From contig CAZXDT010000001.1 in the NCBI GenBank assembly GCA_964639295.1, positions 52,784 through 116,783 on the forward strand: 64,000 bases of DNA, written 5' to 3'. The stretch's first letter is position 1, and the number at the start of each line of letters is the position of its first letter. Made by a program: the position numbers and the translations under genes. Under the pieces are notes generated by a model. That model was given only the letters and a program-made list of their open reading frames with translations. It made no database searches and had not been told where the DNA came from. The stretch comes from an uncultured Candidatus Saccharibacteria bacterium (GTDB taxonomy: Bacteria > Patescibacteriota > Saccharimonadia > Saccharimonadales > JALRHH01). Below are positions 1 through 64,000 of the stretch, in pieces.

Positions 1-2
1 TA

Positions 3-791
3 CCAAGCCAGTTTGATGCGAGTATTGTTGTTGATGCATCGACCATGACTTTATTCCAAAAGCTGACAGAGTCCGGACAACAAGGCTGGGTGGCGAGCAA
101 ACCTTGCATCGTAATCGACCACCATGCAGAAACAGACAATCTGATTCCATTTGCTACTGTTATGATAAACCAACCAGATAAATCATCGGCAGGTGAAGTT
201 ATTTATGGGCTTGCTAAGGAAATTAATTGGCCCCTAGATGTTACTTCAGCAGAATTTATCATGACAAGTATCCTTGCAGATACACAAGGTTTAGCCAACG
301 ACCTTACTGGAGCCGATACTTACCGTGTTATGGCAGAATTGGTAGATACAGGTGTTAACCGTCCTGCACTCGAGGAGCTCCGTCGAGCTCAGTCTAAGTT
401 TGCTCTAGAAATTTTCCGGTATAAAGCCACACTTATTGAACGTACTGAGTTCTATGCAGACAACAGGCTAGCTTTGGTCGTTATCCCCCAGGATGAAATC
501 AGTAAATACAGCCCACTTTACAACCCAAATGCCCTTATTCAAATGGAACAGCTCCAGACGCAAGATACACTCATATCTGTATCTATAAAACACTACGGGG
601 ATGGTAAAATTACGGCAGCTATCCGTTGTAACACTGCTGCACCAATAGCTGCAAAATTAGCCGAACACTTTGGTGGCGGTGGACACGAATATTCAGCCGG
701 TTTTAAAATCACTGATGGCCGAGACATAAACGCAATAAAACAAGAATGCGTGGCATTCACTACTGAACTACTACAGGGAATTGATTCATGA
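3..791 (+). CDS. nrnA: Oligoribonuclease/pAp phosphatase NrnA-like, C-terminal part; the gene starts upstream of the window
   Basis: Reading frame is open from nt 3. C-terminal DHHA1 GGGGH motif (FGGGGHEYSAGF). Stop TGA overlaps the cysS start (ATGA). Confidence 0.6.
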   Translation, partial: PSQFDASIVVDASTMTLFQKLTESGQQGWVASKPCIVIDHHAETDNLIPFATVMINQPDKSSAGEVIYGLAKEINWPLDVTSAEFIMTSILADTQGLANDLTGADTYRVMAELVDTGVNRPALEELRRAQSKFALEIFRYKATLIERTEFYADNRLALVVIPQDEISKYSPLYNPNALIQMEQLQTQDTLISVSIKHYGDGKITAAIRCNTAAPIAAKLAEHFGGGGHEYSAGFKITDGRDINAIKQECVAFTTELLQGIDS

Positions 792-2188
792 AAGTTCAAA
801 ACACACTCACGAGATCACTTGATGAAATCAAGCCACTAGAAGGTAAAAAGATCGGATTATACACTTGTGGTCTGACTGTTTACAGCCAACCACACATTGG
901 TAACTGGGTTGCCTACATTTATTGGGATGTTCTGGTACGTACACTCAAAGATGCCGGATTTGATGTTACTCGCATTCAAAACATTACCGATGTTGGACAC
1001 CTGACTTCAGATGAAGATGCTGGTGAAGACAAGATGCTCAAAGGTGCACTCACAGAGGGTATAACAGCTTGGCAAGTTGCAAAAAAATATATAGCAATCG
1101 CCGATGACGAAGCCTATAACAAACTCGGCTTATTACGTCCGGACCACATGCCACGCGCAACTGAATATATCCCGCAGCAAATCGCATTCGTACAAGAGTT
1201 AGAGAAAAAAGGCTACACCTACGTCATTGCAGATGGCGTCTATTTTGATACTTCAAAACTTTCTAATTACGGCGAGTTAGCCCGACTAGATATTGACGGA
1301 TTACAGTTTGGTGCACGTGTCGCTGATACCGGCAAGAAGAACCCAACTGACTTTGCTGTATGGAAGTTCTCTGACCCTGCCGAAAAGCGCGATATGGAAT
1401 GGGAAAGCCCGTGGGGCAAAGGATTCCCAGGCTGGCACCTAGAATGTTCTGTTATGGCACGTGAACTACTGGGTGATCAAATTGACATCCACACTGGTGG
1501 AATAGACCACATCCCCGTACACCACACTAATGAAATAGCTCAGACGGAGGCAGTGACTGGTAAAAGGTTCAGTACTTACTGGATACATAATAACCACCTT
1601 AAAGTTGATGGTGAAAAGATGTCCAAATCACTGGGTAATATCTACACATTACAAGACATCATCGATAAGGGTTTCGACGTTGAAGCCTTTAAATTAACTA
1701 TCCTGGCCAAACATTATCGCACAGAAGGTAACTTTACCTGGGACATTCTAGAAGCCTCACAGAACCGTCTCAATGGATACCGAGCAATGGCAGACCAACA
1801 GTGGCAAGCTAATGAACAAGGAAAAGTGACTGATACTGAACTGCAGCAGGCAAAAAAGGCAATCCAAGAAGCTCTTCAAGACGACCTAAACACTGCTCAG
1901 ACACTAGCAATTCTTAGTCAAATTGAAGGCTCTATTGACAGTGGTGGTATTAGCACCGGTAGTCAAGGTTTATACCAAGATTTCTTAAAGTGGGTTGATA
2001 ACGCACTTGGGCTTACCCTAAGTAGCCGCTCTGACATCACTGAAGAACAGAAGATTTTAGTTAAAGAACGGCAAGAAGCTCGTGATGACCAAAACTGGGA
2101 AATAGCCGACCGCGTCCGTGACCAACTCCGCGACCAGGGTATAGAAATAAAAGACACATCCCGTGGCCAAATCTGGTCCCGAGTTTAA
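788..2188 (+). CDS. cysS: Cysteinyl-tRNA synthetase
   Basis: Class I aaRS HIGH-type motif (PHIGN), KMSKS motif, Cys-binding CGLTVY region; length 466 aa. Confidence 0.9.
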   Translation: MKVQNTLTRSLDEIKPLEGKKIGLYTCGLTVYSQPHIGNWVAYIYWDVLVRTLKDAGFDVTRIQNITDVGHLTSDEDAGEDKMLKGALTEGITAWQVAKKYIAIADDEAYNKLGLLRPDHMPRATEYIPQQIAFVQELEKKGYTYVIADGVYFDTSKLSNYGELARLDIDGLQFGARVADTGKKNPTDFAVWKFSDPAEKRDMEWESPWGKGFPGWHLECSVMARELLGDQIDIHTGGIDHIPVHHTNEIAQTEAVTGKRFSTYWIHNNHLKVDGEKMSKSLGNIYTLQDIIDKGFDVEAFKLTILAKHYRTEGNFTWDILEASQNRLNGYRAMADQQWQANEQGKVTDTELQQAKKAIQEALQDDLNTAQTLAILSQIEGSIDSGGISTGSQGLYQDFLKWVDNALGLTLSSRSDITEEQKILVKERQEARDDQNWEIADRVRDQLRDQGIEIKDTSRGQIWSRV

Positions 2189-2213
2189 TCAGACCCCTAG
2201 ATAAAACTAAGCT

Positions 2214-3302
2214 TTATTGGCCGATAGCTGCTTCTTTGGCAGCTTGCTTGCTAATGTGACCATTTACTTCTAGCCAGTCGAGTATAAGAATACGTGCGCA
2301 GCCCGTAATTGGAATAGCCACGAGACCGCCCAGAAGGCCGCCGAAGCTCACACCAACAAGAACTGACATGAATACCATAAGTGGAGGCAAGTCGGTTGAG
2401 TTAGCCTGTACACGGGGCTGGATGAGGTAGTTCTCAATCTGCTGGTACAGGATGTAGTACGCCAAGATAATAAGTGCCGTAATTGGGGACTGGAACAAAG
2501 CAATTGTACTAACAATAATTGCGCCAATCGTGTGGCCAACCATAGGAATTAAGCCACATATAAACACAATCACCATGAGCGCAATAGGGTAACTAACCCC
2601 TAGAATTAACAGAGGTACAACTATCATAACCGCAGCAAGTGCTGCCAAGAATACTTGACCATTCACATAACCCTTAATGACGCGGTACATGGAGGTCGTA
2701 AGACGCTTAGCACGAGGCCGATCTTTACTAGGTACGAATTGGGAGCCAAACTTGAGCCAAGATGGTCCTTCAATCAACATCATAAATGTCATAACTAACA
2801 CAGCTAGTAGAGAGAATAAGCTACTACTAATCTTTCCAAAGGTTGATACAGCCCCTCCACCGATGTTGTCGAGACGACTTGAGAGCTGGTGCGATAGTTT
2901 ATCAGTTTGGTCTTCTAGATTGTACTTACGTACAAAACGACCAAGCGATGTGTCATCACTTCTTAGGTCATCAACTAAGCTAGGAACGGAACTAATAAAG
3001 TTAGAGGTCTGTTTAACAAGTGGTGGAACAATGCTTGCCAGGAAACCAATCAGAAATAGCACAACGAGCAAGAAAGCTGTTGCAGTGCCAAGTTTACGAC
3101 TACCACGGCGTTTGCCAGGAAGATGCTCTGCAATCCAGTGGACGGGCGCGTTAAGGGCCAATGCTAGGAACACGGCGGTAAAAATAAGTATGAGGGAATG
3201 GGTAGCCTTGCTCAGTGCTCCAACGAACAGACTGGCAAGCACGACCATTGCGATGACACGTAGTATCGTGCGGTTGGAAATAGTTACTTCTACTTTACTC
3301 AT
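2214..3302 (-). CDS. AI-2E family (PerM/YhhT-like) membrane transporter
   Basis: Multi-TM protein with the typical AI-2E architecture. Start moved to internal ATG (MSKVEV) because the ORF-track start is a TTG. Confidence 0.7.
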   Translation of the reverse strand: MSKVEVTISNRTILRVIAMVVLASLFVGALSKATHSLILIFTAVFLALALNAPVHWIAEHLPGKRRGSRKLGTATAFLLVVLFLIGFLASIVPPLVKQTSNFISSVPSLVDDLRSDDTSLGRFVRKYNLEDQTDKLSHQLSSRLDNIGGGAVSTFGKISSSLFSLLAVLVMTFMMLIEGPSWLKFGSQFVPSKDRPRAKRLTTSMYRVIKGYVNGQVFLAALAAVMIVVPLLILGVSYPIALMVIVFICGLIPMVGHTIGAIIVSTIALFQSPITALIILAYYILYQQIENYLIQPRVQANSTDLPPLMVFMSVLVGVSFGGLLGGLVAIPITGCARILILDWLEVNGHISKQAAKEAAIGQ

Positions 3303-4446
3303 TATGGGTATTATCCTGCGTTCCTGCCCGTTTGGCAATTATCTTTTCATAGATCTGTACTAATTCTGGACCAACTGTAGCGATATCATACTGACTAATT
3401 GCGGCTTGCTGCTCTGTATGTAAGCGTTCTCGTAAAGTAATATCCGTGATCATTTGTTCCAGACACTCTGCAAAAACTTCTGTGTTCATGGGGTCAATTA
3501 ATGTCTCTGGCCATGGTGCTAAAACGCTAGAGTAGCCAGGGTTATTACCACCCAGCACTACGCCGGCTCGGGCTGCCATAGCTTCTAGTAGTACAATACC
3601 GAAACTCTCGCCACTGATGCTTGGGAAAATGGCAATATCGGCAGCACCGAGAATGCTTGGCTTGTCTTCCTCTGGCACAAAGCCGCTAAACGTTACAATA
3701 TCATCTATTTTGGCTGATTGAGCATACTTTTCTAGCTCTGGCAGGAGCGGACCTTTACCGGCTACAACAACTTCAAGTGTATCTCTAGTTGCCTGAGGTA
3801 GTGCTGCGACTGCCTGCAATAATTGCAGCGCACCTTTCCGCAGTACAAGGCGACCAAGGAATACAATGCGAGTCTTACCTGGTGTTGTCACGGGCTTACT
3901 GTTCTTTTGATACCAAGCAAGGTCAACAACATTAGGTAGTACATCTGCTGTCACCCCAAGGCTTTTCTTAGTAAAATCAACCGCTGGAGGTGATACTGCA
4001 AGCACCTTATCAAAACGTTTGACACTAGGACGAAGTAGCTTACCTAGTAGCTGTGTCCCGAGCGACTCCTTCCAGGTATAAGGCAGGATATGAAATGTTC
4101 CAATAATGCCAGTACGTGGTCCAGCCTCCAAGACAATATGCTGTGCCATAAATGGATGATGGGGCATTTGAACATGCAAGATATCAAACTGCTGCTCCTG
4201 CAGAAACTTTCGTAATTTACGACGACTCGCCCAAACGGGGATTGTTGTTCTGTTTCCGTTGAATTTGACAGTTATATTCCGACATAAGCTGTGAATATTA
4301 GGTATGTCGCGGTGTTCAGTCTGCCCAACTAGGTAGTGCACGTCATGACCCTGAGCTGTAAGCCATTCACCAACACGTAGAACATACTGCTGCACACCGT
4401 CGTTTGGATCAAGTGACGTATCAAGTACGAAACCGATTTTAGCCAT
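3295..4446 (-). CDS. Glycosyltransferase family 4
   Basis: C-terminal ESFGIVLLEAMAA..GGNNPGY motif (GT4/GT-B). Start placed at MAKIGFVLD so that it abuts the upstream GT4 stop. Confidence 0.8.
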   Translation of the reverse strand: MAKIGFVLDTSLDPNDGVQQYVLRVGEWLTAQGHDVHYLVGQTEHRDIPNIHSLCRNITVKFNGNRTTIPVWASRRKLRKFLQEQQFDILHVQMPHHPFMAQHIVLEAGPRTGIIGTFHILPYTWKESLGTQLLGKLLRPSVKRFDKVLAVSPPAVDFTKKSLGVTADVLPNVVDLAWYQKNSKPVTTPGKTRIVFLGRLVLRKGALQLLQAVAALPQATRDTLEVVVAGKGPLLPELEKYAQSAKIDDIVTFSGFVPEEDKPSILGAADIAIFPSISGESFGIVLLEAMAARAGVVLGGNNPGYSSVLAPWPETLIDPMNTEVFAECLEQMITDITLRERLHTEQQAAISQYDIATVGPELVQIYEKIIAKRAGTQDNTHNE

Positions 4447-5560
4447 GGTTTCTTTCGTTATATAGCTTTGTGTAGAGCACTTCGTACTGATCCACAATGT
4501 TTTTGTAATTAAACTGTTGTACGTAGTCATGTGCCCAGGCATTCCAAGTCTTTCGGAGGCCTTCATCGTTCAAAAGCATATGGAGTCGGCGGGCAAAATC
4601 GTCAGTGTGGCGTGGGTCTATAAGTGACAATTCACCACGTCCTTGCATAACGCCTGCATAACCAGGGTTATCACCAGCAACTACAGGTGTACCGGATGCC
4701 ATTGCTTCAAGAAGTACGATACCGAAACTCTCGCCGTATAGAGCAGGGGCACAAAAGACTGTTGATGACTGCATGAGGCGTAGTTTTTCAGTTTCTTCAA
4801 CAAATCCCAAAAACTCAATATTTTTGAGACCTAGGTCGAAGGCAAGTTCCTCAAGTTTCTCGCGGTCTGGGCCGTCACCACCGATTATAAGCCGTACATC
4901 TGGCATCATCGCTTGCAAGACCGCAAATGCACGGAGTAAGTATTTAACACCTTTTCGCTTCTCTAAGCGGCCTATGTAAAATACGGTTGGTTGCTCAACT
5001 TTGCTTGATGGTAGAGGTTTGTATTTCGTAAGGTCGATGCCGTTAGAAATAAGGTTAATCGGTTCATCTGTCAGTTTACGAACGTACTCTGCACCCGCAT
5101 CGGATACTGCCGTCAGTGCATCAAATGATTTAAGAATGCCTTTGGTATAGGGAGTGATCACTTTTTCAATAGTTTTGCTCATTCTGGTATCGGGCAGCTT
5201 GGCATGAAATGTACCTATGTTTATAGCATCACTTTGAGCAAGAATCTGGCGACCAATGATCGGGATCCATGGTTCATGGAAGTTCAAAATATCAAATTTT
5301 TCGACTGCCAATGTCTCGGCCATTCGTTCACTGTTGCCGGCGGATACTTGCACCGTTGTGTGTAGCCACGACTTCATATCCCGAGAAGCGCCCATAAAGA
5401 TAACATTCTCCGGTGCAGCACCAGTATATAGACGAGGTTGAGGCGTAATAATCTTGACCACATGGCCACGCTTAATCAGCTCCGCTTGCAGGGCGAGCAC
5501 ACATTCCTGCACGCCACCGCCTTTGAATATGTTATACGGCGATATCAAGCCAATTTTCAT
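4439..5560 (-). CDS. Glycosyltransferase family 4 (paralogue of the adjacent gene)
   Basis: ESFGIVLLEAMASGTPVVAGDNPGY motif. Tandem with the 3295-4446 gene. Confidence 0.85.
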   Translation of the reverse strand: MKIGLISPYNIFKGGGVQECVLALQAELIKRGHVVKIITPQPRLYTGAAPENVIFMGASRDMKSWLHTTVQVSAGNSERMAETLAVEKFDILNFHEPWIPIIGRQILAQSDAINIGTFHAKLPDTRMSKTIEKVITPYTKGILKSFDALTAVSDAGAEYVRKLTDEPINLISNGIDLTKYKPLPSSKVEQPTVFYIGRLEKRKGVKYLLRAFAVLQAMMPDVRLIIGGDGPDREKLEELAFDLGLKNIEFLGFVEETEKLRLMQSSTVFCAPALYGESFGIVLLEAMASGTPVVAGDNPGYAGVMQGRGELSLIDPRHTDDFARRLHMLLNDEGLRKTWNAWAHDYVQQFNYKNIVDQYEVLYTKLYNERNHG

Positions 5561-5608
5561 TAGATACAGTATACCAAACTAGAGGTATAAAGTATCCTAT
5601 CAGGTCTA

Positions 5609-6241
5609 CTATTGTTGACCTGATAGCAAAGTGCCTGCGCGTCCGGTATAAACCTGGCGACTAACAATAGCAATCCTATTATTTTTTGACGCACCACCAA
5701 CTGACAACTTACCGAGTAGCTTGAGTTTTTGATATACCTTGTTTTCTTCACTTGTGAGTTGGGCGTACTTTGATTCAAGTTTTTCCCTCATCGCTTGTAG
5801 GTCTGGATTCGTAGCGTCTTTGTCTAATTTTTCAAATTTCATCAGAGTTACGGGGTGTTCCAGTATATCCGTAACGAGATCCATAAGCTCTACGTGGGTT
5901 GTTTTGTCCGTCTCAGATGCGGTGAGCACATTGCCTTGTAAATCCATTCTTAGTTCGGTCGCACCGTGAGCATCAATGTCATATTGGGTGTGTGTTTTGT
6001 TGTCGCTTACATGCCATACGATTCCACCCACCTCAGATAGGCTCGTCTCTAGTGTTACTATTCGAGGAATGACAGAATTTGGGTCTTTTACAGACTGATG
6101 TTGGACCTCGCGCAGCAAGCCACCATCTGTCAATTCAAGCTGTACGAGATTTTTTGAAACGTCGTCCAATTGATCCGACCATGTTGCCACAAACTGTTCA
6201 GTCATATCCATAAAGATAGTTGGGCTAGATTCACGTGACAT
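5609..6241 (-). CDS. Hypothetical protein, coiled-coil C-terminus
   Basis: Long ORF with coding-like composition; no recognisable motif. Confidence 0.4.
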   Translation of the reverse strand: MSRESSPTIFMDMTEQFVATWSDQLDDVSKNLVQLELTDGGLLREVQHQSVKDPNSVIPRIVTLETSLSEVGGIVWHVSDNKTHTQYDIDAHGATELRMDLQGNVLTASETDKTTHVELMDLVTDILEHPVTLMKFEKLDKDATNPDLQAMREKLESKYAQLTSEENKVYQKLKLLGKLSVGGASKNNRIAIVSRQVYTGRAGTLLSGQQ

Positions 6242-6305
6242 ATTGCCAGCAATTGTACAGTATCTGTTTATGCCTTCAAATCATAAGAATTTTGTAGTTA
6301 CTAGT

Positions 6306-7232
6306 TTACTTCGAGAGTAGGGCACGGATTTCTTTGGGGATGATTGGGGCTGCTTCTTCCTTAGTAGCAATGACACTTGGAGCATGATTATGTAGGTCTG
6401 ACACGGCAAGATTAAAGTCTGTGAATATTACACGCATATGCTGCTCAACGCTGTTGTTGTCAAAGTACTTATCGCCTTTAACCGCAACATGCCACACTGG
6501 TAGCGCTACTTTTTTCTGGCAATTATCCACTGTAAGCATCTCAACTGTCGTAAACATGTGTGTCTGAGGTTCGTTAGCCTGCCAAAGGTGTACTTCAAAA
6601 TCCATCAATTTTTTAAATTCTTTTTTATCTGCGCCTTCAAATTTATGTTTGGCATTATGTGTCCGCGCATAGACTGAACGAAGTAATAATGGGTTTAGCC
6701 CTACGTTTTTGAAGATAATAGACGGTAGCTTGTAGGATAAGAACCGTGATGCCCCCACATACGCCTTGTAACGCTTTGGTGTGAACATAAAGTCGTCCTT
6801 GTGCGCAAAACCCGCAAGACTTACTACCAAATCAACTTTGTCTACGAGGTCAGGGTAGCGTTGCAGCATTCGTGTCGCAACAATAAACCCGTATGACAGA
6901 CCAGCAATTGAAAATCGGCGGCGTTTGTAGTGCATTTTAACAAATGCAGCCAAGTAGTCAGCCATTGCATCAAGCGTCGGCTTTTGTCCAATTGTATAGA
7001 AGCTATCCATACCACCAAATCCAGGTAAATCTGGCATAGTAATTGCACCATACTGATTCAAATCTTGTACGAGACCCCACCAACGCTCAAGTGTTGAATG
7101 ATGGCCGTACACAAATAGTATCTCTCGCTTATGGTCAGCAGGGGCGGGCATACGCAACATGCGACCATTGAGGCCGTTAATATATAACGGAACTATATAA
7201 TCGCCCGGATTATCGGATATTTTGTTTGCCAT
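6306..7232 (-). CDS. Alpha/beta hydrolase fold protein
   Basis: HGHHS oxyanion region and GLSYG nucleophile elbow (GxSxG). Confidence 0.6.
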   Translation of the reverse strand: MANKISDNPGDYIVPLYINGLNGRMLRMPAPADHKREILFVYGHHSTLERWWGLVQDLNQYGAITMPDLPGFGGMDSFYTIGQKPTLDAMADYLAAFVKMHYKRRRFSIAGLSYGFIVATRMLQRYPDLVDKVDLVVSLAGFAHKDDFMFTPKRYKAYVGASRFLSYKLPSIIFKNVGLNPLLLRSVYARTHNAKHKFEGADKKEFKKLMDFEVHLWQANEPQTHMFTTVEMLTVDNCQKKVALPVWHVAVKGDKYFDNNSVEQHMRVIFTDFNLAVSDLHNHAPSVIATKEEAAPIIPKEIRALLSK

Positions 7233-7265
7233 TAGCCTCTATTGTAATACATTTCCAGAGAAGAA

Positions 7266-8516
7266 CTAGAGAAATCGGGGTTTAAATCGCCACAATGCAG
7301 GTGGCTTCTCAATACTACTATTTAGAAGTCCCGGCGAGTCGACTTGTATTCGGCCAAAGTTACCTTTGATAATGCCGACTTGTGTACCGTGAGGGATGGT
7401 TTTCTGTGGAACCGGGATCGTATCAAGCGTTATTTCAGGTTTGATAGGGCTGCCGCGCCATACCACGCCCTTAACATCTTGTTTTGCCGCTACTTGAACG
7501 GAGCCTCCCCACGGCACCGCATATGTTCCAACTGTTTGATTGGCTTTGACGAGTGTCGTTTCTTCGAACCCATTAAACACAGAATTTATCAGTGGTATAG
7601 AATTTCTCAATGCTTCACTCAGGTTACTTGCGCCCATAATGACACTAACTGCTACAATCTTTTGGCCTCCGATGATGCGTTCTGCAGCTGCCATAAAACA
7701 GCCCCCAGCTTGTTCGGTGTTGCCAGTCTTTACGCCAACTATCCCGTCACGACCTAGAAGCATATTAACGTTATAGATCCGACCCGCAACGGGTATGGTT
7801 GCCTCCTGTTGAGCAGCGATCTCTGCTATCACGGGATTATCCATGGCATTCACAGCCAAACGAGCGAGATCCTCAGAACTTGCTGCAGTTTTGGGTGAGT
7901 AGCCACTTGCATCTTCAAAATGTGCATTACTCATACCAAGTGTCTTAGACAAACTATTCACATAGGCGGTGTACTGCTTTTCTGAGCCGTAAGCCCAGAC
8001 AGCTAAAGTGTGCGCCATGTTGTTCGCAGAAGGCAGGAGAAGGGCTTGGAGTGCTTCATATTCTGTAATTTCTTCTCCTATGACAACGGGTACATTAGAA
8101 CCATCTTCTGAGACAACCTTCTGATAGTAATCAACGTCGTCTTGAGTGATTGTAATGATTGGACCTTTTTCACCTACTTTTAGTGGCTTTTGCTTGAGTA
8201 CCGCAAGAGCAGTCATGACTTTAGCAACACTTGCTGTTGGGAGTGCCTTTTGTTCACCGTATGTCCCAAGTACTCCATACCCAACGGCGCCTACTGCAGC
8301 CTGGCCGTGGTTAGGCCACTTGAAGGTAATACTCTTTGCAGTTAGTGGGGCAATAGCATCAGCCTTGCCTGTAATAGCAGGTACAGAGCGGCCAAAGGAG
8401 CTTGCGATATACACAATAACGACCAACACAATAACAAGTCGTAAGCCACGTCTGCGGCCACGCTTCTGTTTTGGATGTTTTACTCCCTTAAAATCCCGTG
8501 GTTCCACTACCCTCAT
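7266..8516 (-). CDS. D-alanyl-D-alanine carboxypeptidase (low-MW PBP, PBP5/6 type)
   Basis: N-terminal TM anchor, SVAK (SxxK) active-site motif, SGYS, KTGN triad (GVKTGNT). Confidence 0.75.
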   Translation of the reverse strand: MRVVEPRDFKGVKHPKQKRGRRRGLRLVIVLVVIVYIASSFGRSVPAITGKADAIAPLTAKSITFKWPNHGQAAVGAVGYGVLGTYGEQKALPTASVAKVMTALAVLKQKPLKVGEKGPIITITQDDVDYYQKVVSEDGSNVPVVIGEEITEYEALQALLLPSANNMAHTLAVWAYGSEKQYTAYVNSLSKTLGMSNAHFEDASGYSPKTAASSEDLARLAVNAMDNPVIAEIAAQQEATIPVAGRIYNVNMLLGRDGIVGVKTGNTEQAGGCFMAAAERIIGGQKIVAVSVIMGASNLSEALRNSIPLINSVFNGFEETTLVKANQTVGTYAVPWGGSVQVAAKQDVKGVVWRGSPIKPEITLDTIPVPQKTIPHGTQVGIIKGNFGRIQVDSPGLLNSSIEKPPALWRFKPRFL

Positions 8517-8615
8517 ATATTGAGTTCATTATACCGAACATAAGCATATTGTGCCTAGATTGTTTTATTCCGACTTTTACGCTAGAATCTATCTGTTAAT
8601 CCTCTATATAAATAT

Positions 8616-8806
8616 TGGGGCGTGGCCAAGTGGTAAGGCACCAGTACTCCACCCCACGAAACAGGTTTCGCGGGGACCCCGGTTTGGTACTGGCATTCGG
8701 GGTGAAGATTACCTGTGGTAATCTGCAAGGGAACCTTCTGATGAAAACTTGTTTTCAATAATGAAGTTCCGGGCTCGCTGAAAGCGAGTCGAATCCCGTA
8801 TAATTA
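8616..8806 (+). pseudogene. Partial copy of tRNA-Gln (positions 1-53) interrupted by a 37-nt palindromic insertion in the anticodon loop and a ~90-nt insertion in the T-arm; lacks the 3' acceptor strand
   Basis: 8616-8645 and 8683-8702 are identical to the matching segments of the intact tRNA at 8836-8910. Inserted hairpin CCCCACGAAACAGG/TTTCGCGGGG. No acceptor 3' strand present. Confidence 0.5.
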
Positions 8807-8835
8807 ACATGATTCTGTTCTATCTTCTGGCTCAT

Positions 8836-8910
8836 TGGGGCGTGGCCAAGTGGTAAGGCACCAGTTTTTGGTACTGGCATTCGGGGGTTCGAATCCCTCC
8901 GCCCCAGCCA
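8836..8910 (+). tRNA. tRNA-Gln (anticodon UUG), CCA encoded
   Basis: Cloverleaf aligns position by position with E. coli tRNA-Gln (UGGGG..AAGCGGUAAGGCACC..UUUUG..GGUUCGAAUCC..CCCCAGCCA). Anticodon stem CCAGT/ACTGG, loop TTTTGGT. Confidence 0.85.
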
Positions 8911-8922
8911 GAAGAGAGCACA

Positions 8923-8940
8923 GAATCCCTCCGCCCAGCC
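8923..8940 (+). repeat. 18-nt direct repeat of the tRNA-Gln 3' end (GAATCCCTCCGCC-CAGCC) 12 nt downstream of the tRNA
   Basis: Matches 8891-8909 with a 1-nt deletion. Confidence 0.6.
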
Positions 8941-8974
8941 GAAAACTATCTATCAATCAAATCTCTCGTTCTTA

Positions 8975-9042
8975 TAGTTCGCATCTATTAGGGGGAGCCA
9001 TAAGCATTTTGACCTCTGTTTAGGCAGAGGTTTTTGTTTTGG
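8975..9042 (+). repeat. Dispersed intergenic repeat, copy 1 (head TAGTTCG..GGGGGAGCCATAAGCA plus terminator hairpin CCTCTG-TTTAGG-CAGAGG and T-run)
   Basis: Member of a family of at least 9 copies. Hairpin 9013-9030, T-run 9031-9040. Confidence 0.7.
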
Positions 9043-9103
9043 TTATGCTTGCAAATGACTAAAATGAGAGTATAAATAGTTTCTAAATTGAGGAGGCATA
9101 AAT

Positions 9104-9403
9104 ATGACTGAGCGTAGCGGTGAAAAGTTATCACTTAGAGAAGAAATTGTTGACGGTGCACGTGCACTAGGCGAGTTTGCTGTATATCTAGCTAAAAAAG
9201 TAGCAGGTGTACCTATGCCCCCAGATCCAGCAGAAGGACGTATCTACATTCCTGGAGACGGCAGGACACCATTACCAGCCACAGATTCTCCAAAGACCGA
9301 AGCAGAATGGGCAGCCATTTTAGGTGGTGATTTAGGCGAATTTGCTAATGACTACGAAGATGACCCGGAAGATGCCTGGGCGGAGCTCAGAAAGCAGATT
9401 TAG
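9104..9403 (+). CDS. Hypothetical small acidic protein
   Basis: AGGAGG RBS 6-11 nt upstream. TAG stop is fused to the head of repeat copy 2. Confidence 0.5.
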   Translation: MTERSGEKLSLREEIVDGARALGEFAVYLAKKVAGVPMPPDPAEGRIYIPGDGRTPLPATDSPKTEAEWAAILGGDLGEFANDYEDDPEDAWAELRKQI

Positions 9404-9470
9404 TTCGGAAGTCGTTTATTAGTGGGAGCCAAGCATAAGCACTTTGTAAGAGCAAAGTGTTTTTGTTTTG
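9401..9470 (+). repeat. Dispersed repeat, copy 2 (TAGTTCGGAAGTCGTTTATTAGTGGGAGCCAAGCATAAGCA plus hairpin CACTTTG-TAAGAG-CAAAGTG and T-run)
   Basis: 35-nt head identical to copies at 35971 and 37668; terminator subtype B. Confidence 0.75.
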
Positions 9471-9484
9471 GTACAATAGTCTCA

Positions 9485-9730
9485 ATGAAGAGAGTAATCC
9501 TGTTCACATATTTCATACTCAGTATTACTACTATTAGTGCTTGGCTAATTTGGAGCACAGCTAGAAATGCATGTGACGGCTTCTTTAATGGTGGACATGC
9601 TGTAATTTGCTATCCGGATGATCAGACACAACTTGGAATCGTACTATACGGTATTTTCATAGGTATTGTGTTTACTGGTGTGTCTTTGCTCGTGATGAAG
9701 TTGCTTGGTTTTAGTCTTACGAGAAAGTAA
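9485..9730 (+). CDS. Small membrane protein (2 TM)
   Basis: ATG chosen downstream of the repeat. The ORF-track GTG start lies inside the repeat/terminator. Confidence 0.4.
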   Translation: MKRVILFTYFILSITTISAWLIWSTARNACDGFFNGGHAVICYPDDQTQLGIVLYGIFIGIVFTGVSLLVMKLLGFSLTRK

Positions 9731-9744
9731 CTTCATGTGTTCTA

Positions 9745-9808
9745 ACCTCATCCACTAGGAGGAGCCATAAGCATAAGCACTTTGCGATAGCAAAGTGTTT
9801 TTGTCTTG
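9745..9808 (+). repeat. Dispersed repeat, copy 3 (..CCACTAGGAGGAGCCATAAGCATAAGCA plus hairpin CACTTTGC-GATA-GCAAAGTG and T-run)
   Basis: Same subtype B hairpin as copy 2. Confidence 0.7.
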
Positions 9809-9824
9809 ATGATAAAATACAGTC

Positions 9825-10313
9825 ATGGAATTATTCGACCTAGTAAATCAGAATGACGAAGTTATCGGTACTACTCATAAAGCAGAGGCACATGGCAAAA
9901 ACCTACTTCACAGAGTTGCTGCTGTATTCGTGTTCGATGGTGAAGGTAAACTTTACGTACAACTCCACAAGAAAAGTGGAAAATATGACCACTCAGTTGG
10001 GGGACATGTATCTCAAGGGGAGAATTATGACCAAGCCGCCAAGAGAGAGTCAGAAGAAGAGCTTGGAATTACACAGCCATTAGATTTCGTTTCAAGATTT
10101 TATTCTGACGAAGGTGATATGCGTCATATGTTTGGGATTTACGAATGTATAGCTGAAGATACCTGGAAATTTGTTCCTAATGATGAAGTAGAAGAAATTA
10201 CTCCTATGACAATTATGGCTATACGTAAAGACATGGAACAAAGACCAGAGCTATTCACAGGCGGATTTATTAACACCATGTCCGAATACTGCAGGGTTAA
10301 GCAAATAGTCTAG
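9825..10313 (+). CDS. NUDIX hydrolase
   Basis: Nudix box GGHVSQGENYDQAAKRESEEELGI (Gx5Ex7REUxEExGU). Confidence 0.7.
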   Translation: MELFDLVNQNDEVIGTTHKAEAHGKNLLHRVAAVFVFDGEGKLYVQLHKKSGKYDHSVGGHVSQGENYDQAAKRESEEELGITQPLDFVSRFYSDEGDMRHMFGIYECIAEDTWKFVPNDEVEEITPMTIMAIRKDMEQRPELFTGGFINTMSEYCRVKQIV

Positions 10314-10325
10314 ACTAAACCTGGA

Positions 10326-10377
10326 CTCGGAAGTCGATTACTAGGGCAAACTGAAAAACGCCTACTGGTCGTAGGCG
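10326..10377 (+). repeat. Degenerate copy 4 of the dispersed repeat (CTCGGAAGTCGATTACTAGGG) plus hairpin CGCCTAC-TGGTC-GTAGGCG
   Basis: Partial head match. The hairpin lies between convergent genes and has a T-run on the minus strand. Confidence 0.45.
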
Positions 10378-10847
10378 GCTTGGAGGGCGGCGATGTCGAT
10401 CTTTTTCATCTGTAGCATGACTGCCATTGCTTGACCTGACTTAACTTTGTCTGGGCCCATTAATAAGTCACCCATTTGTTTAGGAACAATTTGCCAACTA
10501 ATACCAAACTTATCCTTACACCAACCGCACTGTTCTGATTCTGGTACTGCCGACAACTTTTCCCAGTAGTAATCTACTTCTTCTTGTCCATCACAGTTCA
10601 CAATAAACGACACTGCTTCATTTGGTTTGAATATAGGGCCACCGTCTAAGCACACGAACTCATGACCATCTAAATCAATGACACCGTGTAAAATTTTGCC
10701 CTCAAAGCCCTTCATAGGACCCTCCGGGACTTCCTCCGGATATCGATCCATGGCTACTATTTTTGAATTCTTGAATACGCTAGCGTAGTAGTTCATTGCT
10801 TCTTCGGCATTGCGATCAAACCATAGCCCAGTAGAAATTTTTTGCAT
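10362..10847 (-). CDS. VOC-family (PhnB-like / 3-demethylubiquinone-9 3-methyltransferase-domain) protein
   Basis: MQKISTGLWFDRNAEEAMNYY..FGISWQIV signature of the PhnB-like VOC family. Confidence 0.65.
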   Translation of the reverse strand: MQKISTGLWFDRNAEEAMNYYASVFKNSKIVAMDRYPEEVPEGPMKGFEGKILHGVIDLDGHEFVCLDGGPIFKPNEAVSFIVNCDGQEEVDYYWEKLSAVPESEQCGWCKDKFGISWQIVPKQMGDLLMGPDKVKSGQAMAVMLQMKKIDIAALQAAYDQ

Positions 10848-10931
10848 ACAAATACTCCTATTTACTTGTTATTAGCTTAGCAAGCTTAATGAAACTATGT
10901 GCAATATTTATCACAGTAAGGACTGTGTCAC

Positions 10932-12500
10932 CTACCAGTGTTTTACAACTCGCCCAATAACTTGATCGATCTTAAGTGGGCCGTTCAGCCTGGAATCAAC
11001 AGAACCTGGTCGATTGTCACCGGCCACGAACACTTCATCTGACGCCAACTTAATGTCTATCAAGGCGTCTGAAGTATCTTTATGCATAGTTTTCTCCCAT
11101 CCAGAACCTTTATCAACCTTGAAGCCACGAACGTTATCTTCGTTATACACTGTCACAACGCCGTTGATAACAGTTACGCGTTCTCCTGGCAAACCGAGCA
11201 CACGCTTGACGATAATATGCTCGTTTTCTTGGATCTGCTCCGGGGAAACAAGGCCATACACCGCGTTAATTACGACTACATCACCACGATGCAGTGTCGG
11301 ACGTTCATGATTAAAATGGGCAATTGTCTGGGGTAGTCGATACACCAACATGGACTGTTTATCCTGGAAAGTTGAAGTCATACTTTCTCCATTCACATGG
11401 TAGATAGTGGCGACGTTGTTTTTCACCGTAAAATACAAGCCGATAACGAATAGAGGTATCAGCCAAAAAATACCGATGTACTTTAAGGTCGTCTTGTTTC
11501 GCCTAACCCACACAATAAACTTTTTGCTAAAAAACCGTTCCAGTGCGTAATCAACTCTTTCAAGCAAGATTTCAACATAGAGCGCTATACGTTGCCTGAA
11601 CGTATTCATTCTCAATAAACCATGGTAGACCAGCCTCCTATAATGTTGAACATATAGCTGCATACATCTATACGTCAGAATCAGCAACGTAATTACCAAG
11701 ATAATAGCAAAGATGAGTTTCGATACATTCCTACCAAGCCCAAAAGTACGATAGATGAGATTAAATAGACTATCGTTAAAGTTATCCGGAACTATTTGTT
11801 CATGTACAACTTGCTGCCCAGACTGATACTGTGAGACCCTTAGTAACTGTTGCCTTGGATATGAAACGTATCGCATATCAAACGGTAGTAATTTTGATGT
11901 ACTGTACGCAAGTTTACCTGAAACATAATAGTCAACTTTATTTAACGAGTCATAGTCAGGACTGGCGGGGATACCGACGAGTAGCGAGGCCTTGTCCCTA
12001 AGTGTTGTAGGTGCCTTAATATAGGCTTTTTCACTCCCTTGAACTAATTCACATTCAACTTTAGGCACACAGACCGGGTTCTCTGGATCGAGTAGTAATA
12101 CTGCTGGTCGGTTGGCATTTGGTACATTTGTAAGTTTGGGTGAAATAAGTTCCAGGACGACTCGACCATCACTGGGTATTATGGTCCCAACCTTGGTCCA
12201 GGTATCACCGTTTAGAACAGTAGAACCAATGATCCGACAACCACCTTCAAGTGATTCATTAACCTGATTAATCCTGACCTGCAACGATTGGCCACGAGTT
12301 CCTAGCTTGGCATACACATTTTTTGCGGTACTAATGTCTAGTATTGCAGTGTATGAGCCGTCAACACTCTCGCTACATCCGGTAGTAAAATTAAACTCTT
12401 TTGAATCTGCAAATGCAGTCCCGCAATGACTGATTATTAGTACTAACGCTAAAACTAATAAGGAGATAAAGCTCGAAAGCTGTGTTCTGATTCTTATCAC
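10932..12500 (-). CDS. lepB: Signal peptidase I with a large N-terminal extracytoplasmic extension
   Basis: SPase I boxes present: GESM (catalytic Ser), VKRVLGLPGE, GDNRPGSVDSR. N-terminal signal peptide, ~220-aa domain, then 2 TM segments before the catalytic domain. Confidence 0.75.
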   Translation of the reverse strand: MIRIRTQLSSFISLLVLALVLIISHCGTAFADSKEFNFTTGCSESVDGSYTAILDISTAKNVYAKLGTRGQSLQVRINQVNESLEGGCRIIGSTVLNGDTWTKVGTIIPSDGRVVLELISPKLTNVPNANRPAVLLLDPENPVCVPKVECELVQGSEKAYIKAPTTLRDKASLLVGIPASPDYDSLNKVDYYVSGKLAYSTSKLLPFDMRYVSYPRQQLLRVSQYQSGQQVVHEQIVPDNFNDSLFNLIYRTFGLGRNVSKLIFAIILVITLLILTYRCMQLYVQHYRRLVYHGLLRMNTFRQRIALYVEILLERVDYALERFFSKKFIVWVRRNKTTLKYIGIFWLIPLFVIGLYFTVKNNVATIYHVNGESMTSTFQDKQSMLVYRLPQTIAHFNHERPTLHRGDVVVINAVYGLVSPEQIQENEHIIVKRVLGLPGERVTVINGVVTVYNEDNVRGFKVDKGSGWEKTMHKDTSDALIDIKLASDEVFVAGDNRPGSVDSRLNGPLKIDQVIGRVVKHW

Positions 12501-12514
12501 GGGGTAGTCACATT

Positions 12515-12568
12515 ATTAACAAAATAGGGTGATCGTGATACGGTCACCCTATTTATTATTTTAATTCT
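12515..12568 (-). terminator. Intrinsic terminator for the 12569-13045 gene
   Basis: Minus strand reads hairpin GGGTGA..TCACCC followed by TATTTTGTT. Confidence 0.5.
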
Positions 12569-13045
12569 TTATTCTGTTGTAAGCTTCCAGCTAGTACGGT
12601 GGCCGTTCTTTTCACCACTCACAACTACACCAACATCATGTGGATAGTATATCGGACCTGCGTAGTAGCGATATGTTTTAGGCCCGTCAGTATCGTAAGT
12701 TGTCCACATCTGACCATCCCTACCTGAAGATCTACCGGCTCCAACATACAAGGTTGAAGCAGCACCCCAATTGTCGTTTATTGTCAGTGCACAACCACGA
12801 CCTGCGGCGTTCTTGTAGTTATACAGCTTAAAGCCATAACCGTCTTGAGTGTGTTTTAGGTTATAGCCTGAGCCACAAATTGACGAGTAAGCTCCTGCAG
12901 CATCCGCCTTAAGCTTGCCTTCGTTCTGGCCTTTGTTTTTATTCAGAACGAGAAGCCCCGCTCCTGCAGCTACAACAGCAACAGCGACTACTGCTATGAG
13001 GGCAACGTGAGCGATACCTTGCTCAGATTTAATCCTAAGTTTCAT
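12569..13045 (-). CDS. Secreted hypothetical protein (2 Cys)
   Basis: N-terminal Ala/Val-rich signal/anchor; no recognisable motif. Confidence 0.45.
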   Translation of the reverse strand: MKLRIKSEQGIAHVALIAVVAVAVVAAGAGLLVLNKNKGQNEGKLKADAAGAYSSICGSGYNLKHTQDGYGFKLYNYKNAAGRGCALTINDNWGAASTLYVGAGRSSGRDGQMWTTYDTDGPKTYRYYAGPIYYPHDVGVVVSGEKNGHRTSWKLTTE

Positions 13046-13186
13046 ATTCTTTTTCCTTCTTTATTGTTAGAAATATAACTCAGGGCAATTATACCAACTA
13101 TTCATAAGCATAATCAAACTTCAAACTCTAAACTGTGGATAAGTAATCCTATCCACTATGAGGAATGTAGTAAAAGAAGACATCGA

Positions 13187-14155
13187 CTATTTAACAAAGG
13201 TTCCGGTTGTAGCAAGAGTAATTTGCTTGAAGAGGGTTGCACCCAGAGACATATCATAGCCAGCTGAGCGAGATTTGCTAAATATTACGAGCACATACGG
13301 ACGCTTGCCGTCATCAATAATCGCCGCATCATGAACACGGTCCGCAAGGTAGCCAGGTTTGTGGTACACCTTGATGCCAGCTGAAATGGTATTGGTGATA
13401 AATTCTACTTCTTTAGCCTGAGCCATATAGGAGAGTAGGAGGTCCGTATGTTCTTTATTGATTAGTTTATGTTGGTATAGATCACTGAGCAAAGTCGCTA
13501 CGCTTGCTGGGGTAATGGTATTTGTATCGGGATTATAGTTAGCGATCCCAATAGAGTTTGCGTATTGTGCGAGCTCAGCATGGCTCATAACGCCATTATT
13601 GAAGTCATTCCAGGCTTCGTTGTCACTATCGATAATCATCGCTTTAAGGGCATCCTGCGCAGTTCGTGTACCGACTGATTGTGCAAGTGTGGCTTTGCCT
13701 TGCTCAACATCGTGTAAATACGCAATTGCCGTTAGAAGCTTGGCTGTACTAGCGGCCACGAACGGATTCTGCACGCCATATGTTTGGCTATCGCCCGTCT
13801 TGATATCAATTATCGCAACACCTATATCCATATAAGGGTATTTTTGTATTTCCGCATTAATAGCTGTGTTCATTGAAGTGAAATCGAGCTTCTGTACAAC
13901 CTCTGGCTTAGGAGTGGCTGCCTGAACCTCACTCGTGTTCACGCCTTGAACAGAACCACCTTTGTGACCAGGGAGTCCAAAGATAAATCCTGCTGCCGTA
14001 AGTAGTCCTACCATGACGAACAGTGCCGGAAGTTTACTATGGCGAGTGACAGGCTGCTGCCTTTGTGCAACACCATGTGCACGGTTAGGATAACTTACCG
14101 TACGGACGATTTGAGGCTGCTGTGGTTGTTTCTTTTGTGAATTAAATAAAAACAT
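13187..14155 (-). CDS. Serine hydrolase, class A beta-lactamase / DD-peptidase-like
   Basis: ASTAKLL (SxxK), SDN motif (IIDSDNEAWN), membrane-anchored N-terminus. Confidence 0.65.
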   Translation of the reverse strand: MFLFNSQKKQPQQPQIVRTVSYPNRAHGVAQRQQPVTRHSKLPALFVMVGLLTAAGFIFGLPGHKGGSVQGVNTSEVQAATPKPEVVQKLDFTSMNTAINAEIQKYPYMDIGVAIIDIKTGDSQTYGVQNPFVAASTAKLLTAIAYLHDVEQGKATLAQSVGTRTAQDALKAMIIDSDNEAWNDFNNGVMSHAELAQYANSIGIANYNPDTNTITPASVATLLSDLYQHKLINKEHTDLLLSYMAQAKEVEFITNTISAGIKVYHKPGYLADRVHDAAIIDDGKRPYVLVIFSKSRSAGYDMSLGATLFKQITLATTGTFVK

Positions 14156-14497
14156 AATTATGATGGACGAACCATTCTATTGTACTGTATCTCCCTTATG
14201 GTTGCGAGTGGGTTTATTACCCCTATACGGTAAGATTTCTCATTGAGAGGAACCTGAATGAGGCCTAGTCTGCAAACATACTTAAGCGGGGGGTAGTATG
14301 AAAAAGACGTATCAAAACGTAGACAATGACAAGAAGGTGAAGAGACAATCAACACCTACCACTTGGGACAAATTCTTGTTGTATTAAACCTGAGATTACC
14401 TTGAGTTTGTGATAAATTTCACTGCTTGGTACAAACAACTCGAATACGATGATAGTGCAACCAACGTAAAGGCAAAGGGACAAAGGAATGAAGAAAA

Positions 14498-14647
14498 CCA
14501 ATGTACTCAAAAACCTAAGCGTGCGTGACGCCATGAGTTTCACGGACCTCTTTGAGGAGATCTCCAGTGACTGGGAACTCAAGGCAGAGCGCTTGCAAAA
14601 TCGCAGGTGGAGGGAGCTGAAGCGTAAGCTCTATTGAAGCTTGGTAC
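14498..14647 (+). CDS. Candidate unannotated small ORF (49 aa, MKKTNVLKNLSVRDAMSFTDLFEEISSDWELKAERLQNRRWRELKRKLY)
   Basis: Below the ORF-track size cut-off. AGGAA just upstream; followed by the hairpin/T7 terminator at 14661-14691. A second MKKT..LY ORF (29 aa) lies at 14297-14386. Confidence 0.25.
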
Positions 14648-14660
14648 TAAAACAACAAAA

Positions 14661-14691
14661 CCGTCCGAGTTGCCACTCAGGCGGTTTTTTT
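14661..14691. terminator. Bidirectional intrinsic terminator (hairpin with T7 on the plus strand and TTTTGTTGTTTT on the minus strand)
   Basis: CCGTCCGAGT-TGCC-ACTCAGGCGG stem with two bulges, then TTTTTTT. Overlaps the crp stop codon. Confidence 0.55.
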
Positions 14692-15397
14692 AAGACTTAC
14701 GTTTGCCGGACTTCAGCGCAAGGTTACCCATACCGTATTCTTCGTCCAAAAGTTCGTTTAACCTATCGGTGCGAATAATATAATTCTGACGTTTGTACGT
14801 TAGCACGCCTTTACGTTGTAGCTTCTTAAGCTCAATACCTGTTGTTTCACGTGTTAGCCCCATGAAGTTGGCAAGATCTTGCTGGGTAAACGGAATCTCA
14901 ATCCTGACCATGTCTTTTTTAATATCGCTACCGAAGCTAAGACATAGGAAATGGATAGTATTGAGTACCTTGGCAGCAGCTTTAGACTGTTCAAGTGCGT
15001 TGACTCGTAACTGGTATAACGCATATTTCGACATGAAGCTCTCAAATACACCCATTAAACGTGATGTGTCCTTGGAGATATATGCCTTGTAGTCCTCACG
15101 GGGGACACAATAGACCTCACACTTAGTGAAAGCCTCGTGGTAATATGAGATTCGAGTGACTTGGCCAAACACCCAAGCGAGTGGGAAAATGTCTCCCGGA
15201 GCATCAAAGCCGATTGGCTTTTCTTCACCCTGGGAAGTCAGATTATAGGTCTTAACTATGCCTTTCTTCAATATATACACGCAGTCAGGGGTCTCACCCT
15301 GCACCAGTATTAACTCACCCTTATCGAACTTTCGGGTACGGTATTTTTGCAAAAAGAGACGGAATGGATCAATCCTAATAGGCACGTGTGCCACCAC
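14690..15397 (-). CDS. Crp/Fnr family transcriptional regulator
   Basis: cNMP-binding domain plus C-terminal HTH (FMGLTRETTGIELKKL). GTG start with AAGAAGG RBS. Confidence 0.8.
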   Translation of the reverse strand: MVAHVPIRIDPFRLFLQKYRTRKFDKGELILVQGETPDCVYILKKGIVKTYNLTSQGEEKPIGFDAPGDIFPLAWVFGQVTRISYYHEAFTKCEVYCVPREDYKAYISKDTSRLMGVFESFMSKYALYQLRVNALEQSKAAAKVLNTIHFLCLSFGSDIKKDMVRIEIPFTQQDLANFMGLTRETTGIELKKLQRKGVLTYKRQNYIIRTDRLNELLDEEYGMGNLALKSGKRKS

Positions 15398-15420
15398 CTT
15401 CTTGTAAATTACTGTTTAAA

Positions 15421-15957
15421 CTATCCGGCAACTGGAGGCTTGGGCGCAACTACTTTACCCTTGTAGGAATCTTTTATCTGGAAGAGTAAGTAGAAACCAA
15501 GTGCAGAGCCGACAAGACCCATTATAAAGCTTCCGAACCCACGTCCGCTAATAAATACAGCCACTACGGAGTAAACAACATTTAGGACAGAGCCAAGGAA
15601 AAGTAAATCCCAACCACGCCTTTGGAGTTTCTGAAGTGGTGAGAATGCCATTAGAAGAATAACGCCATCAAGTACCAAAGTTGCAATACCGAGGTAGATA
15701 ACTGTCTTATCAAAAGCACTGTAACCAACTGATGAGCCACCATAATACTGTGATAGCTGGTTAGTGAGGTCAATGAGCGGTTGAGTGGCGTCAAGCAGGC
15801 GCCATAATGCCCACGCTGCAGCCAATTGTAGGATACCAAATATCAGTGCAAGCCACGGCCAGACTGCCACTAAGTTCTTTTTAGCATTTGCAGGTAGAGA
15901 CGGTGCGTCTTTGAATACACCTTCTAATGATTTTTCGAGCTTTTTAACGAGTTCCAT
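15421..15957 (-). CDS. Integral membrane protein (4 TM), function unknown
   Basis: Hydrophobic segments only. Confidence 0.45.
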   Translation of the reverse strand: MELVKKLEKSLEGVFKDAPSLPANAKKNLVAVWPWLALIFGILQLAAAWALWRLLDATQPLIDLTNQLSQYYGGSSVGYSAFDKTVIYLGIATLVLDGVILLMAFSPLQKLQRRGWDLLFLGSVLNVVYSVVAVFISGRGFGSFIMGLVGSALGFYLLFQIKDSYKGKVVAPKPPVAG

Positions 15958-16084
15958 GTCACATACTCCTCATTTAATCTAAGTATCAGCTTAGTCCTGC
16001 ACAGAGAGAGTTGCAAGTCCTTTATGCTAGTACTCAGATAAACTACAGGTTAGAAACTTCAATATTAGGTACAATAAGGGTAAT

Positions 16085-19000
16085 GGATTTTGATATGGCC
16101 TATAAAGAGTTAAACGATGCGCAGCGGCAAGCAGTCGATACAATTGACGGGCCATTACTGGTTATTGCCGGGCCTGGAACAGGCAAGACACAACTACTGA
16201 GTGCCCGTGTTGCCAATATACTGACAAAAACTGATGTCAGCCCAAGTAACATCCTGTGTCTGACCTTTACTGAGTCTGGTGCACAAAACATGCGCGACCG
16301 ATTGCGTAGTCTAATTGGCGACAGCGCTTATGATGTAGCAATCAGTACCTACCACAGTTTTGGTAGCGACATTATCAAGAACTACAGTGAATATTTCCAG
16401 CATATTGGAATTGATCGATCAGATGACGTCCGCATGGAGCGGCCCGTTGATGAACTGACACAAATCCAAATTGTAGAACATATTCTTGGCAAATTGCCAT
16501 TTGATAGCCCACTGCTCAGTGCGAGATATTATGTAAAAAGTGTTGTGAGCACCATCAGTGACCTTAAGCAGCATCTCCTCACGCCTGATTCGTTACGGGA
16601 ATTGGCGACAAGCAACCTTGCACAAATAGACCAAGCCCAGCCAGTTATAGATGATATCGTAAACAGTGTTGGCGGCATATCACGAAAAAAGGCAGAGAAG
16701 CTGCAGCAGTATCAGCAATTACTTGATCAACTGTCCGTACTTAGTGGTGATCTTATAGAACAAGCAGCTGCAGACTTACAGAAGGCACACGACAAGGCGG
16801 CGGAACAAAACTCCCCAACACCACTCACTAAGTGGAAGAATGACTGGCTCCACAAAAATGACCAAGATCAGTTTGTGCTGACCGATCCGCTCCGCAGCCA
16901 AAAGATGCTCGAACTGGCTAATATTTACCAAGCATACGAACAGGCACTCAAGGCCAAGGCTTCTTACGACTTTGACGACATGATTCTCCGGGCAATTGAT
17001 GGCCTACAGAAAAACGACGAACTTCGCTTCAATCTCCAGGAACGATACCAATATATTTTGCTCGATGAGTTCCAGGACACCAACCCATCTCAATTTGAGC
17101 TAGTTAAACGCATTGCTGATCACCCCGTACATGAAGGTCGGCCTAACATAATGGCGGTAGGTGATGACGACCAGGCTATTTTTGCATTCCAGGGTGCAAA
17201 CGTTGGCAATATGAAGGATTTTATCGCGAGTTTCCGCGAAGTCGGCATTATAAACCTGACTAAAAACTACCGTTCGCACGCTGACATATTGCATGTCGCA
17301 CATAATATAGCCGGCCAAATAGAGGACCGACTCCATACACAGCTACAAGACATCGATAAAGTACTGGAAGCCAGCGCTACTGATTTGCCAAAGAGCGCAC
17401 TAGTTAGTCGACATGAATTTGCGGCAGAAGCCAGTGAGTACTCATGGGTTGCACAGAAGATTACACAACTCATTGGGGACGGAGCAGACCCTTCAGATAT
17501 TGCAGTACTTGCCCCTAAACACCGACTACTTGAGAATATTGTCCCGTTCCTTAAACAATCAGATGTGGCGGTATCGTATGAAAAGCGCGAAAACATCCTA
17601 GAAACCGAAATTGTTCAGGGACTACGACTTGCTGCTCAGCTATTGGATGCATTGGCATCTGGTCAAACGGCATTAGCTAATCAGTACTTTCCGCTTGTTC
17701 TCAGTCTGCCGTATTGGCAGATTCAACCACAAGATATTTGGAAGATAAATTGGCAATTTGCCAAGAGAGACGAGACGCGGCCCTGGGCAGAAATCGCACT
17801 GGAATCACCGGCACTGAAACATGCCGTAACGTTCTACTTGGCGCTCAGCAGCACAGCAGCTATTGAGCCACTGGAAATCACACTTGATAAATTAGCTGGT
17901 AGTTTGCCGGTAGAACAGGGGAGCTTTAAAGAAACAGCGCCACTTAAGAACTTTTATTTTGAGACCAGCAAGCGCACCTCAGATGCGCTCAAATATTACG
18001 AGGCGATATCACACCTCAGTGTTATTCGTGCCCGTTTGCGTGAGTACCAAGCTGCGACTGATCGTCAGTTGCGTCTGGAAGATTTCTTGGACTTCTTTGT
18101 GATGTACGAGGCGGCAGAGGCTTCGCTTATTAACTCGCATCCTGTTGCCCAGAGTGCTCACGCCGTACAGCTTATGACTGCTTACAAGGCTAAAGGACTA
18201 GAGTTTAACCATGTGTTTATCCTGCAAGCTCACGACGATGTCTGGGGCAGTGCCAGTACTGGTGGCGGCAACAAACTCAGTCTACCGGCTAACCTTAGCT
18301 ATATTCGCTATACAAACTCCACCAATGACGAGCGACTCAGAGTATTCTTTGTAGCCCTTACTCGTGCAAAACATGGTCTCTATATCACTTCACACGCTAC
18401 AAAAGATAGTGGCAAAGCTACCACACCACTGAAATACCTTGCAGAAGCAGAGGGAGTATCTGCGCACCTGCCGCAGCACGCACAGGTAATTCAGACTCAA
18501 GATGTGAAGCCTCAGCAACTTGCTCAAGATATAGAAACACTGTGGCAAGCGGGCCAAGTGAGCCTTCCTGCTGACTTCCGCAGCTTGCTTGCTGACGGGC
18601 TTAAACGGTACCAAATGAGCCCGACTCATCTCAATACATTCTTAGATGTTGAGCGTAACGGTCCGGAGGCATTCCTCGTCCAAACCTTACTCCGCTTCCC
18701 ACAAGCGCCATCTGCTAGTGGCGAATATGGAACCGCTGTCCACAATAGTCTTGAGTGGTACCAAAATCAGCTTAATGCAGATAAACAACCCTCAACTGCA
18801 CAGCTAATCAAACAGTTCAACTACGAGCTAGACAATCGCTACATGACAGATGGCGATCGTGACCATTCACGCTCCAAAGGCCATATTGCACTGCAGCAAT
18901 ATGTCGCCAGTCGTGCAGAGATGTTTAAGAGGACGGCTAAAGCAGAAGTTAACTTCTATAGCGAAGGAGTACTCTTAGGTGATGCACACTTGAGTGGCAA

Positions 19001-19394
19001 AATTGACCGTCTTGAAATTGATGAGCAAGCCAAAACCGTACGTATTGTGGATTATAAAACTGGCGCACCGCTTACCAAATGGGGCGGTAGCGTTAAGGCA
19101 CTTAAATACAAGCAACAACTCTACTTCTACAAGTTCCTTATAGAGGGCAGTAATACCTGGAAGGGATATACCGTTAAGGAAGCTCGACTCGAGTTTATTG
19201 AACCCAACAAGCTTATCGACGGCAGCATCCAGCCACCACTTTCTATTACTTTTGATACTACAGAAGAAGCACACATGAAACAGCTCATTAAGGTTGTTTG
19301 GGATAAGATCCAGGCCCTCGACCTGCCAGATATTAGCAGTTATTCAAAAGACCTGAAAGGTATTCAGGCCTTTGAAAACGACTTATTGACATAG
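16085..19394 (+). CDS. UvrD/PcrA-type helicase fused to a C-terminal PD-(D/E)xK (RecB-family) nuclease; AddA-like
   Basis: Walker A AGPGTGKTQ, helicase motifs (DEFQDTN, VGDDDQAIF), C-terminal nuclease motif IVDYKTGAP. 1100+ aa. Confidence 0.8.
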
Positions 19395-19417
19395 GGTGTA
19401 TGTAGAACTAATGTCAA

Positions 19418-19840
19418 CTAGCGATTTTTGTGACGTCTTAATCCAGCTACCTTGAGGCGTACGGCCGAACGGTCGATCATCGCTTGGGCCTTATCAAGTT
19501 CGACTTGATCTTTGGCTTCTGCTTTTTGTTTCTTGGCGAGTTCTAGTGCCTTTTCAGCCTCGGCAGCTACGATTTCATCTGGGCTGTCGGCATCGTCTAC
19601 AAGTATGCGTAATTTAGTAGTGTCGATTTCTACCACACCACCATTAATAGCAAAGTATTCAAGAGATTGGTCATTATCACTCTTGTTGCGACGAACCGTA
19701 AGTACACCAGGAACAGCAATAGTCACGAGTGGCTCATGGCCCGGATAGACCGCAATCTCACCAGAAGAAGTAGGCAAGACGACTTCATACACATCGTCAT
19801 CCATCTTTAAACCGGTAAGGGTGATGAGCTGTAGTTTCAT
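19418..19840 (-). CDS. atpC: F-type ATP synthase epsilon subunit
   Basis: MKLQLITLTG..SSGEIAVYPGHEPL, typical epsilon. Start ATG overlaps the stop of the 61-aa ORF (ATGA). Confidence 0.85.
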   Translation of the reverse strand: MKLQLITLTGLKMDDDVYEVVLPTSSGEIAVYPGHEPLVTIAVPGVLTVRRNKSDNDQSLEYFAINGGVVEIDTTKLRILVDDADSPDEIVAAEAEKALELAKKQKAEAKDQVELDKAQAMIDRSAVRLKVAGLRRHKNR

Positions 19841-20021
19841 GTTAATTCGCTCGCGTCTACGGCTATACAACCGACCAGGTTTTGTACTGCTTCTATACTC
19901 GTTTGCTCAATCATGCCATTAATATCAAGAAGGGTCTCAAATGTTGCAAGTTCGGGAGCGGGAGCTTGTTCTACCCTCATAGGGTAAGCCTCAAATACAA
20001 GTGTCTGAGTTTTAGCTACCA

Positions 20022-20022
<1 letters not shown>
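19837..20022 (-). CDS. Small ORF (61 aa) filling the atpD-atpC gap, translationally coupled at both ends
   Basis: Start ATG overlaps the atpD stop (TAATG). Stop TGA overlaps the atpC ATG (ATGA). No homology recognised. Confidence 0.35.
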
Positions 20023-21720
<1,698 letters not shown>

Positions 21721-21721
<1 letters not shown>

Positions 21722-22587
21722 TACTTCATTGCCTCCACACCGCCCGAGATTTCGGCGAGTTCCTGGGTAATCGCCGCTTGACGGACTTTGTTCATTTCTA
21801 GCGTTAGGTCATCAATTAAGTCACCAGCGTTGTCCGTAGCGTTCTTCATAGCAATCATACGCATACTGTGTTCGGATGCTACAGAATCAAGGTAAGCTTG
21901 GAATAATTGCACTTCGATCAGGCGGTGAGTTGTAGCTTCTAGCACTTCCTCTGGAGATGGTTCAAATGATGCCTGCGATACAGCTTCACTTACAGCAGTT
22001 TCTTGGAAACCAGCAGGCAAGAGCTGCTTAGTGGCTGCAACCTGTGTCAAACTGTTCTGGTATTCTGTATAAATAACTTCTACGGCGTCAACTTCGCCTT
22101 CAACAAACTGATCAATCAGTGTAGTGATAATTGGACGAAGGTCATTTTGTGTCGGACGTTCTGGAAAACCTTCGTAAACACCAAGGACATCGGCACCTTT
22201 GATACGACTGACAAATTGGCTGGCTTTGCGGCCTACACAGATAGTCTTAGTCTTAATACCTTTGGCAGTATCAATCTTGAGCCGTCCTGTGTAGCGCTTC
22301 AAGGCGTTTGCGTTATATGCGCCCGCTAGACCTTTATCACTTGTAATAAGTATGACCAAGCGCGCCTTGGTTGGACGTTCTATGTACAAATGGTGCATCT
22401 TTGTATCTGGCAGGGAACGAAGGTGTGTCAATAGTTCGCGAGCAGCGTCACTAAAGAGCTGTACTTGGTTAGCAACTTCTTGTGCGCGGCGCATTTTACT
22501 AGCCGCGACTAATTGCATTGCCTTGGTAATCTGGCGAGTACCCTTAACAGACTTTACGCGTGATTTAAGTTGCCTAGTAGATGCCAT
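21721..22587 (-). CDS. atpG: F-type ATP synthase gamma subunit
   Basis: Typical gamma N- and C-terminal helices (..ITQELAEISGG..). Confidence 0.9.
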
Positions 22588-22594
22588 GAGTTAC

Positions 22595-24118
22595 TTAGAA
22601 ACCCTTTGCTACCTTGGTTGCGGTCTTTTTGACGAGTTCTAAGGTTTTGTCAGATGGCTTATCGCCCTTGTTGAGTTCTGCCATTTCCTTTTTAGCTACG
22701 TCAGCAAGTTCAGTCAAAAGTGCAGATTGTGCGTCTTTGATCTTTTCTACAGGAACAGTGTCCAGAATGCCTTCGTTAGCAGCAATCAGGCTAACTGTCT
22801 GTTCCCAAACACTGAGTGGCTGGTATTGGTGCTGCTTAAGCAGTTCAGTTAAGCGCTGGCCACGAGCAATCGTGTTCTTAGTTTCTTCATCAAGATCAGA
22901 GCCAAACTGTGCAAAGGCTGCAAGTTCGCGGAACTGAGCCAGGTTAAGACGAAGCGTACCTGATACACCCTTAACGGCTTTAGTCTGCGCAGAACCACCA
23001 ACACGTGACACAGACAAACCAACAGAGATAGCCGGACGGATACCCTGATAGAACAAGTCGGTTTCAAGGAAGATCTGACCATCGGTAATAGAGATTACGT
23101 TAGTTGGGATGTATGCAGAGATGTCTCCAGCCTGGGTCTCAATGATAGGCAAGGCAGTCAATGAACCAGCACCAAGATCATCAGAAAGTTTTGCAGCACG
23201 CTCAAGTAAGCGTGAGTGCAAGTAGAAAACGTCACCAGGGTAGGCTTCGCGGCCCGGTGGACGGCGGAGTAGTAGTGACATCTGGCGGTAAGCAGCAGCG
23301 TGCTTACTGAGGTCGTCATGGATAATCAGTGCGTGACCCTTGTTGTCACGGAAGTACTCACCCATAGCTGTTCCAGTGTATGGGGCAAGGTAGAGGAGTG
23401 ATGCTGGATCAGATGGACTCGTAGCAATTACGATCGTCTGTTCCATAACGCCTTCTTCTTTGAGGCGCTCAACAAGTCGGGCAACCTTAGAAGATTTCTG
23501 ACCAATAGCCACGTAGACGTTGATAACACCAGTCTTCTGTTTAGCCTGGTTGATCATAGTGTCGATGGTAATAGCAGTTTTACCAGTCTGGCGGTCACCA
23601 ATGATAAGTTCACGCTGACCACGGCCGATTGGCACCATAGTGTCAATTGCCATCAAACCAGTCATGAGTGGCTCATGGACTGACTTACGGTCTTTTACAC
23701 CTGGAGCTGGACGTTCAACGAGACCATTTTGCTTAGCATTGATTGGACCCTGGCCATCGAGCGGGCGGCCGAGTGGGTCAACAACACGACCAAGTAGTTC
23801 TGGACCAACAGGCACTTCCAGAACTTTACCAGTCAATGTTACTTTAGCGCCGGCACCTACAAGGCTGTCTTCGCCAAGTAGTACTGCACCAATTTCATCT
23901 TCCATAAGGTTAAGTGCAAAGGCCTCGACAGCAGAGCCGTCAGTTCCTTCAATTGTTACAACCTGGTTGAACCCACAGTCTTCTAGACCGTAAATCCACG
24001 CCACGCCGTCACCAACACGAGTAACGATGCCGCTACTCTGCAGACTGCCGCTCACACGAAGATCAGCGATAGCTGACTGGAGGTCACGGGACAGTTCTTT
24101 TACATTCAATTCAGCCAC
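22595..24118 (-). CDS. atpA: F-type ATP synthase alpha subunit
   Basis: Walker A GDRQTGKT; alpha signature. Confidence 0.95.
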
Positions 24119-24122
24119 TAAA

Positions 24123-24509
24123 TTAACTCCTTAATGCATTCAATTGCTTACGAACAGTCGTATCAAGTTCGGCACTTGGGGTGCGGATAATAACTCCGCC
24201 GAGCAGGCTAGGGTCAACGCTCGTACTGACCTCAACCTGTTTTGCCCCTTCAGCTTCTGTAACAAACTGTTCAATGTTTTTAATAAGTCCTGCGGACAGT
24301 TCACGTGCACTCATAACCTTAGTTAGCACCACACCGTGCTCGCGTGCTAGAACCGCTTCGATATCACGAACAAGCAACGCAACCTGGTTGGTTTGCTTAC
24401 GGTCAATCAAATAACCAGCCACTTGCTTGAGCAGGGACTTTGCGTCCGTGCCTTTGGCGAGTTCTTTGGCAACATATGTTGCGAGTTTACGACGGGTGAG
24501 TGTCTGCAT
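24123..24509 (-). CDS. atpH: F-type ATP synthase delta (OSCP) subunit, unusually short (128 aa)
   Basis: C-terminal [15 protein letters not shown] delta motif. Sits between atpF and atpA. Confidence 0.7.
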
Positions 24510-24510
24510 G

Positions 24511-25083
24511 TTATTTCGCGCCCTTCAGTGCTTGCTCAATAAGCTTTTCGTCAGCTGCACCGGTGAGCTTCTGCCCAATGATTTTCTCGGTTGCTTCTGC
24601 CACAAGTGTCTTTGTTTCCTTCTGGAGTGTTGCACGTGCCTTTAAGATTTCACCGTCAAGTTGTGCCTTAGCCTCAGACACGATGTGCTCGGCTTTCTTA
24701 GTGGCTTTGTTTTCGGCTTCTTCTACCATGGCAACGGCTTCTTTGTGAGCTATAGCCACAATATCCGCTGATTCCGCACGGGCTTCCTTGAGAAGCTTGT
24801 CGATTTGCTCTTGAGCCTCTGTGGACTTGTTTTCTGCTTCCTTGGCAGCCTCAAGACTACGCTCAATGGTTGCTTGTCGCTCATCAATAGCCTTGATAAG
24901 TACAGGGAAAACCCACTTAGCAAGAGCTATAACTAATAGTCCAAATGCAATTGTCTGGAAAATCAGCTGCTTAACATCAATACCCAAGGTATCAAACGCA
25001 GATACTTTTTCGGCAGTCTTTGCAGCTGCTTCGTGAGAAGCCTCTGAAAATCTGGTTAGTGTTACTAATTGAGGAATCCCCAT
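24511..25083 (-). CDS. atpF: F-type ATP synthase b subunit
   Basis: N-terminal TM then a long charged coiled coil. Confidence 0.8.
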   Translation of the reverse strand: MGIPQLVTLTRFSEASHEAAAKTAEKVSAFDTLGIDVKQLIFQTIAFGLLVIALAKWVFPVLIKAIDERQATIERSLEAAKEAENKSTEAQEQIDKLLKEARAESADIVAIAHKEAVAMVEEAENKATKKAEHIVSEAKAQLDGEILKARATLQKETKTLVAEATEKIIGQKLTGAADEKLIEQALKGAK

Positions 25084-25085
25084 TA

Positions 25086-25283
25086 TTAACCCTTAGCCAA
25101 GAACCCAACGATGATACCAATAATAGCTAGTGAGTCAGCAAATACGATTGCTGTAATCATAAGTGTACGGATCTCGCTCAACTTTTCTGGGTTACGGCCC
25201 AAAGCACTCAAAGCACCATTACCGATCAAACCAATTCCAATTGCTGCACCAAGTGCTGGAAGGGCATATGCCATTGCATCCAT
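25086..25283 (-). CDS. atpE: F-type ATP synthase c subunit
   Basis: Two-helix hairpin with GLIGNGALSALGRNPE loop; 65 aa. Confidence 0.85.
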   Translation of the reverse strand: MDAMAYALPALGAAIGIGLIGNGALSALGRNPEKLSEIRTLMITAIVFADSLAIIGIIVGFLAKG

Positions 25284-25330
25284 TTTATAAACCTTTCTTT
25301 ACTTATTATTCTCTGTTACACGGTACCATT

Positions 25331-26158
25331 TCATTGCAACTCCTGGGCAACTTTAGTCTCAGGGGAAGAATGGTCGTGGTCGTGGTCACCGCCGTGCGAC
25401 ATAACCGCCAGCGATGTAAAAATTAAGGTAAGCATATAGAAAACATATGCCTGGATAAATCCAATAAACAACTCAAATGCCATAAAGAACGGCAGACTCA
25501 GACTGGCTAAGTAGCCACTCATAACAGCGACGATCAAAAGAAGTACTTCACCGGCAAAGGCATTACCGAACAATCGGAAACTCAGCGCCACAAGTCGTGA
25601 GAACTCACCAATGATTTCTAGGAAACCTTCAAAGGCACCAAGTGGATCCTTGAGGGGGTTCTTGATATAACGGCCGATGTTGCCAAAAAATCCATGGACC
25701 TTAATAGCGTAGAACTGAGCGGCCACCATACTAATTATTGCCAGCGCCAAGGTAAAGTTCAGGTCAGTAGGCAGGCCACGTAGCAGGGCGCCTTCGCCCC
25801 ACTTAACACTCTCGCCGACACCCGGCAGAATACTAATCCAGTAGGTAAAAAGCACCGTGAAGAAAATACCGAGCGCAAGCGGCGCAATGCTTCGTGCGAC
25901 CCGCGGGTCGGGCACAATTTCATAACAAGTCTTGTAGAAGCCCTCGAACATCCACTGAATAAGTCCAACAAAACGATTGTACTTGTTAGCACGGATCATA
26001 CGGATTACATACCAGAACACCACGAGCATGACAGATATACCAAGACCACCAAGAAGCATGGTATTTGTAACCGGCATAGGGCCAATGTTAAAAATATGCT
26101 GCGTTGGCAAACTAACGTGTAGGTCTTCTACGGCTAATTGTTGTAGAGCTGGTTGCAT
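25331..26158 (-). CDS. atpB: F-type ATP synthase a subunit with a His/Asp-rich C-terminal tail
   Basis: Multi-TM protein with conserved R in the penultimate helix region. Tail HGGDHDHDHSSPE. Confidence 0.85.
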   Translation of the reverse strand: MQPALQQLAVEDLHVSLPTQHIFNIGPMPVTNTMLLGGLGISVMLVVFWYVIRMIRANKYNRFVGLIQWMFEGFYKTCYEIVPDPRVARSIAPLALGIFFTVLFTYWISILPGVGESVKWGEGALLRGLPTDLNFTLALAIISMVAAQFYAIKVHGFFGNIGRYIKNPLKDPLGAFEGFLEIIGEFSRLVALSFRLFGNAFAGEVLLLIVAVMSGYLASLSLPFFMAFELFIGFIQAYVFYMLTLIFTSLAVMSHGGDHDHDHSSPETKVAQELQ

Positions 26159-26173
26159 GAAGCGGTTGTACCC

Positions 26174-26464
26174 TTAGGAATTTCTTTTTAATTGTGATCT
26201 TATGAGTGCCCAGGCGATAAGCGCACCAATTGACGCACCCACTAGCATCAGTAATGGTTTAGTGCCCGTATGAGCATCCATGTATCTGCCAGCGAGTAGC
26301 AGGCCAACTATCGGTACAAACATCCGCCAGGTTGTGTCCGCCATATCGCGTAGCAATACGGCAATGGTGTTTTTACCATGACCTAACTGGGGTACAGGAT
26401 CCGATTCTGGAGGCTGCCTCATTACTAGGCCAATTGTAGCAGTTTGCACCCTTGGTGTAAACAA
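26174..26464 (-). CDS. Small membrane protein, possible AtpZ/AtpI-like ATP synthase-associated protein
   Basis: Two TM helices; lies directly upstream of atpB in the operon. Confidence 0.4.
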   Translation of the reverse strand: MFTPRVQTATIGLVMRQPPESDPVPQLGHGKNTIAVLLRDMADTTWRMFVPIVGLLLAGRYMDAHTGTKPLLMLVGASIGALIAWALIRSQLKRNS

Positions 26465-26467
26465 TCT

Positions 26468-27169
26468 CTAGTGTTCTTCTGAAGGTATACCAACGGCTTG
26501 TTTAAGCTTTTTCCAGAATGTTAGTTCGTGACCGCCGCTACAGGCCGCAGGGTCTTTAGTGACGTTAGCTTTGTGAGCGTCGCGAGGAATGGCATTGTAG
26601 CGCTGTTTTAGAGTTGCGTCCGTATCTTTGCCATAGTTAATCAACAAGACGTCTTCACTCTGTATGACCTTATTGGCAATATTCGTAACAGGCTCGCCAT
26701 TAAGTGTAAATGTCAGTTTATTACCATCAGCACCATCGACATACACGCCTTTAGCCGTCTGTATTAGTGTGTCACCAAGTGCATAGTCCAAATTATCAAA
26801 GAAAGCTCCCCACGTTACCGCATGTGCATGTACATGAATCAGGTGACTGTTATTGTCGTGCATGTGGGTGCGGACCTTGGGATTATCGAGCTGGTGGCTA
26901 TCACAGCTAGCAACTTCTTCATAGTAAGCAAAGCTCTTAAAAGGGTCTTCTTGACCGTTAACATACAGTGAAAAATTAGCATGATAGTGAACGGTTGTAT
27001 CTTTGATCAAAGCAAAGCGTACTGCAGTCGTAACCGCAAATGATACTAAAATGCCAACAACAAAAATTAGTAGATGTCTGTGGAACTTAGATAGTTTTTT
27101 TGATGATTTCTTGGGTTTGTCCTCGTTTGTAATATCGCTCATAAGACCATTGTACCAGCAATAAACCAA
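26468..27169 (-). CDS. Membrane-anchored His-rich hypothetical protein
   Basis: One N-terminal TM. His cluster HMHDNNSHLIHVHAHA; C-terminal CSGGHE. Confidence 0.45.
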   Translation of the reverse strand: MVYCWYNGLMSDITNEDKPKKSSKKLSKFHRHLLIFVVGILVSFAVTTAVRFALIKDTTVHYHANFSLYVNGQEDPFKSFAYYEEVASCDSHQLDNPKVRTHMHDNNSHLIHVHAHAVTWGAFFDNLDYALGDTLIQTAKGVYVDGADGNKLTFTLNGEPVTNIANKVIQSEDVLLINYGKDTDATLKQRYNAIPRDAHKANVTKDPAACSGGHELTFWKKLKQAVGIPSEEH

Positions 27170-27184
27170 TGCTATACTTTGTAT

Positions 27185-27418
27185 ATGATCATTGTATATT
27201 CAGCAGACTGGTGTGCATTCTGCCACGCAGCAAAAAACTACTTCGACAAACTTGGTGTTACATACGAGGACCGCAACGTAGAACACGACCGCAAGTTCAT
27301 GGAAGAATCTGTGAAGAAATCTGGTCAGATGGGCATCCCCGTTATCGATATCGACGGCGAAATCATCATTGGATTCGACAAGCCACGCATTGACGCTGCA
27401 CTTGCAAAAGCTAAATAA
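27185..27418 (+). CDS. NrdH-like glutaredoxin
   Basis: MIIVYSADWCAFC (CxxC) thioredoxin-fold start. -10-like TATACT sits 7 nt upstream of the ATG. Confidence 0.7.
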   Translation: MIIVYSADWCAFCHAAKNYFDKLGVTYEDRNVEHDRKFMEESVKKSGQMGIPVIDIDGEIIIGFDKPRIDAALAKAK

Positions 27419-27440
27419 TCCTCTTAACCCCGTTACTCAT

Positions 27441-27449
27441 CTGTTATAA
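27441..27449 (+). promoter_or_regulatory. Extended -10 promoter element TGtTATAAT
   Basis: TGTTATAAT lies 29 nt upstream of a GTG start (27478) preceded by a GAGGA RBS. Confidence 0.4.
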
Positions 27450-27477
27450 TTAGTGCAGGTAAACGAGGATCGTATCG

Positions 27478-28046
27478 TGGCCAAACAAGACGAGGAATAC
27501 ACATCACAACCTCTATTTGATGAGATTGATCCATGGAGCCGGAACCTCAAGACCGACTTCTACACATTCTTATCAAATAACCCTCCTGCGGGGGGTAGTG
27601 GCGAGTATGGGCCAAGTGCCTTGTTCGATGGATTCTACGACCGCGGCTTACACGAACGTCCAATTCTTCACTTTGTCATTGGTAGACTAGGTCAACACAG
27701 TCTTGATCTTGTAGAGCGAGACGCATCGCTCGCTGCAAACAAGCAAGTTACAGCAATTGAGATTCCTGAATTGATTATCAAATCCCTCAAACGCGTCCGA
27801 CCCGCTGGGGAATGGACAACTGACGAGAAACAGAGAAACCTTCGCAAATCCTTACTTGCTGACGGGCTACTTGGTCACACTAACTATCCGATTGTTGCAG
27901 GAGCATTTCAATTAAGTGAAGTACTCGCATTAGACGGACATGAAGATTACGCACTTGATACCATCGCCGCAACCGCTAAGTGGCTGCAGCGCGTAGATGA
28001 CATCAAAGCAAGAACCCCTATCAATACTGGAGACCCAGCTGCCTAA
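27478..28046 (+). CDS. Hypothetical protein
   Basis: GTG start with RBS. First gene of an apparent four-gene plus-strand unit. Confidence 0.45.
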
Positions 28047-28066
28047 CTGCGGTACAATAAGGCCAT

Positions 28067-28636
28067 ATGGCGTTTGAAGATTACAAGACTAAAGAATCGA
28101 TTGTTATCGTCTATACCGGCGATAGTAAAGGCAAGACCAGCGCCAGCATTGGTCTGATGGCTCGTGCCTTGGGCAACCGCTGGAAGGTAGCCTACATTCA
28201 ATTTATTAAGTATTGGGGAGTGGGTGAACACGTCTTTATCCGTGACATCATGTCGGTTTACGATGACCAATTGTTCTTTTTTAAGGGTGGTAAGGGCTTC
28301 TACAACGCAGGTGACCTAAGCGAACAACATGTTACGGAGGAGCAACACAAAGCTGCCGCGCTTGAAACGTACCAAACTGCTCTGGAATGCGCCACAAGTG
28401 GTAATTACGAACTCGTGATTTGTGATGAGATAAATAACGCTGTTCACGACGGCTTAATAACCGAGGATCAACTACAAACCCTCCTAGACACACGTAGTCC
28501 TAAAACAAGCCTGTGTTTTACTGGCCGTAACTTCCCAAAGAAGTTCCTGGATAGAGTAGACATCGCCACTGATATGACTAAGATAAAACACCACTTCGAT
28601 GACAAATTCTTAGCCAACAAAGGGATAGATTTCTAA
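28067..28636 (+). CDS. CobA/BtuR-family P-loop protein (cob(I)yrinic acid a,c-diamide adenosyltransferase-like)
   Basis: IVYTGDSKGKTSASIGLMARALG..VAYIQFIK matches the BtuR/CobA/CobO N-terminus. Confidence 0.6.
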   Translation: MAFEDYKTKESIVIVYTGDSKGKTSASIGLMARALGNRWKVAYIQFIKYWGVGEHVFIRDIMSVYDDQLFFFKGGKGFYNAGDLSEQHVTEEQHKAAALETYQTALECATSGNYELVICDEINNAVHDGLITEDQLQTLLDTRSPKTSLCFTGRNFPKKFLDRVDIATDMTKIKHHFDDKFLANKGIDF

Positions 28637-28851
28637 TGAACTACGGGGGCGAGCAGATCCCTCAGCCTCATCTCGTTCCGTTTGAGTTCCAGCGTGCTAA
28701 ATGGCTACAAACTATTTACAACGTTCCGCCAGAACAAGCAGTCCCCCAATTTGAAAAGAAGATTACGACCAGCTGTTCGCTTTTATGGAGGCTACTGAGC
28801 AAATGGAACAAAGGCTTGACATGCTACCCACCCAAAAGCCTTTGTTTTTAA
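28636..28851 (+). CDS. Small ORF coupled (TAATG) to the CobA-like gene
   Basis: Start overlaps the upstream stop; overlaps the next ORF by 67 nt in the -1 frame. Confidence 0.3.
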   Translation: MNYGGEQIPQPHLVPFEFQRAKWLQTIYNVPPEQAVPQFEKKITTSCSLLWRLLSKWNKGLTCYPPKSLCF

Positions 28852-29144
28852 GTGACCAATGGGAGCAACAACAAGAAAGTATCAAAAGATCCATACTAGA
28901 CAGCAAGGCAGAACTCCACGATATTATTCTTAAGATTCAAGGAATACCAGTTCAAATAAGCTTCGAAGATGGGCAACTTGCCAAAGGTAGAGTTGTCATG
29001 CGCAAGGAAGGCCTCGAGAGCGATCAGTGGGAATTACTTTTTAAGTCTACTCCCGACGATGACGGCAGAGAAATACGCCAGACTACGAGACAACTCCGCG
29101 ATAGCTTTCTTGCAAGCGCACTCGACCAACCTACTTCCGAGTAA
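28785..29144 (+). CDS. Hypothetical protein (may be the C-terminal part of a frameshifted gene begun by the 28636 ORF)
   Basis: Acidic 119-aa ORF; no independent RBS. Confidence 0.35.
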   Translation: MEATEQMEQRLDMLPTQKPLFLSDQWEQQQESIKRSILDSKAELHDIILKIQGIPVQISFEDGQLAKGRVVMRKEGLESDQWELLFKSTPDDDGREIRQTTRQLRDSFLASALDQPTSE

Positions 29145-29934
29145 ACAACCTAATCCGAAGTTCATGTAGCCATTTAAACGGATACAGAAGGGGTGTCAAA
29201 ATATAGAGTAATGCCGCGCCAAACCAACCGGTAACCCACATGGGATTGTGGTGGACTCGATACGTTTGAGGCCACAACATCAATACGCCCCATAGCTTAT
29301 CGTGATCCTGGAATACGCGGCGCAACATAGTAGTCACATGTATGGACGGGTCATATCTGATCTTGTAGCCCAACTGATGAACGTGAATGGCTAGGTCGAC
29401 ATCCTCGTGGATATCAGTACGGGTACACACTTTGTTCTGTACTGCTTCCCACATCTCTTTCGGGAAAGCCATGTTCGAGCCATATAAAAAGTGATGCCCA
29501 AGAGCCAGGCGATTTATCCTAAATGCCAAGAAGTCGAACGCCACGCGTGACACCTTAGGAAATGGCGTATTATAGTAGCCCCCGCTCCCGGTTAGGGCAG
29601 TTGACATGCGCTTCTTGTCTGTATAAAAATTAGTCATTAATTCCACCCAGTTTGGAGGGATAATTGTATCTGCATCGATACGTCCAAATAGTGGACCTTT
29701 TGCGCTTTCAAAGCCTTTGGTGCGGGCATAGACAATCCCTTGTTTTTTCTCTGAAACAACACGGACAAATGGATAGGACTGTGCGAGTTTTTTGGTGCCG
29801 TCGGTAGAGTTGTTATCGACGACTATCACTTCAAGTGGCATGATGGTTTGAAGAGCGACAGAATCAAGGCAAGCTGCAAGGTGTTTTTCTTCGTTGTAAG
29901 CTGGTATAATCAGCGATAAAGCTAATGGTTTATT
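29131..29934 (-). CDS. Glycosyltransferase family 2
   Basis: IPAYNEEKHL..VIVVDNNSTDGT (GT-A DxD-type N-terminus). Start set at MNKPLALS. Confidence 0.8.
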   Translation of the reverse strand, partial: NKPLALSLIIPAYNEEKHLAACLDSVALQTIMPLEVIVVDNNSTDGTKKLAQSYPFVRVVSEKKQGIVYARTKGFESAKGPLFGRIDADTIIPPNWVELMTNFYTDKKRMSTALTGSGGYYNTPFPKVSRVAFDFLAFRINRLALGHHFLYGSNMAFPKEMWEAVQNKVCTRTDIHEDVDLAIHVHQLGYKIRYDPSIHVTTMLRRVFQDHDKLWGVLMLWPQTYRVHHNPMWVTGWFGAALLYILTPLLYPFKWLHELRIRLFTRK

Positions 29935-29964
29935 CATGAACTCTTTAAGATTAGCACAATAACC

Positions 29965-31104
29965 ATGCCTAAAACGAAACGCACCGTAACCCATTCACAC
30001 AAGACAACACTTTCAAAAATTTGGGGTGGGATTTTTTCATGGTTCAAAAAACTATGGAAGCGTAACCTTTGGAACAAGTTTCTAATCAGCCTTTCTGTCT
30101 TCCTCATTCTTATGGTTGGTGGCATGTATAGCATTGCGCAGTGGTACATATATAGCCATCGCAACGACCCAATGCAACTAGGTGTCACATTTATACCAAG
30201 CTACGCCAAATACCTCGGTGTTGATCCTAAGCAAACGTTTGAGGCTATTTTGACAGACCTACAGCCTACACAGGTCCGACTGGTTAGTTATTGGGACGAT
30301 ATTGAAAAGAAGCCTGGTGTATACGACTTTACAAACATTGACTGGCAGTTCCAAATGGCCCAGCAGCACAACACAAAGATAAGCCTGGCCATAGGACTCC
30401 GGCAGCCACGCTGGCCCGAATGTCACATGCCTAAATGGCAACTCGACCAACCTAAAGACGTTTGGTATCCAGAACTTAAGAAAGTCATGTCAGCCACAAT
30501 TGAACACTACAAAGACAATCCCCAGCTGCAGAGCTATCAGCTAGAAAATGAGTTCTTCCTGAGTGTATTTGGCGAATGCCCTGACTTTAGCCGTGACCGA
30601 TTGATCGACGAATATAACATGGTCAAACAACTAGATCCGCAACATCCTGTTATCGTCAGTCGTAGTAACAATGCTATTGGATTCCCGATAAACGAACCAA
30701 CACCTGATGAGTTTGGTGTATCTGTCTACAAGCGCGTTTGGGACAAGACTGTCACTAAGCGGTATGTCGAATACCCATTCCCAGCCTGGTTCTACGGCTT
30801 CCTAGCGGGTGGTGGCAAAATGATTACTGGTAAAGACATGATCGTTCATGAACTACAGGCAGAAGCCTGGGCACCAGACAATTACGATATAAAAACAGCC
30901 CCAACAAGTGAGCTGTATAAATCTATGAACCCAGAACGACTACACAACAGGTTTGAGTATGCAGAGGCCACTGGGATGAAACACATTGATCTCTGGGGCG
31001 TTGAATGGTGGTACTCGATGAAAATCGTTAGAGGCGACTCAGGACTTTGGAATGCTGCCCAACAAGAGTTCGAACAAGCCCGCCAAGACAACCTATCTCT
31101 ATAG
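29965..31104 (+). CDS. Membrane-anchored protein, possible TIM-barrel glycoside hydrolase
   Basis: N-terminal TM; YQLENEFF (NEx catalytic-like) motif. Weak. Confidence 0.4.
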   Translation: MPKTKRTVTHSHKTTLSKIWGGIFSWFKKLWKRNLWNKFLISLSVFLILMVGGMYSIAQWYIYSHRNDPMQLGVTFIPSYAKYLGVDPKQTFEAILTDLQPTQVRLVSYWDDIEKKPGVYDFTNIDWQFQMAQQHNTKISLAIGLRQPRWPECHMPKWQLDQPKDVWYPELKKVMSATIEHYKDNPQLQSYQLENEFFLSVFGECPDFSRDRLIDEYNMVKQLDPQHPVIVSRSNNAIGFPINEPTPDEFGVSVYKRVWDKTVTKRYVEYPFPAWFYGFLAGGGKMITGKDMIVHELQAEAWAPDNYDIKTAPTSELYKSMNPERLHNRFEYAEATGMKHIDLWGVEWWYSMKIVRGDSGLWNAAQQEFEQARQDNLSL

Positions 31105-31287
31105 GTTGAGACCTTGCTTGACTGCAAGTGTATTAGCAGCTGCGTTATCGCCCACTGTATGGCCGTTAGCACCATCGTTTGAATAGTTCACGAGAAGCAG
31201 GTTAGCATCATGTGCTGCAATGGAATCAAAGTCACTAAGTTGTGTCATCTGACTGCCTGCGACAGAACCAATCTCTTTAGAAGAATA

Positions 31288-32286
31288 CTATATGGAACGA
31301 GTAAGACCATCTACGGCCATAAGTGCATGCAAGATAACATTATCACCAGTTGCATGACCCCTGTTTCCGGGACCATCGTAACCTATGGTCGTTACATGTT
31401 TACTGAGTAGATCAGCACTCTCGAAACTAGGGCTGAACATTGGGCTACCTTCTACAAAACCAAGTTTTACAGGCACATCCTGTAAGTCAACACCGGCCAC
31501 CAAACCATCTACATCACCAACCATTGATCTCTGTATAAGCTTACTGTCGGCACGGAGGCTCTGCATCCCAAAGCGCACAATATCGAGCAACAAACCAGGA
31601 GCTCTCATTGCCTCAGACAAAGCATCAATATCCGCATCCTTCACAGCACCAAACAACTGGGAGAGCCCGCCCGATTGGAAGTCTTTAGCTAGTCGCTTAA
31701 CCGAACGACCAAACTTGCTCGGGGCTTCGTCTGCGTTAATATTAGTAACATGTAACCTAGATGAGCCGACCGCACCCATAGCAAGCGCAGTTAGAGCACC
31801 TTGGGAGTACCCCGTAATTGAAAGCGCACCAAGTGAACGCTGCTTATCTAGCTCTTCAAAGGCGAGAAGTTCTATTTCACCGAGTGGGCGGATATTACCC
31901 ATAGCCAACCTCCTGCGGTCTTCGGTCGTAAAAGTATAGGCTGAATTCTTACTACTGTTATTTGGCATAACAATTAGCGGAACTTCGGGATCAAGGATAA
32001 GCTGTAGTGTCTTTGCACGAATATATTGGTGCGGTGATAAACCATTCAGAAAGGGCAAGCCTAGTGCAGTTGTTCTTGTAGTATCAAAATCAGCTGAATC
32101 GGGCAGAATTTGCATGAGCTGCACATCACGCATTTCATCAATTGGTACATATGTCGGTTCGGGCATTTCTGTAACCACATCACGCAAATCTTTACCTGCC
32201 CAGTGGTTATATGCACGTAGTACGCCTTCACGGTTTTCGTCCATAAGGGCTGTGAAATCTCTTGACTTGAAAAATGAATCACTCAT
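31288..32286 (-). CDS. Hypothetical protein with lipase-type GYSQG nucleophile elbow; possibly truncated by an in-frame TAG
   Basis: GxSxG motif. The frame stays open for 59 codons past the TAG. Confidence 0.45.
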   Translation of the reverse strand: MSDSFFKSRDFTALMDENREGVLRAYNHWAGKDLRDVVTEMPEPTYVPIDEMRDVQLMQILPDSADFDTTRTTALGLPFLNGLSPHQYIRAKTLQLILDPEVPLIVMPNNSSKNSAYTFTTEDRRRLAMGNIRPLGEIELLAFEELDKQRSLGALSITGYSQGALTALAMGAVGSSRLHVTNINADEAPSKFGRSVKRLAKDFQSGGLSQLFGAVKDADIDALSEAMRAPGLLLDIVRFGMQSLRADSKLIQRSMVGDVDGLVAGVDLQDVPVKLGFVEGSPMFSPSFESADLLSKHVTTIGYDGPGNRGHATGDNVILHALMAVDGLTRSI

Positions 32287-32513
32287 ATCTTAATATTATA
32301 GCACACTTTACAATGTTTTGCAATATTCACCTCTGTTTAGTAGAATAGAACCTAGCTTGATATAAACCTTTGAGCAGAAAATTGAGCAATATTTGTGCGA
32401 AAAGTTTGAAAGGCGAGGAGGCATACCCTTTGGTACGTCGACGAGCCATGAAGACTTTGCAGCCAAATATTGCCGATTAGCTGTCAAAGAGTTTATGTTA
32501 AGGTAGGTTTAAT

Positions 32514-32978
32514 ATGGTTAAGAAAAAGACTCCCCAAGCTAAGGTTATTAGTAACCGCCGCGCTCGCCATGATTACGATCTTGGCGATGGGTTAATAGTG
32601 GGTCTTGAACTTAATGGTAGGGAAGTTAAATCACTGCGTATGGGGCACGGACAGCTCCGTGGTGCCTATATTACTGTCAAAGACAACGAGTTGTGGCTAC
32701 TGAATGCTACTATCAACGGCACGAACGGTATTCCACTCAGTGAGTCAGAACAAGTCCGTACTCGTAAGTTACTAGCGCGCCGTAAACAGATAGATGAACT
32801 TATTGCAGAGAAACAACAGGGGAAATCAATTATTCCTACCGAAATACTGACTCAAGGTCGTTACATTAAACTGCGACTAGCAGTTGGTAGAGGTAAGAAA
32901 CAATACGACAAAAGACAAACACTAAAGAAACGCTCAGAAACGCGCGATATTAACCGAGCAATCAAAGCTCACCAATAG
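32514..32978 (+). CDS. smpB: SsrA-binding protein
   Basis: NRRARHDYDL..GxEVKSLR signature, 154 aa. Confidence 0.9.
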   Translation: MVKKKTPQAKVISNRRARHDYDLGDGLIVGLELNGREVKSLRMGHGQLRGAYITVKDNELWLLNATINGTNGIPLSESEQVRTRKLLARRKQIDELIAEKQQGKSIIPTEILTQGRYIKLRLAVGRGKKQYDKRQTLKKRSETRDINRAIKAHQ

Positions 32979-33027
32979 ACCCTACCTCTGTTAATACATT
33001 GACATTATTCTTGTTTGTTGGTATTAT

Positions 33028-33579
33028 ATGGTTATGTTTAGAGGCGTTCGGAGGCTCTGTATCGTAATGGTGCTTGGTGTGGCACTAGCTTTAGCGTACC
33101 CCAGCCACTTACTCAGCGCTGCAATTCCCGCACAAGAAGCCGAAACCCTCACAACTTTCCCGGTCCAGGCTGGCCTTCCGGACCCAAATTCTATTTTTGA
33201 TACGGTAAACCAAGTTCGTGCTACCCAAGGGCTCCCAAAACTTAAAAAAGACGCCGTCCTGACCCGTATTGCTCAGGAGCGCGCCGCAGACATGCACAAA
33301 CACTCATATTACGCCCACAAGAACCCCGACGGGCTCTTTTACTACGATCTTATGTATCAACAGCATGTTGGATTTAATTACAGCTGTGAAAACCTAGACC
33401 TACAATTTGTTACATCCTCAGCCAATTACGTTAATGACTGGATGTATAGCAACAAAGGACACCGTGAATGCATGCTGAACACCGTAACCGACCGTGCCGG
33501 CTATGCTATCACAACGCTTGATACCGGGAACGAATCCGTCGCGTATGTAGTCGTCGCAATCCACGCATCCTTAAACTGA
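33028..33579 (+). CDS. Secreted CAP-domain (SCP/PR-1-like) protein
   Basis: Signal peptide. VNQVRATQGLPKL..HRECMLN CAP motifs. Confidence 0.7.
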   Translation: MVMFRGVRRLCIVMVLGVALALAYPSHLLSAAIPAQEAETLTTFPVQAGLPDPNSIFDTVNQVRATQGLPKLKKDAVLTRIAQERAADMHKHSYYAHKNPDGLFYYDLMYQQHVGFNYSCENLDLQFVTSSANYVNDWMYSNKGHRECMLNTVTDRAGYAITTLDTGNESVAYVVVAIHASLN

Positions 33580-33649
33580 CCTTAATTTCAGGCTAGACAT
33601 TGTCCTGCCGGGCTGCCAAACTAAACATAAGCATTACTGAGGGCATTAC

Positions 33650-34975
33650 ATGAGTTTTAGCCAGTTTATATTGGACTCACACGAGCAGTACCGCCAGGAG
33701 GTACGCCTGCGTAATGGTTGGCTCATAAGATTACGGTGGTTGTACCTACTGTTGCTCGGGGGTGTGGCAGTTGCCACTTCATATACCTCTTCTATGGAGA
33801 CACAGCCGTATCGTCGGTTTGTGATAACACTAATTTTGAGTGGGCTGTCGCTTAACTTTGTACTGTGGCTTATCCTGAAGTTTAGGCAACTGTCCACGTT
33901 AGCTTCACACCAAATTGCAGTTATTCAAATCTTATTGGACGCCGGGCTAGCGGCATCAGTCGTCTACTTCCAGGGTGGTATTGATAGTCGCGCGACACTT
34001 TTGTTCGCGTTACCTATTTTGAATGCTGGGGTGCTGTTTGTGCCAATCTTTGCCTATACAGCCGCTGCACTTAATGCCTTGGTGTACACAGGTGCAATGG
34101 TGTTATACCAGCATCATAACCCAGCTAGCTATCCCTTGAAGGACGTTATTTTACCGGCTGTTTTCTATTCGGCTGTGTTTTTACTTCTTGCGATTATTGT
34201 CTCTGGGTACACCGAGCGTAATCGCGCAAAGGAGCGAGAGAGTTCATACGCAGAACTACTGTCGCTGTTGCGCCACCAACTTCACCACCCAACAGGGGTT
34301 ATTGCTGCAATCGTGGAGATGTTAGAGCAAGGGGCGAGCTTCAGTAAACTCACAGCCAAAGAAAAAGAGTATATCAAACAACTCAAGTACGAAAACCATC
34401 GTATACACACCATGATTGCTAACTTACTCAAAACAGCAGATATTGACGAGAAGATATCCCACGGCAGAGAACATTGGACTGATGTACATCTCATGAACGT
34501 TATTACTGACTGTTCCAGCGCGGTCGCCGTAGCATATAAGCGCATAGGCGATTTAGACCTACAAGTACCAAATGAAGACATAACTATGCGTGGCGATCCA
34601 GAGCAGCTACAGCTCGCATTTGAGAACATTGTGGAGAATGCCTTTAAATACAGCGACAAGGGCCACAAAGTTACTATTAGGTTACTTGCTAAGCGCGTAC
34701 CGACTATCGAAATAGATATTGAAGATCACGGTGAAGGTATTAGTGACAAGCAACAAAGAAACCTACTGACTGCGTTTAATAAGCTTGAGACATCCAGTAA
34801 AGACAGCTATGAGGCGATCAATACATATGCCATGGGCCTGGGCCTGTATATCAGTAAAATGATTATTGAGCAGCACGGTGGGCAATTCAGCTTACAATCA
34901 AAGGTAGGTCAGGGAACTAAGGTAATTATTAAGGTCAAACGTGACATGTGGAGGTACTATTATGGACAAAAGTAA
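33650..34975 (+). CDS. Membrane sensor histidine kinase
   Basis: 6 TM N-terminus, H-box (LRHQLHHPTG), HATPase_c with G1/G2 boxes (DHGEGI, GLGLYISK). Confidence 0.8.
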   Translation: MSFSQFILDSHEQYRQEVRLRNGWLIRLRWLYLLLLGGVAVATSYTSSMETQPYRRFVITLILSGLSLNFVLWLILKFRQLSTLASHQIAVIQILLDAGLAASVVYFQGGIDSRATLLFALPILNAGVLFVPIFAYTAAALNALVYTGAMVLYQHHNPASYPLKDVILPAVFYSAVFLLLAIIVSGYTERNRAKERESSYAELLSLLRHQLHHPTGVIAAIVEMLEQGASFSKLTAKEKEYIKQLKYENHRIHTMIANLLKTADIDEKISHGREHWTDVHLMNVITDCSSAVAVAYKRIGDLDLQVPNEDITMRGDPEQLQLAFENIVENAFKYSDKGHKVTIRLLAKRVPTIEIDIEDHGEGISDKQQRNLLTAFNKLETSSKDSYEAINTYAMGLGLYISKMIIEQHGGQFSLQSKVGQGTKVIIKVKRDMWRYYYGQK

Positions 34976-35363
34976 GGCACGCATTCTATATATTGAGGAT
35001 TACCCGGTGGTACAGACGATGTACGTCGATGCACTACGGAGTCATGGGTTTACAATTGATGTAGCAAGCGACGGCAAAACTGCTCTTGAACTGGTACAGG
35101 CCAACGCCTACGACGTCATTCTCCTGGATCTACTGCTCCCTCGGGTCACCGGGCTAGAGTTCTTACGGGAATTTAGAGCAAAAGACTATAATGGTGAGGT
35201 GGTCATTCTGTCTGATTTTGATGACCCCAACACCATTCAAGAGACAGTTAAGCTCAAAGTAGAGCACTACTGGATCAAGGTAGAGAATACGCCACACCTG
35301 TTAGCACAGCGGTTAGATGAGCTAATAAATGGTATTGCTGACACGGACAAAACACAAGCATAG
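34962..35363 (+). CDS. Single-domain response regulator (receiver only)
   Basis: ARILYIEDYP..DVILLDLLLP receiver motifs; no output domain. Confidence 0.8.
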   Translation: MDKSKARILYIEDYPVVQTMYVDALRSHGFTIDVASDGKTALELVQANAYDVILLDLLLPRVTGLEFLREFRAKDYNGEVVILSDFDDPNTIQETVKLKVEHYWIKVENTPHLLAQRLDELINGIADTDKTQA

Positions 35364-35535
35364 TCATATCTCTTTACAGATACGTTATAAACCTATAAAA
35401 TAACCCCCGTTAGTTTGACCCTAAAAGTACATGTTACACACGTGTTACACTGGCTGGGAAGAGCAGCCCGACAAAAAGTCACGCCTTTTTGCCGGCGCGA
35501 TGAGAAACCCGAGAAATGGGTGTCTCATGCATTAA

Positions 35536-35610
35536 TCCGGGGTAGCGCAGTGGTAGCGCAGTTGACTGTTAATCAATTGGTCGCGGGTTCGAATCCCGCC
35601 CCCGGAGCCA
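35536..35610 (+). tRNA. tRNA-Asn (anticodon GUU), CCA encoded
   Basis: Acceptor TCCGGGG/CCCCGGA, anticodon loop CTGTTAA, T-loop GTTCGAATC. Confidence 0.9.
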
Positions 35611-35626
35611 AGGTACTTACGCTTTA

Positions 35627-35654
35627 CAAAATACCACTTATGTGGTATTTTTAG
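35627..35654 (+). terminator. Intrinsic terminator after tRNA-Asn
   Basis: ATACCAC-TTAT-GTGGTAT then TTTT. Confidence 0.5.
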
Positions 35655-35658
35655 TTTC

Positions 35659-35973
35659 ATGAGTTTTTCAAACGAACATATTGGTGGTGGAGCTGATGGT
35701 GGTGTATTTAATATGTATATAGAACTGCCTTCTTGGATGAACCATGAAGATGTTGGTACCGCACTTGTAGAGATTGATGCATCAGTACAGGGCATAAAAG
35801 AGCCTCCAGTAGCAAAGGTGCACTCTGACTATCCTAGACCCGCTCAGATAGATATTGAAGACTATCGCCGTTTTTATGTTGAGTTCGAGGATTACGCAAC
35901 AGAGGAAGACATCAAAGCAGCAGTTCAGATTGTGTCTGGAGCAATCAAAAAGCTTCGATATGCTGACGCATAG
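35659..35973 (+). CDS. Hypothetical small acidic protein
   Basis: Follows tRNA-Asn. TAG stop fused to repeat copy 5. Confidence 0.45.
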   Translation: MSFSNEHIGGGADGGVFNMYIELPSWMNHEDVGTALVEIDASVQGIKEPPVAKVHSDYPRPAQIDIEDYRRFYVEFEDYATEEDIKAAVQIVSGAIKKLRYADA

Positions 35974-36042
35974 TTCGGAAGTCGTTTATTAGTGGGAGCC
36001 ATAAGCATTTTGACCTCTGTTGAAGCAGAGGTTTTTGTTTTG
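35971..36042 (+). repeat. Dispersed repeat, copy 5 (full head plus hairpin CCTCTG-TTGAAG-CAGAGG plus T-run)
   Basis: Head identical to copies 2 and 6. Confidence 0.75.
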
Positions 36043-36118
36043 ACTCTCAAAGGGGGAACTTGGTATTTATCGATACATAGCTTATATTACAAAGCATAAA
36101 CGTCAACAAGGCTCTTAA

Positions 36119-37633
36119 ATGCTAAAAATAAAGTTACTAAAGTCAGATCAAAAGGGCTTTTCGCACCACTTCATACTACCGCTAATCGTAATTACAGTCA
36201 TCGCAGGTATTGGTACGTATATAATTACGAAATCGAAGGCGGCAACAAGTGGGCCAGTTATTGCACAAAGAAGTCAAATTAGAGCTTTTTCAAGTGGTAA
36301 ATGCCTGGAGAATGATAATGGCACGAAAGCACTCGGAAATCTTATTGTCATCCGACCGTGCGATGCTAAGAAACCTGTATCCCAACTGTGGACTATTATG
36401 GGTGACAGGTCACTTCGTAATGCCAACGGCTATTGCCTTGATACCCAAGCAGGCATAATGACCCCAGGTACAAAGATTGTCATGCGCAATTGTACGGGCA
36501 ATGTAGACCAACAATGGGTAATTTTTACTGCTGATCAAACTATTCGTAACCCCCTAACTGGTCTGTGTCTCGCAAACGAAGCTGGCTCGTCACAAGTTAT
36601 CATAGATAGATGTGCTGAGAGTAAAACCCAACAACACTGGAACGCTGCTATTTACACAGGACAAAAACTACCTTCAGTGCCTACAGTGCCTAAAAAAATC
36701 GCTCCTACTGCTGGAGCAACGAGCAGATTCACGGTCGGAACATTCAACGTGCTGGGTTATCACTACACAATACCTGGTTCAAAATCATCCTTACAGAACT
36801 ATCCTGGTTTTCGTGATGGTATTACACGAATCGATTGGGCTGTGAAAATGTTCGAAGAGAACAAGCTAGACGTTGTGGGTTTACAAGAATTTGAGCCAGA
36901 ACAATATGGCCGTGTTAAAGCAATATACGCAGGGGATACAACTGGAAACTGGTTAATCTACCCAACCCCTATGCGGCAAGATACCAACAATGTTTCAACA
37001 GGTGCTATTATGTGGCGGAAAAATAAATTCACTATGATCGCTTCAGGGCACCGGTTAATTAGCAGAGCTAACTTTACGGACAAAGATGGGAATGAAGTTA
37101 CAAAAGATGCAGAAGCTCCTTGGGTAAAGCTCAAAGAAAACAGTACTGGCAAAGTATTTTATGTAACAAATATCCATGATGCCGTAACCACGCCTACTGT
37201 AAATAATGCTCAAACCCGAGTTGCAAACGAGACTGAAAATCTAGCCGATATAAAGAAAAAGTTAGCTGACGCACCCGTCATTGCGACCGGTGACTTTAAC
37301 TCTGGTTTTAGCTGGGACGCTACTCGTGATGCAGGGATACCGAAAACAAGCATAACCTACTGTATCCTAACCCAAGGTGGCTTTATGACCAATGCATATG
37401 ATATTTCACGTTATATCAAGGCGGGCGTTCAAGGAGAATATTTCAGTACGACTAATCGTACGACTATCCCGGCCTGTCCATCTTCTAGTAACCCAGATCG
37501 ATCGGACGTGGACCATATATATGTTAGCAACAAGGTAAATGTTCTGAACTGGATTGTTGTACCAGGAGAGACAGATCCCGCACTTAGGGTTTCAGATCAT
37601 AAACTCCATTACTCTAGCGTCAGCATTCAATAG
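36119..37633 (+). CDS. Secreted ricin-B (beta-trefoil) lectin fused to an endonuclease/exonuclease/phosphatase (EEP) domain
   Basis: Signal/TM; three QxW repeats (SQLW, DQQW, QQHW); EEP motifs GTFNVLG, VVGLQEF and C-terminal SDH. Confidence 0.7.
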   Translation: MLKIKLLKSDQKGFSHHFILPLIVITVIAGIGTYIITKSKAATSGPVIAQRSQIRAFSSGKCLENDNGTKALGNLIVIRPCDAKKPVSQLWTIMGDRSLRNANGYCLDTQAGIMTPGTKIVMRNCTGNVDQQWVIFTADQTIRNPLTGLCLANEAGSSQVIIDRCAESKTQQHWNAAIYTGQKLPSVPTVPKKIAPTAGATSRFTVGTFNVLGYHYTIPGSKSSLQNYPGFRDGITRIDWAVKMFEENKLDVVGLQEFEPEQYGRVKAIYAGDTTGNWLIYPTPMRQDTNNVSTGAIMWRKNKFTMIASGHRLISRANFTDKDGNEVTKDAEAPWVKLKENSTGKVFYVTNIHDAVTTPTVNNAQTRVANETENLADIKKKLADAPVIATGDFNSGFSWDATRDAGIPKTSITYCILTQGGFMTNAYDISRYIKAGVQGEYFSTTNRTTIPACPSSSNPDRSDVDHIYVSNKVNVLNWIVVPGETDPALRVSDHKLHYSSVSIQ

Positions 37634-37667
37634 TATAGATATTGCTGCTCCGTATATTTTGGCATCA

Positions 37668-37736
37668 AGTTCGGAAGTCGTTTATTAGTGGGAGCCATAA
37701 GCATTTTGACCTCTGTTTCGGCAGAGGTTTTTTGTC
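37668..37736 (+). repeat. Dispersed repeat, copy 6 (full head plus hairpin CCTCTG-TTTCGG-CAGAGG plus T-run)
   Basis: Head identical to copies 2 and 5; lies between convergent genes. Confidence 0.75.
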
Positions 37737-37739
37737 TTG

Positions 37740-38576
37740 CTAAAATTCTATATTGTCAATTAGGTGTCGCATTATCTCGTCTGGGTTAGTGACTATAGCA
37801 GTAGAAGTTGCGTTGCATAACCCTCGAACACAGATTTCAAGCTCATCGCCAGGTCTAGCGCTTGGTATTACCTCAGATACAGATCTTGTCTGGACGCCTC
37901 GCACATATTGGTCAATTGGTGTCCAGCCCAGGTTACTATAAGACCGTGTTTGGTCAGGAATGTAGTCCACTAATTGTGGCGCTAGACCGACGATGGCACC
38001 AAACATCACTAATGGTTCATACAATGACTCACCAGATTCATTATCTTCAAGATAGCTAAAGCCCACGATATGTCGAGCCAATGATACTCGACCTATTGGC
38101 TTGTTAGTCCAATCGATGATAGCTCCGAGATCAAGTTTCATTGCCAACAAGCTTGCTATTGGGGCCGCTAGAACATCCGTGCTCTCAGGAATCATAGTTC
38201 TGCTCGGCGTTGCACTTTCAGATACGAATGGATTAAGGGGGTCAATTTTTCCTTCGAGACAGAACATTGCTTTGTCCATCACAAAAAATGATGCATGTTG
38301 TGATGGAATACGCATAGTTGGGGTGCTTGCTACATTTGCATGTGTTGTATTTCCCTCTGAGGTGCGTCTACCTGTAAGTATATGAATCTTGTCTTCGAAT
38401 GAAGTTACAACAGTAGCAGAAAGCACTGGCTGCCATAGATTATCCAAAGCAAATGGATCAGCAAATATTTCGTTAGCATCTGCTGGTGAATCAAAGCCTG
38501 GCAAGTAGGGTGAGAGCTCTCGTATTTCAGCCTCGGTGTACTGTCGGCGAGCATGAATTAAAGGGTTAATTTCCAT
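37740..38576 (-). CDS. Hypothetical protein
   Basis: 278-aa ORF with coding-like composition; no motif recognised. Confidence 0.4.
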   Translation of the reverse strand: MEINPLIHARRQYTEAEIRELSPYLPGFDSPADANEIFADPFALDNLWQPVLSATVVTSFEDKIHILTGRRTSEGNTTHANVASTPTMRIPSQHASFFVMDKAMFCLEGKIDPLNPFVSESATPSRTMIPESTDVLAAPIASLLAMKLDLGAIIDWTNKPIGRVSLARHIVGFSYLEDNESGESLYEPLVMFGAIVGLAPQLVDYIPDQTRSYSNLGWTPIDQYVRGVQTRSVSEVIPSARPGDELEICVRGLCNATSTAIVTNPDEIMRHLIDNIEF

Positions 38577-38626
38577 GATTCAAAACTTTTGCATATAATA
38601 ACATATTTATTGTATGAAGTAAATTA

Positions 38627-38665
38627 CCTTCACCTCTGTTTCGGCATGGGTCTTTTATTTTGTTT
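38627..38665 (+). repeat. Degenerate copy 7 of the repeat tail (CACCTCTGTTTCGGCATGGGTCTTTTATTTTG)
   Basis: Left hairpin arm and loop are conserved; right arm is mutated. Confidence 0.4.
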
Positions 38666-38679
38666 GATATGATGTCCCT

Positions 38680-39243
38680 ATGAGAAATGCAATTATCCTT
38701 CATGGACAGCCAAGCAAAGAAGAATACTACGACCCTACAATGCCGAGCATGAGCAATGCACACTGGATACCTTGGCTACAAGGACAGTTACTTAAAAATG
38801 ATATTGAAGCCGTAACACCTGAAGTACCGTACGCCTTTGAGCCCAAGTGGGACCTATGGTTAAAAGAAGTTGAACGGTTTGATATAACTCCAGAAACTCT
38901 AATTGTTGGGCATAGTAGGGGTGGTGATTTCTGGCTAAGATACCTGAGCGAACGCCCAGAACTTAAAGTCGGTAAAGTTGTTCTTGTTGCACCATCACTT
39001 GGATTCTTAACACTCAACGACAATTATTTTGGTCAGTTTGAGATTGATCCTAATCTCGCAGAGCGTACGAATGGCATCACCTTATTTCATTCCGATAATG
39101 ATGGGCAAAACATGATTGAAACTGCAGAAAAACTAATCAGAACTATTAGCGGGCTCAAGCACCAGCAATTCCATTTAGGTCACTTTACATCTGGAAGCAT
39201 GGGTACTACAGAATTTCCGGAGCTTCTTGATGAAGTACTGTAG
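38680..39243 (+). CDS. YdeN/RBBP9-like serine hydrolase (alpha/beta fold)
   Basis: ILHGQPSKEE..IVGHSRGG nucleophile motif, ~190 aa. Confidence 0.6.
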   Translation: MRNAIILHGQPSKEEYYDPTMPSMSNAHWIPWLQGQLLKNDIEAVTPEVPYAFEPKWDLWLKEVERFDITPETLIVGHSRGGDFWLRYLSERPELKVGKVVLVAPSLGFLTLNDNYFGQFEIDPNLAERTNGITLFHSDNDGQNMIETAEKLIRTISGLKHQQFHLGHFTSGSMGTTEFPELLDEVL

Positions 39244-39310
39244 TTCGAACCTCGTCCACTAGGGGGAGCCATAAGCATTTTGACCTCTGTTTCGGCAAGG
39301 GTTTTGTTCT
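39241..39310 (+). repeat. Dispersed repeat, copy 8 (variant head TAGTTCGAACCTCGTCCACTAGGGGGAGCCATAAGCA plus weakened hairpin)
   Basis: Starts on the TAG stop of the upstream gene. Right hairpin arm is CAAGGG instead of CAGAGG. Confidence 0.65.
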
Positions 39311-39480
39311 AAGTGCTCATGGTTATCACTGGTAATTATGATTTAATATAGGCATTATTGTGAGACACCTCCAATAGTATTTTGACAGAGTGGTAATCGG
39401 TTGCGCTCACAAATCTATTACGTAATGTGGGCTTGTGTGCGTAACCGAATGTTTTGGTTATTAGCTATCGGGAGATTGTT

Positions 39481-39723
39481 ATGTCCAGAGAAGTCATCTT
39501 AGCGATTGCGATCGTTGCGATTGCTATTGGAGTGATCATCTTTTTCGTTGGCGTCGTTTGTGCCGTTGGCCCTGACGATGGCGTCAATGTGCAACTTGGC
39601 ACATTCCTTGGCGTAGTTGGATTTGCCCTTGTCATGTTCGGCATCGTCGGCATAATCAAAGCACCCAACAACGAGCCTGGAGATGGTCAAGAAAGTGTTG
39701 CATTTTGCAATACTCGATGCTGA
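39481..39723 (+). CDS. Small membrane protein
   Basis: GGGAG RBS; two TM helices. Confidence 0.35.
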   Translation: MSREVILAIAIVAIAIGVIIFFVGVVCAVGPDDGVNVQLGTFLGVVGFALVMFGIVGIIKAPNNEPGDGQESVAFCNTRC

Positions 39724-39866
39724 CTGCATGATGCGTTTTATATGAGGGGGATTCGGACATCGATGATCTGTATCAGAGCAGCCGCTCACCCCTCCGCACC
39801 TACCAATCTTTACACTCTGTCACTCAACCCAAGTTTTCATAAACTGAAGATTTAGTTTGAGCCTTT

Positions 39867-39889
39867 GTTCGGAAGTCGTTTATTAAGGG
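39867..39889 (+). repeat. Head-only fragment (copy 9) of the dispersed repeat (GTTCGGAAGTCGTTTATTAAGGG)
   Basis: 23-nt match to the head; no hairpin follows. Confidence 0.45.
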
Positions 39890-39939
39890 CATGATAGACA
39901 CCTTGCAAAAATATGGCACCCTTCATCTATGAACAGCGA

Positions 39940-40410
39940 TTATTTTCGACGTTTTGATTCGTTGATGTTTACTGCTTCAGTAACGAGAGCCCTCAGTGCA
40001 ACCCCATTAACAACATCACCTTCATGAAATTCGATTGCACGATCGGTACTACTCTTGAGACGAGCGTTGAAGAGGTTGTTCTCATCCTTCATGAGGACGC
40101 CTTTAAAGAAGACTAGTTTTATATCGTTTTTGAATGTTTCTGCTATACAAAGTATTCCGTCATGTGACCAAACGGGGAGTCCCTCTGGCCGAGTGGGCAT
40201 CTTCCATTTTACCTCTTCGATCACTTCAGGATCGGCCTGTTTAATCTGCGCCCGTAAGCTAGACAGTATCTCAGCCTTCCAGCCACCGTAAAGCTTGATT
40301 ATGTCATCTATTTGCTGTGAGGCGGGTTTATCTTCCATACTATTATCATACAGCAAGATGGATGAAGCATCTTTGCAGAGTATTTTGTATTGTGGGTTAT
40401 CGTAAGCCAT
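39940..40410 (-). CDS. DUF1801 (YdhG-like) domain protein
   Basis: Overall similarity to YdhG-family proteins (..EVKWKMP..GILCIAETFKN..). Confidence 0.5.
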   Translation of the reverse strand: MAYDNPQYKILCKDASSILLYDNSMEDKPASQQIDDIIKLYGGWKAEILSSLRAQIKQADPEVIEEVKWKMPTRPEGLPVWSHDGILCIAETFKNDIKLVFFKGVLMKDENNLFNARLKSSTDRAIEFHEGDVVNGVALRALVTEAVNINESKRRK

Positions 40411-40474
40411 AGAACCTAAGGTGTTGGCAGGGTGAGATGATACTTAGTTTGAGCCGCTTTGCTATACTAGAGAC

Positions 40475-40684
40475 ATGCAAAAGATAGCCACTCGAATATT
40501 CATTTACGCCTCAATTGCTTTTGGGATCGTAGGGATTCTAATCGTCTTAACCGCCTCTGGCCCAGACGAGCCAGATTCCCGACTTAGTGAAATACTCATA
40601 AGACTTCTATTTGGAACCGTATTCATCATACTGCCTTCTTTTGCGTTAAGCATTGCTGGCAAATATCTGAACGGCAAGTCTTAG
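40475..40684 (+). CDS. Small membrane protein
   Basis: Two TM helices. Confidence 0.3.
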   Translation: MQKIATRIFIYASIAFGIVGILIVLTASGPDEPDSRLSEILIRLLFGTVFIILPSFALSIAGKYLNGKS

Positions 40685-40725
40685 TATTATTTTGAGATCC
40701 TCAGGGAATTAGAAAGGTGGTGCTT

Positions 40726-41115
40726 ATGATAAAAAACCAAGAAGGATTTACCATAATTGAGATAACTATTGCCCTTGTTGTTGTGGCTGTACTTGGTGTG
40801 GGTGCTGTAATGCTACTCAAACATTCAAATCCCACGCCTACAAATAGCAGTACTCTGACTATTGAGGGGAAGGTTATATCAATAGTCGACCAAGGTGGTG
40901 ACACATGTTTAACATACGTCTTAAATACAAACGATTACATAGCAGTCCGATGCCCAGACATGTCAGGTTATAAGGGATTTACGGGGACTTATGATAAGGA
41001 TATTAAGGTTGGTGACACAGTAACAGCAAATGGTACATTGAAAACCCCATCAACTAGCAATCATAAAACCTACCACCTTGATAAACCTGGTACATACCTA
41101 CAATTAAAAAGATAG
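40726..41115 (+). CDS. Type IV pilin-like protein (prepilin N-terminal cleavage/methylation domain)
   Basis: Leader MIKNQEG, then FTIIE (Phe+1, Glu+5) followed by a hydrophobic helix. GGTGG RBS. Confidence 0.75.
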   Translation: MIKNQEGFTIIEITIALVVVAVLGVGAVMLLKHSNPTPTNSSTLTIEGKVISIVDQGGDTCLTYVLNTNDYIAVRCPDMSGYKGFTGTYDKDIKVGDTVTANGTLKTPSTSNHKTYHLDKPGTYLQLKR

Positions 41116-41122
41116 ATTCTAC

Positions 41123-42415
41123 CTAACGAGGTACGTTTGCGATGATGTTAGCCATCTTTTCGCCGAGCCATTTGTAGCCAGCAGGGGTCAAGTGTCCGTA
41201 AGTATCGCCAACGTATCCTTTTATTACGAGGCCATCATAGCCACCTGTAACATATTGTATGTCCCAGAGAGGCCAGTTGTTGTCATAGGCTAACTGGTAC
41301 AGCATGGTCATCAGTGGGTTGATATCTGTCTTGGTAAATTGAGATGAACCCTGAGCTACTGAAAGAAGAACAATATCGGAGTTAGGGTATAGCTTTGCTG
41401 TCTCAAAAATACCATCACGAATCGCACCAAGATTATTAGCATTCTTATTCAAGTCATTACCACCAAGTTCAATAAACACGGTGCTTGGCTGGCTAGAATA
41501 ATTTGTCGGATTATTAAACTGCGATGACATGGCAATCTTTGGATCACCCGCAACCGACCAGTCATCTTGTGTATCTCCCGTCACGCCAGAACCGCCCTGC
41601 GCAATATTGTGTGCAGCAATACCTTTATTGGAGTAGACTTCCGCACCAATAATTTGTGTACTGACACCAAAACTAACTGAAATTTTAACTTTATGAGCCT
41701 TGTTAGCCAGGCCAGTTTTTACAAATCGCTTAATGGTACCTGTTTTTGTACCCGTAACTGTAATAGCAGCGCCACCATCAATGCTCACCTTAAAAGTTCC
41801 AGAATCGTAGTAACTAATAGCAACGGTATTGCCAGCTACCGGGGTAAACCCTTTCGCTGCACTATCAAAAGTAGCTGAAGAGTTTGTCACATTTATATAA
41901 TGGCCTCTTGCCTGAACACCTACACCATTTGGACCAGGGCTCCAACGAGCATCAAAATATGGGCTAGAGTAGCCATTTAGCTCAAACGTACGCACTAGGC
42001 CAGTACTGCTTTCTACTGGTAAGTTCAGCTTTGTGTTAAGCAGGCGACGGTAATAGTAAGGCATGCTTTTATCACGATCAATCTTGCCTTGAAATGTTGG
42101 GGTTAAAGCATTCCAACCTGCTGTAATCGAATCTCCTACAAACACATGGTTCTGCTGACTTGTGGTAGCGTTAGCCAGTGACGCTCGAGTCCGTGCCATG
42201 TTGTCGGCTTTATAATTAAACATTCCTGTTGCAGGGTCGAACAGCGTAGTCAGATTAGCGGGCACATAAGAGGGCACACTTGTGTCTGCACGCACAAAAG
42301 GGAGCACGGCACAGGCTGCAAGCGCAGCGATGAGCACGGCCACAAGTCCTGTGCGCTTGTGATTAGTTTGCAGAGACTTAATACGTTTGGTTGGTTTTTT
42401 TGTTTGTTTTTTCAT
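41123..42415 (-). CDS. Secreted SGNH/GDSL hydrolase
   Basis: Signal peptide; VFVGDSITAGW (GDS block) and ELGGNDL block. Confidence 0.65.
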   Translation of the reverse strand: MKKQTKKPTKRIKSLQTNHKRTGLVAVLIAALAACAVLPFVRADTSVPSYVPANLTTLFDPATGMFNYKADNMARTRASLANATTSQQNHVFVGDSITAGWNALTPTFQGKIDRDKSMPYYYRRLLNTKLNLPVESSTGLVRTFELNGYSSPYFDARWSPGPNGVGVQARGHYINVTNSSATFDSAAKGFTPVAGNTVAISYYDSGTFKVSIDGGAAITVTGTKTGTIKRFVKTGLANKAHKVKISVSFGVSTQIIGAEVYSNKGIAAHNIAQGGSGVTGDTQDDWSVAGDPKIAMSSQFNNPTNYSSQPSTVFIELGGNDLNKNANNLGAIRDGIFETAKLYPNSDIVLLSVAQGSSQFTKTDINPLMTMLYQLAYDNNWPLWDIQYVTGGYDGLVIKGYVGDTYGHLTPAGYKWLGEKMANIIANVPR

Positions 42416-42559
42416 ATTAAGTAAATTGTAACAGAATCTTTACACCGGTGCATAGTAAAATTGCATATTTTAGTACCCATTAACGCAAGACCTTCATGAT
42501 GGTTTTCTTGACGCATGCTTTCGATTTATATACCCTATGGGGGTATAGGAGATTACAAC

Positions 42560-43048
42560 ATGTGCAAAGATGGAACATGCGAACATGACCATTCAACAAT
42601 GAACACAAACAAGATGGCTGCCAGTGCAACACTACATTGTCTGGTTGGGTGTGCGATAGGAGAGGTACTTGGTATGATCCTGGGCGTCTCTTTTGGTATA
42701 AGCACATTCCAGACAGTCATCATAAGTACACTCTTGGCTTTTATCTTTGGTTTTACGCTGTCCGTACTCCCACTTTTGAAAGCAGGCATGAAGCTTTCTA
42801 AAGCTATGCCCGTAGTATTAACTGCTGACACTCTATCAATTACGACAATGGAGATTGTTGACAACTCAGTCATTGCCGCAATTCCTGGGGCACTACATGC
42901 CGGCCTGGTGAGCCCATTATTCTGGCTTACCATGCCTCTCAGCCTAATGGTTGCCTTCATCGCAGCGTATCCCGTAAACAAGATTTTAATTGCTAGGGGC
43001 AAGGGTCACGCATTAGTGATGGAACACCACGGCCCACACAGCCACTAA
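42560..43048 (+). CDS. DUF4396-like membrane protein
   Basis: Cys/His-rich N-terminus (CKDGTCEHDH), LHCLVGCAIGE motif, 4 TM. AGGAG RBS. Confidence 0.5.
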   Translation: MCKDGTCEHDHSTMNTNKMAASATLHCLVGCAIGEVLGMILGVSFGISTFQTVIISTLLAFIFGFTLSVLPLLKAGMKLSKAMPVVLTADTLSITTMEIVDNSVIAAIPGALHAGLVSPLFWLTMPLSLMVAFIAAYPVNKILIARGKGHALVMEHHGPHSH

Positions 43049-43057
43049 GGAGAACAT

Positions 43058-43348
43058 ATGAACGATATTAAGTACGGATATGCAGATAACAAGGAACAGG
43101 TGCTCAAACGCCTTAAGCGAGCAGAGGGACAGGTCCGCGGCGTAGCACGCATGGTAGAGGAAGATACCTACTGTATCGACGTCCTTACACAAATCAGCGC
43201 CGTACAGGCCGCATTAGACAAAGTAGCCCTTGAGTTACTTCGCGACCATGCTCATCACTGCCTAACAAATGACTCGGTTCATGCGCAAGGTCATGGCAAC
43301 AAAGCCGATGAGCTTGTTAGTGCGATAAGCCGAATGCTATCAAGATAA
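43058..43348 (+). CDS. CsoR/RcnR/FrmR-family metal-sensing repressor
   Basis: KEQVLKRLKRAEGQVRGVARMVEED.YCIDVLTQISAVQAAL..HHC signature. Confidence 0.75.
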   Translation: MNDIKYGYADNKEQVLKRLKRAEGQVRGVARMVEEDTYCIDVLTQISAVQAALDKVALELLRDHAHHCLTNDSVHAQGHGNKADELVSAISRMLSR

Positions 43349-43528
43349 TTAAGGAGACTCGTATGGAAACTAGACCACTGCTTTACGGATTAATTGGGTT
43401 CTTCATTGGCGGTCTGCTTGTTTCTGTTGCGGCGACAACCTTCGACAAGCCACAACAAGAAAATACACCCGCTAACAATACCATTATGTCCGAAGTGCAG
43501 AAGCACTAGAATTTGGTATAGTTAATTT

Positions 43529-43795
43529 ATGAATAAAGTACAAATCGCTACTGGTGTAGTACATGAAGTGCCAGATGACTTATATAAAGCCCTAATATCT
43601 GATGAATCCGCACTAGAAAGATGGGAAGACCTCACTCCACTTGCGCGCAACGAATGGATCTGTTGGACGATAAATGTCAAAACAGACGAGACGAGAAAGA
43701 AACATGTTGAGCGCGTGATAGAAGAACTACTTGAAGGCGTGCGTCGCCCATGCTGTTGGGTTGGGTGTATGCATCGCACTAAGAACGGTAAGTAG
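43529..43795 (+). CDS. YdeI/OmpD-associated family-like small protein
   Basis: Overall resemblance to YdeI-like proteins (..LARNEWICW..KKHVERV..). Confidence 0.45.
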   Translation: MNKVQIATGVVHEVPDDLYKALISDESALERWEDLTPLARNEWICWTINVKTDETRKKHVERVIEELLEGVRRPCCWVGCMHRTKNGK

Positions 43796-43820
43796 GTAAG
43801 TGGCCTGCTCGAGCTTCCTC

Positions 43821-44690
43821 TTACGCGGCGACAGGCTCACACACTATGGTTGGAACGCCAAGCTCAGATAATACATCTTGGTTTCTAATCGCAAAATCTT
43901 GATCAATCGTTTCTTCAGACAATACTTGGTGTCCTGTATGCATGGTTGTATTTGCGGCAGCAATTACCAAAGACCGCCCCTCAACTTGCAGCATCCCGGC
44001 GTCCATAGAAGTATTGTAGAAATCAGCCTGTCCAATATCAGTGCCTGAGCCAGTTTTATGAAGCCATTTAACTTCTGGCGGTAACTCTGCCTGAGCAACA
44101 CCAAAGAGACGAGCACTCCTCACTAGAAGATGTACGTCTTGATGCCATCCATGTTCATTTGATAAAGGCTTCCAACTGGTATCAGGGGACCAAATAGTTT
44201 TATAGTAATTCACAAATTCCTGCATGGTTGCCGCACCAACCTGAAAGGGTTGTTCCTGGTGGTTAACGCCAGGGAAGTGGATCTTTTCTGTCGCAAGCCA
44301 CATATCACCAAGCCCTAAGGTATTACGAATCAATGCATTGACTGTATCTTGGCCATCTAAGTAGTCAATGAGAGCATTAGTTGCCACACAGTCACTTGCA
44401 CCAGTACTGAGCTGAACTATCGAGCGTAAGTTCAGGTGAATCGGTGACACCTCAGATTCGTTATCTAGACAGTGTTTCAGTTCTCCACTACCGTTAGAGT
44501 AGTGGTCGTGGGTAATGGACATACTAAATAGGTCAATGTCTCTGTCAGTACGTGCAGCGGCCTCCAAGGCAAGTGTTCCGACCACAGATTTAATACCACT
44601 CATCGTTTCGAAAAGTGTCTGGTTATTCTCCCCGTATGTTTGATTACTGCCCAGCTCATGAACAGCAATGCCATACTTTGTTTCAATCAT
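43821..44690 (-). CDS. Serine hydrolase, beta-lactamase-related
   Basis: MSGIKSV (SxxK) near the N-terminus; beta-lactamase-like length. Confidence 0.45.
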   Translation of the reverse strand: MIETKYGIAVHELGSNQTYGENNQTLFETMSGIKSVVGTLALEAAARTDRDIDLFSMSITHDHYSNGSGELKHCLDNESEVSPIHLNLRSIVQLSTGASDCVATNALIDYLDGQDTVNALIRNTLGLGDMWLATEKIHFPGVNHQEQPFQVGAATMQEFVNYYKTIWSPDTSWKPLSNEHGWHQDVHLLVRSARLFGVAQAELPPEVKWLHKTGSGTDIGQADFYNTSMDAGMLQVEGRSLVIAAANTTMHTGHQVLSEETIDQDFAIRNQDVLSELGVPTIVCEPVAA

Positions 44691-44736
44691 TACAATATTA
44701 AAACATAATTATGACTAATGTTCAATGTTTGGGTGT

Positions 44737-44925
44737 CTAGCCAATGAATTTGAGGAGATCATAGACCACAAATGCTGGCCAAACGATCGCCTTAAGTAGT
44801 GCACCTATGGTTGGCCAGAAGCTACTGGCTTGCTGCACCCAAAATACTGCCGAGCCGATCATCCCAAGAAAATACGCACCATGACCACCTGAGTTTCCAG
44901 GGGTCATTTTGTTACTATGCTTCAT
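44737..44925 (-). CDS. Small membrane protein
   Basis: Two TM helices. Confidence 0.3.
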   Translation of the reverse strand: MKHSNKMTPGNSGGHGAYFLGMIGSAVFWVQQASSFWPTIGALLKAIVWPAFVVYDLLKFIG

Positions 44926-44990
44926 AAGATTATCCTCCTTCAATCCAGTATGCTACTTCTACGCATAACTTACAATTAACATTTAGTCGA

Positions 44991-45635
44991 CTACTGTTGC
45001 TTAACTGGCTCGTAGTGCAGAGTTCCAACCACCTCTTCGACCAATTCGCGCTGGTCCTTGTCACCATCAAGAACAAAGTAACTCAAGGTCACATCAAGAT
45101 CGTCTTTTACAAAATAGTAGGTATAGTCTCTCTCTCCACCCTTCATTACATAACTACCAATCTTCTCACCTGCAGAGAATTGGTGAAAGTATTGGTATCC
45201 ACTGAGGGTATCCGTTTTGAAACTTGTTTTCTTATACGTGTTGTATTCGTCTGGGAAAAGTGATGAGTCACCGTAGCTTACTGAAAAACGCTCTATGTCA
45301 CGATCCACAATTTTATCGGTATAAACCGTCCCTACATTTGCGTCATAAGTGAGTTCATCAACGAATATACTTCCGCTAGCAAAATCTTTGCGTGCAATCT
45401 GCCAGCCTGAAGGGATAACAACACTCCATGTCGGTCCAAAAAATGTCTTTAACCTAAGTCTCTCGCCAGTATACGACTGGGTCTTACTATGCTGCATTCC
45501 TTGGCTGGTCGGCATATCTTGCTTAGTAGCAAGTTTGACCACCACAACTATTCCCAGGAAGACAAACAAGGTCATAAAGACAGCAAGGTATTTATATCTT
45601 TTAGGAGTAGTACGATTTTTTTGTTTCTTGCTCAT
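44991..45635 (-). CDS. Membrane-anchored hypothetical protein
   Basis: Basic N-terminus plus one TM. Confidence 0.4.
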   Translation of the reverse strand: MSKKQKNRTTPKRYKYLAVFMTLFVFLGIVVVVKLATKQDMPTSQGMQHSKTQSYTGERLRLKTFFGPTWSVVIPSGWQIARKDFASGSIFVDELTYDANVGTVYTDKIVDRDIERFSVSYGDSSLFPDEYNTYKKTSFKTDTLSGYQYFHQFSAGEKIGSYVMKGGERDYTYYFVKDDLDVTLSYFVLDGDKDQRELVEEVVGTLHYEPVKQQ

Positions 45636-45745
45636 AGAAATAATAATAACACCCTACGTTGTTAAGCGGGTGCGAACAGAGCAATCTGGTCCTTAGTGAA
45701 AAAGTGTTCACTGATTAAGTTTGTCCGCTCCGGCATGATTGGGGC

Positions 45746-46474
45746 ATGACAAAACTACCATTTTCAAACTTCGATTTACCAAGACAACACCTGAGCGGTG
45801 AAGGACACTACATCCCACCCCGTGCACGTGATAATGACGAGATTGCCCGGAGGCGATCATTGCCAGCTGGCGTTGTACTACTTGAGCAGCAGAGACGAGG
45901 CCTCCAAGTTGCCGGCAATATACTCACGCTCGTTGAGGCAGATGAAGATCTCAAATTTACCACCAAGCTGCTCGGCATGGCAGCACTTAATACTGGCTGG
46001 TATGCATTCGCGCAAAACGCACCAGACGTTATGCGTCGTCGCTTACTGCTACCTAAATTAGCAGACCACGAGACTGATTGGCGCCAAACTACAGAAGGAC
46101 TCCGCGCAGATACGATGAAAGGAATCACTATCGCCGAAGAAACCGCATCTATCATGGTTGAAAGGCATGCAAATAGAAGCCGTATCCCAGTGATACCTGC
46201 TGCCCTTGGCCGCCGCATGGGTAATGTGTCGTTGCAACTTGCAGCCATACACCATGGTGCAGTAAACGTTGCTGGTGATGCATTTGATGTACAAAAGCAT
46301 GTGCGTGATACTTCACTAGATATACTCGAAGCGGCAAGGGAATTCGGTATCGCCACTGGCTCGCACCCATCGATAGCACAACTAGCTGATCCTGATAGTC
46401 CATTAGCCGTTCACTGGCGCAGGGAAGCACCAAATGGGGCATACGAGGCCTATGAGGCAGCAATCGCTAGCTAG
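45746..46474 (+). CDS. Hypothetical protein, GC-rich relative to its neighbours
   Basis: Ala/Arg-rich translation; locally higher GC. Confidence 0.4.
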   Translation: MTKLPFSNFDLPRQHLSGEGHYIPPRARDNDEIARRRSLPAGVVLLEQQRRGLQVAGNILTLVEADEDLKFTTKLLGMAALNTGWYAFAQNAPDVMRRRLLLPKLADHETDWRQTTEGLRADTMKGITIAEETASIMVERHANRSRIPVIPAALGRRMGNVSLQLAAIHHGAVNVAGDAFDVQKHVRDTSLDILEAAREFGIATGSHPSIAQLADPDSPLAVHWRREAPNGAYEAYEAAIAS

Positions 46475-47171
46475 AGAAATCTTCTTCTAAATAGAACAAC
46501 CCTGGTTGGGCGAGCTTATCAACAAACAAAGGGATACTCGGCAACAGATCACTAGAGCTAAAGTCTGGATCTGTCTGCCAGTAGTACTCTGCTAACTCGT
46601 CCAGTTGCTGCAACTCGCCTTTAGGGTCCAAACATTCAAGCATCGTAAAGTGCGTAAAGCTCTCTAAATTGTCTGACTCGTACATACGTAAGTAACCGCT
46701 TCCCCGAACGGTGAACTCACCATCTAGACCAACCTTACGTAGCAATTCCTTCTGCGCGGTCACGTCTGCATGTTCAATAAAATCTGAATGAGCGTGCATA
46801 AATCCAACACGGTCGAGTAGTGGGTGGGTCTTACGGCGACAAAGCAGCCAAGCGCCGTCGCTACGCTTAACAACTAGGAACAACACTGAAAGAGCACGGT
46901 CGAGAAATTGATCATTCTTCTTAATAACCTCTTTACCGACACGTCGGCCCTTAGACGTAAGAGCATACTCGCCCGAATCCGCTTTAATAACAAAGCCAGC
47001 GGCGATAACTTTTTTCAGATGATAATCGAACAGTTTGTTCTCTAAACCATCTGGCTTAAGGTCGCTAAACCGCATGCTTTCTGCCAATGCCAAAGCATAT
47101 ACAATGTTCTTCTGAATATAATGATCCAACATACCCCTAGTATAACTGAGTAGGCGATTTGTTTGTTCCAT
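46467..47171 (-). CDS. Hypothetical protein, possible winged-helix plus degenerate Nudix-like fold
   Basis: Weak ..EHADVTAQKELLRKVGL.. Nudix-like stretch. Confidence 0.35.
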   Translation of the reverse strand: MEQTNRLLSYTRGMLDHYIQKNIVYALALAESMRFSDLKPDGLENKLFDYHLKKVIAAGFVIKADSGEYALTSKGRRVGKEVIKKNDQFLDRALSVLFLVVKRSDGAWLLCRRKTHPLLDRVGFMHAHSDFIEHADVTAQKELLRKVGLDGEFTVRGSGYLRMYESDNLESFTHFTMLECLDPKGELQQLDELAEYYWQTDPDFSSSDLLPSIPLFVDKLAQPGLFYLEEDFSS

Positions 47172-47199
47172 CAGTTACTGACATGTCATAATTATCGCT

Positions 47200-47775
47200 A
47201 TGTCATCTGAAGCATTACTGCACCTACTCCTCACATTCAAATACCTAGCGCTCTATCTAATAGTTATCTTTGAAGGGTTCTTTGCCACCATAGCTGGCGG
47301 GGCACTTTCTGCACAAGGTGTTATGAATGTAGTCATTGTCTGCCTGGTTGTTATAGCAGGGGACATGACGAGTGACTTTATCTTCTACACCTTTGGCAAA
47401 CGAATGAGTCGGCATAAGTGGGCGCGATTTATAGGGCTATCCCCAGCTCAAATAGTAAAAGTTGAGCGAATATTTAAACGCCAAGGCGCTCCGCACACCA
47501 TCATCCTGGCAAAACTCAGTAGCCACCTTGCTATACCTGTAATAGTGGCAGCTGGTGCCATCCACATGCCAAAACAACGATTCTATGCATATTGTGGTGT
47601 TGCAGCTACCATCAAGGCCACAGTACTAGTTGGGCTTGGGTTCTACTTTGGTTCTGAGATACATAACTTAGTAAATGCCGTAGTTATTGCCTCTGTGGGC
47701 ATATCAATTGTCGTACTTACTTATTGGATAGGCTCCCATATGCTAGAAGCCAACAAAACCCGCCGCGAATCCTAA
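47200..47775 (+). CDS. DedA-family membrane protein
   Basis: Typical DedA/SNARE-associated TM pattern. Confidence 0.65.
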   Translation: MSSEALLHLLLTFKYLALYLIVIFEGFFATIAGGALSAQGVMNVVIVCLVVIAGDMTSDFIFYTFGKRMSRHKWARFIGLSPAQIVKVERIFKRQGAPHTIILAKLSSHLAIPVIVAAGAIHMPKQRFYAYCGVAATIKATVLVGLGFYFGSEIHNLVNAVVIASVGISIVVLTYWIGSHMLEANKTRRES

Positions 47776-47778
47776 ACT

Positions 47779-49437
47779 TTACTCGCCAATTGGGATAGTT
47801 TCGCCGCCCATTTTTTGGGCGAAGTAACTATCATGAGAGATGTAAATAACCGCACCATGGTAATCTGCCATGGCGTTTTCTAATTCCTCAATGCTTGGTA
47901 GGTCAAGATGGTTAGTTGGCTCATCAAGAATCAAGATCTGTGGGTCATTAACAAGCATTCTGATTAACTGGAAGCGAGCTTTTTGGCCACCACTCAAACG
48001 ACTAATTGGCATGTCACCGTCAGTCATTGGGTTAAATAGGTAATCACCAAGTAGTTGTTTGACCTTCTGGTCATTGATTGGCACATCGTGATCGAAGTAG
48101 ACGCGTTCAATGGCTTCGGCCAGCTTGAGGGGTAAGTACTTTTCGTCAATTTCTTGTTCGTACAAACCGAGTCGTAAGTCTTTCTCGACTGCCAATGTAC
48201 CAGCAAACTTTTGGCAGGCAAGTGGTTTATCAGCAACCTGAGACATGATGGCGTTTACTAGCGTCGTCTTACCAGCACCGTTACGGCCGTGCAAACGAAT
48301 ACGCTGACCTTCATGCAGGCTAAAGTCGATATTTTCAAACAAAGGCTTATCATCGTAACCCAAGCTGAGCTTACTCGCCTGGACAATGAGTCGTTCTGAC
48401 TTAACTGCCTTGGCATTTGTATTAAGTGAAATATTCTTTGCCTTGTACTTATCGTAGGCGACTGTCATCTTAGTACCGAGCTCGTCCGCAGACTCACGGT
48501 CAATCCAGAACGAAGGTTTGCTTAGCTTTTCGAGCTGGGCCAGTTCAGCAGAAGCTTTCATTTCTGATGACTTGAAACGCTGGATAGTACCAGGGTCACG
48601 AGATTTTTCCTTAAGTCTACGGAAACGGATAACATCATCTTTAAGATTACGGATACGCTTTTGAGTTAAGTCATATTCATTAACCTGGGATGTCATCTGG
48701 TTCTTATTAATACGCAGATATTGAGCATAATTACCCTTAAAGGTGTAGGCTTGCCCATCGCGGATCTCAATAATCTTATCCACGACACTCAGTACATCAC
48801 GGTCGTGTGTAATGACCATAACGGCCTCCTGAGCTGATTTGAGCCACTTAGTGAAGGCTTGCTTGGCAACATAGTCCATGTGGTTGGTTGGTTCATCAAT
48901 CAATGCTAGGTGACCACGTGATCGCTGTACCTTAATAAGCTCCGTCATACGCTTTTGGCCACCAGAGAGCTCGCCAACCTTACCGTAGAGCTTACTCGGG
49001 TCAATTTGGTAGGCGGTAAAGGCTTGTTCTAGTTCATCTTCAATTTGGTAATAACCCAATTGCGTAAAGCGTTCCAACGCATCGCTATACTCTTGAATTT
49101 TACGAGTATTGTCCCCCATGTGCTCGGGGTAGGTGGTAATAATGTCGTGTAACTTCACGAATTCAGGCAAATCACCCTGGATGTACTCTAGGACTGTCTT
49201 ATTATCGAATCCGTGGTGCTCCTGGCGGCTACTAATAATGGTCATGCCACTCTTGAGCTTGATCTCGCCCTGGTAGTCTTTATCATCACCGGTCACAAGG
49301 TGGAGTAGGGTAGATTTGCCTGTGCCGTTGCGACCAACAAGCCCAACCTTCTCATTTGGTTGCACGTCAAACTGCAGATTGGTATATAACACTTTTCCGC
49401 CAAATGACTTTTCTGATACAGCTACAGACAATAACAT
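47779..49437 (-). CDS. ABC-F family ATPase (two tandem ABC domains, no TMD)
   Basis: Two Walker A motifs (GRNGTGKST, GRNGAGKTT), two LSGGQ signatures, charged inter-domain linker. Confidence 0.85.
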   Translation of the reverse strand: MLLSVAVSEKSFGGKVLYTNLQFDVQPNEKVGLVGRNGTGKSTLLHLVTGDDKDYQGEIKLKSGMTIISSRQEHHGFDNKTVLEYIQGDLPEFVKLHDIITTYPEHMGDNTRKIQEYSDALERFTQLGYYQIEDELEQAFTAYQIDPSKLYGKVGELSGGQKRMTELIKVQRSRGHLALIDEPTNHMDYVAKQAFTKWLKSAQEAVMVITHDRDVLSVVDKIIEIRDGQAYTFKGNYAQYLRINKNQMTSQVNEYDLTQKRIRNLKDDVIRFRRLKEKSRDPGTIQRFKSSEMKASAELAQLEKLSKPSFWIDRESADELGTKMTVAYDKYKAKNISLNTNAKAVKSERLIVQASKLSLGYDDKPLFENIDFSLHEGQRIRLHGRNGAGKTTLVNAIMSQVADKPLACQKFAGTLAVEKDLRLGLYEQEIDEKYLPLKLAEAIERVYFDHDVPINDQKVKQLLGDYLFNPMTDGDMPISRLSGGQKARFQLIRMLVNDPQILILDEPTNHLDLPSIEELENAMADYHGAVIYISHDSYFAQKMGGETIPIGE

Positions 49438-49592
49438 AACTGACCTATTGTATAGGAGTTAGTGGCTTTTGTGTAACAGATGGGACGAGTCAGCAAGAAA
49501 AGCTTACAATATAAAGAGCTTGTGCTATTAACAACAAACACTTAAAATTGCCTTAGATATTCATACCCTGCGTTTCAGAGGAGCGCCAAAAC

Positions 49593-50963
49593 ATGAGATT
49601 AAAAAAACAAGTCACGTCTAGAAATAAAAAACAGTCTAAGAAACAAAACAAAGTTATCAGGTGGATATCAAGCCACACAGTTGTTACTGCAATTCTATCG
49701 ATTGCTATCTTTGGTGGTATAGGTGCATACATCATCACTGCCTCCCAGGCAGCTACCGTTAGTAACGTGCGCGTCAGCACGAGCTTGGGCTGCAGGCTCG
49801 TTGGTCGTGTGTGGGATGGTGACTCTTGTAACTACGGTGCAGTGGGGTCAAGTGCACCATGTATCTCGAAAGCAGAGACCTATAGGGAAATTACTGGTAC
49901 TGACAAAAACACTCGTGGCTATTGTACGAATTCAGTTGCACTAAGTATTGGCCAGAGTTCTTGTGTGGATACCCTGCACAGAATGTATGTCTACCAGATC
50001 GGTTGTGCGAGGCGCATTGACCAAAATAACACTGCCAATGCAGTACAGTGTCAACCTGACTATCCAAACTATGTTGCCAATGTCTCTACCGACTACTGCA
50101 AAAAACCAACAACAACTACAACAACGACAGGTATCGATACCACAAACAAAGATGCAGTTAATAACGCCTACAAGAGCCTTTGGGTTTCTGGCCAAAGCGT
50201 AACCTCAGGTTGGACCGGCTCAGTGAATGGATGTAAGGCAGGAACAATAACTGCTGCTGCACAGACGGCACACGTAAATGCAGTCAACTTCGTACGACGC
50301 ATGGTTGGACTAGGTTCAATTAGCGCATCGACAAACACAGCCGGTGTGCAATCTGCAGCGCTCATGATGGAAGCCAACGGATCCTTGTCACACTCACCAC
50401 CGACGACTTGGATTTGCTATACAGATGCCGGTAAGTCTGCAGCCGGTAAATCAGACATTGCACTTGCATTTCCAACAATTAACCCCGTAAAATCAGTCGA
50501 CCTATACATGAAAGACCCGGGTGACAGTAATCAAGCCGCCGGTCACCGCCGTTGGATTCTTAACCCACCAACATCTTCTATGGCATTCGGAATGACTACA
50601 GCCGCTTCAGCAATTCAAGTTATTGGACTTTCGCAAGATAACACTGCAAATCCTGCGTGGGTACAGTGGCCAAGTGATGGTTATTTTCCTGACGCTATTG
50701 AACCAAATGGTCGTTGGTCATTATCATCAGGTAACAACACTGCATCATTCACAAATGCTACTGTGACTGTCACACACAACGGAACTAATGTTCCCGTAAC
50801 AAAGTTTGCCCCCCACACAGGTTACGCAAAGCCAACACTCGTATGGCAAATGCCTGCAGGGTTTGCAAAGACAGGAACCTATACTGTCAGTGTTAAGAAT
50901 GTGGTGATCGGTAGCACGGCTTATAGCAGCTCCTATAATGTCACTTTCTTTACTCCTTACTAG
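49593..50963 (+). CDS. Secreted protein with Thr-rich linker and CAP-like domain
   Basis: N-terminal TM/signal, TTTTTTG linker, AGHRRWILNP CAP-like motif. Confidence 0.5.
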   Translation: MRLKKQVTSRNKKQSKKQNKVIRWISSHTVVTAILSIAIFGGIGAYIITASQAATVSNVRVSTSLGCRLVGRVWDGDSCNYGAVGSSAPCISKAETYREITGTDKNTRGYCTNSVALSIGQSSCVDTLHRMYVYQIGCARRIDQNNTANAVQCQPDYPNYVANVSTDYCKKPTTTTTTTGIDTTNKDAVNNAYKSLWVSGQSVTSGWTGSVNGCKAGTITAAAQTAHVNAVNFVRRMVGLGSISASTNTAGVQSAALMMEANGSLSHSPPTTWICYTDAGKSAAGKSDIALAFPTINPVKSVDLYMKDPGDSNQAAGHRRWILNPPTSSMAFGMTTAASAIQVIGLSQDNTANPAWVQWPSDGYFPDAIEPNGRWSLSSGNNTASFTNATVTVTHNGTNVPVTKFAPHTGYAKPTLVWQMPAGFAKTGTYTVSVKNVVIGSTAYSSSYNVTFFTPY

Positions 50964-50983
50964 TTATCAATACAACTGAAAAA

Positions 50984-51008
50984 CAGGGTGATATCACCCT
51001 GTTTTTTT
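50984..51008 (+). terminator. Intrinsic terminator
   Basis: Perfect hairpin CAGGGTGATATCACCCTG plus T7. Confidence 0.75.
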
Positions 51009-51159
51009 ATGTAATTTAAATCACATCCAAGTAGTAGCAGCGCTTACAGCGTTTATATCCCCATAAGCCTATAGTAAAAGTATCGGTTGAGACCAGGGAT
51101 AATCCTACCAACCACAAGGACAAATATATCGCTCTATGGAAAAGAGCGGGGGGTTTGTG

Positions 51160-51864
51160 ATGCCAAAATTCAATAGATTACGTACTACAGCAACCATGAC
51201 ACTGTCAGTGGTAATACTTAGCTTTGGCGGCATAAACACAGTGCTCGGAGGGACTGCGTCAGCGGTGAGTGATATAGTGCTCGTAACCCTCACTAACAAT
51301 CAGCGTGCAGCGAATGGCTTACAACCATTGTCATGGAACGGAAGCCTCAGCCAATCTGCTGCACTCAAGGCTCAAGATATGTGTATTAAAGACTACTGGG
51401 CGCATGATAGCCCCGATGGACTAACACCATGGGCATTCATGGACAGGGCAGGTTACCCCTATGCAACTGCCGGAGAAAATTTAGCTAAGAATTACGCAAC
51501 TGACGAAGGGGTCATAACCGGCTGGATGAACAGTCCTGGACACCGTGAGAACATACTCAAGACAAGTTTTACCGACATTGGAATCGCCAGTGTGCAATGT
51601 GTCATGCAGGGAGTACAAACTACGTTGGTTGTTGCTCACTATGGCAGTACAGGCCGACAGTCAGTAGCCAAAACACCTCAAGCAGCAGCTCCAAAAATAC
51701 ATACTACAGTACCCGTACAACAACCCGTCACCCCAGTAGCACAATCTTCACCGGCGGTTAAGACAGATAGTATTGTGCAAACTTCTAAAGTACACAAACA
51801 AACTATGGTGGAAATAATCACAAGCTTACAGAAACTACTAAATACATCGACAATCATTAAGTAG
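51160..51864 (+). CDS. Secreted CAP-domain protein (YkwD-like)
   Basis: LTNNQRAANGL.., HDSPDG, GENLAKNY, GHRENIL CAP motifs. Confidence 0.75.
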   Translation: MPKFNRLRTTATMTLSVVILSFGGINTVLGGTASAVSDIVLVTLTNNQRAANGLQPLSWNGSLSQSAALKAQDMCIKDYWAHDSPDGLTPWAFMDRAGYPYATAGENLAKNYATDEGVITGWMNSPGHRENILKTSFTDIGIASVQCVMQGVQTTLVVAHYGSTGRQSVAKTPQAAAPKIHTTVPVQQPVTPVAQSSPAVKTDSIVQTSKVHKQTMVEIITSLQKLLNTSTIIK

Positions 51865-51922
51865 ATCCTTTGTGTAGTGCCCGATAAAACGTAGCTTACT
51901 AAACCAGGATTCTGGGCAGGCA

Positions 51923-52882
51923 CTATTTATTAGCGCGTCGTTGCTTATCTAATGTTATCTCTCGAATATTTTGATGAGCAGGGTGGATACGTTGCTTTGG
52001 CAGAATTGGGGCAGGATCTCCTTCTCGACGCTGTCGAGGTATAAATTGATTAATTGCCGCGACCAGTCCATCGTCATCTATATGTGGTGCAACGTAACCA
52101 TTGTCGCCCATTGCTAGTACTAACCTTTTGAGTTGATCCGTCGCATTACCCATAGCAACACCTACACCACACACCTCAATAAATTCGCTATCTGATGTAC
52201 TATCGCCAATCGCCAAAATGTCATTTGTGGCTATACCGTGAAATTGAGCCATAGTTTCTGGTGCAGTAGCCTTGGAGACATCTGCCCGAGTAATGAGTGC
52301 AGCGTCACGGTTTTGCATCTGAGGATGGCCAGCCCAACTGACCGATAGCTCATTTCCTGCTGCTTCTGAAAGTTTATTACGCATGGTGGTATTGTCTCGA
52401 TCAAGCGCGACATGAAGCCGGACCGGGGCCGCACCAAGCGCGACGTATAGATTACCCACTAATTCAGGCTTGCGACCTAAAATATCCGCATATTCTTCTT
52501 GTTCTTCATAGCCCTCAAATCGTTTATCGGCTAAGTATCTATCAGGGGTGTGTATCGCTACCGGCAGGTCATTATCTAGGCAAAAGTCGATCATCCTCTT
52601 TGCTGCACCGATATGCAGCCGTTTAACTTCAATGTGTGAGCCGTCTTTACCTTCGGTAACAACTGCAGCATTGTCTGAAAATTGAGGACCCTCAAGCTTC
52701 AACTCCTGTACTAAATTCTCAATCGCAAAGTAAGGCTTAGCGGTACAGAGGCTAATTGGCATACCCATATTACGTATTTCATGCAACCTAGCTACAACTT
52801 CTTCGCTGGGGTCTGGGTAGTTAAAACCAGGCCGATCACCGACAAGTACGCCATCAACATCTGTTAGTATGCCTTCTATCAT
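51923..52882 (-). CDS. HAD-superfamily hydrolase
   Basis: Motif I LTDVDGVLV; C-terminal GDSTSD (motif IV-like). Confidence 0.6.
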   Translation of the reverse strand: MIEGILTDVDGVLVGDRPGFNYPDPSEEVVARLHEIRNMGMPISLCTAKPYFAIENLVQELKLEGPQFSDNAAVVTEGKDGSHIEVKRLHIGAAKRMIDFCLDNDLPVAIHTPDRYLADKRFEGYEEQEEYADILGRKPELVGNLYVALGAAPVRLHVALDRDNTTMRNKLSEAAGNELSVSWAGHPQMQNRDAALITRADVSKATAPETMAQFHGIATNDILAIGDSTSDSEFIEVCGVGVAMGNATDQLKRLVLAMGDNGYVAPHIDDDGLVAAINQFIPRQRREGDPAPILPKQRIHPAHQNIREITLDKQRRANK

Positions 52883-53018
52883 TGCCGTATTTTACTATAT
52901 CCGTGTTAATACCGTCGGTAATCTAGATTACAAGGTATACAACGTCGTTCATATGCCAACAGTAACGATACTGCAGCATGTGAGATATGTGCAGTAGGAT
53001 TGACTACAGTGTGTTATA

Positions 53019-53693
53019 TTGAATAATATGAGAACCAACCGGCAACAAGCTGATCTTGAGAAACTCATCCTCTCTGGTAGGCGTATTAGGATGCCTAAGG
53101 GCCAGGCACTGTACTTTACTGACGACCAATATACCTTGATTATACTGACCGAAGGGTTTGTTAAGCGGTACCTCATTACAAACGATGGTTCGCAAAGCAT
53201 TCAATCTATCTACGGTGCGTATGATGTCTTCCCGATAACTCCCGTATTTAAAATTCTGTTTGGACAGCCCGTCTATACCGGTCTTGAAACCGCATACTAC
53301 GAAGCCGTAACACCGATAACATTCCATGCCATCAACCGAGCCACACTTGAACAGGCCGTCCAAGATAATCCAAAACTCCATAGAGACATCCTATATGCAT
53401 GTGGTATTCGACTACGTACTAGTATGCAGCGACTCGAGAATTCATCACTTAAAAGTGCTAAAAAACAGATTGCCCATGAACTTGTTTTCCTCGCTGAAGA
53501 GTTCGGTAGCAAAAAAGACGGTAAGGTATATATTGATATGCCTCTTACGCACCAAACACTCGCATCAATTCTTAATTTAGCTCGGGAAACGGTGACTGTT
53601 GCGTTGAACAGACTTGCGGAAAAAGAACTGATAGAGACAGGGGCCGGACTAGTGATACTAGACCTTGAAGGCTTGATTAAAGCCGCCAGATAA
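53019..53693 (+). CDS. Crp/Fnr family transcriptional regulator
   Basis: cNMP-binding-like N-terminus, C-terminal HTH (LASILNLARETVTVALNRL). Confidence 0.75.
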   Translation: MNNMRTNRQQADLEKLILSGRRIRMPKGQALYFTDDQYTLIILTEGFVKRYLITNDGSQSIQSIYGAYDVFPITPVFKILFGQPVYTGLETAYYEAVTPITFHAINRATLEQAVQDNPKLHRDILYACGIRLRTSMQRLENSSLKSAKKQIAHELVFLAEEFGSKKDGKVYIDMPLTHQTLASILNLARETVTVALNRLAEKELIETGAGLVILDLEGLIKAAR

Positions 53694-53828
53694 ATTCTTT
53701 AGAACTTTTTTGATTATATTACTATTACATGGTATTATTAGTGCATTATATAGGCGGTCTTTTTAATGCATCGTTGTCTATTTCAACCAAGGCATTAACC
53801 AGACCACACAAATACCAGGAGATAACCG

Positions 53829-54316
53829 TGATAGAGCTTTGCGACCACAAAGCTGTCGGAGTCATTATCCATAACCCCGAAGGTGATGTTGCTTTACTCC
53901 GGAGAACCCAATTTCCGTTAGGTATGACGCCTCCAACAGGGCATGTTGATGACCACGGTGGACTCAGGCAAGCTGCGGTTGATGAGGTTAGAGAGGAAAG
54001 TGGGCTCATTGTTTGCCCCGAGGATCTTGTTGAAACCGAGATCAGTAACTGGCTTATAACAGCAAAATGTCGCAGGTTAAACGGTAATCATCACTACTGG
54101 ACAGTGTACAAAACGGCTGAGTTCAAGGGTTCATTGACACCAAATATCACCGAGACAGAAGATGGTGACTGGTACGACAGAGTCGCACTGCAATCATTAG
54201 CCAACATAACTCATAATTACATGGAACGTCGAATCAGCAAGACTGAGTGGCAAAAAAACCCTGGCCTCGAAACTACATGGCTACGATCTCTTGTAGTACT
54301 TGGTTATGTGAAATAA
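53829..54316 (+). CDS. NUDIX-like hydrolase
   Basis: GHVDDHGGLRQAAVDEVREESGL degenerate Nudix box. GTG start with AGGAGA RBS. Confidence 0.45.
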
Positions 54317-54349
54317 ATAACCAAAAGCTGTCCAAAATAGATGTATTTA

Positions 54350-54601
54350 TCAAGAAATATTAAGCGCTTGCTTAAACTTACCGTGATCAAAGCCTAGTAT
54401 TTTTGTGTTAGTACCATCGTCGGCCGTGATAACGGTAAACGGCACACCGATCATGCCATCATTGACAGACAAGAATTCAGCCATTGCAGCTGGATCCTCG
54501 TCGGTGTTTTTCTTAGTGTACGCAATGCTTTGCTTATCAAGCCAGCCAGTCACCAAGTGACAGGTCGCGCAGGTTGTTGTTGAGTAAATTGTTACATTCA
54601 T
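54350..54601 (-). CDS. Glutaredoxin-like (NrdH-type) protein
   Basis: TTCATCH CxxC at the N-terminus, thioredoxin-fold length. Confidence 0.6.
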   Translation of the reverse strand: MNVTIYSTTTCATCHLVTGWLDKQSIAYTKKNTDEDPAAMAEFLSVNDGMIGVPFTVITADDGTNTKILGFDHGKFKQALNIS

Positions 54602-54619
54602 AGTTTCTCCTATTATTTA

Positions 54620-56320
54620 TTAGCTTCCGAAGGTAAATGCATTTAACTCTGTACCATCTGGCACGCTTAGTTCGATAACTCCGTCGTCCCGAAACTTATC
54701 GTACATCACCAAACGATACAGCTTATTCTCTCCGACAGTAACTTTGCTCTGTTTAACATCTGACCCAGCAGCACCCTCGCTGCTAATTAGCTGACCATTG
54801 AGTGTCACGCTGATCATGGCTGGAGTAGGTGACCCCATAACCAAATATGCTTCCTTGGCAGCAATATGGAACCTAAGAATGCTGTTACCTCGGGCAATTA
54901 TCTTCTGATCCCTGACTTCCCAAATACCACCTAGTGTCCAATGATTCTTTGGCAGGGCAGAGGCAGGAGTAAAATTCTGGATAGGTGCTGCAGCGATAGC
55001 TTTATCGTTATCAAAGTTGCTAGCCCGTGCTGAACCGAGGTATGTTTCCGGTGTCTGCATGGCACTTATTGGTGGTGCACTGCTATTTGTTGTCATTTTA
55101 GTGCTACCGAGATTTACACCGTTTTCAGTAAGCAATAATCTAATCGCTTCTTCAGTTTTATCGTACTCGCCCTCGCCCTCATGAACACGGCGAACTTTGC
55201 CGTTTGCATCAATAAGGTATCCGGCAGGCCATGAGCGATTCTGGAAGGCAGCCCAAGTTGCAAAATCATTATCAAGTGCTACAGGGTAGGGAATGCCTTG
55301 ATCCCGCACTGCCTTCTCGACATTAGCCTTGTTCTTTTCGAAGGCAAACTCAGGCGCATGCACCCCAACAATGACAAAACCTTTGTCTTTGTACGTGTTA
55401 TACCAATCGATAAGATAGGGATTATTACGAATACAATTGATACAGCTGTATGTCCAGAAATCTACTAGGACAACTTTGCCCTTCAGATCGCTCTTAGTTA
55501 GTGGCTTGCCATTAATCCAGTCGTTTAGCCCTGTGAATTCCGGCGCATCGTATGGCTTAGCAACATTCAATACCTCGCTATTTGTTTCACGTCCTTTTGG
55601 AAGCAGTCCGCTTGATATTGAGTCAAAATTAAATACTGTATGGGTAGAAACGAATGTTTGGAACTTTTTGTCATACCCTGTCATGATGAATATACCGGTG
55701 ATTATGAACAATATCGCCAAGGTTCGCTGGAACCAACCTTTTGGGTTACTCGCAAACTTAATCTTTGCAACAAATGTTTGACCGTAATATCCAATTAGTA
55801 GCAGTACCAGGCTAAGACCTAATATATATGAGGTAATGTAAATCATCGCCTGGACAAAATTGACAGGCAAGACAGTAGCTAGGATATATGCATATACAGG
55901 ACTGCAGCTAGAGAACACGGGACCTAGTGCGGCGCCAATGATAATTGGCCCACGGTACTTATTGACGTTTGTGTAGCCCTTAGTTAATCCACCTAGCGCA
56001 CGCTGTTCTATCCCAAGTCTCGCAATAAGCCTGGCATAGAGTGAGGGAAACAGCGTGAGCAGGCCAAGAGTAAGTACGATACCACCAGATATATAGGTAA
56101 AGGTGGTTGGTGGGATATCAATCAGTAGGGTGGTAGCTTTAAGCAGCAATGTAAAGGCAAACAGTGAAACAGCCAGTGAGGCAGCAATAATAAGTGGCCG
56201 CTTTTTGTCTTTGGTGTCACCCCCGACTGAGCCACCGATGATAACAGGTAGTAGAAACAGTACGCACGGAGCGAGTACTGTCAGTATACCGGCTATGAAT
56301 GATCCGAAAAGTAGAAACAT
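54620..56320 (-). CDS. CcdA/DsbD-like membrane thiol-disulfide transporter fused to a TlpA/ResA-like thioredoxin domain
   Basis: Paired Cys in TM helices (LAPCVL..SSCSP); thioredoxin WTYSCINC motif. Confidence 0.7.
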   Translation of the reverse strand: MFLLFGSFIAGILTVLAPCVLFLLPVIIGGSVGGDTKDKKRPLIIAASLAVSLFAFTLLLKATTLLIDIPPTTFTYISGGIVLTLGLLTLFPSLYARLIARLGIEQRALGGLTKGYTNVNKYRGPIIIGAALGPVFSSCSPVYAYILATVLPVNFVQAMIYITSYILGLSLVLLLIGYYGQTFVAKIKFASNPKGWFQRTLAILFIITGIFIMTGYDKKFQTFVSTHTVFNFDSISSGLLPKGRETNSEVLNVAKPYDAPEFTGLNDWINGKPLTKSDLKGKVVLVDFWTYSCINCIRNNPYLIDWYNTYKDKGFVIVGVHAPEFAFEKNKANVEKAVRDQGIPYPVALDNDFATWAAFQNRSWPAGYLIDANGKVRRVHEGEGEYDKTEEAIRLLLTENGVNLGSTKMTTNSSAPPISAMQTPETYLGSARASNFDNDKAIAAAPIQNFTPASALPKNHWTLGGIWEVRDQKIIARGNSILRFHIAAKEAYLVMGSPTPAMISVTLNGQLISSEGAAGSDVKQSKVTVGENKLYRLVMYDKFRDDGVIELSVPDGTELNAFTFGS

Positions 56321-56511
56321 ATTTTCTCCTGGTTAATAGATACGTGCTTTATTTGAGCCCGCTGTGGTAGGTGGCAGATCAGTACAATATACACTTAAAA
56401 TACTGTCCAACATCTACACACAGCAGACCTAAACAAAGCAGGGAACTAAAAGTTGTTAATTTTAGTGCTCGTAGTGAGTGCGTACTCACTACGAGCCATT
56501 TGGGCACTCTA

Positions 56512-57141
56512 CTAGAGAGTACTTGGGTTTACTGGAAGTAATACGTTCTTAATAACGTGAGTTACTCCGTTGCTTGAGATAACATCAGCTGTCTCAATTT
56601 CAACTTGCTGCATAGTTGCGTCAACAACATATACTTTGTTGTCTACAACCTTGAAGCTTAGTGTTCCACCTTGCACAGTCTTAACTGTTGCACCACTTGC
56701 TGCCATCGCACGTAGATCAGCAGTTGTGTATGTACCAGCTACGACATGGTAAGTAAGTACTGTCTTGAGTAGGTCGTTATTGCCAGCAACCTTAGACAAG
56801 ATGTCCTTAGGTACTGCGTTAAACGCGTCATTGCTTGGAGCAAAGACCGTGAATGGACCAGTACTCTTAAGCGTGTCTACAAGACCAGCTTGCTTAACAA
56901 GGCCGACGACTGTTGTTACGTTGGATGCATTAACTGCATTATCAACGATATCCTTATTGGCAACCATCTTAGCGCCACCGACAGTTACACCGTCAGAAGC
57001 ATCAGCCTTCATAGAGCTTTCTGAACTTTTTGCTTTATTGTCATCTTTGTTGTTACCAGCTGCGTAACCAATACCGCCACCTACGACTGCACCGATTACG
57101 AGTGTTACAAGCACTCCGACTATTTTATTGTGATCTGACAT
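56512..57141 (-). CDS. Fasciclin (FAS1) domain protein, membrane-anchored
   Basis: TVFAPSNDAF and HVV motifs of FAS1. Confidence 0.75.
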   Translation of the reverse strand: MSDHNKIVGVLVTLVIGAVVGGGIGYAAGNNKDDNKAKSSESSMKADASDGVTVGGAKMVANKDIVDNAVNASNVTTVVGLVKQAGLVDTLKSTGPFTVFAPSNDAFNAVPKDILSKVAGNNDLLKTVLTYHVVAGTYTTADLRAMAASGATVKTVQGGTLSFKVVDNKVYVVDATMQQVEIETADVISSNGVTHVIKNVLLPVNPSTL

Positions 57142-57184
57142 TTTGTCCTCCTTGAACCCCGCAGGGCTTTGATGTTAGGTTTAC

Positions 57185-57213
57185 TTGACTTAGTAAACAT
57201 ACTTTGATAGTAT
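57185..57213 (+). promoter_or_regulatory. Sigma-70-like promoter TTGACT-17-TAGTAT upstream of the MarR gene
   Basis: Near-consensus -35/-10 with 17-nt spacer, 10 nt before the ATG. Confidence 0.45.
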
Positions 57214-57222
57214 AGTAGTGTT

Positions 57223-57693
57223 ATGAACGTGTCAAACAAATTGTCAACAACAGGTAAGTCTATCCAAGACATCACCACATACCAAGTAGGTGCTATTGAG
57301 TCTGCAGCCCACCGGGCACTACGCCAGCACAAAGATAGTCTTCTGAAAGAGTATGGCATTACAGGTATGGATTGGTATGTAATCGGGCTCGTAGCCGATC
57401 ATGGAACCGATGGTATCCGCACTACTGACCTTGCCGATCAGCTTGGAACTACTATGGGATTTTTGACAAAGACTGTTAATCTTCTAGAAGCCAAGAACAT
57501 ATTGCACCGCGCAGCAAATGCTAAAGATGCACGCTCGCACTATATTATTTTGAATAAGCTATATGTAAAGACAGTTAACGAGATTGAGATAGCACTTCGT
57601 GACAAATTACGTGGCACTATATATAGCGTTGTTACGCAAGAGGAACTCAAGACATATATTGAGGTCATGGAAAAGTTCAGTAAACTGGCGTAA
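57223..57693 (+). CDS. MarR family transcriptional regulator
   Basis: Winged HTH (TDLADQLGTTMGFLTKTVNLLEAKN). Confidence 0.75.
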   Translation: MNVSNKLSTTGKSIQDITTYQVGAIESAAHRALRQHKDSLLKEYGITGMDWYVIGLVADHGTDGIRTTDLADQLGTTMGFLTKTVNLLEAKNILHRAANAKDARSHYIILNKLYVKTVNEIEIALRDKLRGTIYSVVTQEELKTYIEVMEKFSKLA

Positions 57694-57773
57694 ATATCGT
57701 TCAGTTTAGACACAGACAAAGTTAGTAGACTCCTATAGTTGCTTATTAAAGTGACGATAACGATAGGAGTGCC

Positions 57774-58298
57774 ATGAAGAAACATTTAGTAATTGCTGCT
57801 TCGGTAGCCACCATTGGTCTCGCAGGTCTTGGTGCTGGTGTCGCCCATGCTGCAACGTCGTCCAGTACAAAGGCCGATCCAATGTCGAGTCTAGTCGATA
57901 AGATTGCGACTAAGTTCAATCTTAATAAGTCGGAGGTGCAGCAGGTTTTTGATGCTCAAAAGACCGAAATGCAAGCCCAGCGTGAAACAGAAGTTAAGGC
58001 TGATGTCGCAAAGCTTGTCACAGACGGCAAGATTACACAGGCACAAGCTGACTTAATCAATGCCAAGCGCGAAGAGCTTGAGAAGCAACGTGAAACTGAC
58101 AGAGCAAGCTTTGACAGTATGAGCGATGCCGACCGCAAGACAGCCATGGATAAGAAAAAGACTGATCTTGAGTCATGGGCCAAGACAAACGGCATAGATA
58201 CACAGTATCTTCGTTATGTCATGGGCGGTGGCCACGGTCACGGAGGCCCTGGCGGCCACCATGGTGACATAGACAAGCCAGCCGACACCAACCAATAG
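57774..58298 (+). CDS. Secreted coiled-coil protein with Gly/His-rich C-terminus
   Basis: Signal peptide (..GVAHA-AT); C-terminal GGGHGHGGPGGHHGD. Confidence 0.45.
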   Translation: MKKHLVIAASVATIGLAGLGAGVAHAATSSSTKADPMSSLVDKIATKFNLNKSEVQQVFDAQKTEMQAQRETEVKADVAKLVTDGKITQAQADLINAKREELEKQRETDRASFDSMSDADRKTAMDKKKTDLESWAKTNGIDTQYLRYVMGGGHGHGGPGGHHGDIDKPADTNQ

Positions 58299-58319
58299 TC
58301 CTATACACCTCCAAACTAA

Positions 58320-58347
58320 TACCGGCCTCGCCCAGGCCGGTATTTTT
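58320..58347 (+). terminator. Intrinsic terminator
   Basis: ACCGGCC-TCGCCCA-GGCCGGT plus ATTTTTAT. Confidence 0.65.
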
Positions 58348-58408
58348 ATGTAGTGTAGTGATGCTTTCTCTCAGCTAACTTTCAAGTAAGGGTATAATAA
58401 TGGGGTAC

Positions 58409-59095
58409 ATGAGAATACTTATTGTAGAAGACGAACACAAGATTGCCAGCGCGATTAAGCGCGGGCTTGAGCAACAATCATACGCGGTTGATATTGCGTA
58501 TGACGGTGACGATGGGTTAGCTATGGCTACTACCGAACCGTATGACCTTATTATTTTAGACCGCATGCTGCCTGGAACTATTGATGGCATTGGCATATTG
58601 CAGAAACTACGTAAACAAAACATCCACACTCCGATTTTATTGCTAACTGCCAAAGATCGTGTTCTGGACAGGGCAGAAGGGCTTAATGCAGGAGCAGATG
58701 ATTATCTTGTTAAACCGTTTGCATTCGTTGAGTTAATCGCTCGTGTTCGCGCATTACTCCGTCGCTCACCCAAAACTACCGGAACCGTCCTTAGTTATGA
58801 CACATTGCATGTCGACCCAGAAAACATGACTGTTGAGCGTGACGGTAAGCAGATCCAAGTAACGGCAAAAGAGTTTGCACTACTCGAATATTTTTTACGG
58901 AACAAAGAACGCATAGTTAGCAAAGACACACTCATGCAACATGTATGGGACTACGATGCAGATATATTGCCAAACACTGTTGAGGTATACATTGGATACC
59001 TGCGTAACAAAATCGACAAGCCGTTCAAGGGCGCTACTGAGTTGATCCATACCCGGCGTGGATTCGGATACTATTTTGGGGCTAAGCCGTCGTGA
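58409..59095 (+). CDS. OmpR-family response regulator
   Basis: MRILIVEDE receiver plus winged-helix output. TATAAT sits 10 nt upstream of the ATG. Confidence 0.85.
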
Positions 59096-60111
59096 ATCTA
59101 CACAAAGGCTCACTAAAACTTGCGGGGCTTTATCTGGGAGTGCTGATGATAATCAGCCTCTTTTTTAGTACTACGTTGTATCAGACTTCTATCAAGGAAC
59201 TAGAGCGTGGTTTGCGACGCCCGACGGCAGTATTCAATACCCTAGAAGGCCCAGGCAGTGGCTTCCCGGTAAATATTCGAACACAGTTTCTCGACGAGCG
59301 TGAAGCACAATACCAAGAAGCCCACGATAGAATACTCAATAACTTAATCCTTACTAACTTATTGATCCTGGTTGGTGGTGGAGCACTGTGTTACTACCTT
59401 GCACTCCGGACACTCAAACCAATCGAGGAAGCTCACGAAGCGCAGAGTCGCTTCACGGCAGATGCTAGCCATGAACTGCGTACACCAATTACTGCCATGC
59501 GTACAGAAAACGAAGTTGCACTAATGGACCCTAAACTGACGCTCAAAGATGCTAAACAACAGCTCAAGAGTAATGTCGAAGAGCTCGAAAAATTATCTAG
59601 TTTATCGGAAGGCTTGTTACGGCTCGCCCAAATAGACAATAACCACCTAGTAAAGTCTGCAGTAAAAGCAGAAACCATAGCTCAAGCAGCCGTTAATCGA
59701 GTACTGCCACAAGCCGAAACGCATGGGGTACTCATAAAATCAGAAATCAAGACTAATACGGAAGTACTTGTTGATGAAGCCAGTGCCACGGAAGCGCTTG
59801 TGACATTGATAGATAACGCCGTTAAATACTCACCCAGAAATTCTGAAGTGATTGTGCGTGTTACACATGATCAAAAACAAGCACTCTTCCAGGTAATCGA
59901 CAATGGGGCAGGTATCAAAAAAGGAGAACTACCCTACATCTTTGAACGTTTCTACCGCGCTGACGTATCCCGGACCAAGCAAAAAGTCGATGGCTACGGT
60001 CTAGGCCTAGCAATTGCACAAAACATCATTGAGCGACACGATGGCACAATCAGTGTAAAAAGTGCTCCCGGTAAAGGTTCAACTTTCACGATTAAGCTAC
60101 CTCTCAGTTAA
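59092..60111 (+). CDS. Sensor histidine kinase
   Basis: H-box [12 protein letters not shown]; HATPase N/G boxes ([23 protein letters not shown]). Overlaps the RR stop (GTGA). Confidence 0.85.
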
Positions 60112-60154
60112 GCGTTATTAACTAAAGGTAATTAACTAAAATGAGGGACATTAC

Positions 60155-61573
60155 ATGAGTGTTATTACTAGGGGGATCAAAAACTCGGTACGTAACCCAG
60201 CACGAACAGCTTCGGTTGTAGCATTGTTAGGCGTGGCGACTGCTTTTGCATTAAGTTTACTGTTAGCTAACCAAGCAGTTAAATCTAAAATAGAAAGTCT
60301 GAAGACATCGGGCGCTACTACGCTGACAATACAGTCAGCTGGATCAGCTGCTGGTCCTGGATTCCAGGGTGGTGGGGAACCTCTCACCAATGATATGTAC
60401 AATCAAGTTAAAGGTCTTGAGCACATTACCGATACTGGTGCTTCAACTGGTGGGGGTGGAGTGCGCGTAATGCGCGCCGAGGCAGGACAACAAGAACAAG
60501 GTACAGCGACATTTACCGCACCACAATCAGAAATCAATCTAGAGTCACCCGTAGACGCTGGTACGCTTGGCCGTAGACAATTTAGGGGCAATACTTCAAC
60601 AGAAAGTGTACCCAACTTTAAACTTCCCGTACAAGCAACAGGTGTTAGCGGTAACCTTGACCAAACAGGCAAAAACTATGTCCTGACGGCTGGAACTTGG
60701 TTTACCACAGAAGACGGCTATCAGGCGGTGGTAGGTAAAGATTTGGCAAGTCACAACAAGCTCAGTATTGGCTCCACGTTCACCGGATACAATCAGACAT
60801 TTACCGTAGTAGGTATTTACGATGCAGGCGATACTTTCCGCAATGCAACGGTGCTTATGCCACTTAAAACATTCCAAACAGTATCTAACCAACCAGGTGA
60901 GCTACGATCTATCATCGTAAAAGTAGATTCAATCGACAACATAGACACTGTACAAACCGCGATTAAAGACAAACTCGGTAGCAGCAAAGTAGATATCACG
61001 TCATCTGCACAGAGTACTCAGGATGCGATTAATAGTTTAAAAAGCATCCAGCATATTTCACTGGCTGGAGTCGTGATTGCCCTAGCTGCGGCGGCAGTAA
61101 TTCTATTCATGGTTATGATAATGATTGTCCGTGAACGTAAAAAAGAGATAGCTGTACTAAAGGCTATTGGCGGCAGTAACATCAAAATTACCGCTCAGTT
61201 TGTAACAGAAGCAGTCGCATTGACAGTAATTAGTATCGTTTTAGGAAGTATCATTGCACTCGCCAGCAGTAATCAAATTACTCGGTTACTGATCAATAGT
61301 AATACTACCGACACAAACTCCACGAGCCAATCAACAGGTACTACGACTGCTACAGCCAGTGGTGGTGCTAGTTTCCGCCGAATCGTTGGTGGACCAGGTG
61401 CCGAGCAACAAACAACATCTAAGGAATTATTGAAAGATGTTAAAGCGGATGTAGGTGCAAGCTTCTTGATAGAGGGCTTCTTGGCAGCAATTCTGATTGG
61501 CGCCCTTGGCTCTGCAATTCCTGCATACGCAATATCTAAAGTCCGCCCAGCGGAAGTGTTAAGAGGAGAGTGA
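60155..61573 (+). CDS. ABC transporter permease, FtsX/MacB-like
   Basis: N-terminal TM, large extracytoplasmic domain, C-terminal 3-TM FtsX module. Confidence 0.8.
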   Translation: MSVITRGIKNSVRNPARTASVVALLGVATAFALSLLLANQAVKSKIESLKTSGATTLTIQSAGSAAGPGFQGGGEPLTNDMYNQVKGLEHITDTGASTGGGGVRVMRAEAGQQEQGTATFTAPQSEINLESPVDAGTLGRRQFRGNTSTESVPNFKLPVQATGVSGNLDQTGKNYVLTAGTWFTTEDGYQAVVGKDLASHNKLSIGSTFTGYNQTFTVVGIYDAGDTFRNATVLMPLKTFQTVSNQPGELRSIIVKVDSIDNIDTVQTAIKDKLGSSKVDITSSAQSTQDAINSLKSIQHISLAGVVIALAAAAVILFMVMIMIVRERKKEIAVLKAIGGSNIKITAQFVTEAVALTVISIVLGSIIALASSNQITRLLINSNTTDTNSTSQSTGTTTATASGGASFRRIVGGPGAEQQTTSKELLKDVKADVGASFLIEGFLAAILIGALGSAIPAYAISKVRPAEVLRGE

Positions 61574-61574
61574 A

Positions 61575-62252
61575 ATGTTACAAGTTAAAGATTTAAAGAA
61601 AACATTCAAATCTGGTGATCACACAGTTACTGCAGTTGATGATCTAAGCTTTACTGTTCCAGAAGGTACATTTGCGGCCATCGTTGGCAGGTCGGGATCT
61701 GGTAAGAGTACACTGCTTAGCCTGCTTGGTACGCTCGACCGCCCAACAAGTGGTGAGATTATCGTGGGTGACAAAGATGTAACTAAGATGAATGATCAAA
61801 AACTCATCAAGTATCGCAGGCAAACCATTGGGTTTGTATTCCAAAGTTACAACTTAATACCCAATTTAACAGCGCTTGAAAACGTCATGCTCCCAATGGA
61901 ATTCGCAGGTGTATCATCAACCAAAAGAAAAGAGCGTGCAAATGAACTGCTCACAGAAGTAGGATTAAGCGAAGACGAACAACACCGAAAACCGGCAAGA
62001 TTATCTGGTGGTCAACAACAACGCGTAGCTATTGCACGAGCCCTAGCCAACAAGCCACATCTTATCCTTGCCGACGAGCCGACTGGAAACCTAGACAGCC
62101 AAACGGGCAAGATGATATTCGATTTATTACATCACCTAGCAAAATCGGAGAACACGACAATTATTGCCGTAACTCACGATCTCTCTATTGCCGGAAAGAC
62201 TGACATGAGCTTTACCCTGACCGATGGAAAAATCCATAAATCGAAGCACTAG
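61575..62252 (+). CDS. ABC transporter ATP-binding protein (MacB/LolD type)
   Basis: Walker [18 protein letters not shown] signature, Walker B ILADEPTG. Confidence 0.9.
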
Positions 62253-62281
62253 TCTGAAGCCGCATATGGTATCCTGATACT

Positions 62282-62911
62282 ATGCAACAAAAACAAAGTA
62301 CTCTGGCGACTTTACGTCGATTTATACGTCCAGAACCAGAAGAGCTCGTATTCTATCTCTTTGCACTTGCAACAATGCTAGGGATAGCGGGGTATAGAGT
62401 CGCCGTACAGGGACAAATTGGGGAAGATTCACAAAGTCTTATTGATGGACTTGGTGTCGCCAAAGAGACCTTATTTGGATTCTTTAATGCAACTGATTCC
62501 TGGGGTAGATTCTTCCTATTTGGGCTCTGGTTTTTGATCGGTACCGTTACATACATCATCGCATGGGCGGTAATCACTACACTTGTTGACCTATCAAATG
62601 ACATAAAGATTTCGTCTTCATTTGTACACCCTAAGTCGTTTCACCAATCAGATTACTGGGTGTCTATTCTGTCTCGAGCTATCCTTCGTACTTCAGCCGG
62701 AGGTGCGCTATTATTCTATGGCATATTTTGGCTCAGTGCATTCGCACCTGTATGGATCAGTTCCTTTCAGAGTACCTTCGGGCACGGCTTTACAGGAAAC
62801 CACATTACTGACTTTATAGTTGGGCTAGTTGGTGTTGCTTTCTCGCTGCATATTGCCGCAATTTTACTTCGACTTATGTTGCTACGCGCACACTATAGTT
62901 ACGAAGATTAA
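62282..62911 (+). CDS. Integral membrane hypothetical protein
   Basis: 4-5 TM helices. Confidence 0.4.
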   Translation: MQQKQSTLATLRRFIRPEPEELVFYLFALATMLGIAGYRVAVQGQIGEDSQSLIDGLGVAKETLFGFFNATDSWGRFFLFGLWFLIGTVTYIIAWAVITTLVDLSNDIKISSSFVHPKSFHQSDYWVSILSRAILRTSAGGALLFYGIFWLSAFAPVWISSFQSTFGHGFTGNHITDFIVGLVGVAFSLHIAAILLRLMLLRAHYSYED

Positions 62912-63148
62912 GTTTGCAAGATATTTCATAGCTGATACTGTCCACCGAGCACATACTTACTAGGAATAACCAGGGGGTGTCTATGGTTCAGTCCTACGAA
63001 GAGCGATACACCGGAGCTGAGTACCTGACCGGGCAAGAAGTGAGCTATGAAGAGATCATGGCAGTTTTAGCGAACCGTAATAGTATTTCGTCAATCGGCG
63101 ATAACGACATCATGTAGCTGCAAAAAGACTAGGTCCACTGGTGTGGTC

Positions 63149-63610
63149 TTAGCTGTTGTGGTGGTAGGGGTGGCCCTTCTGGACCATAAACGTTCTATAT
63201 ATCTGTTCAAGTAACATCACACGGATTAATTGGTGTGGAAAAACAAGCTGAGAAAATGACCAAACAAACTGAGCTCGCTCCCGTAATGTATCGGTAACAC
63301 CGAACGCACCACCAATTACAAAGACGAGTCTTCCTTGGCTGCCAGCTAATCTCTCAAATGTTTCTGCAAACTGCTCATTTGTTTGTTGTTGGCCACGTTC
63401 ATCTAGCAATATAACAGTGTCATTCTGTTTGAGCTGAGCTTGAATTTGCTCGCTGTCCTGAGTTCTGGCTTGATGAATGTCTATCGCCCGTGAAGCAGGC
63501 AGCAATTTCCAAGTCACCCCAGCCACTGGCTGTAATCGTCGTTCGTATGTGTTTTGTAAACTCGCAAGTTCGGGTGACGACTCTTTGCCGACCGCAATAA
63601 TATATATTTG
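63149..63610 (-). CDS. rlmH: 23S rRNA (pseudouridine1915-N3)-methyltransferase
   Basis: MQIYIIAVGK.. N-terminus and C-terminal ..GHPYHH, SPOUT family; ~155 aa. Confidence 0.8.
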   Translation of the reverse strand, partial: QIYIIAVGKESSPELASLQNTYERRLQPVAGVTWKLLPASRAIDIHQARTQDSEQIQAQLKQNDTVILLDERGQQQTNEQFAETFERLAGSQGRLVFVIGGAFGVTDTLRERAQFVWSFSQLVFPHQLIRVMLLEQIYRTFMVQKGHPYHHNS

Positions 63611-63708
63611 CATACCCATAGTGTACCAGCGAGATATGTCACTGCGTAAAAGATCAATACTATGTACTATATCTACACTTATCAACATAAGTGAAAAGTG
63701 GGGTGCAT

Positions 63709-63972
63709 ATGAACATTTTATTATGGATTATATTCGGTGCTTTGGCGGGCTGGATCGCGTCAATTATTATGCGAACCAACGCAGATCAGGGTGCTATTGG
63801 TAACATTATTGTCGGGATAATTGGTGCATTTATAGGTGGAATGGTCTCAAATTCTCTCGGTGGCCCTGACGTTACCGGGTTCAACCTAACAAGCTTACTA
63901 GTGGCTATTGTTGGGGCGGTAATTCTGTTATTTATTGTTCGTCTGTTTACTGGCGGCCGTCGTGTATCGTAA
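63709..63972 (+). CDS. GlsB/YeaQ/YmgE-family small membrane protein
   Basis: MNILLWIIFGALAGWIAS.. signature. GGGGTG RBS. Confidence 0.6.
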   Translation: MNILLWIIFGALAGWIASIIMRTNADQGAIGNIIVGIIGAFIGGMVSNSLGGPDVTGFNLTSLLVAIVGAVILLFIVRLFTGGRRVS

Positions 63973-64000
63973 GCAGTAACTTCAGGCTACACAAAGACTC

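Follow-up and report, generated by a model that had tools for sequence, protein, structure and literature searches.

Organization of the tRNA-Gln locus

The window, by which we mean the whole 64,000-nucleotide stretch of Saccharibacteria DNA analysed here, contains a single tRNA-Gln(UUG) gene at 8836–8910, called by both ARAGORN and the Rfam tRNA model (63.9 bits), together with an interrupted copy of its 5' part lying 220 nt upstream and an 18-nt copy of its 3' end placed 12 nt downstream. The intact gene and the exact upstream copy, already recognized in an initial annotation of this DNA, were confirmed by ARAGORN, Rfam and a repeat search, and the other sequence features described there also stand at the positions given. 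The features of the locus are the following.

8583–8588, + strand: TAGAAT, −10-like; conserved upstream in relatives, putative promoter
8616–8645, + strand: outer tRNA-Gln copy, gene positions 1–30 (acceptor 5' strand, D-arm, anticodon stem 5' strand)
8646–8682, + strand: hairpin insertion of 37 nt in the anticodon loop of the outer copy; lineage-specific
8683–8702, + strand: outer tRNA-Gln copy, positions 32–51 (anticodon, anticodon stem 3' strand, variable loop, four of the five T-stem Gs)
8703–8788, + strand: three-hairpin RNA module of 86 nt (UGA-P1-GCAAGG-P2-CGGG-P3), substituting for G-T of the T-arm
8789–8797, + strand: TCGAATCCC, outer T-loop 3' part and stub of the T-stem 3' strand, equal to inner tRNA positions 54–62
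8799–8804, + strand: TATAAT, −10-like; placed for a start at the inner tRNA leader arm, putative function
8811–8832, + strand: leader arm of the helix around the inner tRNA (inverted repeat I1, 20 of 22 positions paired)
8836–8910, + strand: intact inner tRNA-Gln(UUG), CCA encoded (ARAGORN; Rfam tRNA model)
8906–8927, + strand: trailer arm of the helix, sharing its first 5 nt with the tRNA end and its last 5 nt with the start of the outer 3' segment
8923–8941, + strand: outer tRNA-Gln 3' segment (T-loop 3' part, T-stem 3' strand, acceptor 3' strand, GCC)
9011–9041, + strand: first terminator-like hairpin downstream of the unit, a member of a locally dispersed terminator repeat (families D1 and D2)

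The upstream copy consists of two exact direct repeats, of 32 nt (8614–8645, recurring at 8834–8865) and 20 nt (8683–8702, recurring at 8867–8886), separated by the 37-nt insertion, whose near-palindromic character had been noted from the start and holds. The near-palindrome itself, CCCCACGAAACAGGTTTCGCGGGG (8652–8675), is unique in the window, where no match is expected by chance, and for this single occurrence in the window a dispersed repeat was rejected. Neither ARAGORN nor Rfam, even at E ≤ 10, calls a tRNA within 8616–8797, ARAGORN reporting only the one tRNA-Gln at 8836–8910. The copy does not have the form of a functional tRNA, with the 37-nt insert in its anticodon loop, its T-loop replaced by the module, and its acceptor 3' strand 130 nt distant and one C short. 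On the downstream side, the 14-nt GAATCCCTCCGCCC at 8891–8904 recurs exactly at 8923–8936; this 3' copy, previously described with its 1-nt deletion, was found to reach 8941; it lacks one C and ends in G where the tRNA has A.

Read as a whole, 8616–8941 forms an outer tRNA-Gln that holds the module and the inner tRNA in its T-loop. The 7-nt T-loop repeat GAATCCC occurs at both edges of the nested segment (8791–8797 and 8923–8929), and a 22-nt inverted repeat (8811–8832 and 8906–8927, 91% complementary) flanks the intact tRNA on both sides. The locus is thus a working tRNA gene nested within an older, interrupted copy of itself: the resident tRNA-Gln was split in its T-arm by a segment consisting of the module, TCGAATCCC, TATAAT, leader, intact tRNA-Gln and trailer, and the split gene remains behind the ancestral TAGAAT, with its old 3' end at 8923–8941.

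An 86-nt structured RNA module

The segment at 8703–8788, taken in the initial annotation for a ~90-nt insertion left as a scar, is instead an undescribed, strongly conserved and strand-specific structured RNA, which covaries and recurs at dozens of tRNA loci. In an alignment of 39 sequences, 97.6% of the cells are paired and 21 of the 31 pairs show double (compensatory) changes, a degree of covariation that was matched by none of 500 shuffled controls; slid controls reached at most 48% pairing, and one pair is G·U in 31 of the 39 sequences. The metagenome set was gathered with a pattern fixing GGGGTGA and GAAAACTTGTTTTCAA, and invariance within these two stretches is therefore not evidence. 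The covariance model R1 scores the window copy at 102.1 bits on the + strand versus 14.8 bits on the − strand, and the family as a whole shows the same bias, with about 100 bits for the sense and 15–22 bits for the antisense orientation.

A search of 8703–8788 against Rfam 15 gave no family at the gathering score and, at E ≤ 10, only chance-level matches (snoZ161, E = 2.5; Trp leader, E = 8.5); in a scan of 11 related loci, tRNA and RNase P alone were matched. No small self-cleaving ribozyme (hammerhead, twister, pistol, hatchet and others) was matched in Rfam at E ≤ 10. The CUGAUGA of the window copy, considered as part of a hammerhead or kink-turn, is not a conserved motif, the consensus CUUCUCUUGA forming a regular, fully paired helix. 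Nor does the module resemble a MITE or insertion sequence, as its ends (UGA at one side, P3 at the other) are not inverted repeats and the target nucleotides are replaced rather than duplicated. ARAGORN found no tmRNA, and the acceptor is of the Gln type (U1:A72). The notion that each genome has its own P1 sequence was also discarded: the two modules of locus L014 share P1, but the three of L054 have three different P1 helices. In public databases, the module is mis-annotated as 'hypothetical protein'.

The position of the module in the T-, anticodon- or D-loop recalls archaeal non-canonical tRNA introns, and might suggest an intervening sequence removed as RNA, by self-splicing or by an enzyme, from copies that are, or recently were, functional tRNA genes. 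The flanking antisense segments could pair with both 'exon' edges in a guide-like manner, and both outer halves are present in the window and in two relatives (L057 and L058). We nevertheless consider an intron very unlikely, because no locus lacking a nearby intact tRNA of that kind has the module between two complete contiguous halves, and because the junction is short of two tRNA nucleotides. As for a bulge-helix-bulge intron, none of the upstream or downstream units has complete exons, and the same 2 nt are missing. As for a group I intron, the module, at 86 nt, is far below the usual size, lies mostly in the T-loop and has truncated flanks; Rfam gave no match to Intron_gpI or to the group II and small-ribozyme models.

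Distribution of the module among tRNA loci

At least 56 strong copies of the module were found across 44 metagenome loci, with further homologues in L005, L009 and L057. Each interrupts a truncated tRNA copy, in its T-, anticodon- or D-loop, and nearly all strong matches lie ~30–250 nt from an intact tRNA on the same strand, nearly always the cognate of the truncated copy; the exceptions are the L051 contig, which has no tRNA, and one copy in L049 located 3.4 kb from a tRNA. The module occurs at 12 tRNA species, the accompanying tRNAs being those for Gln, Val, Pro, Arg, Lys, His, Gly, Thr and Tyr. Its insertion point comes after G(GGG), and the two nucleotides that it displaces are GT in 24 cases and otherwise GC, TT or CG. 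The window locus belongs to a family of composite tRNA loci in Saccharibacteria-like (Candidate Phyla Radiation) genomes, in which an intact tRNA is nested in, or immediately adjoins, a truncated copy of what is nearly always the same tRNA, and in which two loop nucleotides of the truncated copy have been exchanged for the conserved 86-nt three-hairpin module.

Nearly every upstream-type locus has a TAnAAT-like hexamer ~25–40 nt before its intact tRNA. The outer parts are identical to the inner gene at some loci and full of indels at others; in L025, L026 and L035, the truncated copy represents a different allele from the adjoining intact tRNA, and degenerate modules occur in L058, L014 and L022. 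At the Pro-GGG, Arg-UCU and Gln-UUG loci, the module occupies orthologous positions in many diverged genomes, which looks like the vertical inheritance and purifying selection that a host-useful RNA would give.

Such an RNA, for example a protein-binding or regulatory one, could be transcribed from tRNA promoters or form the trailer of a tRNA, with the tRNA pieces as working parts; the sense and antisense pieces would then serve as closing helices or as processing or stability signals, comparable to rtT behind tyrT. This main rival to the reading that we prefer (see Discussion) is possible but, in our estimate, rather unlikely. It would account for the strong purifying selection on module structure, for the promoter-like element of each upstream unit, for the predicted folds in which antisense segments close helices around the module, for the confinement of hairpin expansions in the outer copy to loops, with intact stems in L056 and the window, and for the retention of the module at the orthologous tRNA-Pro, tRNA-Arg and tRNA-Gln loci. 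It fits less well with the variation among close relatives in copy number, side (leader or trailer) and host tRNA, with the clean loss of the module from L056 and L058 while the nested locus is still there, with the existence of decayed module copies, and with the free decay of tRNA parts distant from the module. Moreover, the 64-kb window has just one module copy, its second tRNA (tRNA-Asn) having none.

The tRNA-Gln locus in related genomes

Relatives with 51–80% identity in the neighbouring gene retain the nested layout, sharing the putative outer promoter, the outer 5' part, the inner TATAAT and a covarying leader–trailer helix; the outer 3' part is also retained in L056, L057 and L058. 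At the PBP–tRNA-Gln locus, the gene is nested with the module in the window, L005 and L057, nested without it in L056 and L058, and present as a single, un-nested tRNA-Gln with a downstream unit in L008 and L009. No filled/empty polymorphism was seen within one species, and the contigs of the closest relatives (L002–L004, L006 and L007) end inside the repeat, before any downstream sequence. The 37-nt insertion is missing from L005 and L057, and L056 and L058 carry unrelated hairpins at this loop.

In L057, the outer 5' strand TAGGGCG pairs with the outer 3' strand CGCCCTA (A2:U71), the inner gene being the G2:C71 allele. The outer 3' segment is intact in L057 (CCCTCCGCCCTAGCCA) and L058 (GAATCCCTCCACCCTAGCCA), and in L058 the 5' copies are progressively more decayed towards the promoter. 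The block TTTTACGCTAGAATCTATCTGTTAAT is kept upstream of tRNA-Gln or of the outer copy in L004, L005, L006, L008, L056 and L057, and TAGAAT is kept in a diverged context in L009 and L058. From this conservation we infer that TAGAAT once drove the ancestral tRNA-Gln gene and is today the promoter of the outer, interrupted copy; at 8583–8588 it is a better promoter candidate than the TATAAA first proposed for the partial copy, which is less supported. The inner TATAAT is likewise conserved, within CCCGTATAAT, in L005, L057 and L058.

The leader–trailer helix is lineage-specific and is maintained through compensatory change. Cognate duplexes have predicted energies of −9 to −24 kcal/mol, as compared with −1 to −5 kcal/mol for non-cognate combinations, and they are preserved with differing sequences in L053, L056 and L057. 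The inverted repeat thus diverges between lineages yet stays complementary, which is the behaviour of an RNA helix and not of transposase sites. Conservation of the arrangement among relatives, here extending to this compensatory change, is what the initial annotation had itself named as speaking against a scar.

An assembly artefact, that is, a chimeric or mis-collapsed repeat at the tRNA gene, is exceedingly unlikely. Short-k Logan contigs of the same strain do break off within the first copy, but such a break is expected of a real 32-nt repeat, and the same architecture was assembled independently, from other samples and by other assemblers, in L005, L053, L056, L057 and L058; among these, the NCBI MAG of L057 and the Logan contig of L058 are independent assemblies across the whole arrangement. 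Repeats at tRNA loci break short-read assemblies.

Neighbouring genes and the search for mobilizing enzymes

The neighbours of the locus are chromosomal genes, encoding a PBP5-like carboxypeptidase, glycosyltransferases, a signal peptidase, ATP synthase and CysRS. No integrase, transposase or reverse transcriptase was found with Pfam and PHROGs among 40 ORFs of the window, which are most of its long ORFs, several of 180–379 aa being outside the scan. No mobile-element gene occurs in the islet of accessory genes supposed to lie downstream, and the islet's NUDIX gene shows synteny with one relative. A phage origin was discarded, since blastn of 7000–11000 against 50,697 phage records matched the tRNA alone, and the module pattern hit no viral contig in IMG/VR.

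A large serine recombinase gene sits between two inverted module units in L041, and a homologue of it adjoins the L048 locus, suggesting that a serine recombinase is a possible mobilizing enzyme of the module units; tblastn of the L041 protein against the window gave no match. A serine-recombinase crossover at GT was rejected as the mode of insertion, since it would duplicate the dinucleotide in both junctions, and here it is absent from both. All-against-all BLAST of the ORFs of all loci yielded, instead of a recurrent protein partner, only synteny groups and spurious ORFs overlapping the module.

These results bear on the explanation initially offered, in which an integrase would have inserted DNA at a tRNA attachment site and excised it imprecisely, leaving functionless inserts as passive scars. 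Direct repeats of the kind left by such events are present: GAATCCC at the edges of the nested segment, the 14–18-nt 3'-end copy downstream, and, in L001, a tRNA 3'-end copy ~165 nt downstream of the tRNA; serine recombinase genes adjoin two module loci, and in Caldiarchaeum a tRNA-Thr fragment and an intact gene flank a recombinase element (PMC3293823), an archaeal precedent. Recombination at a tRNA gene is upheld by the partial copies, the GAATCCC bounds and the nested and un-nested relatives. The idea of an integrase scar fails for the module, and as an account of the locus passive scars are improbable. Neither the module nor the leader–trailer helix is an unconstrained remnant, as both covary; the module further has a conserved G·U pair and a marked strand asymmetry, recurs at 12 tRNA species and is absent from the viral contigs of IMG/VR, and no recombinase was found among the neighbours and the 40 screened ORFs. 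For the module, the passive-scar view is therefore largely refuted.

Discussion

The explanation that we tentatively favour, while granting it somewhat less than an even chance, is that the locus is a small disrupt-and-replace cassette that expresses a structured RNA. In the first step of the predicted mechanism, a non-autonomous cassette would recombine into a tRNA gene at a G|GT site, the tRNA sequence serving as homology. A cassette of the upstream or nested type would supply its own promoter together with the tRNA 5' part or a whole tRNA, and one of the downstream type would supply the tRNA 3' end and a terminator. Because the cassette brings promoter and tRNA parts, the cell would retain a working tRNA, and the parts of the old gene would decay as relics. 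The module would then be transcribed from a strong tRNA promoter and held folded by helices of tRNA-derived sense and antisense segments, the inner tRNA being freed from the leader–trailer stem by ordinary pre-tRNA processing; the role of the module RNA may lie in the spread of the cassette or in a benefit to the host. The early suggestion that the partial copy could yield a tRNA-derived small RNA may well have been on the right track.

The outer halves in L057, which match each other and not the inner gene, are as disruption and replacement predict, and the decay of relics, the turnover of nested and plain states at the PBP–tRNA-Gln locus, the constant tRNA context, the junction rule, the covarying structure of the module, the allele differences in L025, L026 and L035, the conserved inner TATAAT with its lineage-specific leader–trailer helix, and the serine recombinase genes at L041 and L048 likewise argue for a cassette. 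Against it stand the lack of a linked mobilizing enzyme at most copies, the lack of a clean target-site duplication or terminal inverted repeat at the module, a 2-nt replacement that matches no known transposition chemistry, the failure to see filled and empty alleles within one species, and the orthologous module positions across diverged genomes.

The locus is worth comparing with several known systems. Integrative elements such as phages, ICEs and genomic islands enter tRNA genes, often at the T-loop, and restore them. As with these elements, the insertion lies in a tRNA gene, the insert carries tRNA sequence, an intact gene remains and partial direct repeats are present; unlike them, the unit here is only ~130–240 bp, has no integrase, carries a whole tRNA or a 5' part with a promoter and not just a 3' end, contains a covarying structured RNA and replaces two target nucleotides. 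A second parallel is with the rtT repeats located after E. coli tyrT (Rfam RtT), which are repeat units of a tRNA operon, close with a copied tRNA 3' terminus and yield a small RNA. No similarity of the module to them in sequence or structure was detected (no Rfam match); the module can moreover precede tRNAs, occupy D- and anticodon loops, and be accompanied by antisense tRNA pieces. Group I introns of bacterial tRNAs are at least ~200 nt long, have a catalytic core (P3–P9) and complete exons, and are restricted to the anticodon loop. The resemblance to them is that of a structured, potentially mobile and phenotypically neutral RNA in a tRNA gene loop, whereas their size, catalytic core, complete exons and restriction to the anticodon loop are all absent here. 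Eukaryotic tRNA-derived SINEs disperse randomly by reverse transcription and have an internal promoter; they share with our units a tRNA-derived 5' head, a conserved but unrelated body and a hairpin or tail at the 3' end, as well as a non-autonomous, multi-copy nature, but the present units do not leave the cognate tRNA gene and rely on external promoters, reverse transcriptase not being in evidence.

[quoted passage not shown] In contrast to the archaeal genes, which have complete exons and are spliced at bulge-helix-bulge motifs, the copies described here are truncated and belong to bacteria, in which the tRNA comes from a separate, intact gene. We may also speculate that the module is a new mobile intron- or ribozyme-like RNA that enters folded tRNAs and is fixed by copying back and homologous recombination, a proposal to which we assign little probability. 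An exposed G|GU in one of three loops (D, anticodon or T) would be the site of entry, the antisense-tRNA segment next to the module would act as a guide by pairing with both target edges, and the outcome would be nested 'Russian-doll' tRNA genes. If true, bacteria would have a parallel to the processes to which the disrupted tRNA genes of archaeal episymbionts are attributed.

The disruption of tRNA genes has until now been considered chiefly in relation to archaeal tRNAs that are split or contain introns. For bacteria, the literature searched describes no functional tRNA gene housed within the T-loop of its own older copy; the arrangement provides a tractable system for studying how tRNA genes are disrupted, duplicated and repaired. 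Work on the module is feasible, as cultivated Saccharibacteria and abundant metagenomes exist. To our knowledge, few RNAs besides the universal ones are known from the Candidate Phyla Radiation, to which the module, if confirmed, would add a widespread, strongly structured class of non-coding RNA.

Architecture of the tRNA-Gln locus

ARAGORN and Rfam recognize a single intact tRNA-Gln(UUG) at 8836-8910 (63.9 bits) and make no call in the copy upstream of it. The repeats described around this gene in the initial annotation are exact, and the observation itself is confirmed. The features of the locus are as follows.

8614-8645 and 8834-8865, exact repeat of 32 nt
8683-8702 and 8867-8886, exact repeat of 20 nt
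8703-8788, 86-nt insert (the module, hairpins P1, P2 and P3)
8811-8832 and 8906-8927, inverted repeat of 22 nt (leader and trailer), 20/22 paired
8836-8910, intact (inner) tRNA-Gln(UUG)
8891-8904 and 8923-8936, exact repeat GAATCCCTCCGCCC
8616-8941, outer tRNA-Gln

The 37-nt insert separating the 32- and 20-nt blocks contains a 24-nt near-palindrome, unique in the window. Two features had been overlooked: the inverted repeat encloses the intact tRNA, and the downstream 18-mer naturally carries on the sequence of the upstream tRNA copy. The whole of 8616-8941 is an outer tRNA-Gln, whose T-arm contains, in order, the 86-nt insert, TCGAATCCC, TATAAT, leader, inner tRNA and trailer, with GAATCCC at each edge of the insertion as a direct repeat. 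Folding of the whole stretch beats shuffles (z = -4.3), and the predicted fold includes the leader–trailer stem and all three insert hairpins. An intron as the interrupting sequence fits poorly and appears highly improbable.

The locus in relatives

Relatives were collected via homologues of the adjacent carboxypeptidase gene (amino acid identities).

L005, 80%: promoter block and outer 5' part as in the window, without the anticodon-loop insert
L008, 69%: un-nested tRNA right after the same promoter, module-like unit downstream
L056, 64%: nested, plain palindromic hairpin in place of the insert
L009, 63%: un-nested tRNA right after the same promoter, module-bearing unit downstream
L057, 60% (NCBI MAG): nested layout, complete
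L058, 51%: nested, 86-nt insert shrunk to 8 nt, outer 3' segment intact

L005 carries the same T-arm insert as the window, with compensatory changes in the first hairpin, followed by 47 nt identical to the window until the contig ends. In P1 (8706-8728) the two differ at about six positions, mostly compensatory, unlike the other ~110 nt before the inner tRNA, which are almost identical; gene conversion from another copy may be responsible for this local hypervariability. L056 has additional hairpins in the D- and anticodon loops, and L058 has a different hairpin in the anticodon loop, a degenerate second unit downstream and, closer to the promoter, a 5' copy that is older and more decayed. Further, more degenerate tRNA-Gln-like 5' pieces and palindromes separate the conserved TAGAAT promoter from the outer copy (L058:2480-2395 (-) and L056:2440-2275 (-)), as would be expected if nesting had occurred in several successive rounds.

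The outer strands of L057, TAGGGCG (5') and CGCCCTA (3'), are of the A2:U71 allele and its inner gene is of the G2:C71 allele (TGGGGCG/CGCCCCA); the two outer halves thus make a matching pair, distinct from the inner gene. The leader–trailer helix is retained in every nested relative with differing sequences, its variable distal parts forming cognate duplexes of -9 to -24 kcal/mol versus -1 to -5 for non-cognate ones. Since nested layout and helix are both kept, the arrangement is conserved and under selection. Such conservation in relatives is what the initial annotation had named as refuting its own reading as recombination scars; its interpretation finds partial support, and pure integrase scars fit poorly and are improbable. 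An assembly artefact as the source also fits poorly, with a probability close to nil. Logan contigs assembled from short reads, for the same strain as well as for the 82% and 72% relatives (L002, L003, L004, L006 and L007; first ~125-160 nt of each contig), all stop within the first tRNA-Gln copy. The tRNA-derived repeats break assemblies systematically, so that such loci will be under-represented in MAGs.

The module as a structured RNA

A pattern derived from three module copies matched 44 metagenome loci; as it fixed GGGGTGA and the P2 tip, invariance there is an ascertainment effect. The structure UGA-P1-GCAAGG-P2-CGGG-P3, with 31 pairs, was tested on an alignment of 39 distinct copies. 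Paired cells make up 97.6%, both sides have changed in 21 of the 31 pairs, none of 500 column shuffles reaches any measure, and sliding the partners by 1-3 columns lowers pairing to 29-48%; one pair is G.U in 31/39 sequences. The module and the leader–trailer helix are both under RNA-type constraint. The covariance model scores ~85-109 bits on the tRNA strand versus 14-22 bits on the opposite strand, a difference that would suit an RNA made from the tRNA strand, and it finds exactly one copy in the window (8703-8788, 102 bits). The family is absent from Rfam 15, and the module from INPHARED phages and IMG/VR. About 30 database 'hypothetical proteins' (P0121-P0149; 40-84 aa, motif LQGNLLLKTCFQRRSFG), some on NCBI contigs of up to 930 kb, are spurious translations of the module and thus gene-calling artefacts.

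A second, unrelated T-loop insertion is seen in L001 (~5700-5612 (-)) and, downstream of the module, in L029 (~1776-1870). It interrupts a partial tRNA-Gln 3' copy after GGGGTTCG and reads …GAGCGGAG(A/G)AGCC…GGCGAT, then ATCCCTCC… to the CCA end, which suggests that loop-inserted hairpin modules at the tRNA-Gln locus belong to at least two families.

Rules shared by module loci

The module almost always lies ~30-250 nt from an intact same-strand tRNA, which in nearly every case is the source of the truncated copy; the exceptions are L051, a contig without a tRNA, and one L049 copy, 3.4 kb from a tRNA. The tRNAs concerned are Gln-UUG, Gln-CUG, Val-UAC, Val-CAC, Pro-GGG, Arg-UCU, Lys-CUU, Lys-UUU, His, Gly-GCC, Thr-GGU and Tyr. 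Two layouts occur.

Upstream type: promoter, tRNA 5' part, module, 8-10 nt continuing the tRNA, inverted copy of it, TAnAAT, intact tRNA
Downstream type: intact tRNA, terminator, diverged antisense copy of the tRNA 3' part, ~10 nt sense tRNA, module, tRNA 3' part through CCA, terminator

In 12-13 of 14 downstream loci the antisense segment outscores shuffled sequences, with no such excess over background in the sense comparison, and in predicted folds this segment shuts the unit into a long stem. The junction is regular: a G, in most cases as GGGG, closes the 5' flank, and the tRNA sequence continues after skipping two nucleotides (GT in 24 cases; GC, TT or CG in the others). This rule applies to the T-arm in most tRNAs, to the anticodon loop in Pro-GGG and to the D-loop in L040, L048 and L054. 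Two or three modules, or both layouts together, are found in L014, L020, L040, L049 and L054.

The units turn over between relatives. Truncated tRNA parts are identical to the neighbouring gene in L019, L047 and L055, heavily decayed in L015, L026 and L038, and derived from another allele than the adjacent intact tRNA in L025, L026 and L035; modules are decayed or gone in L058, L056 and the second copy of L014.

Genomic surroundings

The flanking genes are ordinary chromosomal ones (among them PBP5-like carboxypeptidase, hydrolase, glycosyltransferases, NUDIX, signal peptidase, ATP synthase, CysRS and two-component systems). Among species-representative genomes, the carboxypeptidase has a 45% identity relative in one only, an uncultured Candidatus Saccharibacteria MAG, and one homologue bears the label Saccharimonadales; these two matches underlie the putative assignment to Saccharibacteria. 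The 40 window ORFs screened (most long ORFs, with several of 180-379 aa left out) include no integrase, transposase or reverse transcriptase. The second window tRNA, tRNA-Asn(GUU) at 35536-35610 (+), has neither module nor partial copies, so the arrangement does not extend to every tRNA gene of this genome. A short dispersed unit (CATCTATTAGGGGGAGCCATAAGCAT, terminator hairpin, TTTTTGTTTTG) spaces the small ORFs downstream of the tRNA (8982-9041, 9413-9470 and 9749-9808), and the same terminator type stands behind the module unit of L009 (~2640-2590 (-)); the unit has the look of an intergenic terminator repeat specific to the lineage, not of an island boundary. Elsewhere in the window, the ORF at 36119-37633 (+) joins a ricin-type lectin domain to an endonuclease/exonuclease/phosphatase domain and also gives a weak CDtoxinA match, a predicted cytolethal-distending-toxin-like architecture that is unexpected for a small episymbiont genome.

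Origin of the nested arrangement

We tentatively favour, at somewhat less than even probability, a small cassette that recombines into tRNA genes. It would bring a replacement, either promoter and tRNA or 3' end and terminator, parts of the old tRNA would stay behind as relics, giving the module units, and repeated rounds of insertion would produce nested copies. A host small RNA using tRNA operons for its expression would agree with the retention of the module at orthologous loci and with the lack of a mobilising enzyme, but copy number, side and host tRNA vary, and clean module losses, decayed copies and allele mismatches occur; for these reasons the cassette is preferred, and the host small RNA is rather unlikely. 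No protein family recurs beside modules across different tRNA contexts. In L041, a gene for a large serine recombinase (Resolvase, Recombinase and Zn-ribbon; 1612-3606 (-)) is flanked exactly by two identical ~300-bp units in inverted orientation, each composed of terminator, antisense tRNA piece, module (1721-1806 (+) and 3438-3523 (-)) and terminator. A 35% identical homologue (L048:240-1520 (+)) abuts a module-bearing tRNA-Gln(CUG) locus. This type of recombinase is possibly the mobilising enzyme of the cassette, or its presence a coincidence of integration at tRNA sites.

The module loci resemble the rtT repeats, which are located behind E. coli tyrT. Closest in working are those integrative elements that interrupt a tRNA gene and restore it, and there is a resemblance to archaeal disrupted tRNA genes (PMC3293823); the loci fail the defining tests of all three alike. 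The full-text literature searched describes neither the module nor nested tRNA genes in bacteria. The real content of the locus is a new structured RNA family together with a nested tRNA-gene architecture.

What the first reader, a model, noticed from the sequence alone, without database searches (positions are those of the whole stretch)
8975..39889. Dispersed ~70-nt repeat whose conserved head begins on the TAG stop codon and ends in an intrinsic terminator
At least nine copies were found (8975, 9401, 9745, 10326, 35971, 37668, 38627, 39241, 39867). A near-identical 35-nt head (TAGTTCGGAAGTCGTTTATTAGTGGGAGCCATAAGCA) is followed by a hairpin plus T-run of two subtypes: CCTCTG-N6-CAGAGG or CACTTTG-N4-6-CAAAGTG. 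In four copies the TAG of the head is the actual stop codon of the upstream gene (9401, 35971, 39241, and within 30 nt at 37668). This implies the element inserts in register with, or supplies, the stop codon. The head is far more conserved than the hairpin, so it is not just a terminator. It could be an RNA-binding or sRNA target 3'-UTR module, a retained 3' end of mobile gene cassettes, or a MITE-like element. All copies cluster in the two tRNA-adjacent islets of small accessory genes.
Basis: seen in the sequence. Interest (0 to 1): 0.68.

Follow-up and report, generated by a model that had tools for sequence, protein, structure and literature searches.

The report
tRNA-end mimic marking mobile gene cassettes
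The repeat is the joint between single-gene cassettes stacked behind tRNA genes in a Saccharibacteria chromosome: a copy-like imitation of the 3' end of tRNA-Asn followed by a terminator and the next gene's promoter. It looks like the recombination site of an integron-like gene-capture system that has not been described.

Summary
Six full copies and three partial copies lie on the + strand, only in two islets directly downstream of tRNA-Gln and tRNA-Asn.

The head is not a structured RNA. It looks like a tRNA 3' end: a T-loop-like GTTCGAA at its start and GGAGCCA, the acceptor end of tRNA-Asn, at its end. The rest of the repeat is an A-tract, an intrinsic terminator and the promoter of the next gene.

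Related Saccharimonadia carry the same module in arrays of up to 16 or more unrelated small genes behind tRNA-Asn or tRNA-Ser. Gene content differs between relatives.

The sequences that follow a head's CCA also follow genuine tRNA-Asn CCA ends. Head types and trailer types assort freely, and the breakpoint is always at GGAGCCA.

One cassette (Ser_hydrolase) is shared with a Microsaccharimonas genome. There it sits exactly between the tRNA-Asn CCA and the native trailer. Homology to the window starts in the trailer and stops at the head's CCA.

Best reading: trailer + ORF + head cassettes move by site-specific recombination at a 7-bp core. This works like an integron but lacks attC, an adjacent integrase and promoterless cassettes. 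No recombinase was found, and homologous-recombination shuffling remains a rival.

The parts
8836..8910 (+). tRNA-Gln (UUG); anchor of array 1
   Evidence: ARAGORN; Rfam
8923..8941 (+). Displaced copy of the tRNA-Gln 3' end (GAATCCCTCCGCCCAGCCG), 12 nt after the gene
   Evidence: Read from sequence. Same arrangement of tRNA plus displaced 3' fragment in L020, L037, L040 and L070
8975..9000 (+). Head, short class, with no ORF upstream: TAGTTCGCATCTATTAGGGGGAGCCA. It is 24 nt from G to CCA, the length of a tRNA from G53 to CCA
   Evidence: The same ORF-less short head opens the array behind tRNA-Ser in L040
9001..9103 (+). Trailer type i: TAAGCA A-tract, terminator hairpin 9011-9032, T-run. It is followed by TTATGCTTGCAA...TATAAA (promoter-like) and an SD for the next ORF
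   Evidence: Terminator scan; conserved GGTTATGCTTGCA in other loci
9104..9403 (+). Cassette ORF, 99 aa, no Pfam family. Its stop TAG is the first triplet of the next head
9401..9431 (+). Head type A (TAGTTCGGAAGTCGTTTATTAGTGGGAGCCA)
9432..9484 (+). Trailer type ii: AGCATAAGCA, terminator hairpin 9437-9462, T-run, then TGGTACAAT (extended -10) 7 nt before the ATG
9485..9730 (+). Cassette ORF, 81 aa, hydrophobic, no Pfam family
9737..9767 (+). Head type C (GTGTTCTAACCTCATCCACTAGGAGGAGCCA); the ORF stop lies 9 nt upstream, in frame
9768..9824 (+). Trailer type ii: terminator hairpin 9775-9800, T-run, then TAAAAT 6 nt before the ATG
9825..10313 (+). Cassette ORF, 162 aa, NUDIX hydrolase
   Evidence: Pfam
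10325..10346 (+). Head remnant (ACTCGGAAGTCGATTACTAGGG) at the end of array 1. It lacks GGAGCCA and runs into CAAACTGAAAAAC and the terminator of the convergent gene
   Evidence: 16 of 20 matches to head A. A similar junction TAGGGGGCAAACTAAAAGG occurs at L069 2750
35536..35610 (+). tRNA-Asn (GUU), ending ...CCCCGGAGCCA; anchor of array 2 and proposed insertion point
   Evidence: The orthologous tRNA-Asn anchors arrays in L020, L037, L061/L064, L067/L070 and L072-L074
35611..35658 (+). Trailer type iv: terminator ATACCAC/GTGGTAT whose 3' arm and T-run form TGGTATTTT (extended -10) 7 nt before the ATG. The same trailer type follows a head in L020 (4291-)
35659..35973 (+). Cassette ORF, 104 aa, no Pfam family; stop TAG is the first triplet of the head
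35971..36001 (+). Head type A
36002..36045 (+). Trailer type i (terminator hairpin 36012-36033, T-run)
36119..37633 (+). Cassette ORF, 504 aa: ricin-B lectin plus endonuclease/exonuclease/phosphatase domain
   Evidence: Pfam
37667..37697 (+). Head type A with AAG as first triplet; the ORF stop lies 36 nt upstream, in frame
37698..37741 (+). Trailer type i (terminator hairpin 37708-37729, T-run)
37740..38576 (-). ORF of 278 aa in the opposite orientation inside the array, no Pfam family. It lies between a complete and a truncated type-i trailer
38629..38679 (+). Truncated trailer type i (degenerate hairpin CCTCTG/CATGGG, T-run), then TATGAT 6 nt before the ATG. This is the 5' part of the Ser_hydrolase cassette
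   Evidence: 70% identical to the L074 trailer that directly follows tRNA-Asn
38680..39243 (+). Cassette ORF, 187 aa, Ser_hydrolase; stop TAG is the first triplet of the head
   Evidence: Pfam; homologues
39241..39271 (+). Head type B (TAGTTCGAACCTCGTCCACTAGGGGGAGCCA). Homology to the Microsaccharimonas cassette ends exactly at 39271
39272..39306 (+). Trailer type i, with degenerate hairpin (CCTCTG/CAAGGG)
39481..39723 (+). Last + strand ORF of array 2, 80 aa, hydrophobic
   Evidence: An 80-aa gene also follows in the array of the P0003 contig, but homology was not tested
39865..39889 (+). Head remnant (TTGTTCGGAAGTCGTTTATTAAGGG) at the end of array 2, without GGAGCCA or a hairpin
   Evidence: E = 0.04

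Best explanation
The ~70-nt repeat is the joint between single-gene cassettes in hypervariable arrays anchored at tRNA genes of Saccharimonadia (Patescibacteria).

Anatomy of the joint:
1. A 'head' that imitates the 3' end of a tRNA. It starts with a T-loop-like (T/A)AGTTCGAA and ends in GGAGCCA, which is the acceptor end, discriminator and CCA of tRNA-Asn.
2. A 'trailer' made of an A-tract, an intrinsic terminator and, directly on or after the T-run, the promoter of the next gene. That gene is often leaderless.

The mobile unit is trailer + ORF + head.

Proposed mechanism. Cassettes are inserted, lost and re-assorted by recombination whose crossover lies in the 7-bp GGAGCCA. This core is shared by the genuine tRNA-Asn 3' end (the entry site, playing the role of attI) and by every head (playing the role of attC). 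A recombinase encoded elsewhere in the genome would act in trans. Each cassette brings its own terminator and promoter, so the array is a string of insulated one-gene transcription units.

Shown:
- the anatomy of the joint;
- the restriction of copies to the arrays;
- the unrelated cargo;
- the equivalence of head CCA ends and tRNA-Asn CCA ends;
- free assortment of head and trailer types with the breakpoint at the CCA;
- one filled-versus-empty site with cassette boundaries at GGAGCCA.

Inferred: that the exchange is site-specific and enzyme-mediated, the identity of the enzyme, promoter activity and leaderless expression.
For: Restriction and significance. Copies occur only in the two tRNA-adjacent islets, all co-oriented with the tRNA, and none is expected by chance.

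The same module in other species. It occurs in species-level relatives (L020, L037, L040, L046, L055) and in metagenome contigs (L061/L064/L066, L067/L070, L065, L068/L069). There it follows almost every small + strand gene in arrays that begin at tRNA-Asn or tRNA-Ser.

Hypervariable cargo. The locus orthologous to array 2 (histidine kinase 78% identical) carries at least 16 different cassettes, and all-against-all blastp finds almost no shared cargo. Cargo genes are small accessory enzymes.

Equivalence of head and tRNA end. Each trailer type found after a head is also found directly after a genuine tRNA-Asn CCA or after a displaced genuine fragment:
- type i after tRNA-Asn in L072/L074;
- type ii after displaced tRNA-Asn fragments in L067, L070 and L037;
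- type iv after tRNA-Asn in the window and after the fragment at L020 2733;
- type v after tRNA-Asn in L061;
- element X after tRNA-Asn in L020 and L070.

Assortment. 16 of the 20 combinations tabulated by hand (left part A, B, L020-type or tRNA-Asn, against five of the six trailer types seen; a sixth occurs only after L020-type heads) are seen, always joined right after GGAGCCA.

Cassette as a unit. In L074 the Ser_hydrolase cassette (475-1125) lies between the tRNA-Asn CCA and the type-v trailer. Removing it in silico restores the contiguous tRNA-Asn + trailer sequence of L061, which is near-identical over the first ~90 nt. Compared with the window copy, identity is 70% in the trailer, 77% in the ORF and 87% in the head, then drops to 37% immediately after the head's CCA (window 39271).

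Head conservation. The type-A head is identical over 29-35 nt in more than 10 copies from the window and at least two other organisms whose flanking kinase is only 78-83% identical.

Not an RNA fold. The head has no RNA structure of its own, while the hairpin covaries as a terminator should.

Tight packing. 11 of 35 ORFs stop on the head's first triplet and 22 of 35 stops are in frame with it. A TAnnnT box ends 4-10 nt (mostly 6-8) before the called start codon in 25 of 49 cassettes, counting some mis-called GTG/TTG starts; SD-like motifs are seen in only 7 of 49.
Against: No recombinase was found.
- Pfam on 58 of the 59 inferred genes of the window and on 67 array ORFs, plus the flanking genes of related loci, shows no integrase, transposase or resolvase. 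One search displayed only 25 of the 45 families hit.

The head and its surroundings show no inverted-repeat recombinase-binding architecture and no attC-like fold.

The filled-versus-empty comparison is between species, not within a population, and rests on a single shared cassette.

The junction types could be old and few, made by rare microhomology events and then spread by homologous recombination.

More distant Saccharimonadia (L078, L080) have similar gene arrays without a recognisable head.

The excess of ORF stops 3, 6 or 9 nt upstream and in frame with the head is not explained by the model.
Confidence: 0.55

Rival explanations
1. Portable homology for ordinary homologous recombination, as proposed for the promoter/stem-loop (PeSL) cassettes of T4-type phages. 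The conserved head and trailer merely give RecA enough identity to swap or duplicate the genes between them, for instance after DNA uptake from relatives. No dedicated recombinase or specific crossover site is involved.
For: No recombinase gene lies in or next to any array. Each ORF is flanked on both sides by 35-60 nt of conserved sequence that combines a terminator and a promoter. Heads are homogenised within a genome: all L020 heads are of one type, and type A dominates the window and L061. That pattern fits gene conversion.
Against: Head types and trailer types share only GGAGCCA (plus a few bases) at their junction, yet 16 of 20 combinations tabulated by hand occur with the break at that point. 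Seven bp is far below what RecA-dependent exchange needs. A genuine tRNA-Asn end has no further identity to heads to the left of GGAGCCA, yet it carries the same trailers.
Confidence: 0.25
2. Passive scars. The arrays are decayed remains of serial Campbell-type integrations of larger, integrase-carrying elements into tRNA genes, as in tRNA-linked genomic islands and Prochlorococcus tycheposon islands. On this reading the heads are old displaced tRNA 3' fragments with no present function.
For: Genuine displaced tRNA 3' fragments lie next to the anchoring tRNAs: window 8923-8941; L020 2718-2733; L037; L040; L070. The short-class heads have exactly the tRNA length from G53 to CCA. By eye, the L040 head matches the 3' end of the L037 tRNA-Asn at 19 of 24 positions. 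Successive integrations that push older elements outward, leaving partial tRNAs, are described for tycheposons (bioRxiv 10.1101/2020.12.28.424599).
Against: There is one head per single small gene and no integrase remnants. Heads behind tRNA-Gln and tRNA-Ser are Asn-like, not derived from the local tRNA. Type-A heads are identical across the window and at least two other organisms, while neutral scars should have diverged. In L074 the head next to the native trailer is not the native tRNA 3' end, so the crossover was at GGAGCCA and not in the T-loop.
Confidence: 0.1
3. An RNA-level 3'-UTR module. The head, transcribed just after the stop codon, would be bound by a protein or small RNA, or would mimic a tRNA 3' end for a processing or CCA-recognising enzyme, setting mRNA stability or 3'-end formation.
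For: The position is fixed between stop codon and terminator, the orientation is always sense, and the stop codon is in register with the head. The AAGCA tract pairs with the U-run in the predicted fold. This reading could coexist with the DNA-level role.
Against: The head has no significant fold (z from +0.85 to -0.42), no consensus structure or covariation, and no Rfam hit. It supplies only one strand of a tRNA acceptor/T-arm, so it cannot form a minihelix. ORF-less heads open arrays at 8975 and at L040 1904. The RNA reading does not explain why the same trailers follow tRNA-Asn genes or why cassette homology ends at the CCA.
Confidence: 0.07
4. A MITE- or REP-like selfish repeat that has spread through intergenic regions by transposition.
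For: It is short, non-coding, multi-copy and contains a hairpin.
Against: There are no terminal inverted repeats. The orientation is single. No copy lies outside the two arrays in 64 kb. The left border always abuts an ORF end and the right border abuts the next ORF's promoter.
Confidence: 0.02

Closest known systems
Integrons (chromosomal cassette arrays; attI x attC recombination by IntI)
   Same: Arrays of co-oriented, mostly single-ORF cassettes with very diverse, largely uncharacterised small cargo. Each cassette ends in a conserved recombination-site-like element that abuts or overlaps the stop codon. There is one fixed entry point at the head of the array. Cassette order and content differ between close relatives.
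   Different: No intI next to the array, nor anywhere in the 64 kb. The element is not an attC: it has no R''/L''-L'/R' imperfect palindrome and no GTTRRRY core. The entry site is the 3' CCA end of a tRNA gene. Each cassette carries its own terminator and promoter instead of depending on a common Pc.
tRNA-anchored genomic islands built by serial integration (Islander-type islands; Prochlorococcus tycheposons, bioRxiv 10.1101/2020.12.28.424599)
   Same: Flexible genes pile up directly downstream of tRNA genes. Partial tRNA 3' copies separate the modules. New arrivals would push older ones outward. The host is a streamlined genome with few classical mobile elements.
   Different: Those elements are kb-sized and carry their own tyrosine or serine recombinase, often with replication genes, and their att repeats are copies of the local tRNA. 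Here the units are single genes without a recombinase. The separator is a diverged Asn-type pseudo-end even behind tRNA-Gln and tRNA-Ser, and the junction is at the CCA rather than inside a tRNA loop.
PeSL (promoter-early/stem-loop) modules flanking ORFs in hyperplastic regions of T4-type phages (Arbiol et al. 2010; recalled from memory, not read here)
   Same: Each small accessory ORF is bracketed by a conserved terminator-like stem-loop plus a promoter, giving self-expressed modules that can be shuffled.
   Different: PeSLs are a phage feature, with no tRNA-end mimic and no fixed anchor at a tRNA gene. Shuffling there is attributed to homologous recombination.
Rho-independent (intrinsic) terminators
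   Same: The 3' half of the repeat is a GC-containing hairpin with an upstream A-tract and a downstream T-run. It covaries between subtypes.
   Different: A terminator alone does not explain the 31-nt head or the conservation peak at GGAGCCA(T)AAGCA.

Membership tests
Intrinsic terminator | Stable GC-containing hairpin followed at once by a T-run, on the sense strand after an ORF | tested here: met
   Terminator scan finds 9011, 9437, 9775, 36012 and 37708 (6 found against 0.9 expected in islet 1). Fold z = -1.8 to -3.9 with the hairpin included. Stems covary between subtypes.
Integron | intI tyrosine recombinase gene adjacent to the array | tested here: not met
   No Phage_integrase or other recombinase family in 58 of the 59 inferred window genes, in 67 array ORFs (top 25 of 45 families shown) or in genes flanking related arrays. 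tblastn with XerD gave nothing.
Integron | attC site: imperfect palindrome R''-L''...L'-R' with core GTTRRRY / RYYYAAC | tested here: not met
   The head starts GTTCGAA or GTTCGGA, with C at position 4 where R is required. The only palindrome is a short perfect terminator stem. There is no consensus fold in the head.
Integron | Promoterless cassettes expressed from a common Pc | tested here: inconclusive
   Every cassette is preceded by a terminator, and in 25 of 49 cases by a TAnnnT box 4-10 nt (mostly 6-8) before the called start codon. This argues for own promoters, but no transcription data are available.
Integron | Array of co-oriented single-ORF cassettes, variable between relatives, each ending in the recombination site | tested here: met
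tRNA-integrating genomic island / tycheposon | Element carries its own integrase and is flanked by a full tRNA and a displaced copy of that tRNA's 3' part | tested here: not met
   No integrase was found. Genuine displaced fragments exist only next to the anchor tRNA. The repeated heads are Asn-like even behind tRNA-Gln and tRNA-Ser.
tRNA gene or tRNA-like structure | Cloverleaf, or at least an acceptor/T-arm minihelix | tested here: not met
   ARAGORN and Rfam call only the two real tRNAs. The sequence upstream of each head is unrelated coding sequence, so no 5' strand is available.
Known RNA family (Rfam 15) | Match to a curated covariance model | tested here: not met
   Nothing besides tRNAs reached the gathering score in the window. 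In six related loci at E <= 0.1 there was nothing but tRNAs and one sub-threshold antisense match over the L040 tRNA-Ser.
MITE / REP-type dispersed repeat | Terminal inverted repeats, both orientations, scattered through intergenic regions | tested here: not met
   All copies are on the + strand and only in the two arrays.
PeSL-type regulatory cassette | Conserved stem-loop plus promoter bracketing each small ORF in a hyperplastic region | tested here: met
   The resemblance is functional only: the phage context and sequence family do not apply.

The most novel reading that the evidence does not exclude
Saccharimonadia possess a previously undescribed gene-capture platform that works like an integron but is built from tRNA parts. 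The 3' CCA end of tRNA-Asn would be the insertion site. A pseudo-tRNA-Asn 3' end on each cassette would be the partner site, with a 7-bp GGAGCCA crossover core. Cassettes would be self-expressed, often leaderless, single genes. An unidentified trans-acting recombinase would drive exchange, possibly together with the structured ~135-nt element X that occupies the same junction in relatives. This would be a main source of accessory-gene turnover in these reduced genomes.
Probability: 0.4. Interest if true: 0.85.

Novelty: new variant of a known kind. Interest (0 to 1): 0.7.

Why it matters
Saccharibacteria and other Patescibacteria have tiny genomes, and, as far as I recall (not checked here), few recognised mobile elements. 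How they acquire and exchange accessory genes is poorly understood.

A cassette platform anchored at tRNA genes, with insulated one-gene expression units and a tRNA-end mimic as the joint, would explain strain-level gene-content variation. It would also account for the assembly breaks seen here at these loci, where short-read contigs end at the heads.

The module gives a simple sequence tag (the head) for finding flexible genes in metagenomes.

If a dedicated recombinase exists, it would be a new site-specific system with a defined 7-bp core. It could serve as a natural landing pad for genetic work in this group.

Tried and rejected
Searches that led nowhere:
- Phage origin. Megablast of 8500-11000 against phage genomes gave no match. 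Two head patterns are absent from IMG/VR viral contigs. The window is a bacterial chromosome with ATP synthase, CysRS and AddA.
- Structured RNA in the head. Single-sequence folds are not better than shuffles. RNAalifold on 26 copies gives no consensus, partly because the two hairpin types misalign. There is no Rfam hit.
- A conserved C-terminal coding sequence of one paralogous family. Rejected, because upstream ORFs are unrelated.
- A recombinase in cis. Pfam on the window, on array ORFs and on flanking genes of related loci, plus a tblastn probe, were all negative.
- Retro-copying of transcripts. Rejected, because the shared unit is trailer + ORF + head, not the expected transcript of ORF + head + downstream trailer.
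- Crossover in the T-loop (classical tRNA-integrase sublocation). Rejected for the L074 event, because the head next to the native trailer is not native tRNA sequence.
- Exact-protein look-ups of window cassettes for alternative contexts. Two were not on record. One returned only the same arrangement, with contigs broken at the head.
- Literature. Four full-text searches on Saccharibacteria or Patescibacteria with cassettes, integrons, islands or tRNA found no description of this.
- The genome-collection scan returned 58 loci, of which only 7 were true homologues (L020, L037, L040, L046, L047, L055 and partial ones). The rest were chance matches to the 17 specified bases.

Full report
**What is in the window.**

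The exact 37-nt head occurs at 35971 and, with one mismatch, at 37667; none is expected by chance. Repeat finding and a profile built from the copies identify six full copies, at 8975, 9401, 9737, 35971, 37667 and 39241 (nhmmer E = 1e-17 to 1e-21). There are three fragments: head remnants at 10325 and 39865, and a hairpin remnant at 38629. All are on the + strand, and nothing comparable exists elsewhere in the 64 kb.

The copies fall into two islets that begin at tRNA-Gln (8836-8910) and tRNA-Asn (35536-35610). The rest of the window is ordinary chromosome: F-type ATP synthase, CysRS, an AddA-type helicase, penicillin-binding proteins and two-component systems. The closest named relatives are Candidatus Saccharibacteria, Saccharimonadia and Microsaccharimonas.

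- Only three heads are near-identical (type A).
- Three of the nine copies are fragments.
- The head's first triplet is the stop codon in three copies, not four.
- The most conserved block is the junction TAGnGGGAGCCA(T)AAGCAT, not the whole head.

**Anatomy.**

Each full copy has three parts.
- A head of 26-31 nt. It begins (T/A)AGTTCGAA or GTTCGGA, which resembles a tRNA T-loop, and ends in GGAGCCA. GGAGCCA is also the 3' end of the tRNA-Asn gene in this window (CCCCGGAGCCA).
- A short A-rich linker, (T)AAGCA(T).
- A hairpin and T-run that score as an intrinsic terminator. There are two stem types that differ by compensatory changes: CCTCTG/CAGAGG and CACTTTG/CAAAGTG.

The others are 5 nt longer.

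The head alone does not fold better than shuffled sequence (z from +0.85 to -0.42). It has no consensus structure in 26 aligned copies and matches no Rfam family.

Directly on or after the T-run there is usually a -10-like box. In many cassettes it ends 6-8 nt before the ATG, and Shine-Dalgarno motifs are rare: a TAnnnT box ending 4-10 nt before the called start was found in 25 of 49 cassettes and an SD-like motif in 7 of 49 across loci (which includes some mis-called GTG/TTG starts). The strict two-hexamer promoter scan is not enriched, so promoter function is an inference.

The ORFs between the modules are unrelated to each other. They are:
- 99 aa, no Pfam family;
- 81 aa, hydrophobic;
- a NUDIX hydrolase;
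- 104 aa, no Pfam family;
- a 504-aa ricin-lectin/EEP protein;
- a Ser_hydrolase;
- 80 aa, hydrophobic.

**The module elsewhere.**

One pattern scan of species-representative genomes returned mostly chance hits, but also true copies in several Saccharibacteria genomes: L020, L037, L040, L046, L047 and L055. A metagenome scan with the type-A head, together with look-ups of the histidine kinase that flanks array 2, added L061/L064/L066, L067/L070, L065 and L068/L069.

In all of these the module follows small + strand genes at intervals of 0.4-1.5 kb. Where the start of the array is visible, it is a tRNA: tRNA-Asn in L020, L037, L061/L064, L067/L070 and L072-L074, and tRNA-Ser in L040.

The locus orthologous to array 2 (kinase 78% identical) has at least 16 cassettes over 12 kb, and none is shared with the window. 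Cargo genes are small accessory enzymes and regulators, and many have no Pfam family. Those with a family include NUDIX (x4), HAD, TetR, DUF1801, histidine phosphatase, peptidase S51, PNPOx, GNAT and M23.

Short-read contigs of the window's own population end at the heads, as expected for a repeat. The head was not found in viral contigs.

**The head behaves as a tRNA-Asn 3' end.**

The sequence that follows the head's CCA comes in a few discrete trailer types. Every type is also found directly after a genuine tRNA-Asn CCA or after a displaced genuine tRNA-Asn 3' fragment.
- Type i (TAAGCATTTTGACCTCTG...) follows tRNA-Asn in L072/L074.
- Type ii (AGCATAAGCACTTTG...) follows displaced fragments in L067, L070 and L037.
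- Type iv (...ACAAAATACCAC hairpin) follows tRNA-Asn in the window, the fragment at L020 2733 and a head at L020 4290.
- Type v (...AAGTCAGAAC hairpin) follows tRNA-Asn in L061 and heads in L067 and L074.
- A ~135-nt structured element (X) follows tRNA-Asn in L020 and L070 and heads in L020, L064, L066 and L067.

Tabulating by hand four kinds of left part (head A, head B, the L020-type head, genuine tRNA-Asn) against five of the trailer types (a sixth follows only L020-type heads), 16 of 20 combinations are present. The switch from one to the other is always immediately after GGAGCCA. To the left of that heptamer the partners share little or nothing.

**A cassette as a unit.**

The Ser_hydrolase cassette of the window (38629-39271) has an 86%-identical protein in a Microsaccharimonas assembly. 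There it is the first cassette. The order is tRNA-Asn ...GGAGCCA, then a type-i trailer, ORF and head ...GGGAGCCA, then the type-v trailer.

Deleting L074 475-1125 in silico gives a sequence that aligns end to end with the uninterrupted tRNA-Asn + type-v trailer of L061, near-identical over the first ~90 nt. Between the window and L074, identity is 70% in the trailer, 77% in the ORF and 87% in the head. It drops to 37% in the 50 nt after the head's CCA.

In a third genome (gene table only, no DNA), a Ser_hydrolase 94% identical to the window's sits third in the array, among other neighbours.

The unit that is shared and relocated is therefore trailer + ORF + head, bounded on both sides by GGAGCCA. 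This excludes retro-copying of the transcript, which would carry the downstream trailer rather than the upstream one. It also excludes a crossover in the T-loop for this event.

**Interpretation.**

The simplest account is a cassette system. The genuine tRNA-Asn 3' end serves as the entry site, each cassette ends in a pseudo-tRNA-Asn 3' end, and exchange takes place in the shared 7-bp core. Each cassette brings the terminator for whatever lies upstream of it and the promoter for its own gene.

This works like an integron but is not one. There is no intI, no attC architecture and apparently no reliance on a common promoter (see the membership tests).

Arrays behind tRNA-Gln (window) and tRNA-Ser (L040) both open with an ORF-less, short-class Asn-type head a few tens of nt after a displaced fragment of the local tRNA. 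This suggests that such a head can act as the entry site away from tRNA-Asn.

Type-A heads are identical in many copies across organisms whose flanking kinase is only 78-83% identical. That argues for constraint or recent exchange rather than neutral scars.

The weak point is the enzyme. No recombinase was found in the window, in the arrays or next to them. I therefore give the site-specific reading about 0.55. Homologous-recombination shuffling of pre-existing junctions gets about 0.25, passive scars of larger elements about 0.1, and a primary RNA-level role about 0.07.

**Stop codon register.**

Across loci, 11 of 35 cassette ORFs terminate on the head's first triplet, and 22 of 35 stops are in frame with it (binomial p = 3e-4). 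TAG is a common stop in the core genes of the window (24 of 58), so its use is not unusual in itself.

Immediate termination in frame 1 would be favoured by selection for short C-terminal additions. The excess of in-frame stops 3-12 nt upstream (for example TAGaatTAG and TAGTAG) is not explained.

**Limits.**

Only 64 kb of this genome and fragments of others were available. The filled-versus-empty comparison is between species and rests on one shared cassette. More distant Saccharimonadia with similar accessory-gene arrays lack a recognisable head; they show other GGTTCTAAT/GGTTCCAAT...CCA-like sequences after stop codons. The family may therefore be broader and more diverse than the profile used here detects. 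Four full-text searches found no description of such arrays in Saccharibacteria, but the searchable library is incomplete.

Noticed in passing
window 8614-8835: A pseudo-copy of the tRNA-Gln 5' part lies just upstream of the intact gene (8614-8645 is 100% identical to 8834-8865). It has a 37-nt insertion in the anticodon loop, and the T-arm is split by ~105 nt (GGGG ... TCGAATCCC). It runs into a TATAAT box for the real tRNA-Gln. The origin is unknown.
   Followed up: partly
L070 4126-4259; L067 3874-4002; L061 14437-14574 and 16885-17025; L020 2596-2740 and 3598-3740 (not in the window): A ~135-nt non-coding element ('X') is inserted exactly after the CCA of tRNA-Asn or of a head, behind its own terminator. 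Its consensus fold has 38 pairs, 20 of them with compensatory changes among only 6 sequences, and there is no Rfam match. One long stem is made of the host tRNA-Asn variable/T-arm sequence and its complement. The element usually ends in a displaced genuine tRNA-Asn 3' fragment. It may be an unknown ncRNA or a recombination structure tied to the cassette system.
   Followed up: partly
L061 about 10060-10410: A small ORF that looks GIY-YIG-like by eye (not scanned against Pfam) is inserted just upstream of tRNA-Asn, with a duplicated copy of the tRNA 5' end (ATTCCGGGGTAGCGC). Its stop codon TAG lies inside the tRNA's 5' end. This is another case of an ORF ending in tRNA sequence, and it hints at nuclease-stimulated recombination at this locus.
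   Followed up: no
window 36119-37633: A cassette-encoded 504-aa protein combines a ricin-B lectin domain (with a weak CdtA/C hit) with an endonuclease/exonuclease/phosphatase domain. The layout is reminiscent of lectin-plus-nuclease toxins.
   Followed up: no
window 37740-38576 (- strand): The only reverse-oriented gene inside array 2 (278 aa, no Pfam family) lies between a complete and a truncated type-i trailer, and the head that should precede the Ser_hydrolase cassette is missing. It looks like an insertion or inversion into a trailer.
   Followed up: no
cassette starts in window (9485, 9825, 35659, 38680) and related loci: -10-like boxes, often TG-extended and partly formed by the terminator's 3' arm and T-run, end 6-7 nt before the ATG with no Shine-Dalgarno motif. 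This suggests leaderless mRNAs for many cassettes.
   Followed up: partly
L080 4400-15200; L078 4500-9000: More distant Saccharimonadia have similar co-oriented arrays of the same kinds of accessory genes (Ser_hydrolase, S51, NUDIX, GNAT, His_Phos) but no detectable head. L080 has a different ~60-nt repeat after three genes (GGYTCTAG...GAGTACTTTCCAACGGTCTA...) and other GGTTCTAAT/GGTTCCAAT...CCA motifs after stops.
   Followed up: partly
window 3295-5560: Two adjacent, overlapping paralogous GT4 glycosyltransferase genes account for the 68-nt and 28-nt direct repeats D5 and D17. This is ordinary gene duplication.
   Followed up: yes
L059, L060, L062, L063, L071, L073, L075-L077: Short-read contigs from several samples end within a few bases of a head or just before the array. 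These arrays are therefore likely to be systematically missing or fragmented in Saccharibacteria MAGs.
   Followed up: no

Follow-up and report, generated by a model that had tools for sequence, protein, structure and literature searches.

A putative gene-cassette array at the 3' end of a tRNA-Asn gene in a Saccharibacteria-type genome

The closest known concepts for the locus described here are the cassette arrays of integrons and the tRNA-seeded additive islands called tycheposons. Integron arrays, including sedentary chromosomal integrons and integrase-less attC clusters (CALINs), can be long and hypervariable and consist of co-oriented, mostly one-gene cassettes with a recombination site at or beside the stop codon, the cargo being small enzymes and unknowns. 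Tycheposon islands of Prochlorococcus (bioRxiv 10.1101/2020.12.28.424599) occur in a streamlined genome, begin 3' of a tRNA gene, contain scattered partial tRNA copies, and let cargo pile up beside the tRNA, with a content that varies among close relatives. The locus studied here resembles both in these respects. It lies in a 64-kb stretch of DNA from a Saccharibacteria-type genome, which is referred to as the window. We read the region from 35611 to about 40470 as the part nearest the tRNA of an additive array of gene cassettes for which the tRNA-Asn 3' end served as the seed, a reading to which we assign a probability of roughly 0.55; its descriptive layer, an array at an insertion hot spot, is held with high confidence.

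Cassettes and junctions beside tRNA-Asn and tRNA-Gln

The array is anchored by a tRNA-Asn (GTT) gene with encoded CCA (35536..35610, + strand; ARAGORN; Rfam tRNA, 75.7 bits), the 3' end of which reads ...CCCCGGAGCCA. The open reading frames that an initial annotation of this DNA had listed after the tRNA are all located where it had placed them, and its tRNA and domain calls are borne out by ARAGORN, Rfam, and Pfam. The region can be divided into units that measure about 0.4-1.6 kb and hold one or two genes. A cassette would comprise three parts, namely a left end (LE), in which a short spacer with an intrinsic terminator precedes upstream sequence specific to the cassette and probably including a promoter; one or two genes; and a 31-nt right end (RE) that would begin at or a few bases from the stop codon of the gene and terminate in GGAGCCA. 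The RE reads TAGTTCGGAAGTCGTTTATTAGTGGGAGCCA (31 nt), and its last 7 nt (GGAGCCA) equal the 3' end of tRNA-Asn. The repeat, which had been seen as mere punctuation, is real and non-random (five matches to its 18-mer core at ≤3 mismatches, 0.06 being expected), but it is in fact the structural key to the region: it is the RE of one cassette plus the LE of the next, a composite junction bounding the cassettes. This junction resembles the tRNA-Asn 3' end together with its native trailer and terminator, as if derived from them.

Cassette 1 (35611..36001, +) contains a hairpin with a T-run that ends the tRNA transcript (35630-35652, +; read from the sequence and absent from the list of the terminator scan), an ORF of 104 aa (35659-35973, +) whose product is acidic as annotated (pI 4.5), and an RE copy (35971-36001, +), the first TAG of which is the stop codon of that ORF. 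Cassette 2 opens with an LE1-type left end (36002..36118, +; repeat families D1, D3, and D5) consisting of TAAGCA, a terminator hairpin with T-run that the scan lists as a terminator-like site (36012-36033, +), and a promoter-like site (36060-36088, +) from a scan whose promoter count was not above chance. It carries the gene of a 504-aa lectin-phosphoesterase (36119..37633, +) and is closed by the RE copy AAGTTCGGAAGTCGTTTATTAGTGGGAGCCA (37667..37697, +); two Logan contigs carrying this gene alone (L001, L002) start or stop inside the flanking repeats. Cassette 3 (37698..39271, assigned to no strand) has two genes, with an LE1 terminator (37708-37729), a 278-aa ORF (37740-38576, minus strand), an LE-like terminator-only remnant (38629-38662), a YdeN-like Ser_hydrolase gene (38680-39243, +; Pfam), and an RE (39241-39271, +) that supplies the hydrolase gene with its TAG stop codon. 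The 278-aa ORF had been called an orphan and gave no match in Pfam, NCBIfam, PADLOC, or PDB sequences. A Logan contig of 1599 nt (L024) holds exactly these two genes. Cassette 4 (39272..39895, +) is decaying and displays a degenerate LE1 hairpin (39280-39313), an 89-aa hydrophobic ORF (39454-39723, +), and a truncated RE (39865-39889, +).

Full copies of the repeat thus lie only at 35971-36044, 37667-37739, and 39241-39314, after the 104-aa, lectin-EEP, and Ser_hydrolase genes, respectively, and there are one truncated copy and one terminator-only remnant, those of cassettes 4 and 3. To say that a copy comes after each gene is an overstatement, the DUF1801, 69-aa, and pilin genes having none. 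The DUF1801 gene (39940..40410, minus strand; Pfam) lacks a flanking RE, is without an orthologue among the relatives examined, and is the final gene before conserved neighbours. Beyond it, a 69-aa membrane protein (40475-40684, +) and a type IV pilin-like protein with a prepilin N-methylation motif (40717-41115, +), which agrees with its annotation as do the Pfam matches of the hydrolase and DUF1801 genes, are probably residents and not cassettes. In the distant relative L020, an ORF some 550 nt 3' of tRNA-Asn shows 52% identity to the 69-aa protein, and the OmdA/DUF1905-like 88-aa gene (43529..43795, +), a conserved landmark on the distal side of the insertion zone, has a 60% homologue beside tRNA-Asn in a distant array-free relative. 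Since homologues of both adjoin tRNA-Asn in such a relative, the distal genes of the region are probably old neighbours rather than cargo.

A second, smaller array (8971..9811, +) is situated downstream of tRNA-Gln (8836-8910), where RE+LE copies at 8971-9044, 9400-9472, and 9737-9811 (all +) enclose ORFs for a 99-aa acidic protein (9104-9403, +) and an 81-aa membrane protein (9485-9730, +). The RE at 9401-9431 is 100% identical to that at 35971-36001, and throughout the window RE copies are confined to the 3' side of these two tRNA genes, all on the tRNA strand. Identity between RE and the real tRNA ends is short, with 7 nt for tRNA-Asn and 5 nt for tRNA-Gln.

RE is near-identical between these two loci and also across genomes whose core proteins are 60-80% identical. 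Among 37 non-redundant copies, 21 start with TAG, and in 9 of the 21 this TAG also serves to end the upstream ORF; in 23 of 35, no more than 12 nt separate the stop codon of that ORF from the start of RE. Being strongly conserved and always placed between stop codon and terminator on the coding strand, RE might be a functional 3' UTR RNA element, e.g., one that binds a protein or small RNA or mimics a tRNA end to guide 3' processing or stability, and be kept for expression and not for mobility; G-U pairs in several terminator stems would fit a function in the + strand RNA. We consider this improbable, as pairing is predicted for the terminator hairpin only, RE itself showing neither secondary structure nor covariation, an Rfam search with the repeat gave no match, RE is missing from all other genes of the window, and both the tRNA anchoring and the hypervariability described below would be left unexplained.

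Hypervariability of the tRNA-Asn flank and a proposed mechanism

In relatives, the order of the genes for GT2, a GH42-like protein, SmpB, a histidine kinase, a response regulator, and tRNA-Asn is kept at kinase identities of 79%, 67%, 58%, and 44%, whereas the gene content 3' of tRNA-Asn differs in every genome compared. The orthologous response regulator gene is directly followed by tRNA-Asn in L008/L013, L015/L016, and L017-L019; in L020, the two are separated by a CAP gene and an FMN_red gene. The 3' flank of tRNA-Asn is a clade-wide hypervariable insertion zone, which strengthens the annotation as a tRNA-anchored islet, and the region is neither core nor syntenic in relatives. Its composition deviates mildly, with a GC3 of 0.31-0.37 in the repeat-bounded cassette genes against 0.42 +/- 0.04 in 27 other genes of the window. 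A single large prophage or integrative element that has decayed to a remnant could likewise be tRNA-adjacent, slightly low in GC3, and mixed in gene orientation. Such an origin is nevertheless very improbable: the repeat patterns had no match in viral contigs, PADLOC gave no matches, Pfam revealed no phage or conjugation genes, and the repeated junctions split the region into units of about 0.4-1.6 kb.

In the lineage of L013 and L022, tRNA-Asn and the OmdA landmark are about 21 kb apart, and the last ~17 kb contain 24 RE copies, all co-oriented and usually with one ORF per RE; L011 reveals about 12 RE copies downstream of tRNA-Asn. Three samples of the L008/L013/L022 lineage agree in cassette order, and neither excised circles nor empty sites nor presence/absence polymorphism between strains came to light. 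L003 also carries the lectin-EEP gene, at 62% identity against a core divergence of 66-70%; this closeness to core divergence and the lack of RE in L003 indicate that the cargo is old and has not moved recently. Cargo of the arrays includes small accessory enzymes, e.g., NUDIX, glyoxalase, HAD, and DUF1801 proteins.

RE variants and LE types assort independently. One LE follows the CCA of the tRNA in one genome and the CCA of an RE in another (L011 229-386 and L008 9071-9230, 85%), and the LE after tRNA-Asn in L003, L008, and L017 is the LE found after an RE in L011 at 4939. Displaced copies of the tRNA end occur as well: in L003, 14 nt of the tRNA-Asn 3' end recur exactly at the flank of a 1.16-kb insert, L011 has near-exact copies of its own tRNA 3' end, and in L020 a structured element of about 165 nt beside the tRNA is closed by an exact 18-nt copy of the tRNA 3' end. 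An LE2-type terminator comes after the displaced copies.

Cassettes may be gained, lost, and exchanged via recombination at the RE/LE junction, at or beside the CCA. The likeliest agent would be a site-specific recombinase encoded elsewhere, for which the tRNA end or any RE might serve as a docking site, and the terminators would insulate each cassette, allowing its own expression. In tblastn searches, XerD, lambda Int, and gamma-delta resolvase had no match in the window or in loci L003 and L007-L012; by Pfam, no integrase, transposase, or resolvase was present in 40 ORFs of the window, which cover both tRNAs and the islet and leave some 30 ORFs of the syntenic core outside the scan, nor in ten ORFs of L008 and L011 or in the precomputed Pfam marks of the relatives' loci. 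As no recombinase was found, the site-specific mechanism is one that we infer, and we propose it tentatively, at somewhat less than even odds.

The main alternative agent would be homologous recombination on the ~75-nt junction following natural DNA uptake. No dedicated machinery would then be needed: RE+LE would be portable homology derived from the tRNA-Asn 3' end and terminator, swapped by RecA-type recombination after transformation, and the array would grow by unequal crossing-over. The junction of 60-75 nt is highly conserved, RE and LE types recombine freely, LE2 corresponds to the native tRNA-Asn trailer and terminator, and the ORFs and loci scanned yielded no recombinase. Homology of 30-75 nt is, however, near the lower limit for efficient RecA recombination. 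This alternative would also leave unexplained why the array starts exactly at the CCA of the tRNA, why RE has a tRNA-end-like terminus and abuts stop codons, and why one RE is used at two tRNA genes with differing 3' ends. Even with the natural competence of cultivated Saccharibacteria (PMC10633639) in its favour, we regard it as rather unlikely.

The lectin-EEP protein

The 504-aa protein has an N-terminal hydrophobic segment (aa ~15-38; 36161-36232), a beta-trefoil Ricin_B_lectin domain (aa 53-174; 36275-36640; Pfam, E 1e-23), and an EEP domain spanning aa ~203-504 (36725-37630), within which Pfam recognises Exo_endo_phos at aa 242-494 (E 5e-12). Three QxW motifs, read from the translation as SQLW, QQW, and QHW, agree with the annotation; the model of the lectin domain is poor (pLDDT ~30). 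The EEP catalytic residues N210, E257, H353, D392, N394, D493, and H494 are invariant.

In a search with a profile of the protein and its homologues, BVU_0621 and BT3783 came first (E 1e-19 to 5e-18), well ahead of the next families at 1e-6, and both are also the best Foldseek matches. Weaker-scoring relatives in the EEP clade include the nucleic-acid enzymes TDP2, CCR4, and nocturnin. BT3783 of Bacteroides thetaiotaomicron (PDB 4C1R, 3MPR; PMC4978465) and BVU_0621 (PDB 3G6S) have a similar EEP fold and all catalytic motifs align (NxxG, GxQE, NxH, GDFN, IDHI, and SDH), but identity is only ~17-20%, and to the single-domain Bacteroides enzymes the protein here adds the ricin lectin, the hydrophobic segment, and extra insertions. 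BT3783, a mannosyl-6-phosphatase, removes phosphate from phosphorylated mannan and N-glycan (PMC4978465).

Large Saccharibacteria proteins (P0010, P0011, P0017, P0022, and P0030; 30-40% identity, E 1e-24 to 1e-47) carry an EEP domain of the same clade in fusion with M23 peptidase. Some of them are annotated as 'transglycosylase', one being named a Saccharibacteria transglycosylase by its source, and a Saccharibacteria origin is named for P0010. They likewise join a targeting or cell-wall domain to EEP, but are 770-1600 aa long and carry peptidoglycan hydrolase domains in place of the lectin. The lectin-EEP architecture was found elsewhere only in P0002 of L003.

A likeness to CdtA/C-CdtB and to sphingomyelinases had been suggested at first, and the combination of a ricin-type lectin (CdtA/CdtC) with EEP (CdtB nuclease) in a protein with predicted export does recall cytolethal distending toxin. 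CdtB, DNase I, and sphingomyelinase C are EEP domains. A single-chain analogue of this toxin, or a sphingomyelinase or nuclease toxin, is still improbable, and the suggested likeness gives way to that with BVU_0621 and BT3783, with which profile and fold searches group the protein (E ~1e-18); neither CdtB, DNase I, nor sphingomyelinase appeared at E <= 1 in the profile search or in the Foldseek top 50. The weak Pfam match to CDtoxinA (E 1.4e-5, aa 52-94) falls inside the far stronger Ricin_B_lectin span and reflects the common lectin fold only. Moreover, the toxin is built from three separate subunits, neither sequence nor fold ranking makes the EEP here CdtB-like, and relatives of the EEP domain are joined to cell-wall hydrolase domains.

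We therefore describe the product as a predicted exported or membrane-anchored protein with a ricin-type lectin and a catalytically intact BT3783-like EEP phosphoesterase. A function as glycan phosphoesterase is close to an even chance; the enzyme would remove phosphate or phosphodiesters from glycans, plausibly envelope polymers of the bacterial host. Of the activities named in the annotation, 'carbohydrate-targeted phosphoesterase' stays the best reading, with BT3783-type enzymes as nearest solved relatives, and 'nuclease' is less likely; its putative host- or competitor-directed role is plausible.

Comparison with integron cassettes and tycheposon islands

Several features of the locus suit a classical integron or a CALIN: the co-oriented, mostly one-gene cassettes, the site conserved at stop codons, the dozens of cassettes that one relative carries, and a cargo of small accessory enzymes (NUDIX, glyoxalase, HAD, and DUF1801). 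However, intI occurs neither beside the array nor anywhere scanned, and the junction has neither attC-type imperfect palindrome nor the RYYYAAC...GTTRRRY core pair. An intrinsic terminator at every junction would stop transcription from a common integron-type promoter, each cassette probably having its own, and the docking site is a tRNA 3' end, used at two tRNA loci, instead of attI. An integron of either kind is thus very improbable here.

Tycheposons, on the other hand, are multi-gene elements with their own tyrosine recombinase, while no recombinase was seen here and the units of 0.4-1.6 kb hold one or two genes. Their partial tRNAs are true att copies, whereas the repeat described here has in common with the tRNA only its last 5-7 nt and a T-loop-like GTTCGA motif. 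The array read here as seeded at tRNA-Asn is also far more regular than tycheposon islands, with 24 units in 17 kb in L022.

A hypervariable gene array behind tRNA-Asn

The genes located 3' of tRNA-Asn form a modular, hypervariable array which is anchored at the tRNA gene. Apart from tRNA-Asn(GTT) (35536-35610) and tRNA-Gln (8836-8910), both of which were called by ARAGORN and Rfam, Rfam revealed nothing, neither at gathering thresholds over the whole window nor at permissive E-values around both tRNAs. Every ORF of the initial annotation was found in place, and its domain calls were upheld by Pfam and NCBIfam, including an ORF combining Ricin_B_lectin and Exo_endo_phos (36119-37633), a Ser_hydrolase of the YdeN family (38680-39243), a DUF1801 gene on the minus strand (39940-40410), and a type IV pilin-like ORF with a prepilin N-methylation motif (40717-41115). 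The latter scored 25.2 bits for PF07963 (cut-off 21.2) and 19.5 bits for TIGR02532 (cut-off 16.3), its N-terminal sequence EGFTIIEITIALVVV displaying a G|FTxxE cleavage/methylation motif ahead of a hydrophobic helix. With a pI of 4.5, the 104-aa protein is acidic. For the 278-aa protein, neither Pfam, NCBIfam, and PADLOC nor the PDB sequences gave a match, and an AlphaFold model from the single sequence was unusable (pLDDT 33). PADLOC returned zero defence-system matches for 10 islet proteins. The GC content of the islet (0.42-0.455, compared with ~0.45 for the window) is unremarkable; GC3 is 0.31-0.37 in the repeat-bounded genes and 0.42 +/- 0.04 in the other genes.

Loci of relatives were fetched through orthologues of the histidine kinase at 33650-34975, which shares 79% identity with its counterparts in L008/L013, 67% in L017-L019, 58% in L015/L016, and 44% in L020. 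Upstream, a block of GT2, GH42-like, SmpB, kinase, response regulator, and tRNA-Asn genes is conserved, but the gene content 3' of tRNA-Asn is different in all of these relatives; a start at the tRNA 3' end together with variability among relatives is an island-type feature. There, L013 carries HAD, NUDIX, Peptidase_S51, cupin, and many unknowns, L017 carries MOSC, YdjC, and AHSA1, and L003 carries HTH, DUF2975, glyoxalases, HAD, DUF4287, and a lectin-EEP gene, while L015 has a nitroreductase-YcaO cluster with one right end (RE, the 31-nt sequence closing a cassette) at its end. The islet proteins of the window all lack a counterpart in L008/L010, in spite of 77-79% identity in SmpB, kinase, and regulator. 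No presence/absence polymorphism was seen, the cassette order being identical in three samples of one lineage (L008/L013/L022).

Between tRNA-Asn and the OmdA/DUF1905-like gene, the L013/L022 lineage has ~21 kb with ~35 genes, nearly all on the plus strand, and 24 co-oriented RE copies lie in the last 17 kb; this OmdA gene is 87% identical to that of the window (43529-43795). In the distant L020, which is without an array, homologues of OmdA (60%) and of the 69-aa protein (52%) adjoin tRNA-Asn, so that the insertion zone of the window can be placed at 35611 to ~40470; this suggests that the 69-aa gene is an old neighbour of the tRNA, as probably is the pilin gene.

In L015, the cluster is the one cassette separating tRNA-Asn from the single RE (16114-16148). 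It measures 4 kb (12115-16042) and contains two nitroreductase-family genes plus YcaO, which as a set resemble pathways for azoline-type modified peptides; a cassette thus need not be a single small gene. An ABC-F gene (47779-49437), 70% identical to its counterpart in L003 (2703-4361), lies beside SmpB on the plus strand in L003, whereas in the window it is found 12 kb past tRNA-Asn on the minus strand; the zone from SmpB to the CAP genes was therefore rearranged, by inversion or transposition, around the tRNA-Asn array. Three genes of this CAP-domain (cysteine-rich secretory protein) family flank the variable zone (33028-33579, 49593-50963, and 51136-51864), and two are present at the corresponding place in L003.

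Repeat anatomy and cassette boundaries

The repeat consists of two independently assorting parts, the RE and the terminator-bearing left end (LE) of the next cassette. The RE (TAGTTCGGAAGTCGTTTATTAGTGGGAGCCA, with variants such as TAGTTCGAACCTCGTCCACTAGGGGGAGCCA) has a T-loop-like GTTCGA at its start and, at its end, GGAGCCA, the same as the 3' end of tRNA-Asn (...CCCCGGAGCCA), and in the window the likeness between the two is limited to these motifs. The LE follows the CCA and is made up of a brief spacer plus a hairpin, rich in G+C and trailed by a T-run; two of these hairpins (36012-36033 and 37708-37729) scored terminator-like. At least five LE types occur across the loci. One of them, LE2 (AGCATAAGCACTTTG...), lies directly 3' of displaced true tRNA-Asn 3'-end copies in L003 and L011, while L020 has a related sequence there, and judging from this position it is probably the native trailer and terminator of tRNA-Asn. 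Some junctions of L022 (8701-8745, 9343-9390, 9919-9965, and 13324-13370) contain an extra insert of ~45 nt (..CCTCCGTCACTTCGTTTTGAAGGGCAG..), a nested small repeat placed between the CCA of the RE and an LE1- or LE2-type terminator.

Full copies of the repeat (~75 nt) were located at 35971-36044, 37667-37739, and 39241-39314 in the tRNA-Asn array, accompanied by a truncated copy (39865-39889) and a terminator-only remnant (38629-38662), and at 8971-9044, 9400-9472, and 9737-9811 3' of tRNA-Gln. Within the 64 kb the repeat is confined to these two tRNA-linked arrays, every copy lying on the tRNA strand, and its core 18-mer gave 5 matches against 0.06 expected. The cassettes are co-oriented and end in this repeated site; three of the four in the window hold a single gene, and the third holds two. 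The initial annotation had a repeat copy following each gene, which held for three genes only; the genes for DUF1801, the 69-aa protein, and the pilin are without one. In the tRNA-Gln array, a weak RE-like sequence (CTCGGAAGTCGATTACTAGGGCAAAC, 10327-10346) is situated 14 nt 3' of the NUDIX gene (9825-10313), from which this array may once have been one cassette longer. Beyond the window, two repeat patterns found no match in the viral contigs scanned, and the 20-nt repeat core matched one Candidatus Saccharibacteria MAG and one Paracoccus genome of the genome collection, the latter probably by chance, leaving the MAG as the only credible genome match. A DNA-uptake sequence was ruled out for the RE, as none lies outside the arrays.

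Several features mark the junction as a unit boundary. The RE begins with TAG in 21 of 37 non-redundant copies, and nine of these 21 TAGs double as the stop codon of the preceding ORF; overall, the upstream stop codon lies within 12 nt of the RE start in 23 of 35 cases. One and the same LE can follow the CCA of the tRNA in one genome and the CCA of an RE in another: L011 229-386 and L008 9071-9230 match at 85%, and the LE after tRNA-Asn in L003, L008, and L017 is found after an RE in L011. The RE at 9401-9431 of the tRNA-Gln array is identical to that at 35971-36001 of the tRNA-Asn array, while the 3' ends of the two tRNAs share only AGCCA. In L003, a 1.16-kb insert is flanked by an exact 14-nt copy of the tRNA-Asn 3' end, L011 has near-exact copies of this end, and in L020 an exact 18-nt copy closes a structured element; in the window, the gene itself is the sole full copy of the 18-nt end. 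Logan short-read contigs likewise end at repeats, with single cassettes inside. Those of the own strain (L001, L002, and L024-L026, from SRR8931239, SRR8931241, and SRR8931242) break in or beside repeats and hold one cassette or part of one. As repeats break short-read assemblies, RE arrays will fragment at every cassette and may drop out of binned genomes, and such regions are probably under-represented among metagenome-assembled genomes.

RNAalifold paired nothing but the terminator hairpin in 24 junctions, so that the RE was not taken to be a structured RNA. A coding reading (SSEVVY*/SSNLVH* frame, by eye) was dropped as well, the upstream ORFs being in other frames and the upstream sequence not conserved.

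A conserved element of ~165 nt was observed after tRNA-Asn or an RE in L011 (236-405 and 3838-4012), L008 (9078-9260), L003 (6740-6910), and L020 (13233-13405); it was looked for in the window and is absent there. A terminator hairpin is followed by a T-arm-like segment (GGTCGCGGGTTCG) split by a ~65-nt hairpin region, and most copies end in an exact or near-exact 3' end of the resident tRNA-Asn. Compensatory changes affect 17 of 48 predicted pairs among five sequences. The RE resembles a form of this element with an internal deletion; the element itself could represent a full-length recombination site or a structured RNA not known so far. Directly upstream of the true tRNA-Gln, a second, non-functional-looking copy (8614-8830) was noticed, whose first 32 nt are identical to the 5' part of tRNA-Gln and which has insertions of ~37 nt (anticodon loop) and ~85 nt (T-loop) and no 3' acceptor strand; it is called by neither ARAGORN nor Rfam and folds with a z-score of -2.4. 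A degenerate 19-nt copy of the tRNA-Gln 3' end (GAATCCCTCCGCCCAGCCG, 8932-8950) follows 22 nt past the real gene.

The lectin-EEP protein

The 504-aa product of 36119-37633 (+) starts with MLKIKLLKSDQKGFSHHFILPLIVITVIAGIGTYIITKSKAAT, a predicted signal or anchor segment that is kept in P0002, its homologue from L003. Its residues 12-24 (36152-36190; KGFSHHFILPLIV, in P0002 RGFGHHIILPILV) display a prepilin-like G|F signal and a hydrophobic helix but no Glu at +5, and may constitute a signal for export or anchoring that is particular to the lineage. The lectin domain (aa 53-174, E 1e-23; PF00652, 84.2 bits, cut-off 29) carries three QxW motifs (SQLW, QQW, and QHW), is alignable to ricin, abrin, and other RIP B chains, and can thus be assigned to the Ricin B-type beta-trefoil lectins, with sugar binding predicted. 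The endonuclease/exonuclease/phosphatase (EEP) domain (aa 242-494, E 5e-12; PF03372, 46.4 bits, cut-off 24.5) retains the expected catalytic residues, N210, E257, H353, D392, N394, D493, and H494 being invariant among 8 homologues, and its motifs are alignable to 3G6S and 4C1R.

An analogy to cytolethal distending toxin and sphingomyelinases had been proposed, but it found no support: profile searches of the PDB revealed no CdtB, DNase I, or sphingomyelinase at E <= 1, no CdtB was among the Foldseek top 50, and the protein is a single chain as opposed to separate CdtA/C and CdtB subunits. The best profile matches were 3G6S (BVU_0621, E 1e-19), 3MPR (apo BT3783, E 1e-18), and 4C1R (BT3783 mannosyl-6-phosphatase, E 5e-18), followed by CCR4 and nocturnin as the next family (E ~1e-6). 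In agreement, 3g6s and 3mpr took ranks 1-5 in Foldseek with the AlphaFold model, which is usable for the EEP part only (pLDDT ~80, versus ~30 for the lectin part, because the alignment held 8 sequences). On these comparisons, no other EEP family comes as near to the EEP domain as BT3783 and BVU_0621. Phosphorylated mannan and N-glycans are dephosphorylated by BT3783 (PMC4978465). The 504-aa protein is best read as a phosphoesterase that would be exported and directed at glycans, with envelope polymers as plausible targets, a reading to which we give somewhat less than an even chance.

An exhaustive EEP-domain search found 679 representatives, among which the lectin-EEP architecture was shared by P0002 only. 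Many of the best matches were proteins of 770-1600 aa, and all four scanned with Pfam combined EEP with Peptidase_M23. EEP relatives also bear Saccharibacteria names; P0010, for example, is named a Saccharibacteria transglycosylase at its source. The link between phosphoesterase and cell-wall hydrolase is recurrent in this clade, whose members related to 36716-37630 include the large proteins P0010, P0011, P0017, P0022, and P0030. Together with the lectin-EEP protein, the M23-fused relatives point to a clade of exported phosphoesterases tied to sugar-binding or cell-wall-degrading domains, candidate enzymes used by these bacteria on host envelopes. The lectin-EEP genes of the window and L003 are 62% identical, close to the divergence of the core (SmpB 66%, ABC-F 70%), both lie between tRNA-Asn and the OmdA/DUF1905 gene, and the L003 copy has no RE; the gene is therefore an old resident and not a recent import.

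Assembly of the array and comparison with known systems

The precise anchoring at tRNA ends, an RE terminus that resembles such an end, and the uniform orientation of the cassettes speak for site-specific recombination at the CCA or immediately beside it, with a recombinase encoded elsewhere; we infer this mode with a probability of roughly 0.4. No recombinase was revealed by Pfam in 40 window ORFs (neighbours of the two tRNAs and islet genes, ~30 syntenic-core ORFs lying outside the scan), in ten ORFs of L008 and L011, or in the precomputed Pfam marks of the relatives' loci, and tblastn queries (XerD and lambda Int, with nothing at E < 0.1, and gamma-delta resolvase) were negative in the window and loci L003 and L007-L012; an element-encoded integrase was not found in the ORFs scanned. 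A serious rival, if a somewhat less likely one, is homologous recombination on the 60-75-nt junction following natural transformation. Competence has been demonstrated in cultivated Saccharibacteria (PMC10633639), which speaks for this rival and may render the junction testable as an insertion site.

Extending the site-specific mode, all parts could be joined into a gene-capture system of Saccharibacteria not described before, integron-like in its working but built otherwise, which as a whole we regard as improbable. The CCA end of the tRNA gene would be the primary docking site and the tRNA-end-like RE the cassette site; cassettes with one or two genes, insulated by terminators, would be moved by a recombinase encoded in trans or by a single-strand transposase whose insertions fall 3' of a short target, and the ~165-nt element after the relatives' tRNA-Asn could be the full-length site. 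Saccharibacteria, like other Patescibacteria, live on other bacteria and have tiny genomes, and their gain and turnover of accessory genes are poorly understood. A regular cassette array, tRNA-seeded and repeat-bounded, would be a concrete and searchable mechanism for this turnover; its share in one relative is ~21 kb.

Within an incomplete coverage of the literature on Saccharibacteria/CPR cassettes, integrons, hypervariable tRNA regions, and genomic islands, no such array is described. An attC/integron reading was rejected, with no core sites and no intI: neither RYYYAAC nor GTTRRRY occurs in 24 aligned junctions, and their only palindrome is the terminator hairpin followed by a T-run, unlike the imperfect R''/L''...L'/R' palindrome. 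While integrons have an IntI-type tyrosine recombinase beside the array, none was found here by Pfam (tRNA-flanking and islet ORFs) or tblastn; in CALIN, such a recombinase is not required. Membership in tycheposon islands or integrons fails on tested features, as no integrase was found and attC cores are missing; att-length tRNA copies occur in relatives only and not in the window. Among known systems, integron cassette arrays come closest in form, and the additive islands that tycheposons build from tRNA genes in Prochlorococcus come closest in function.
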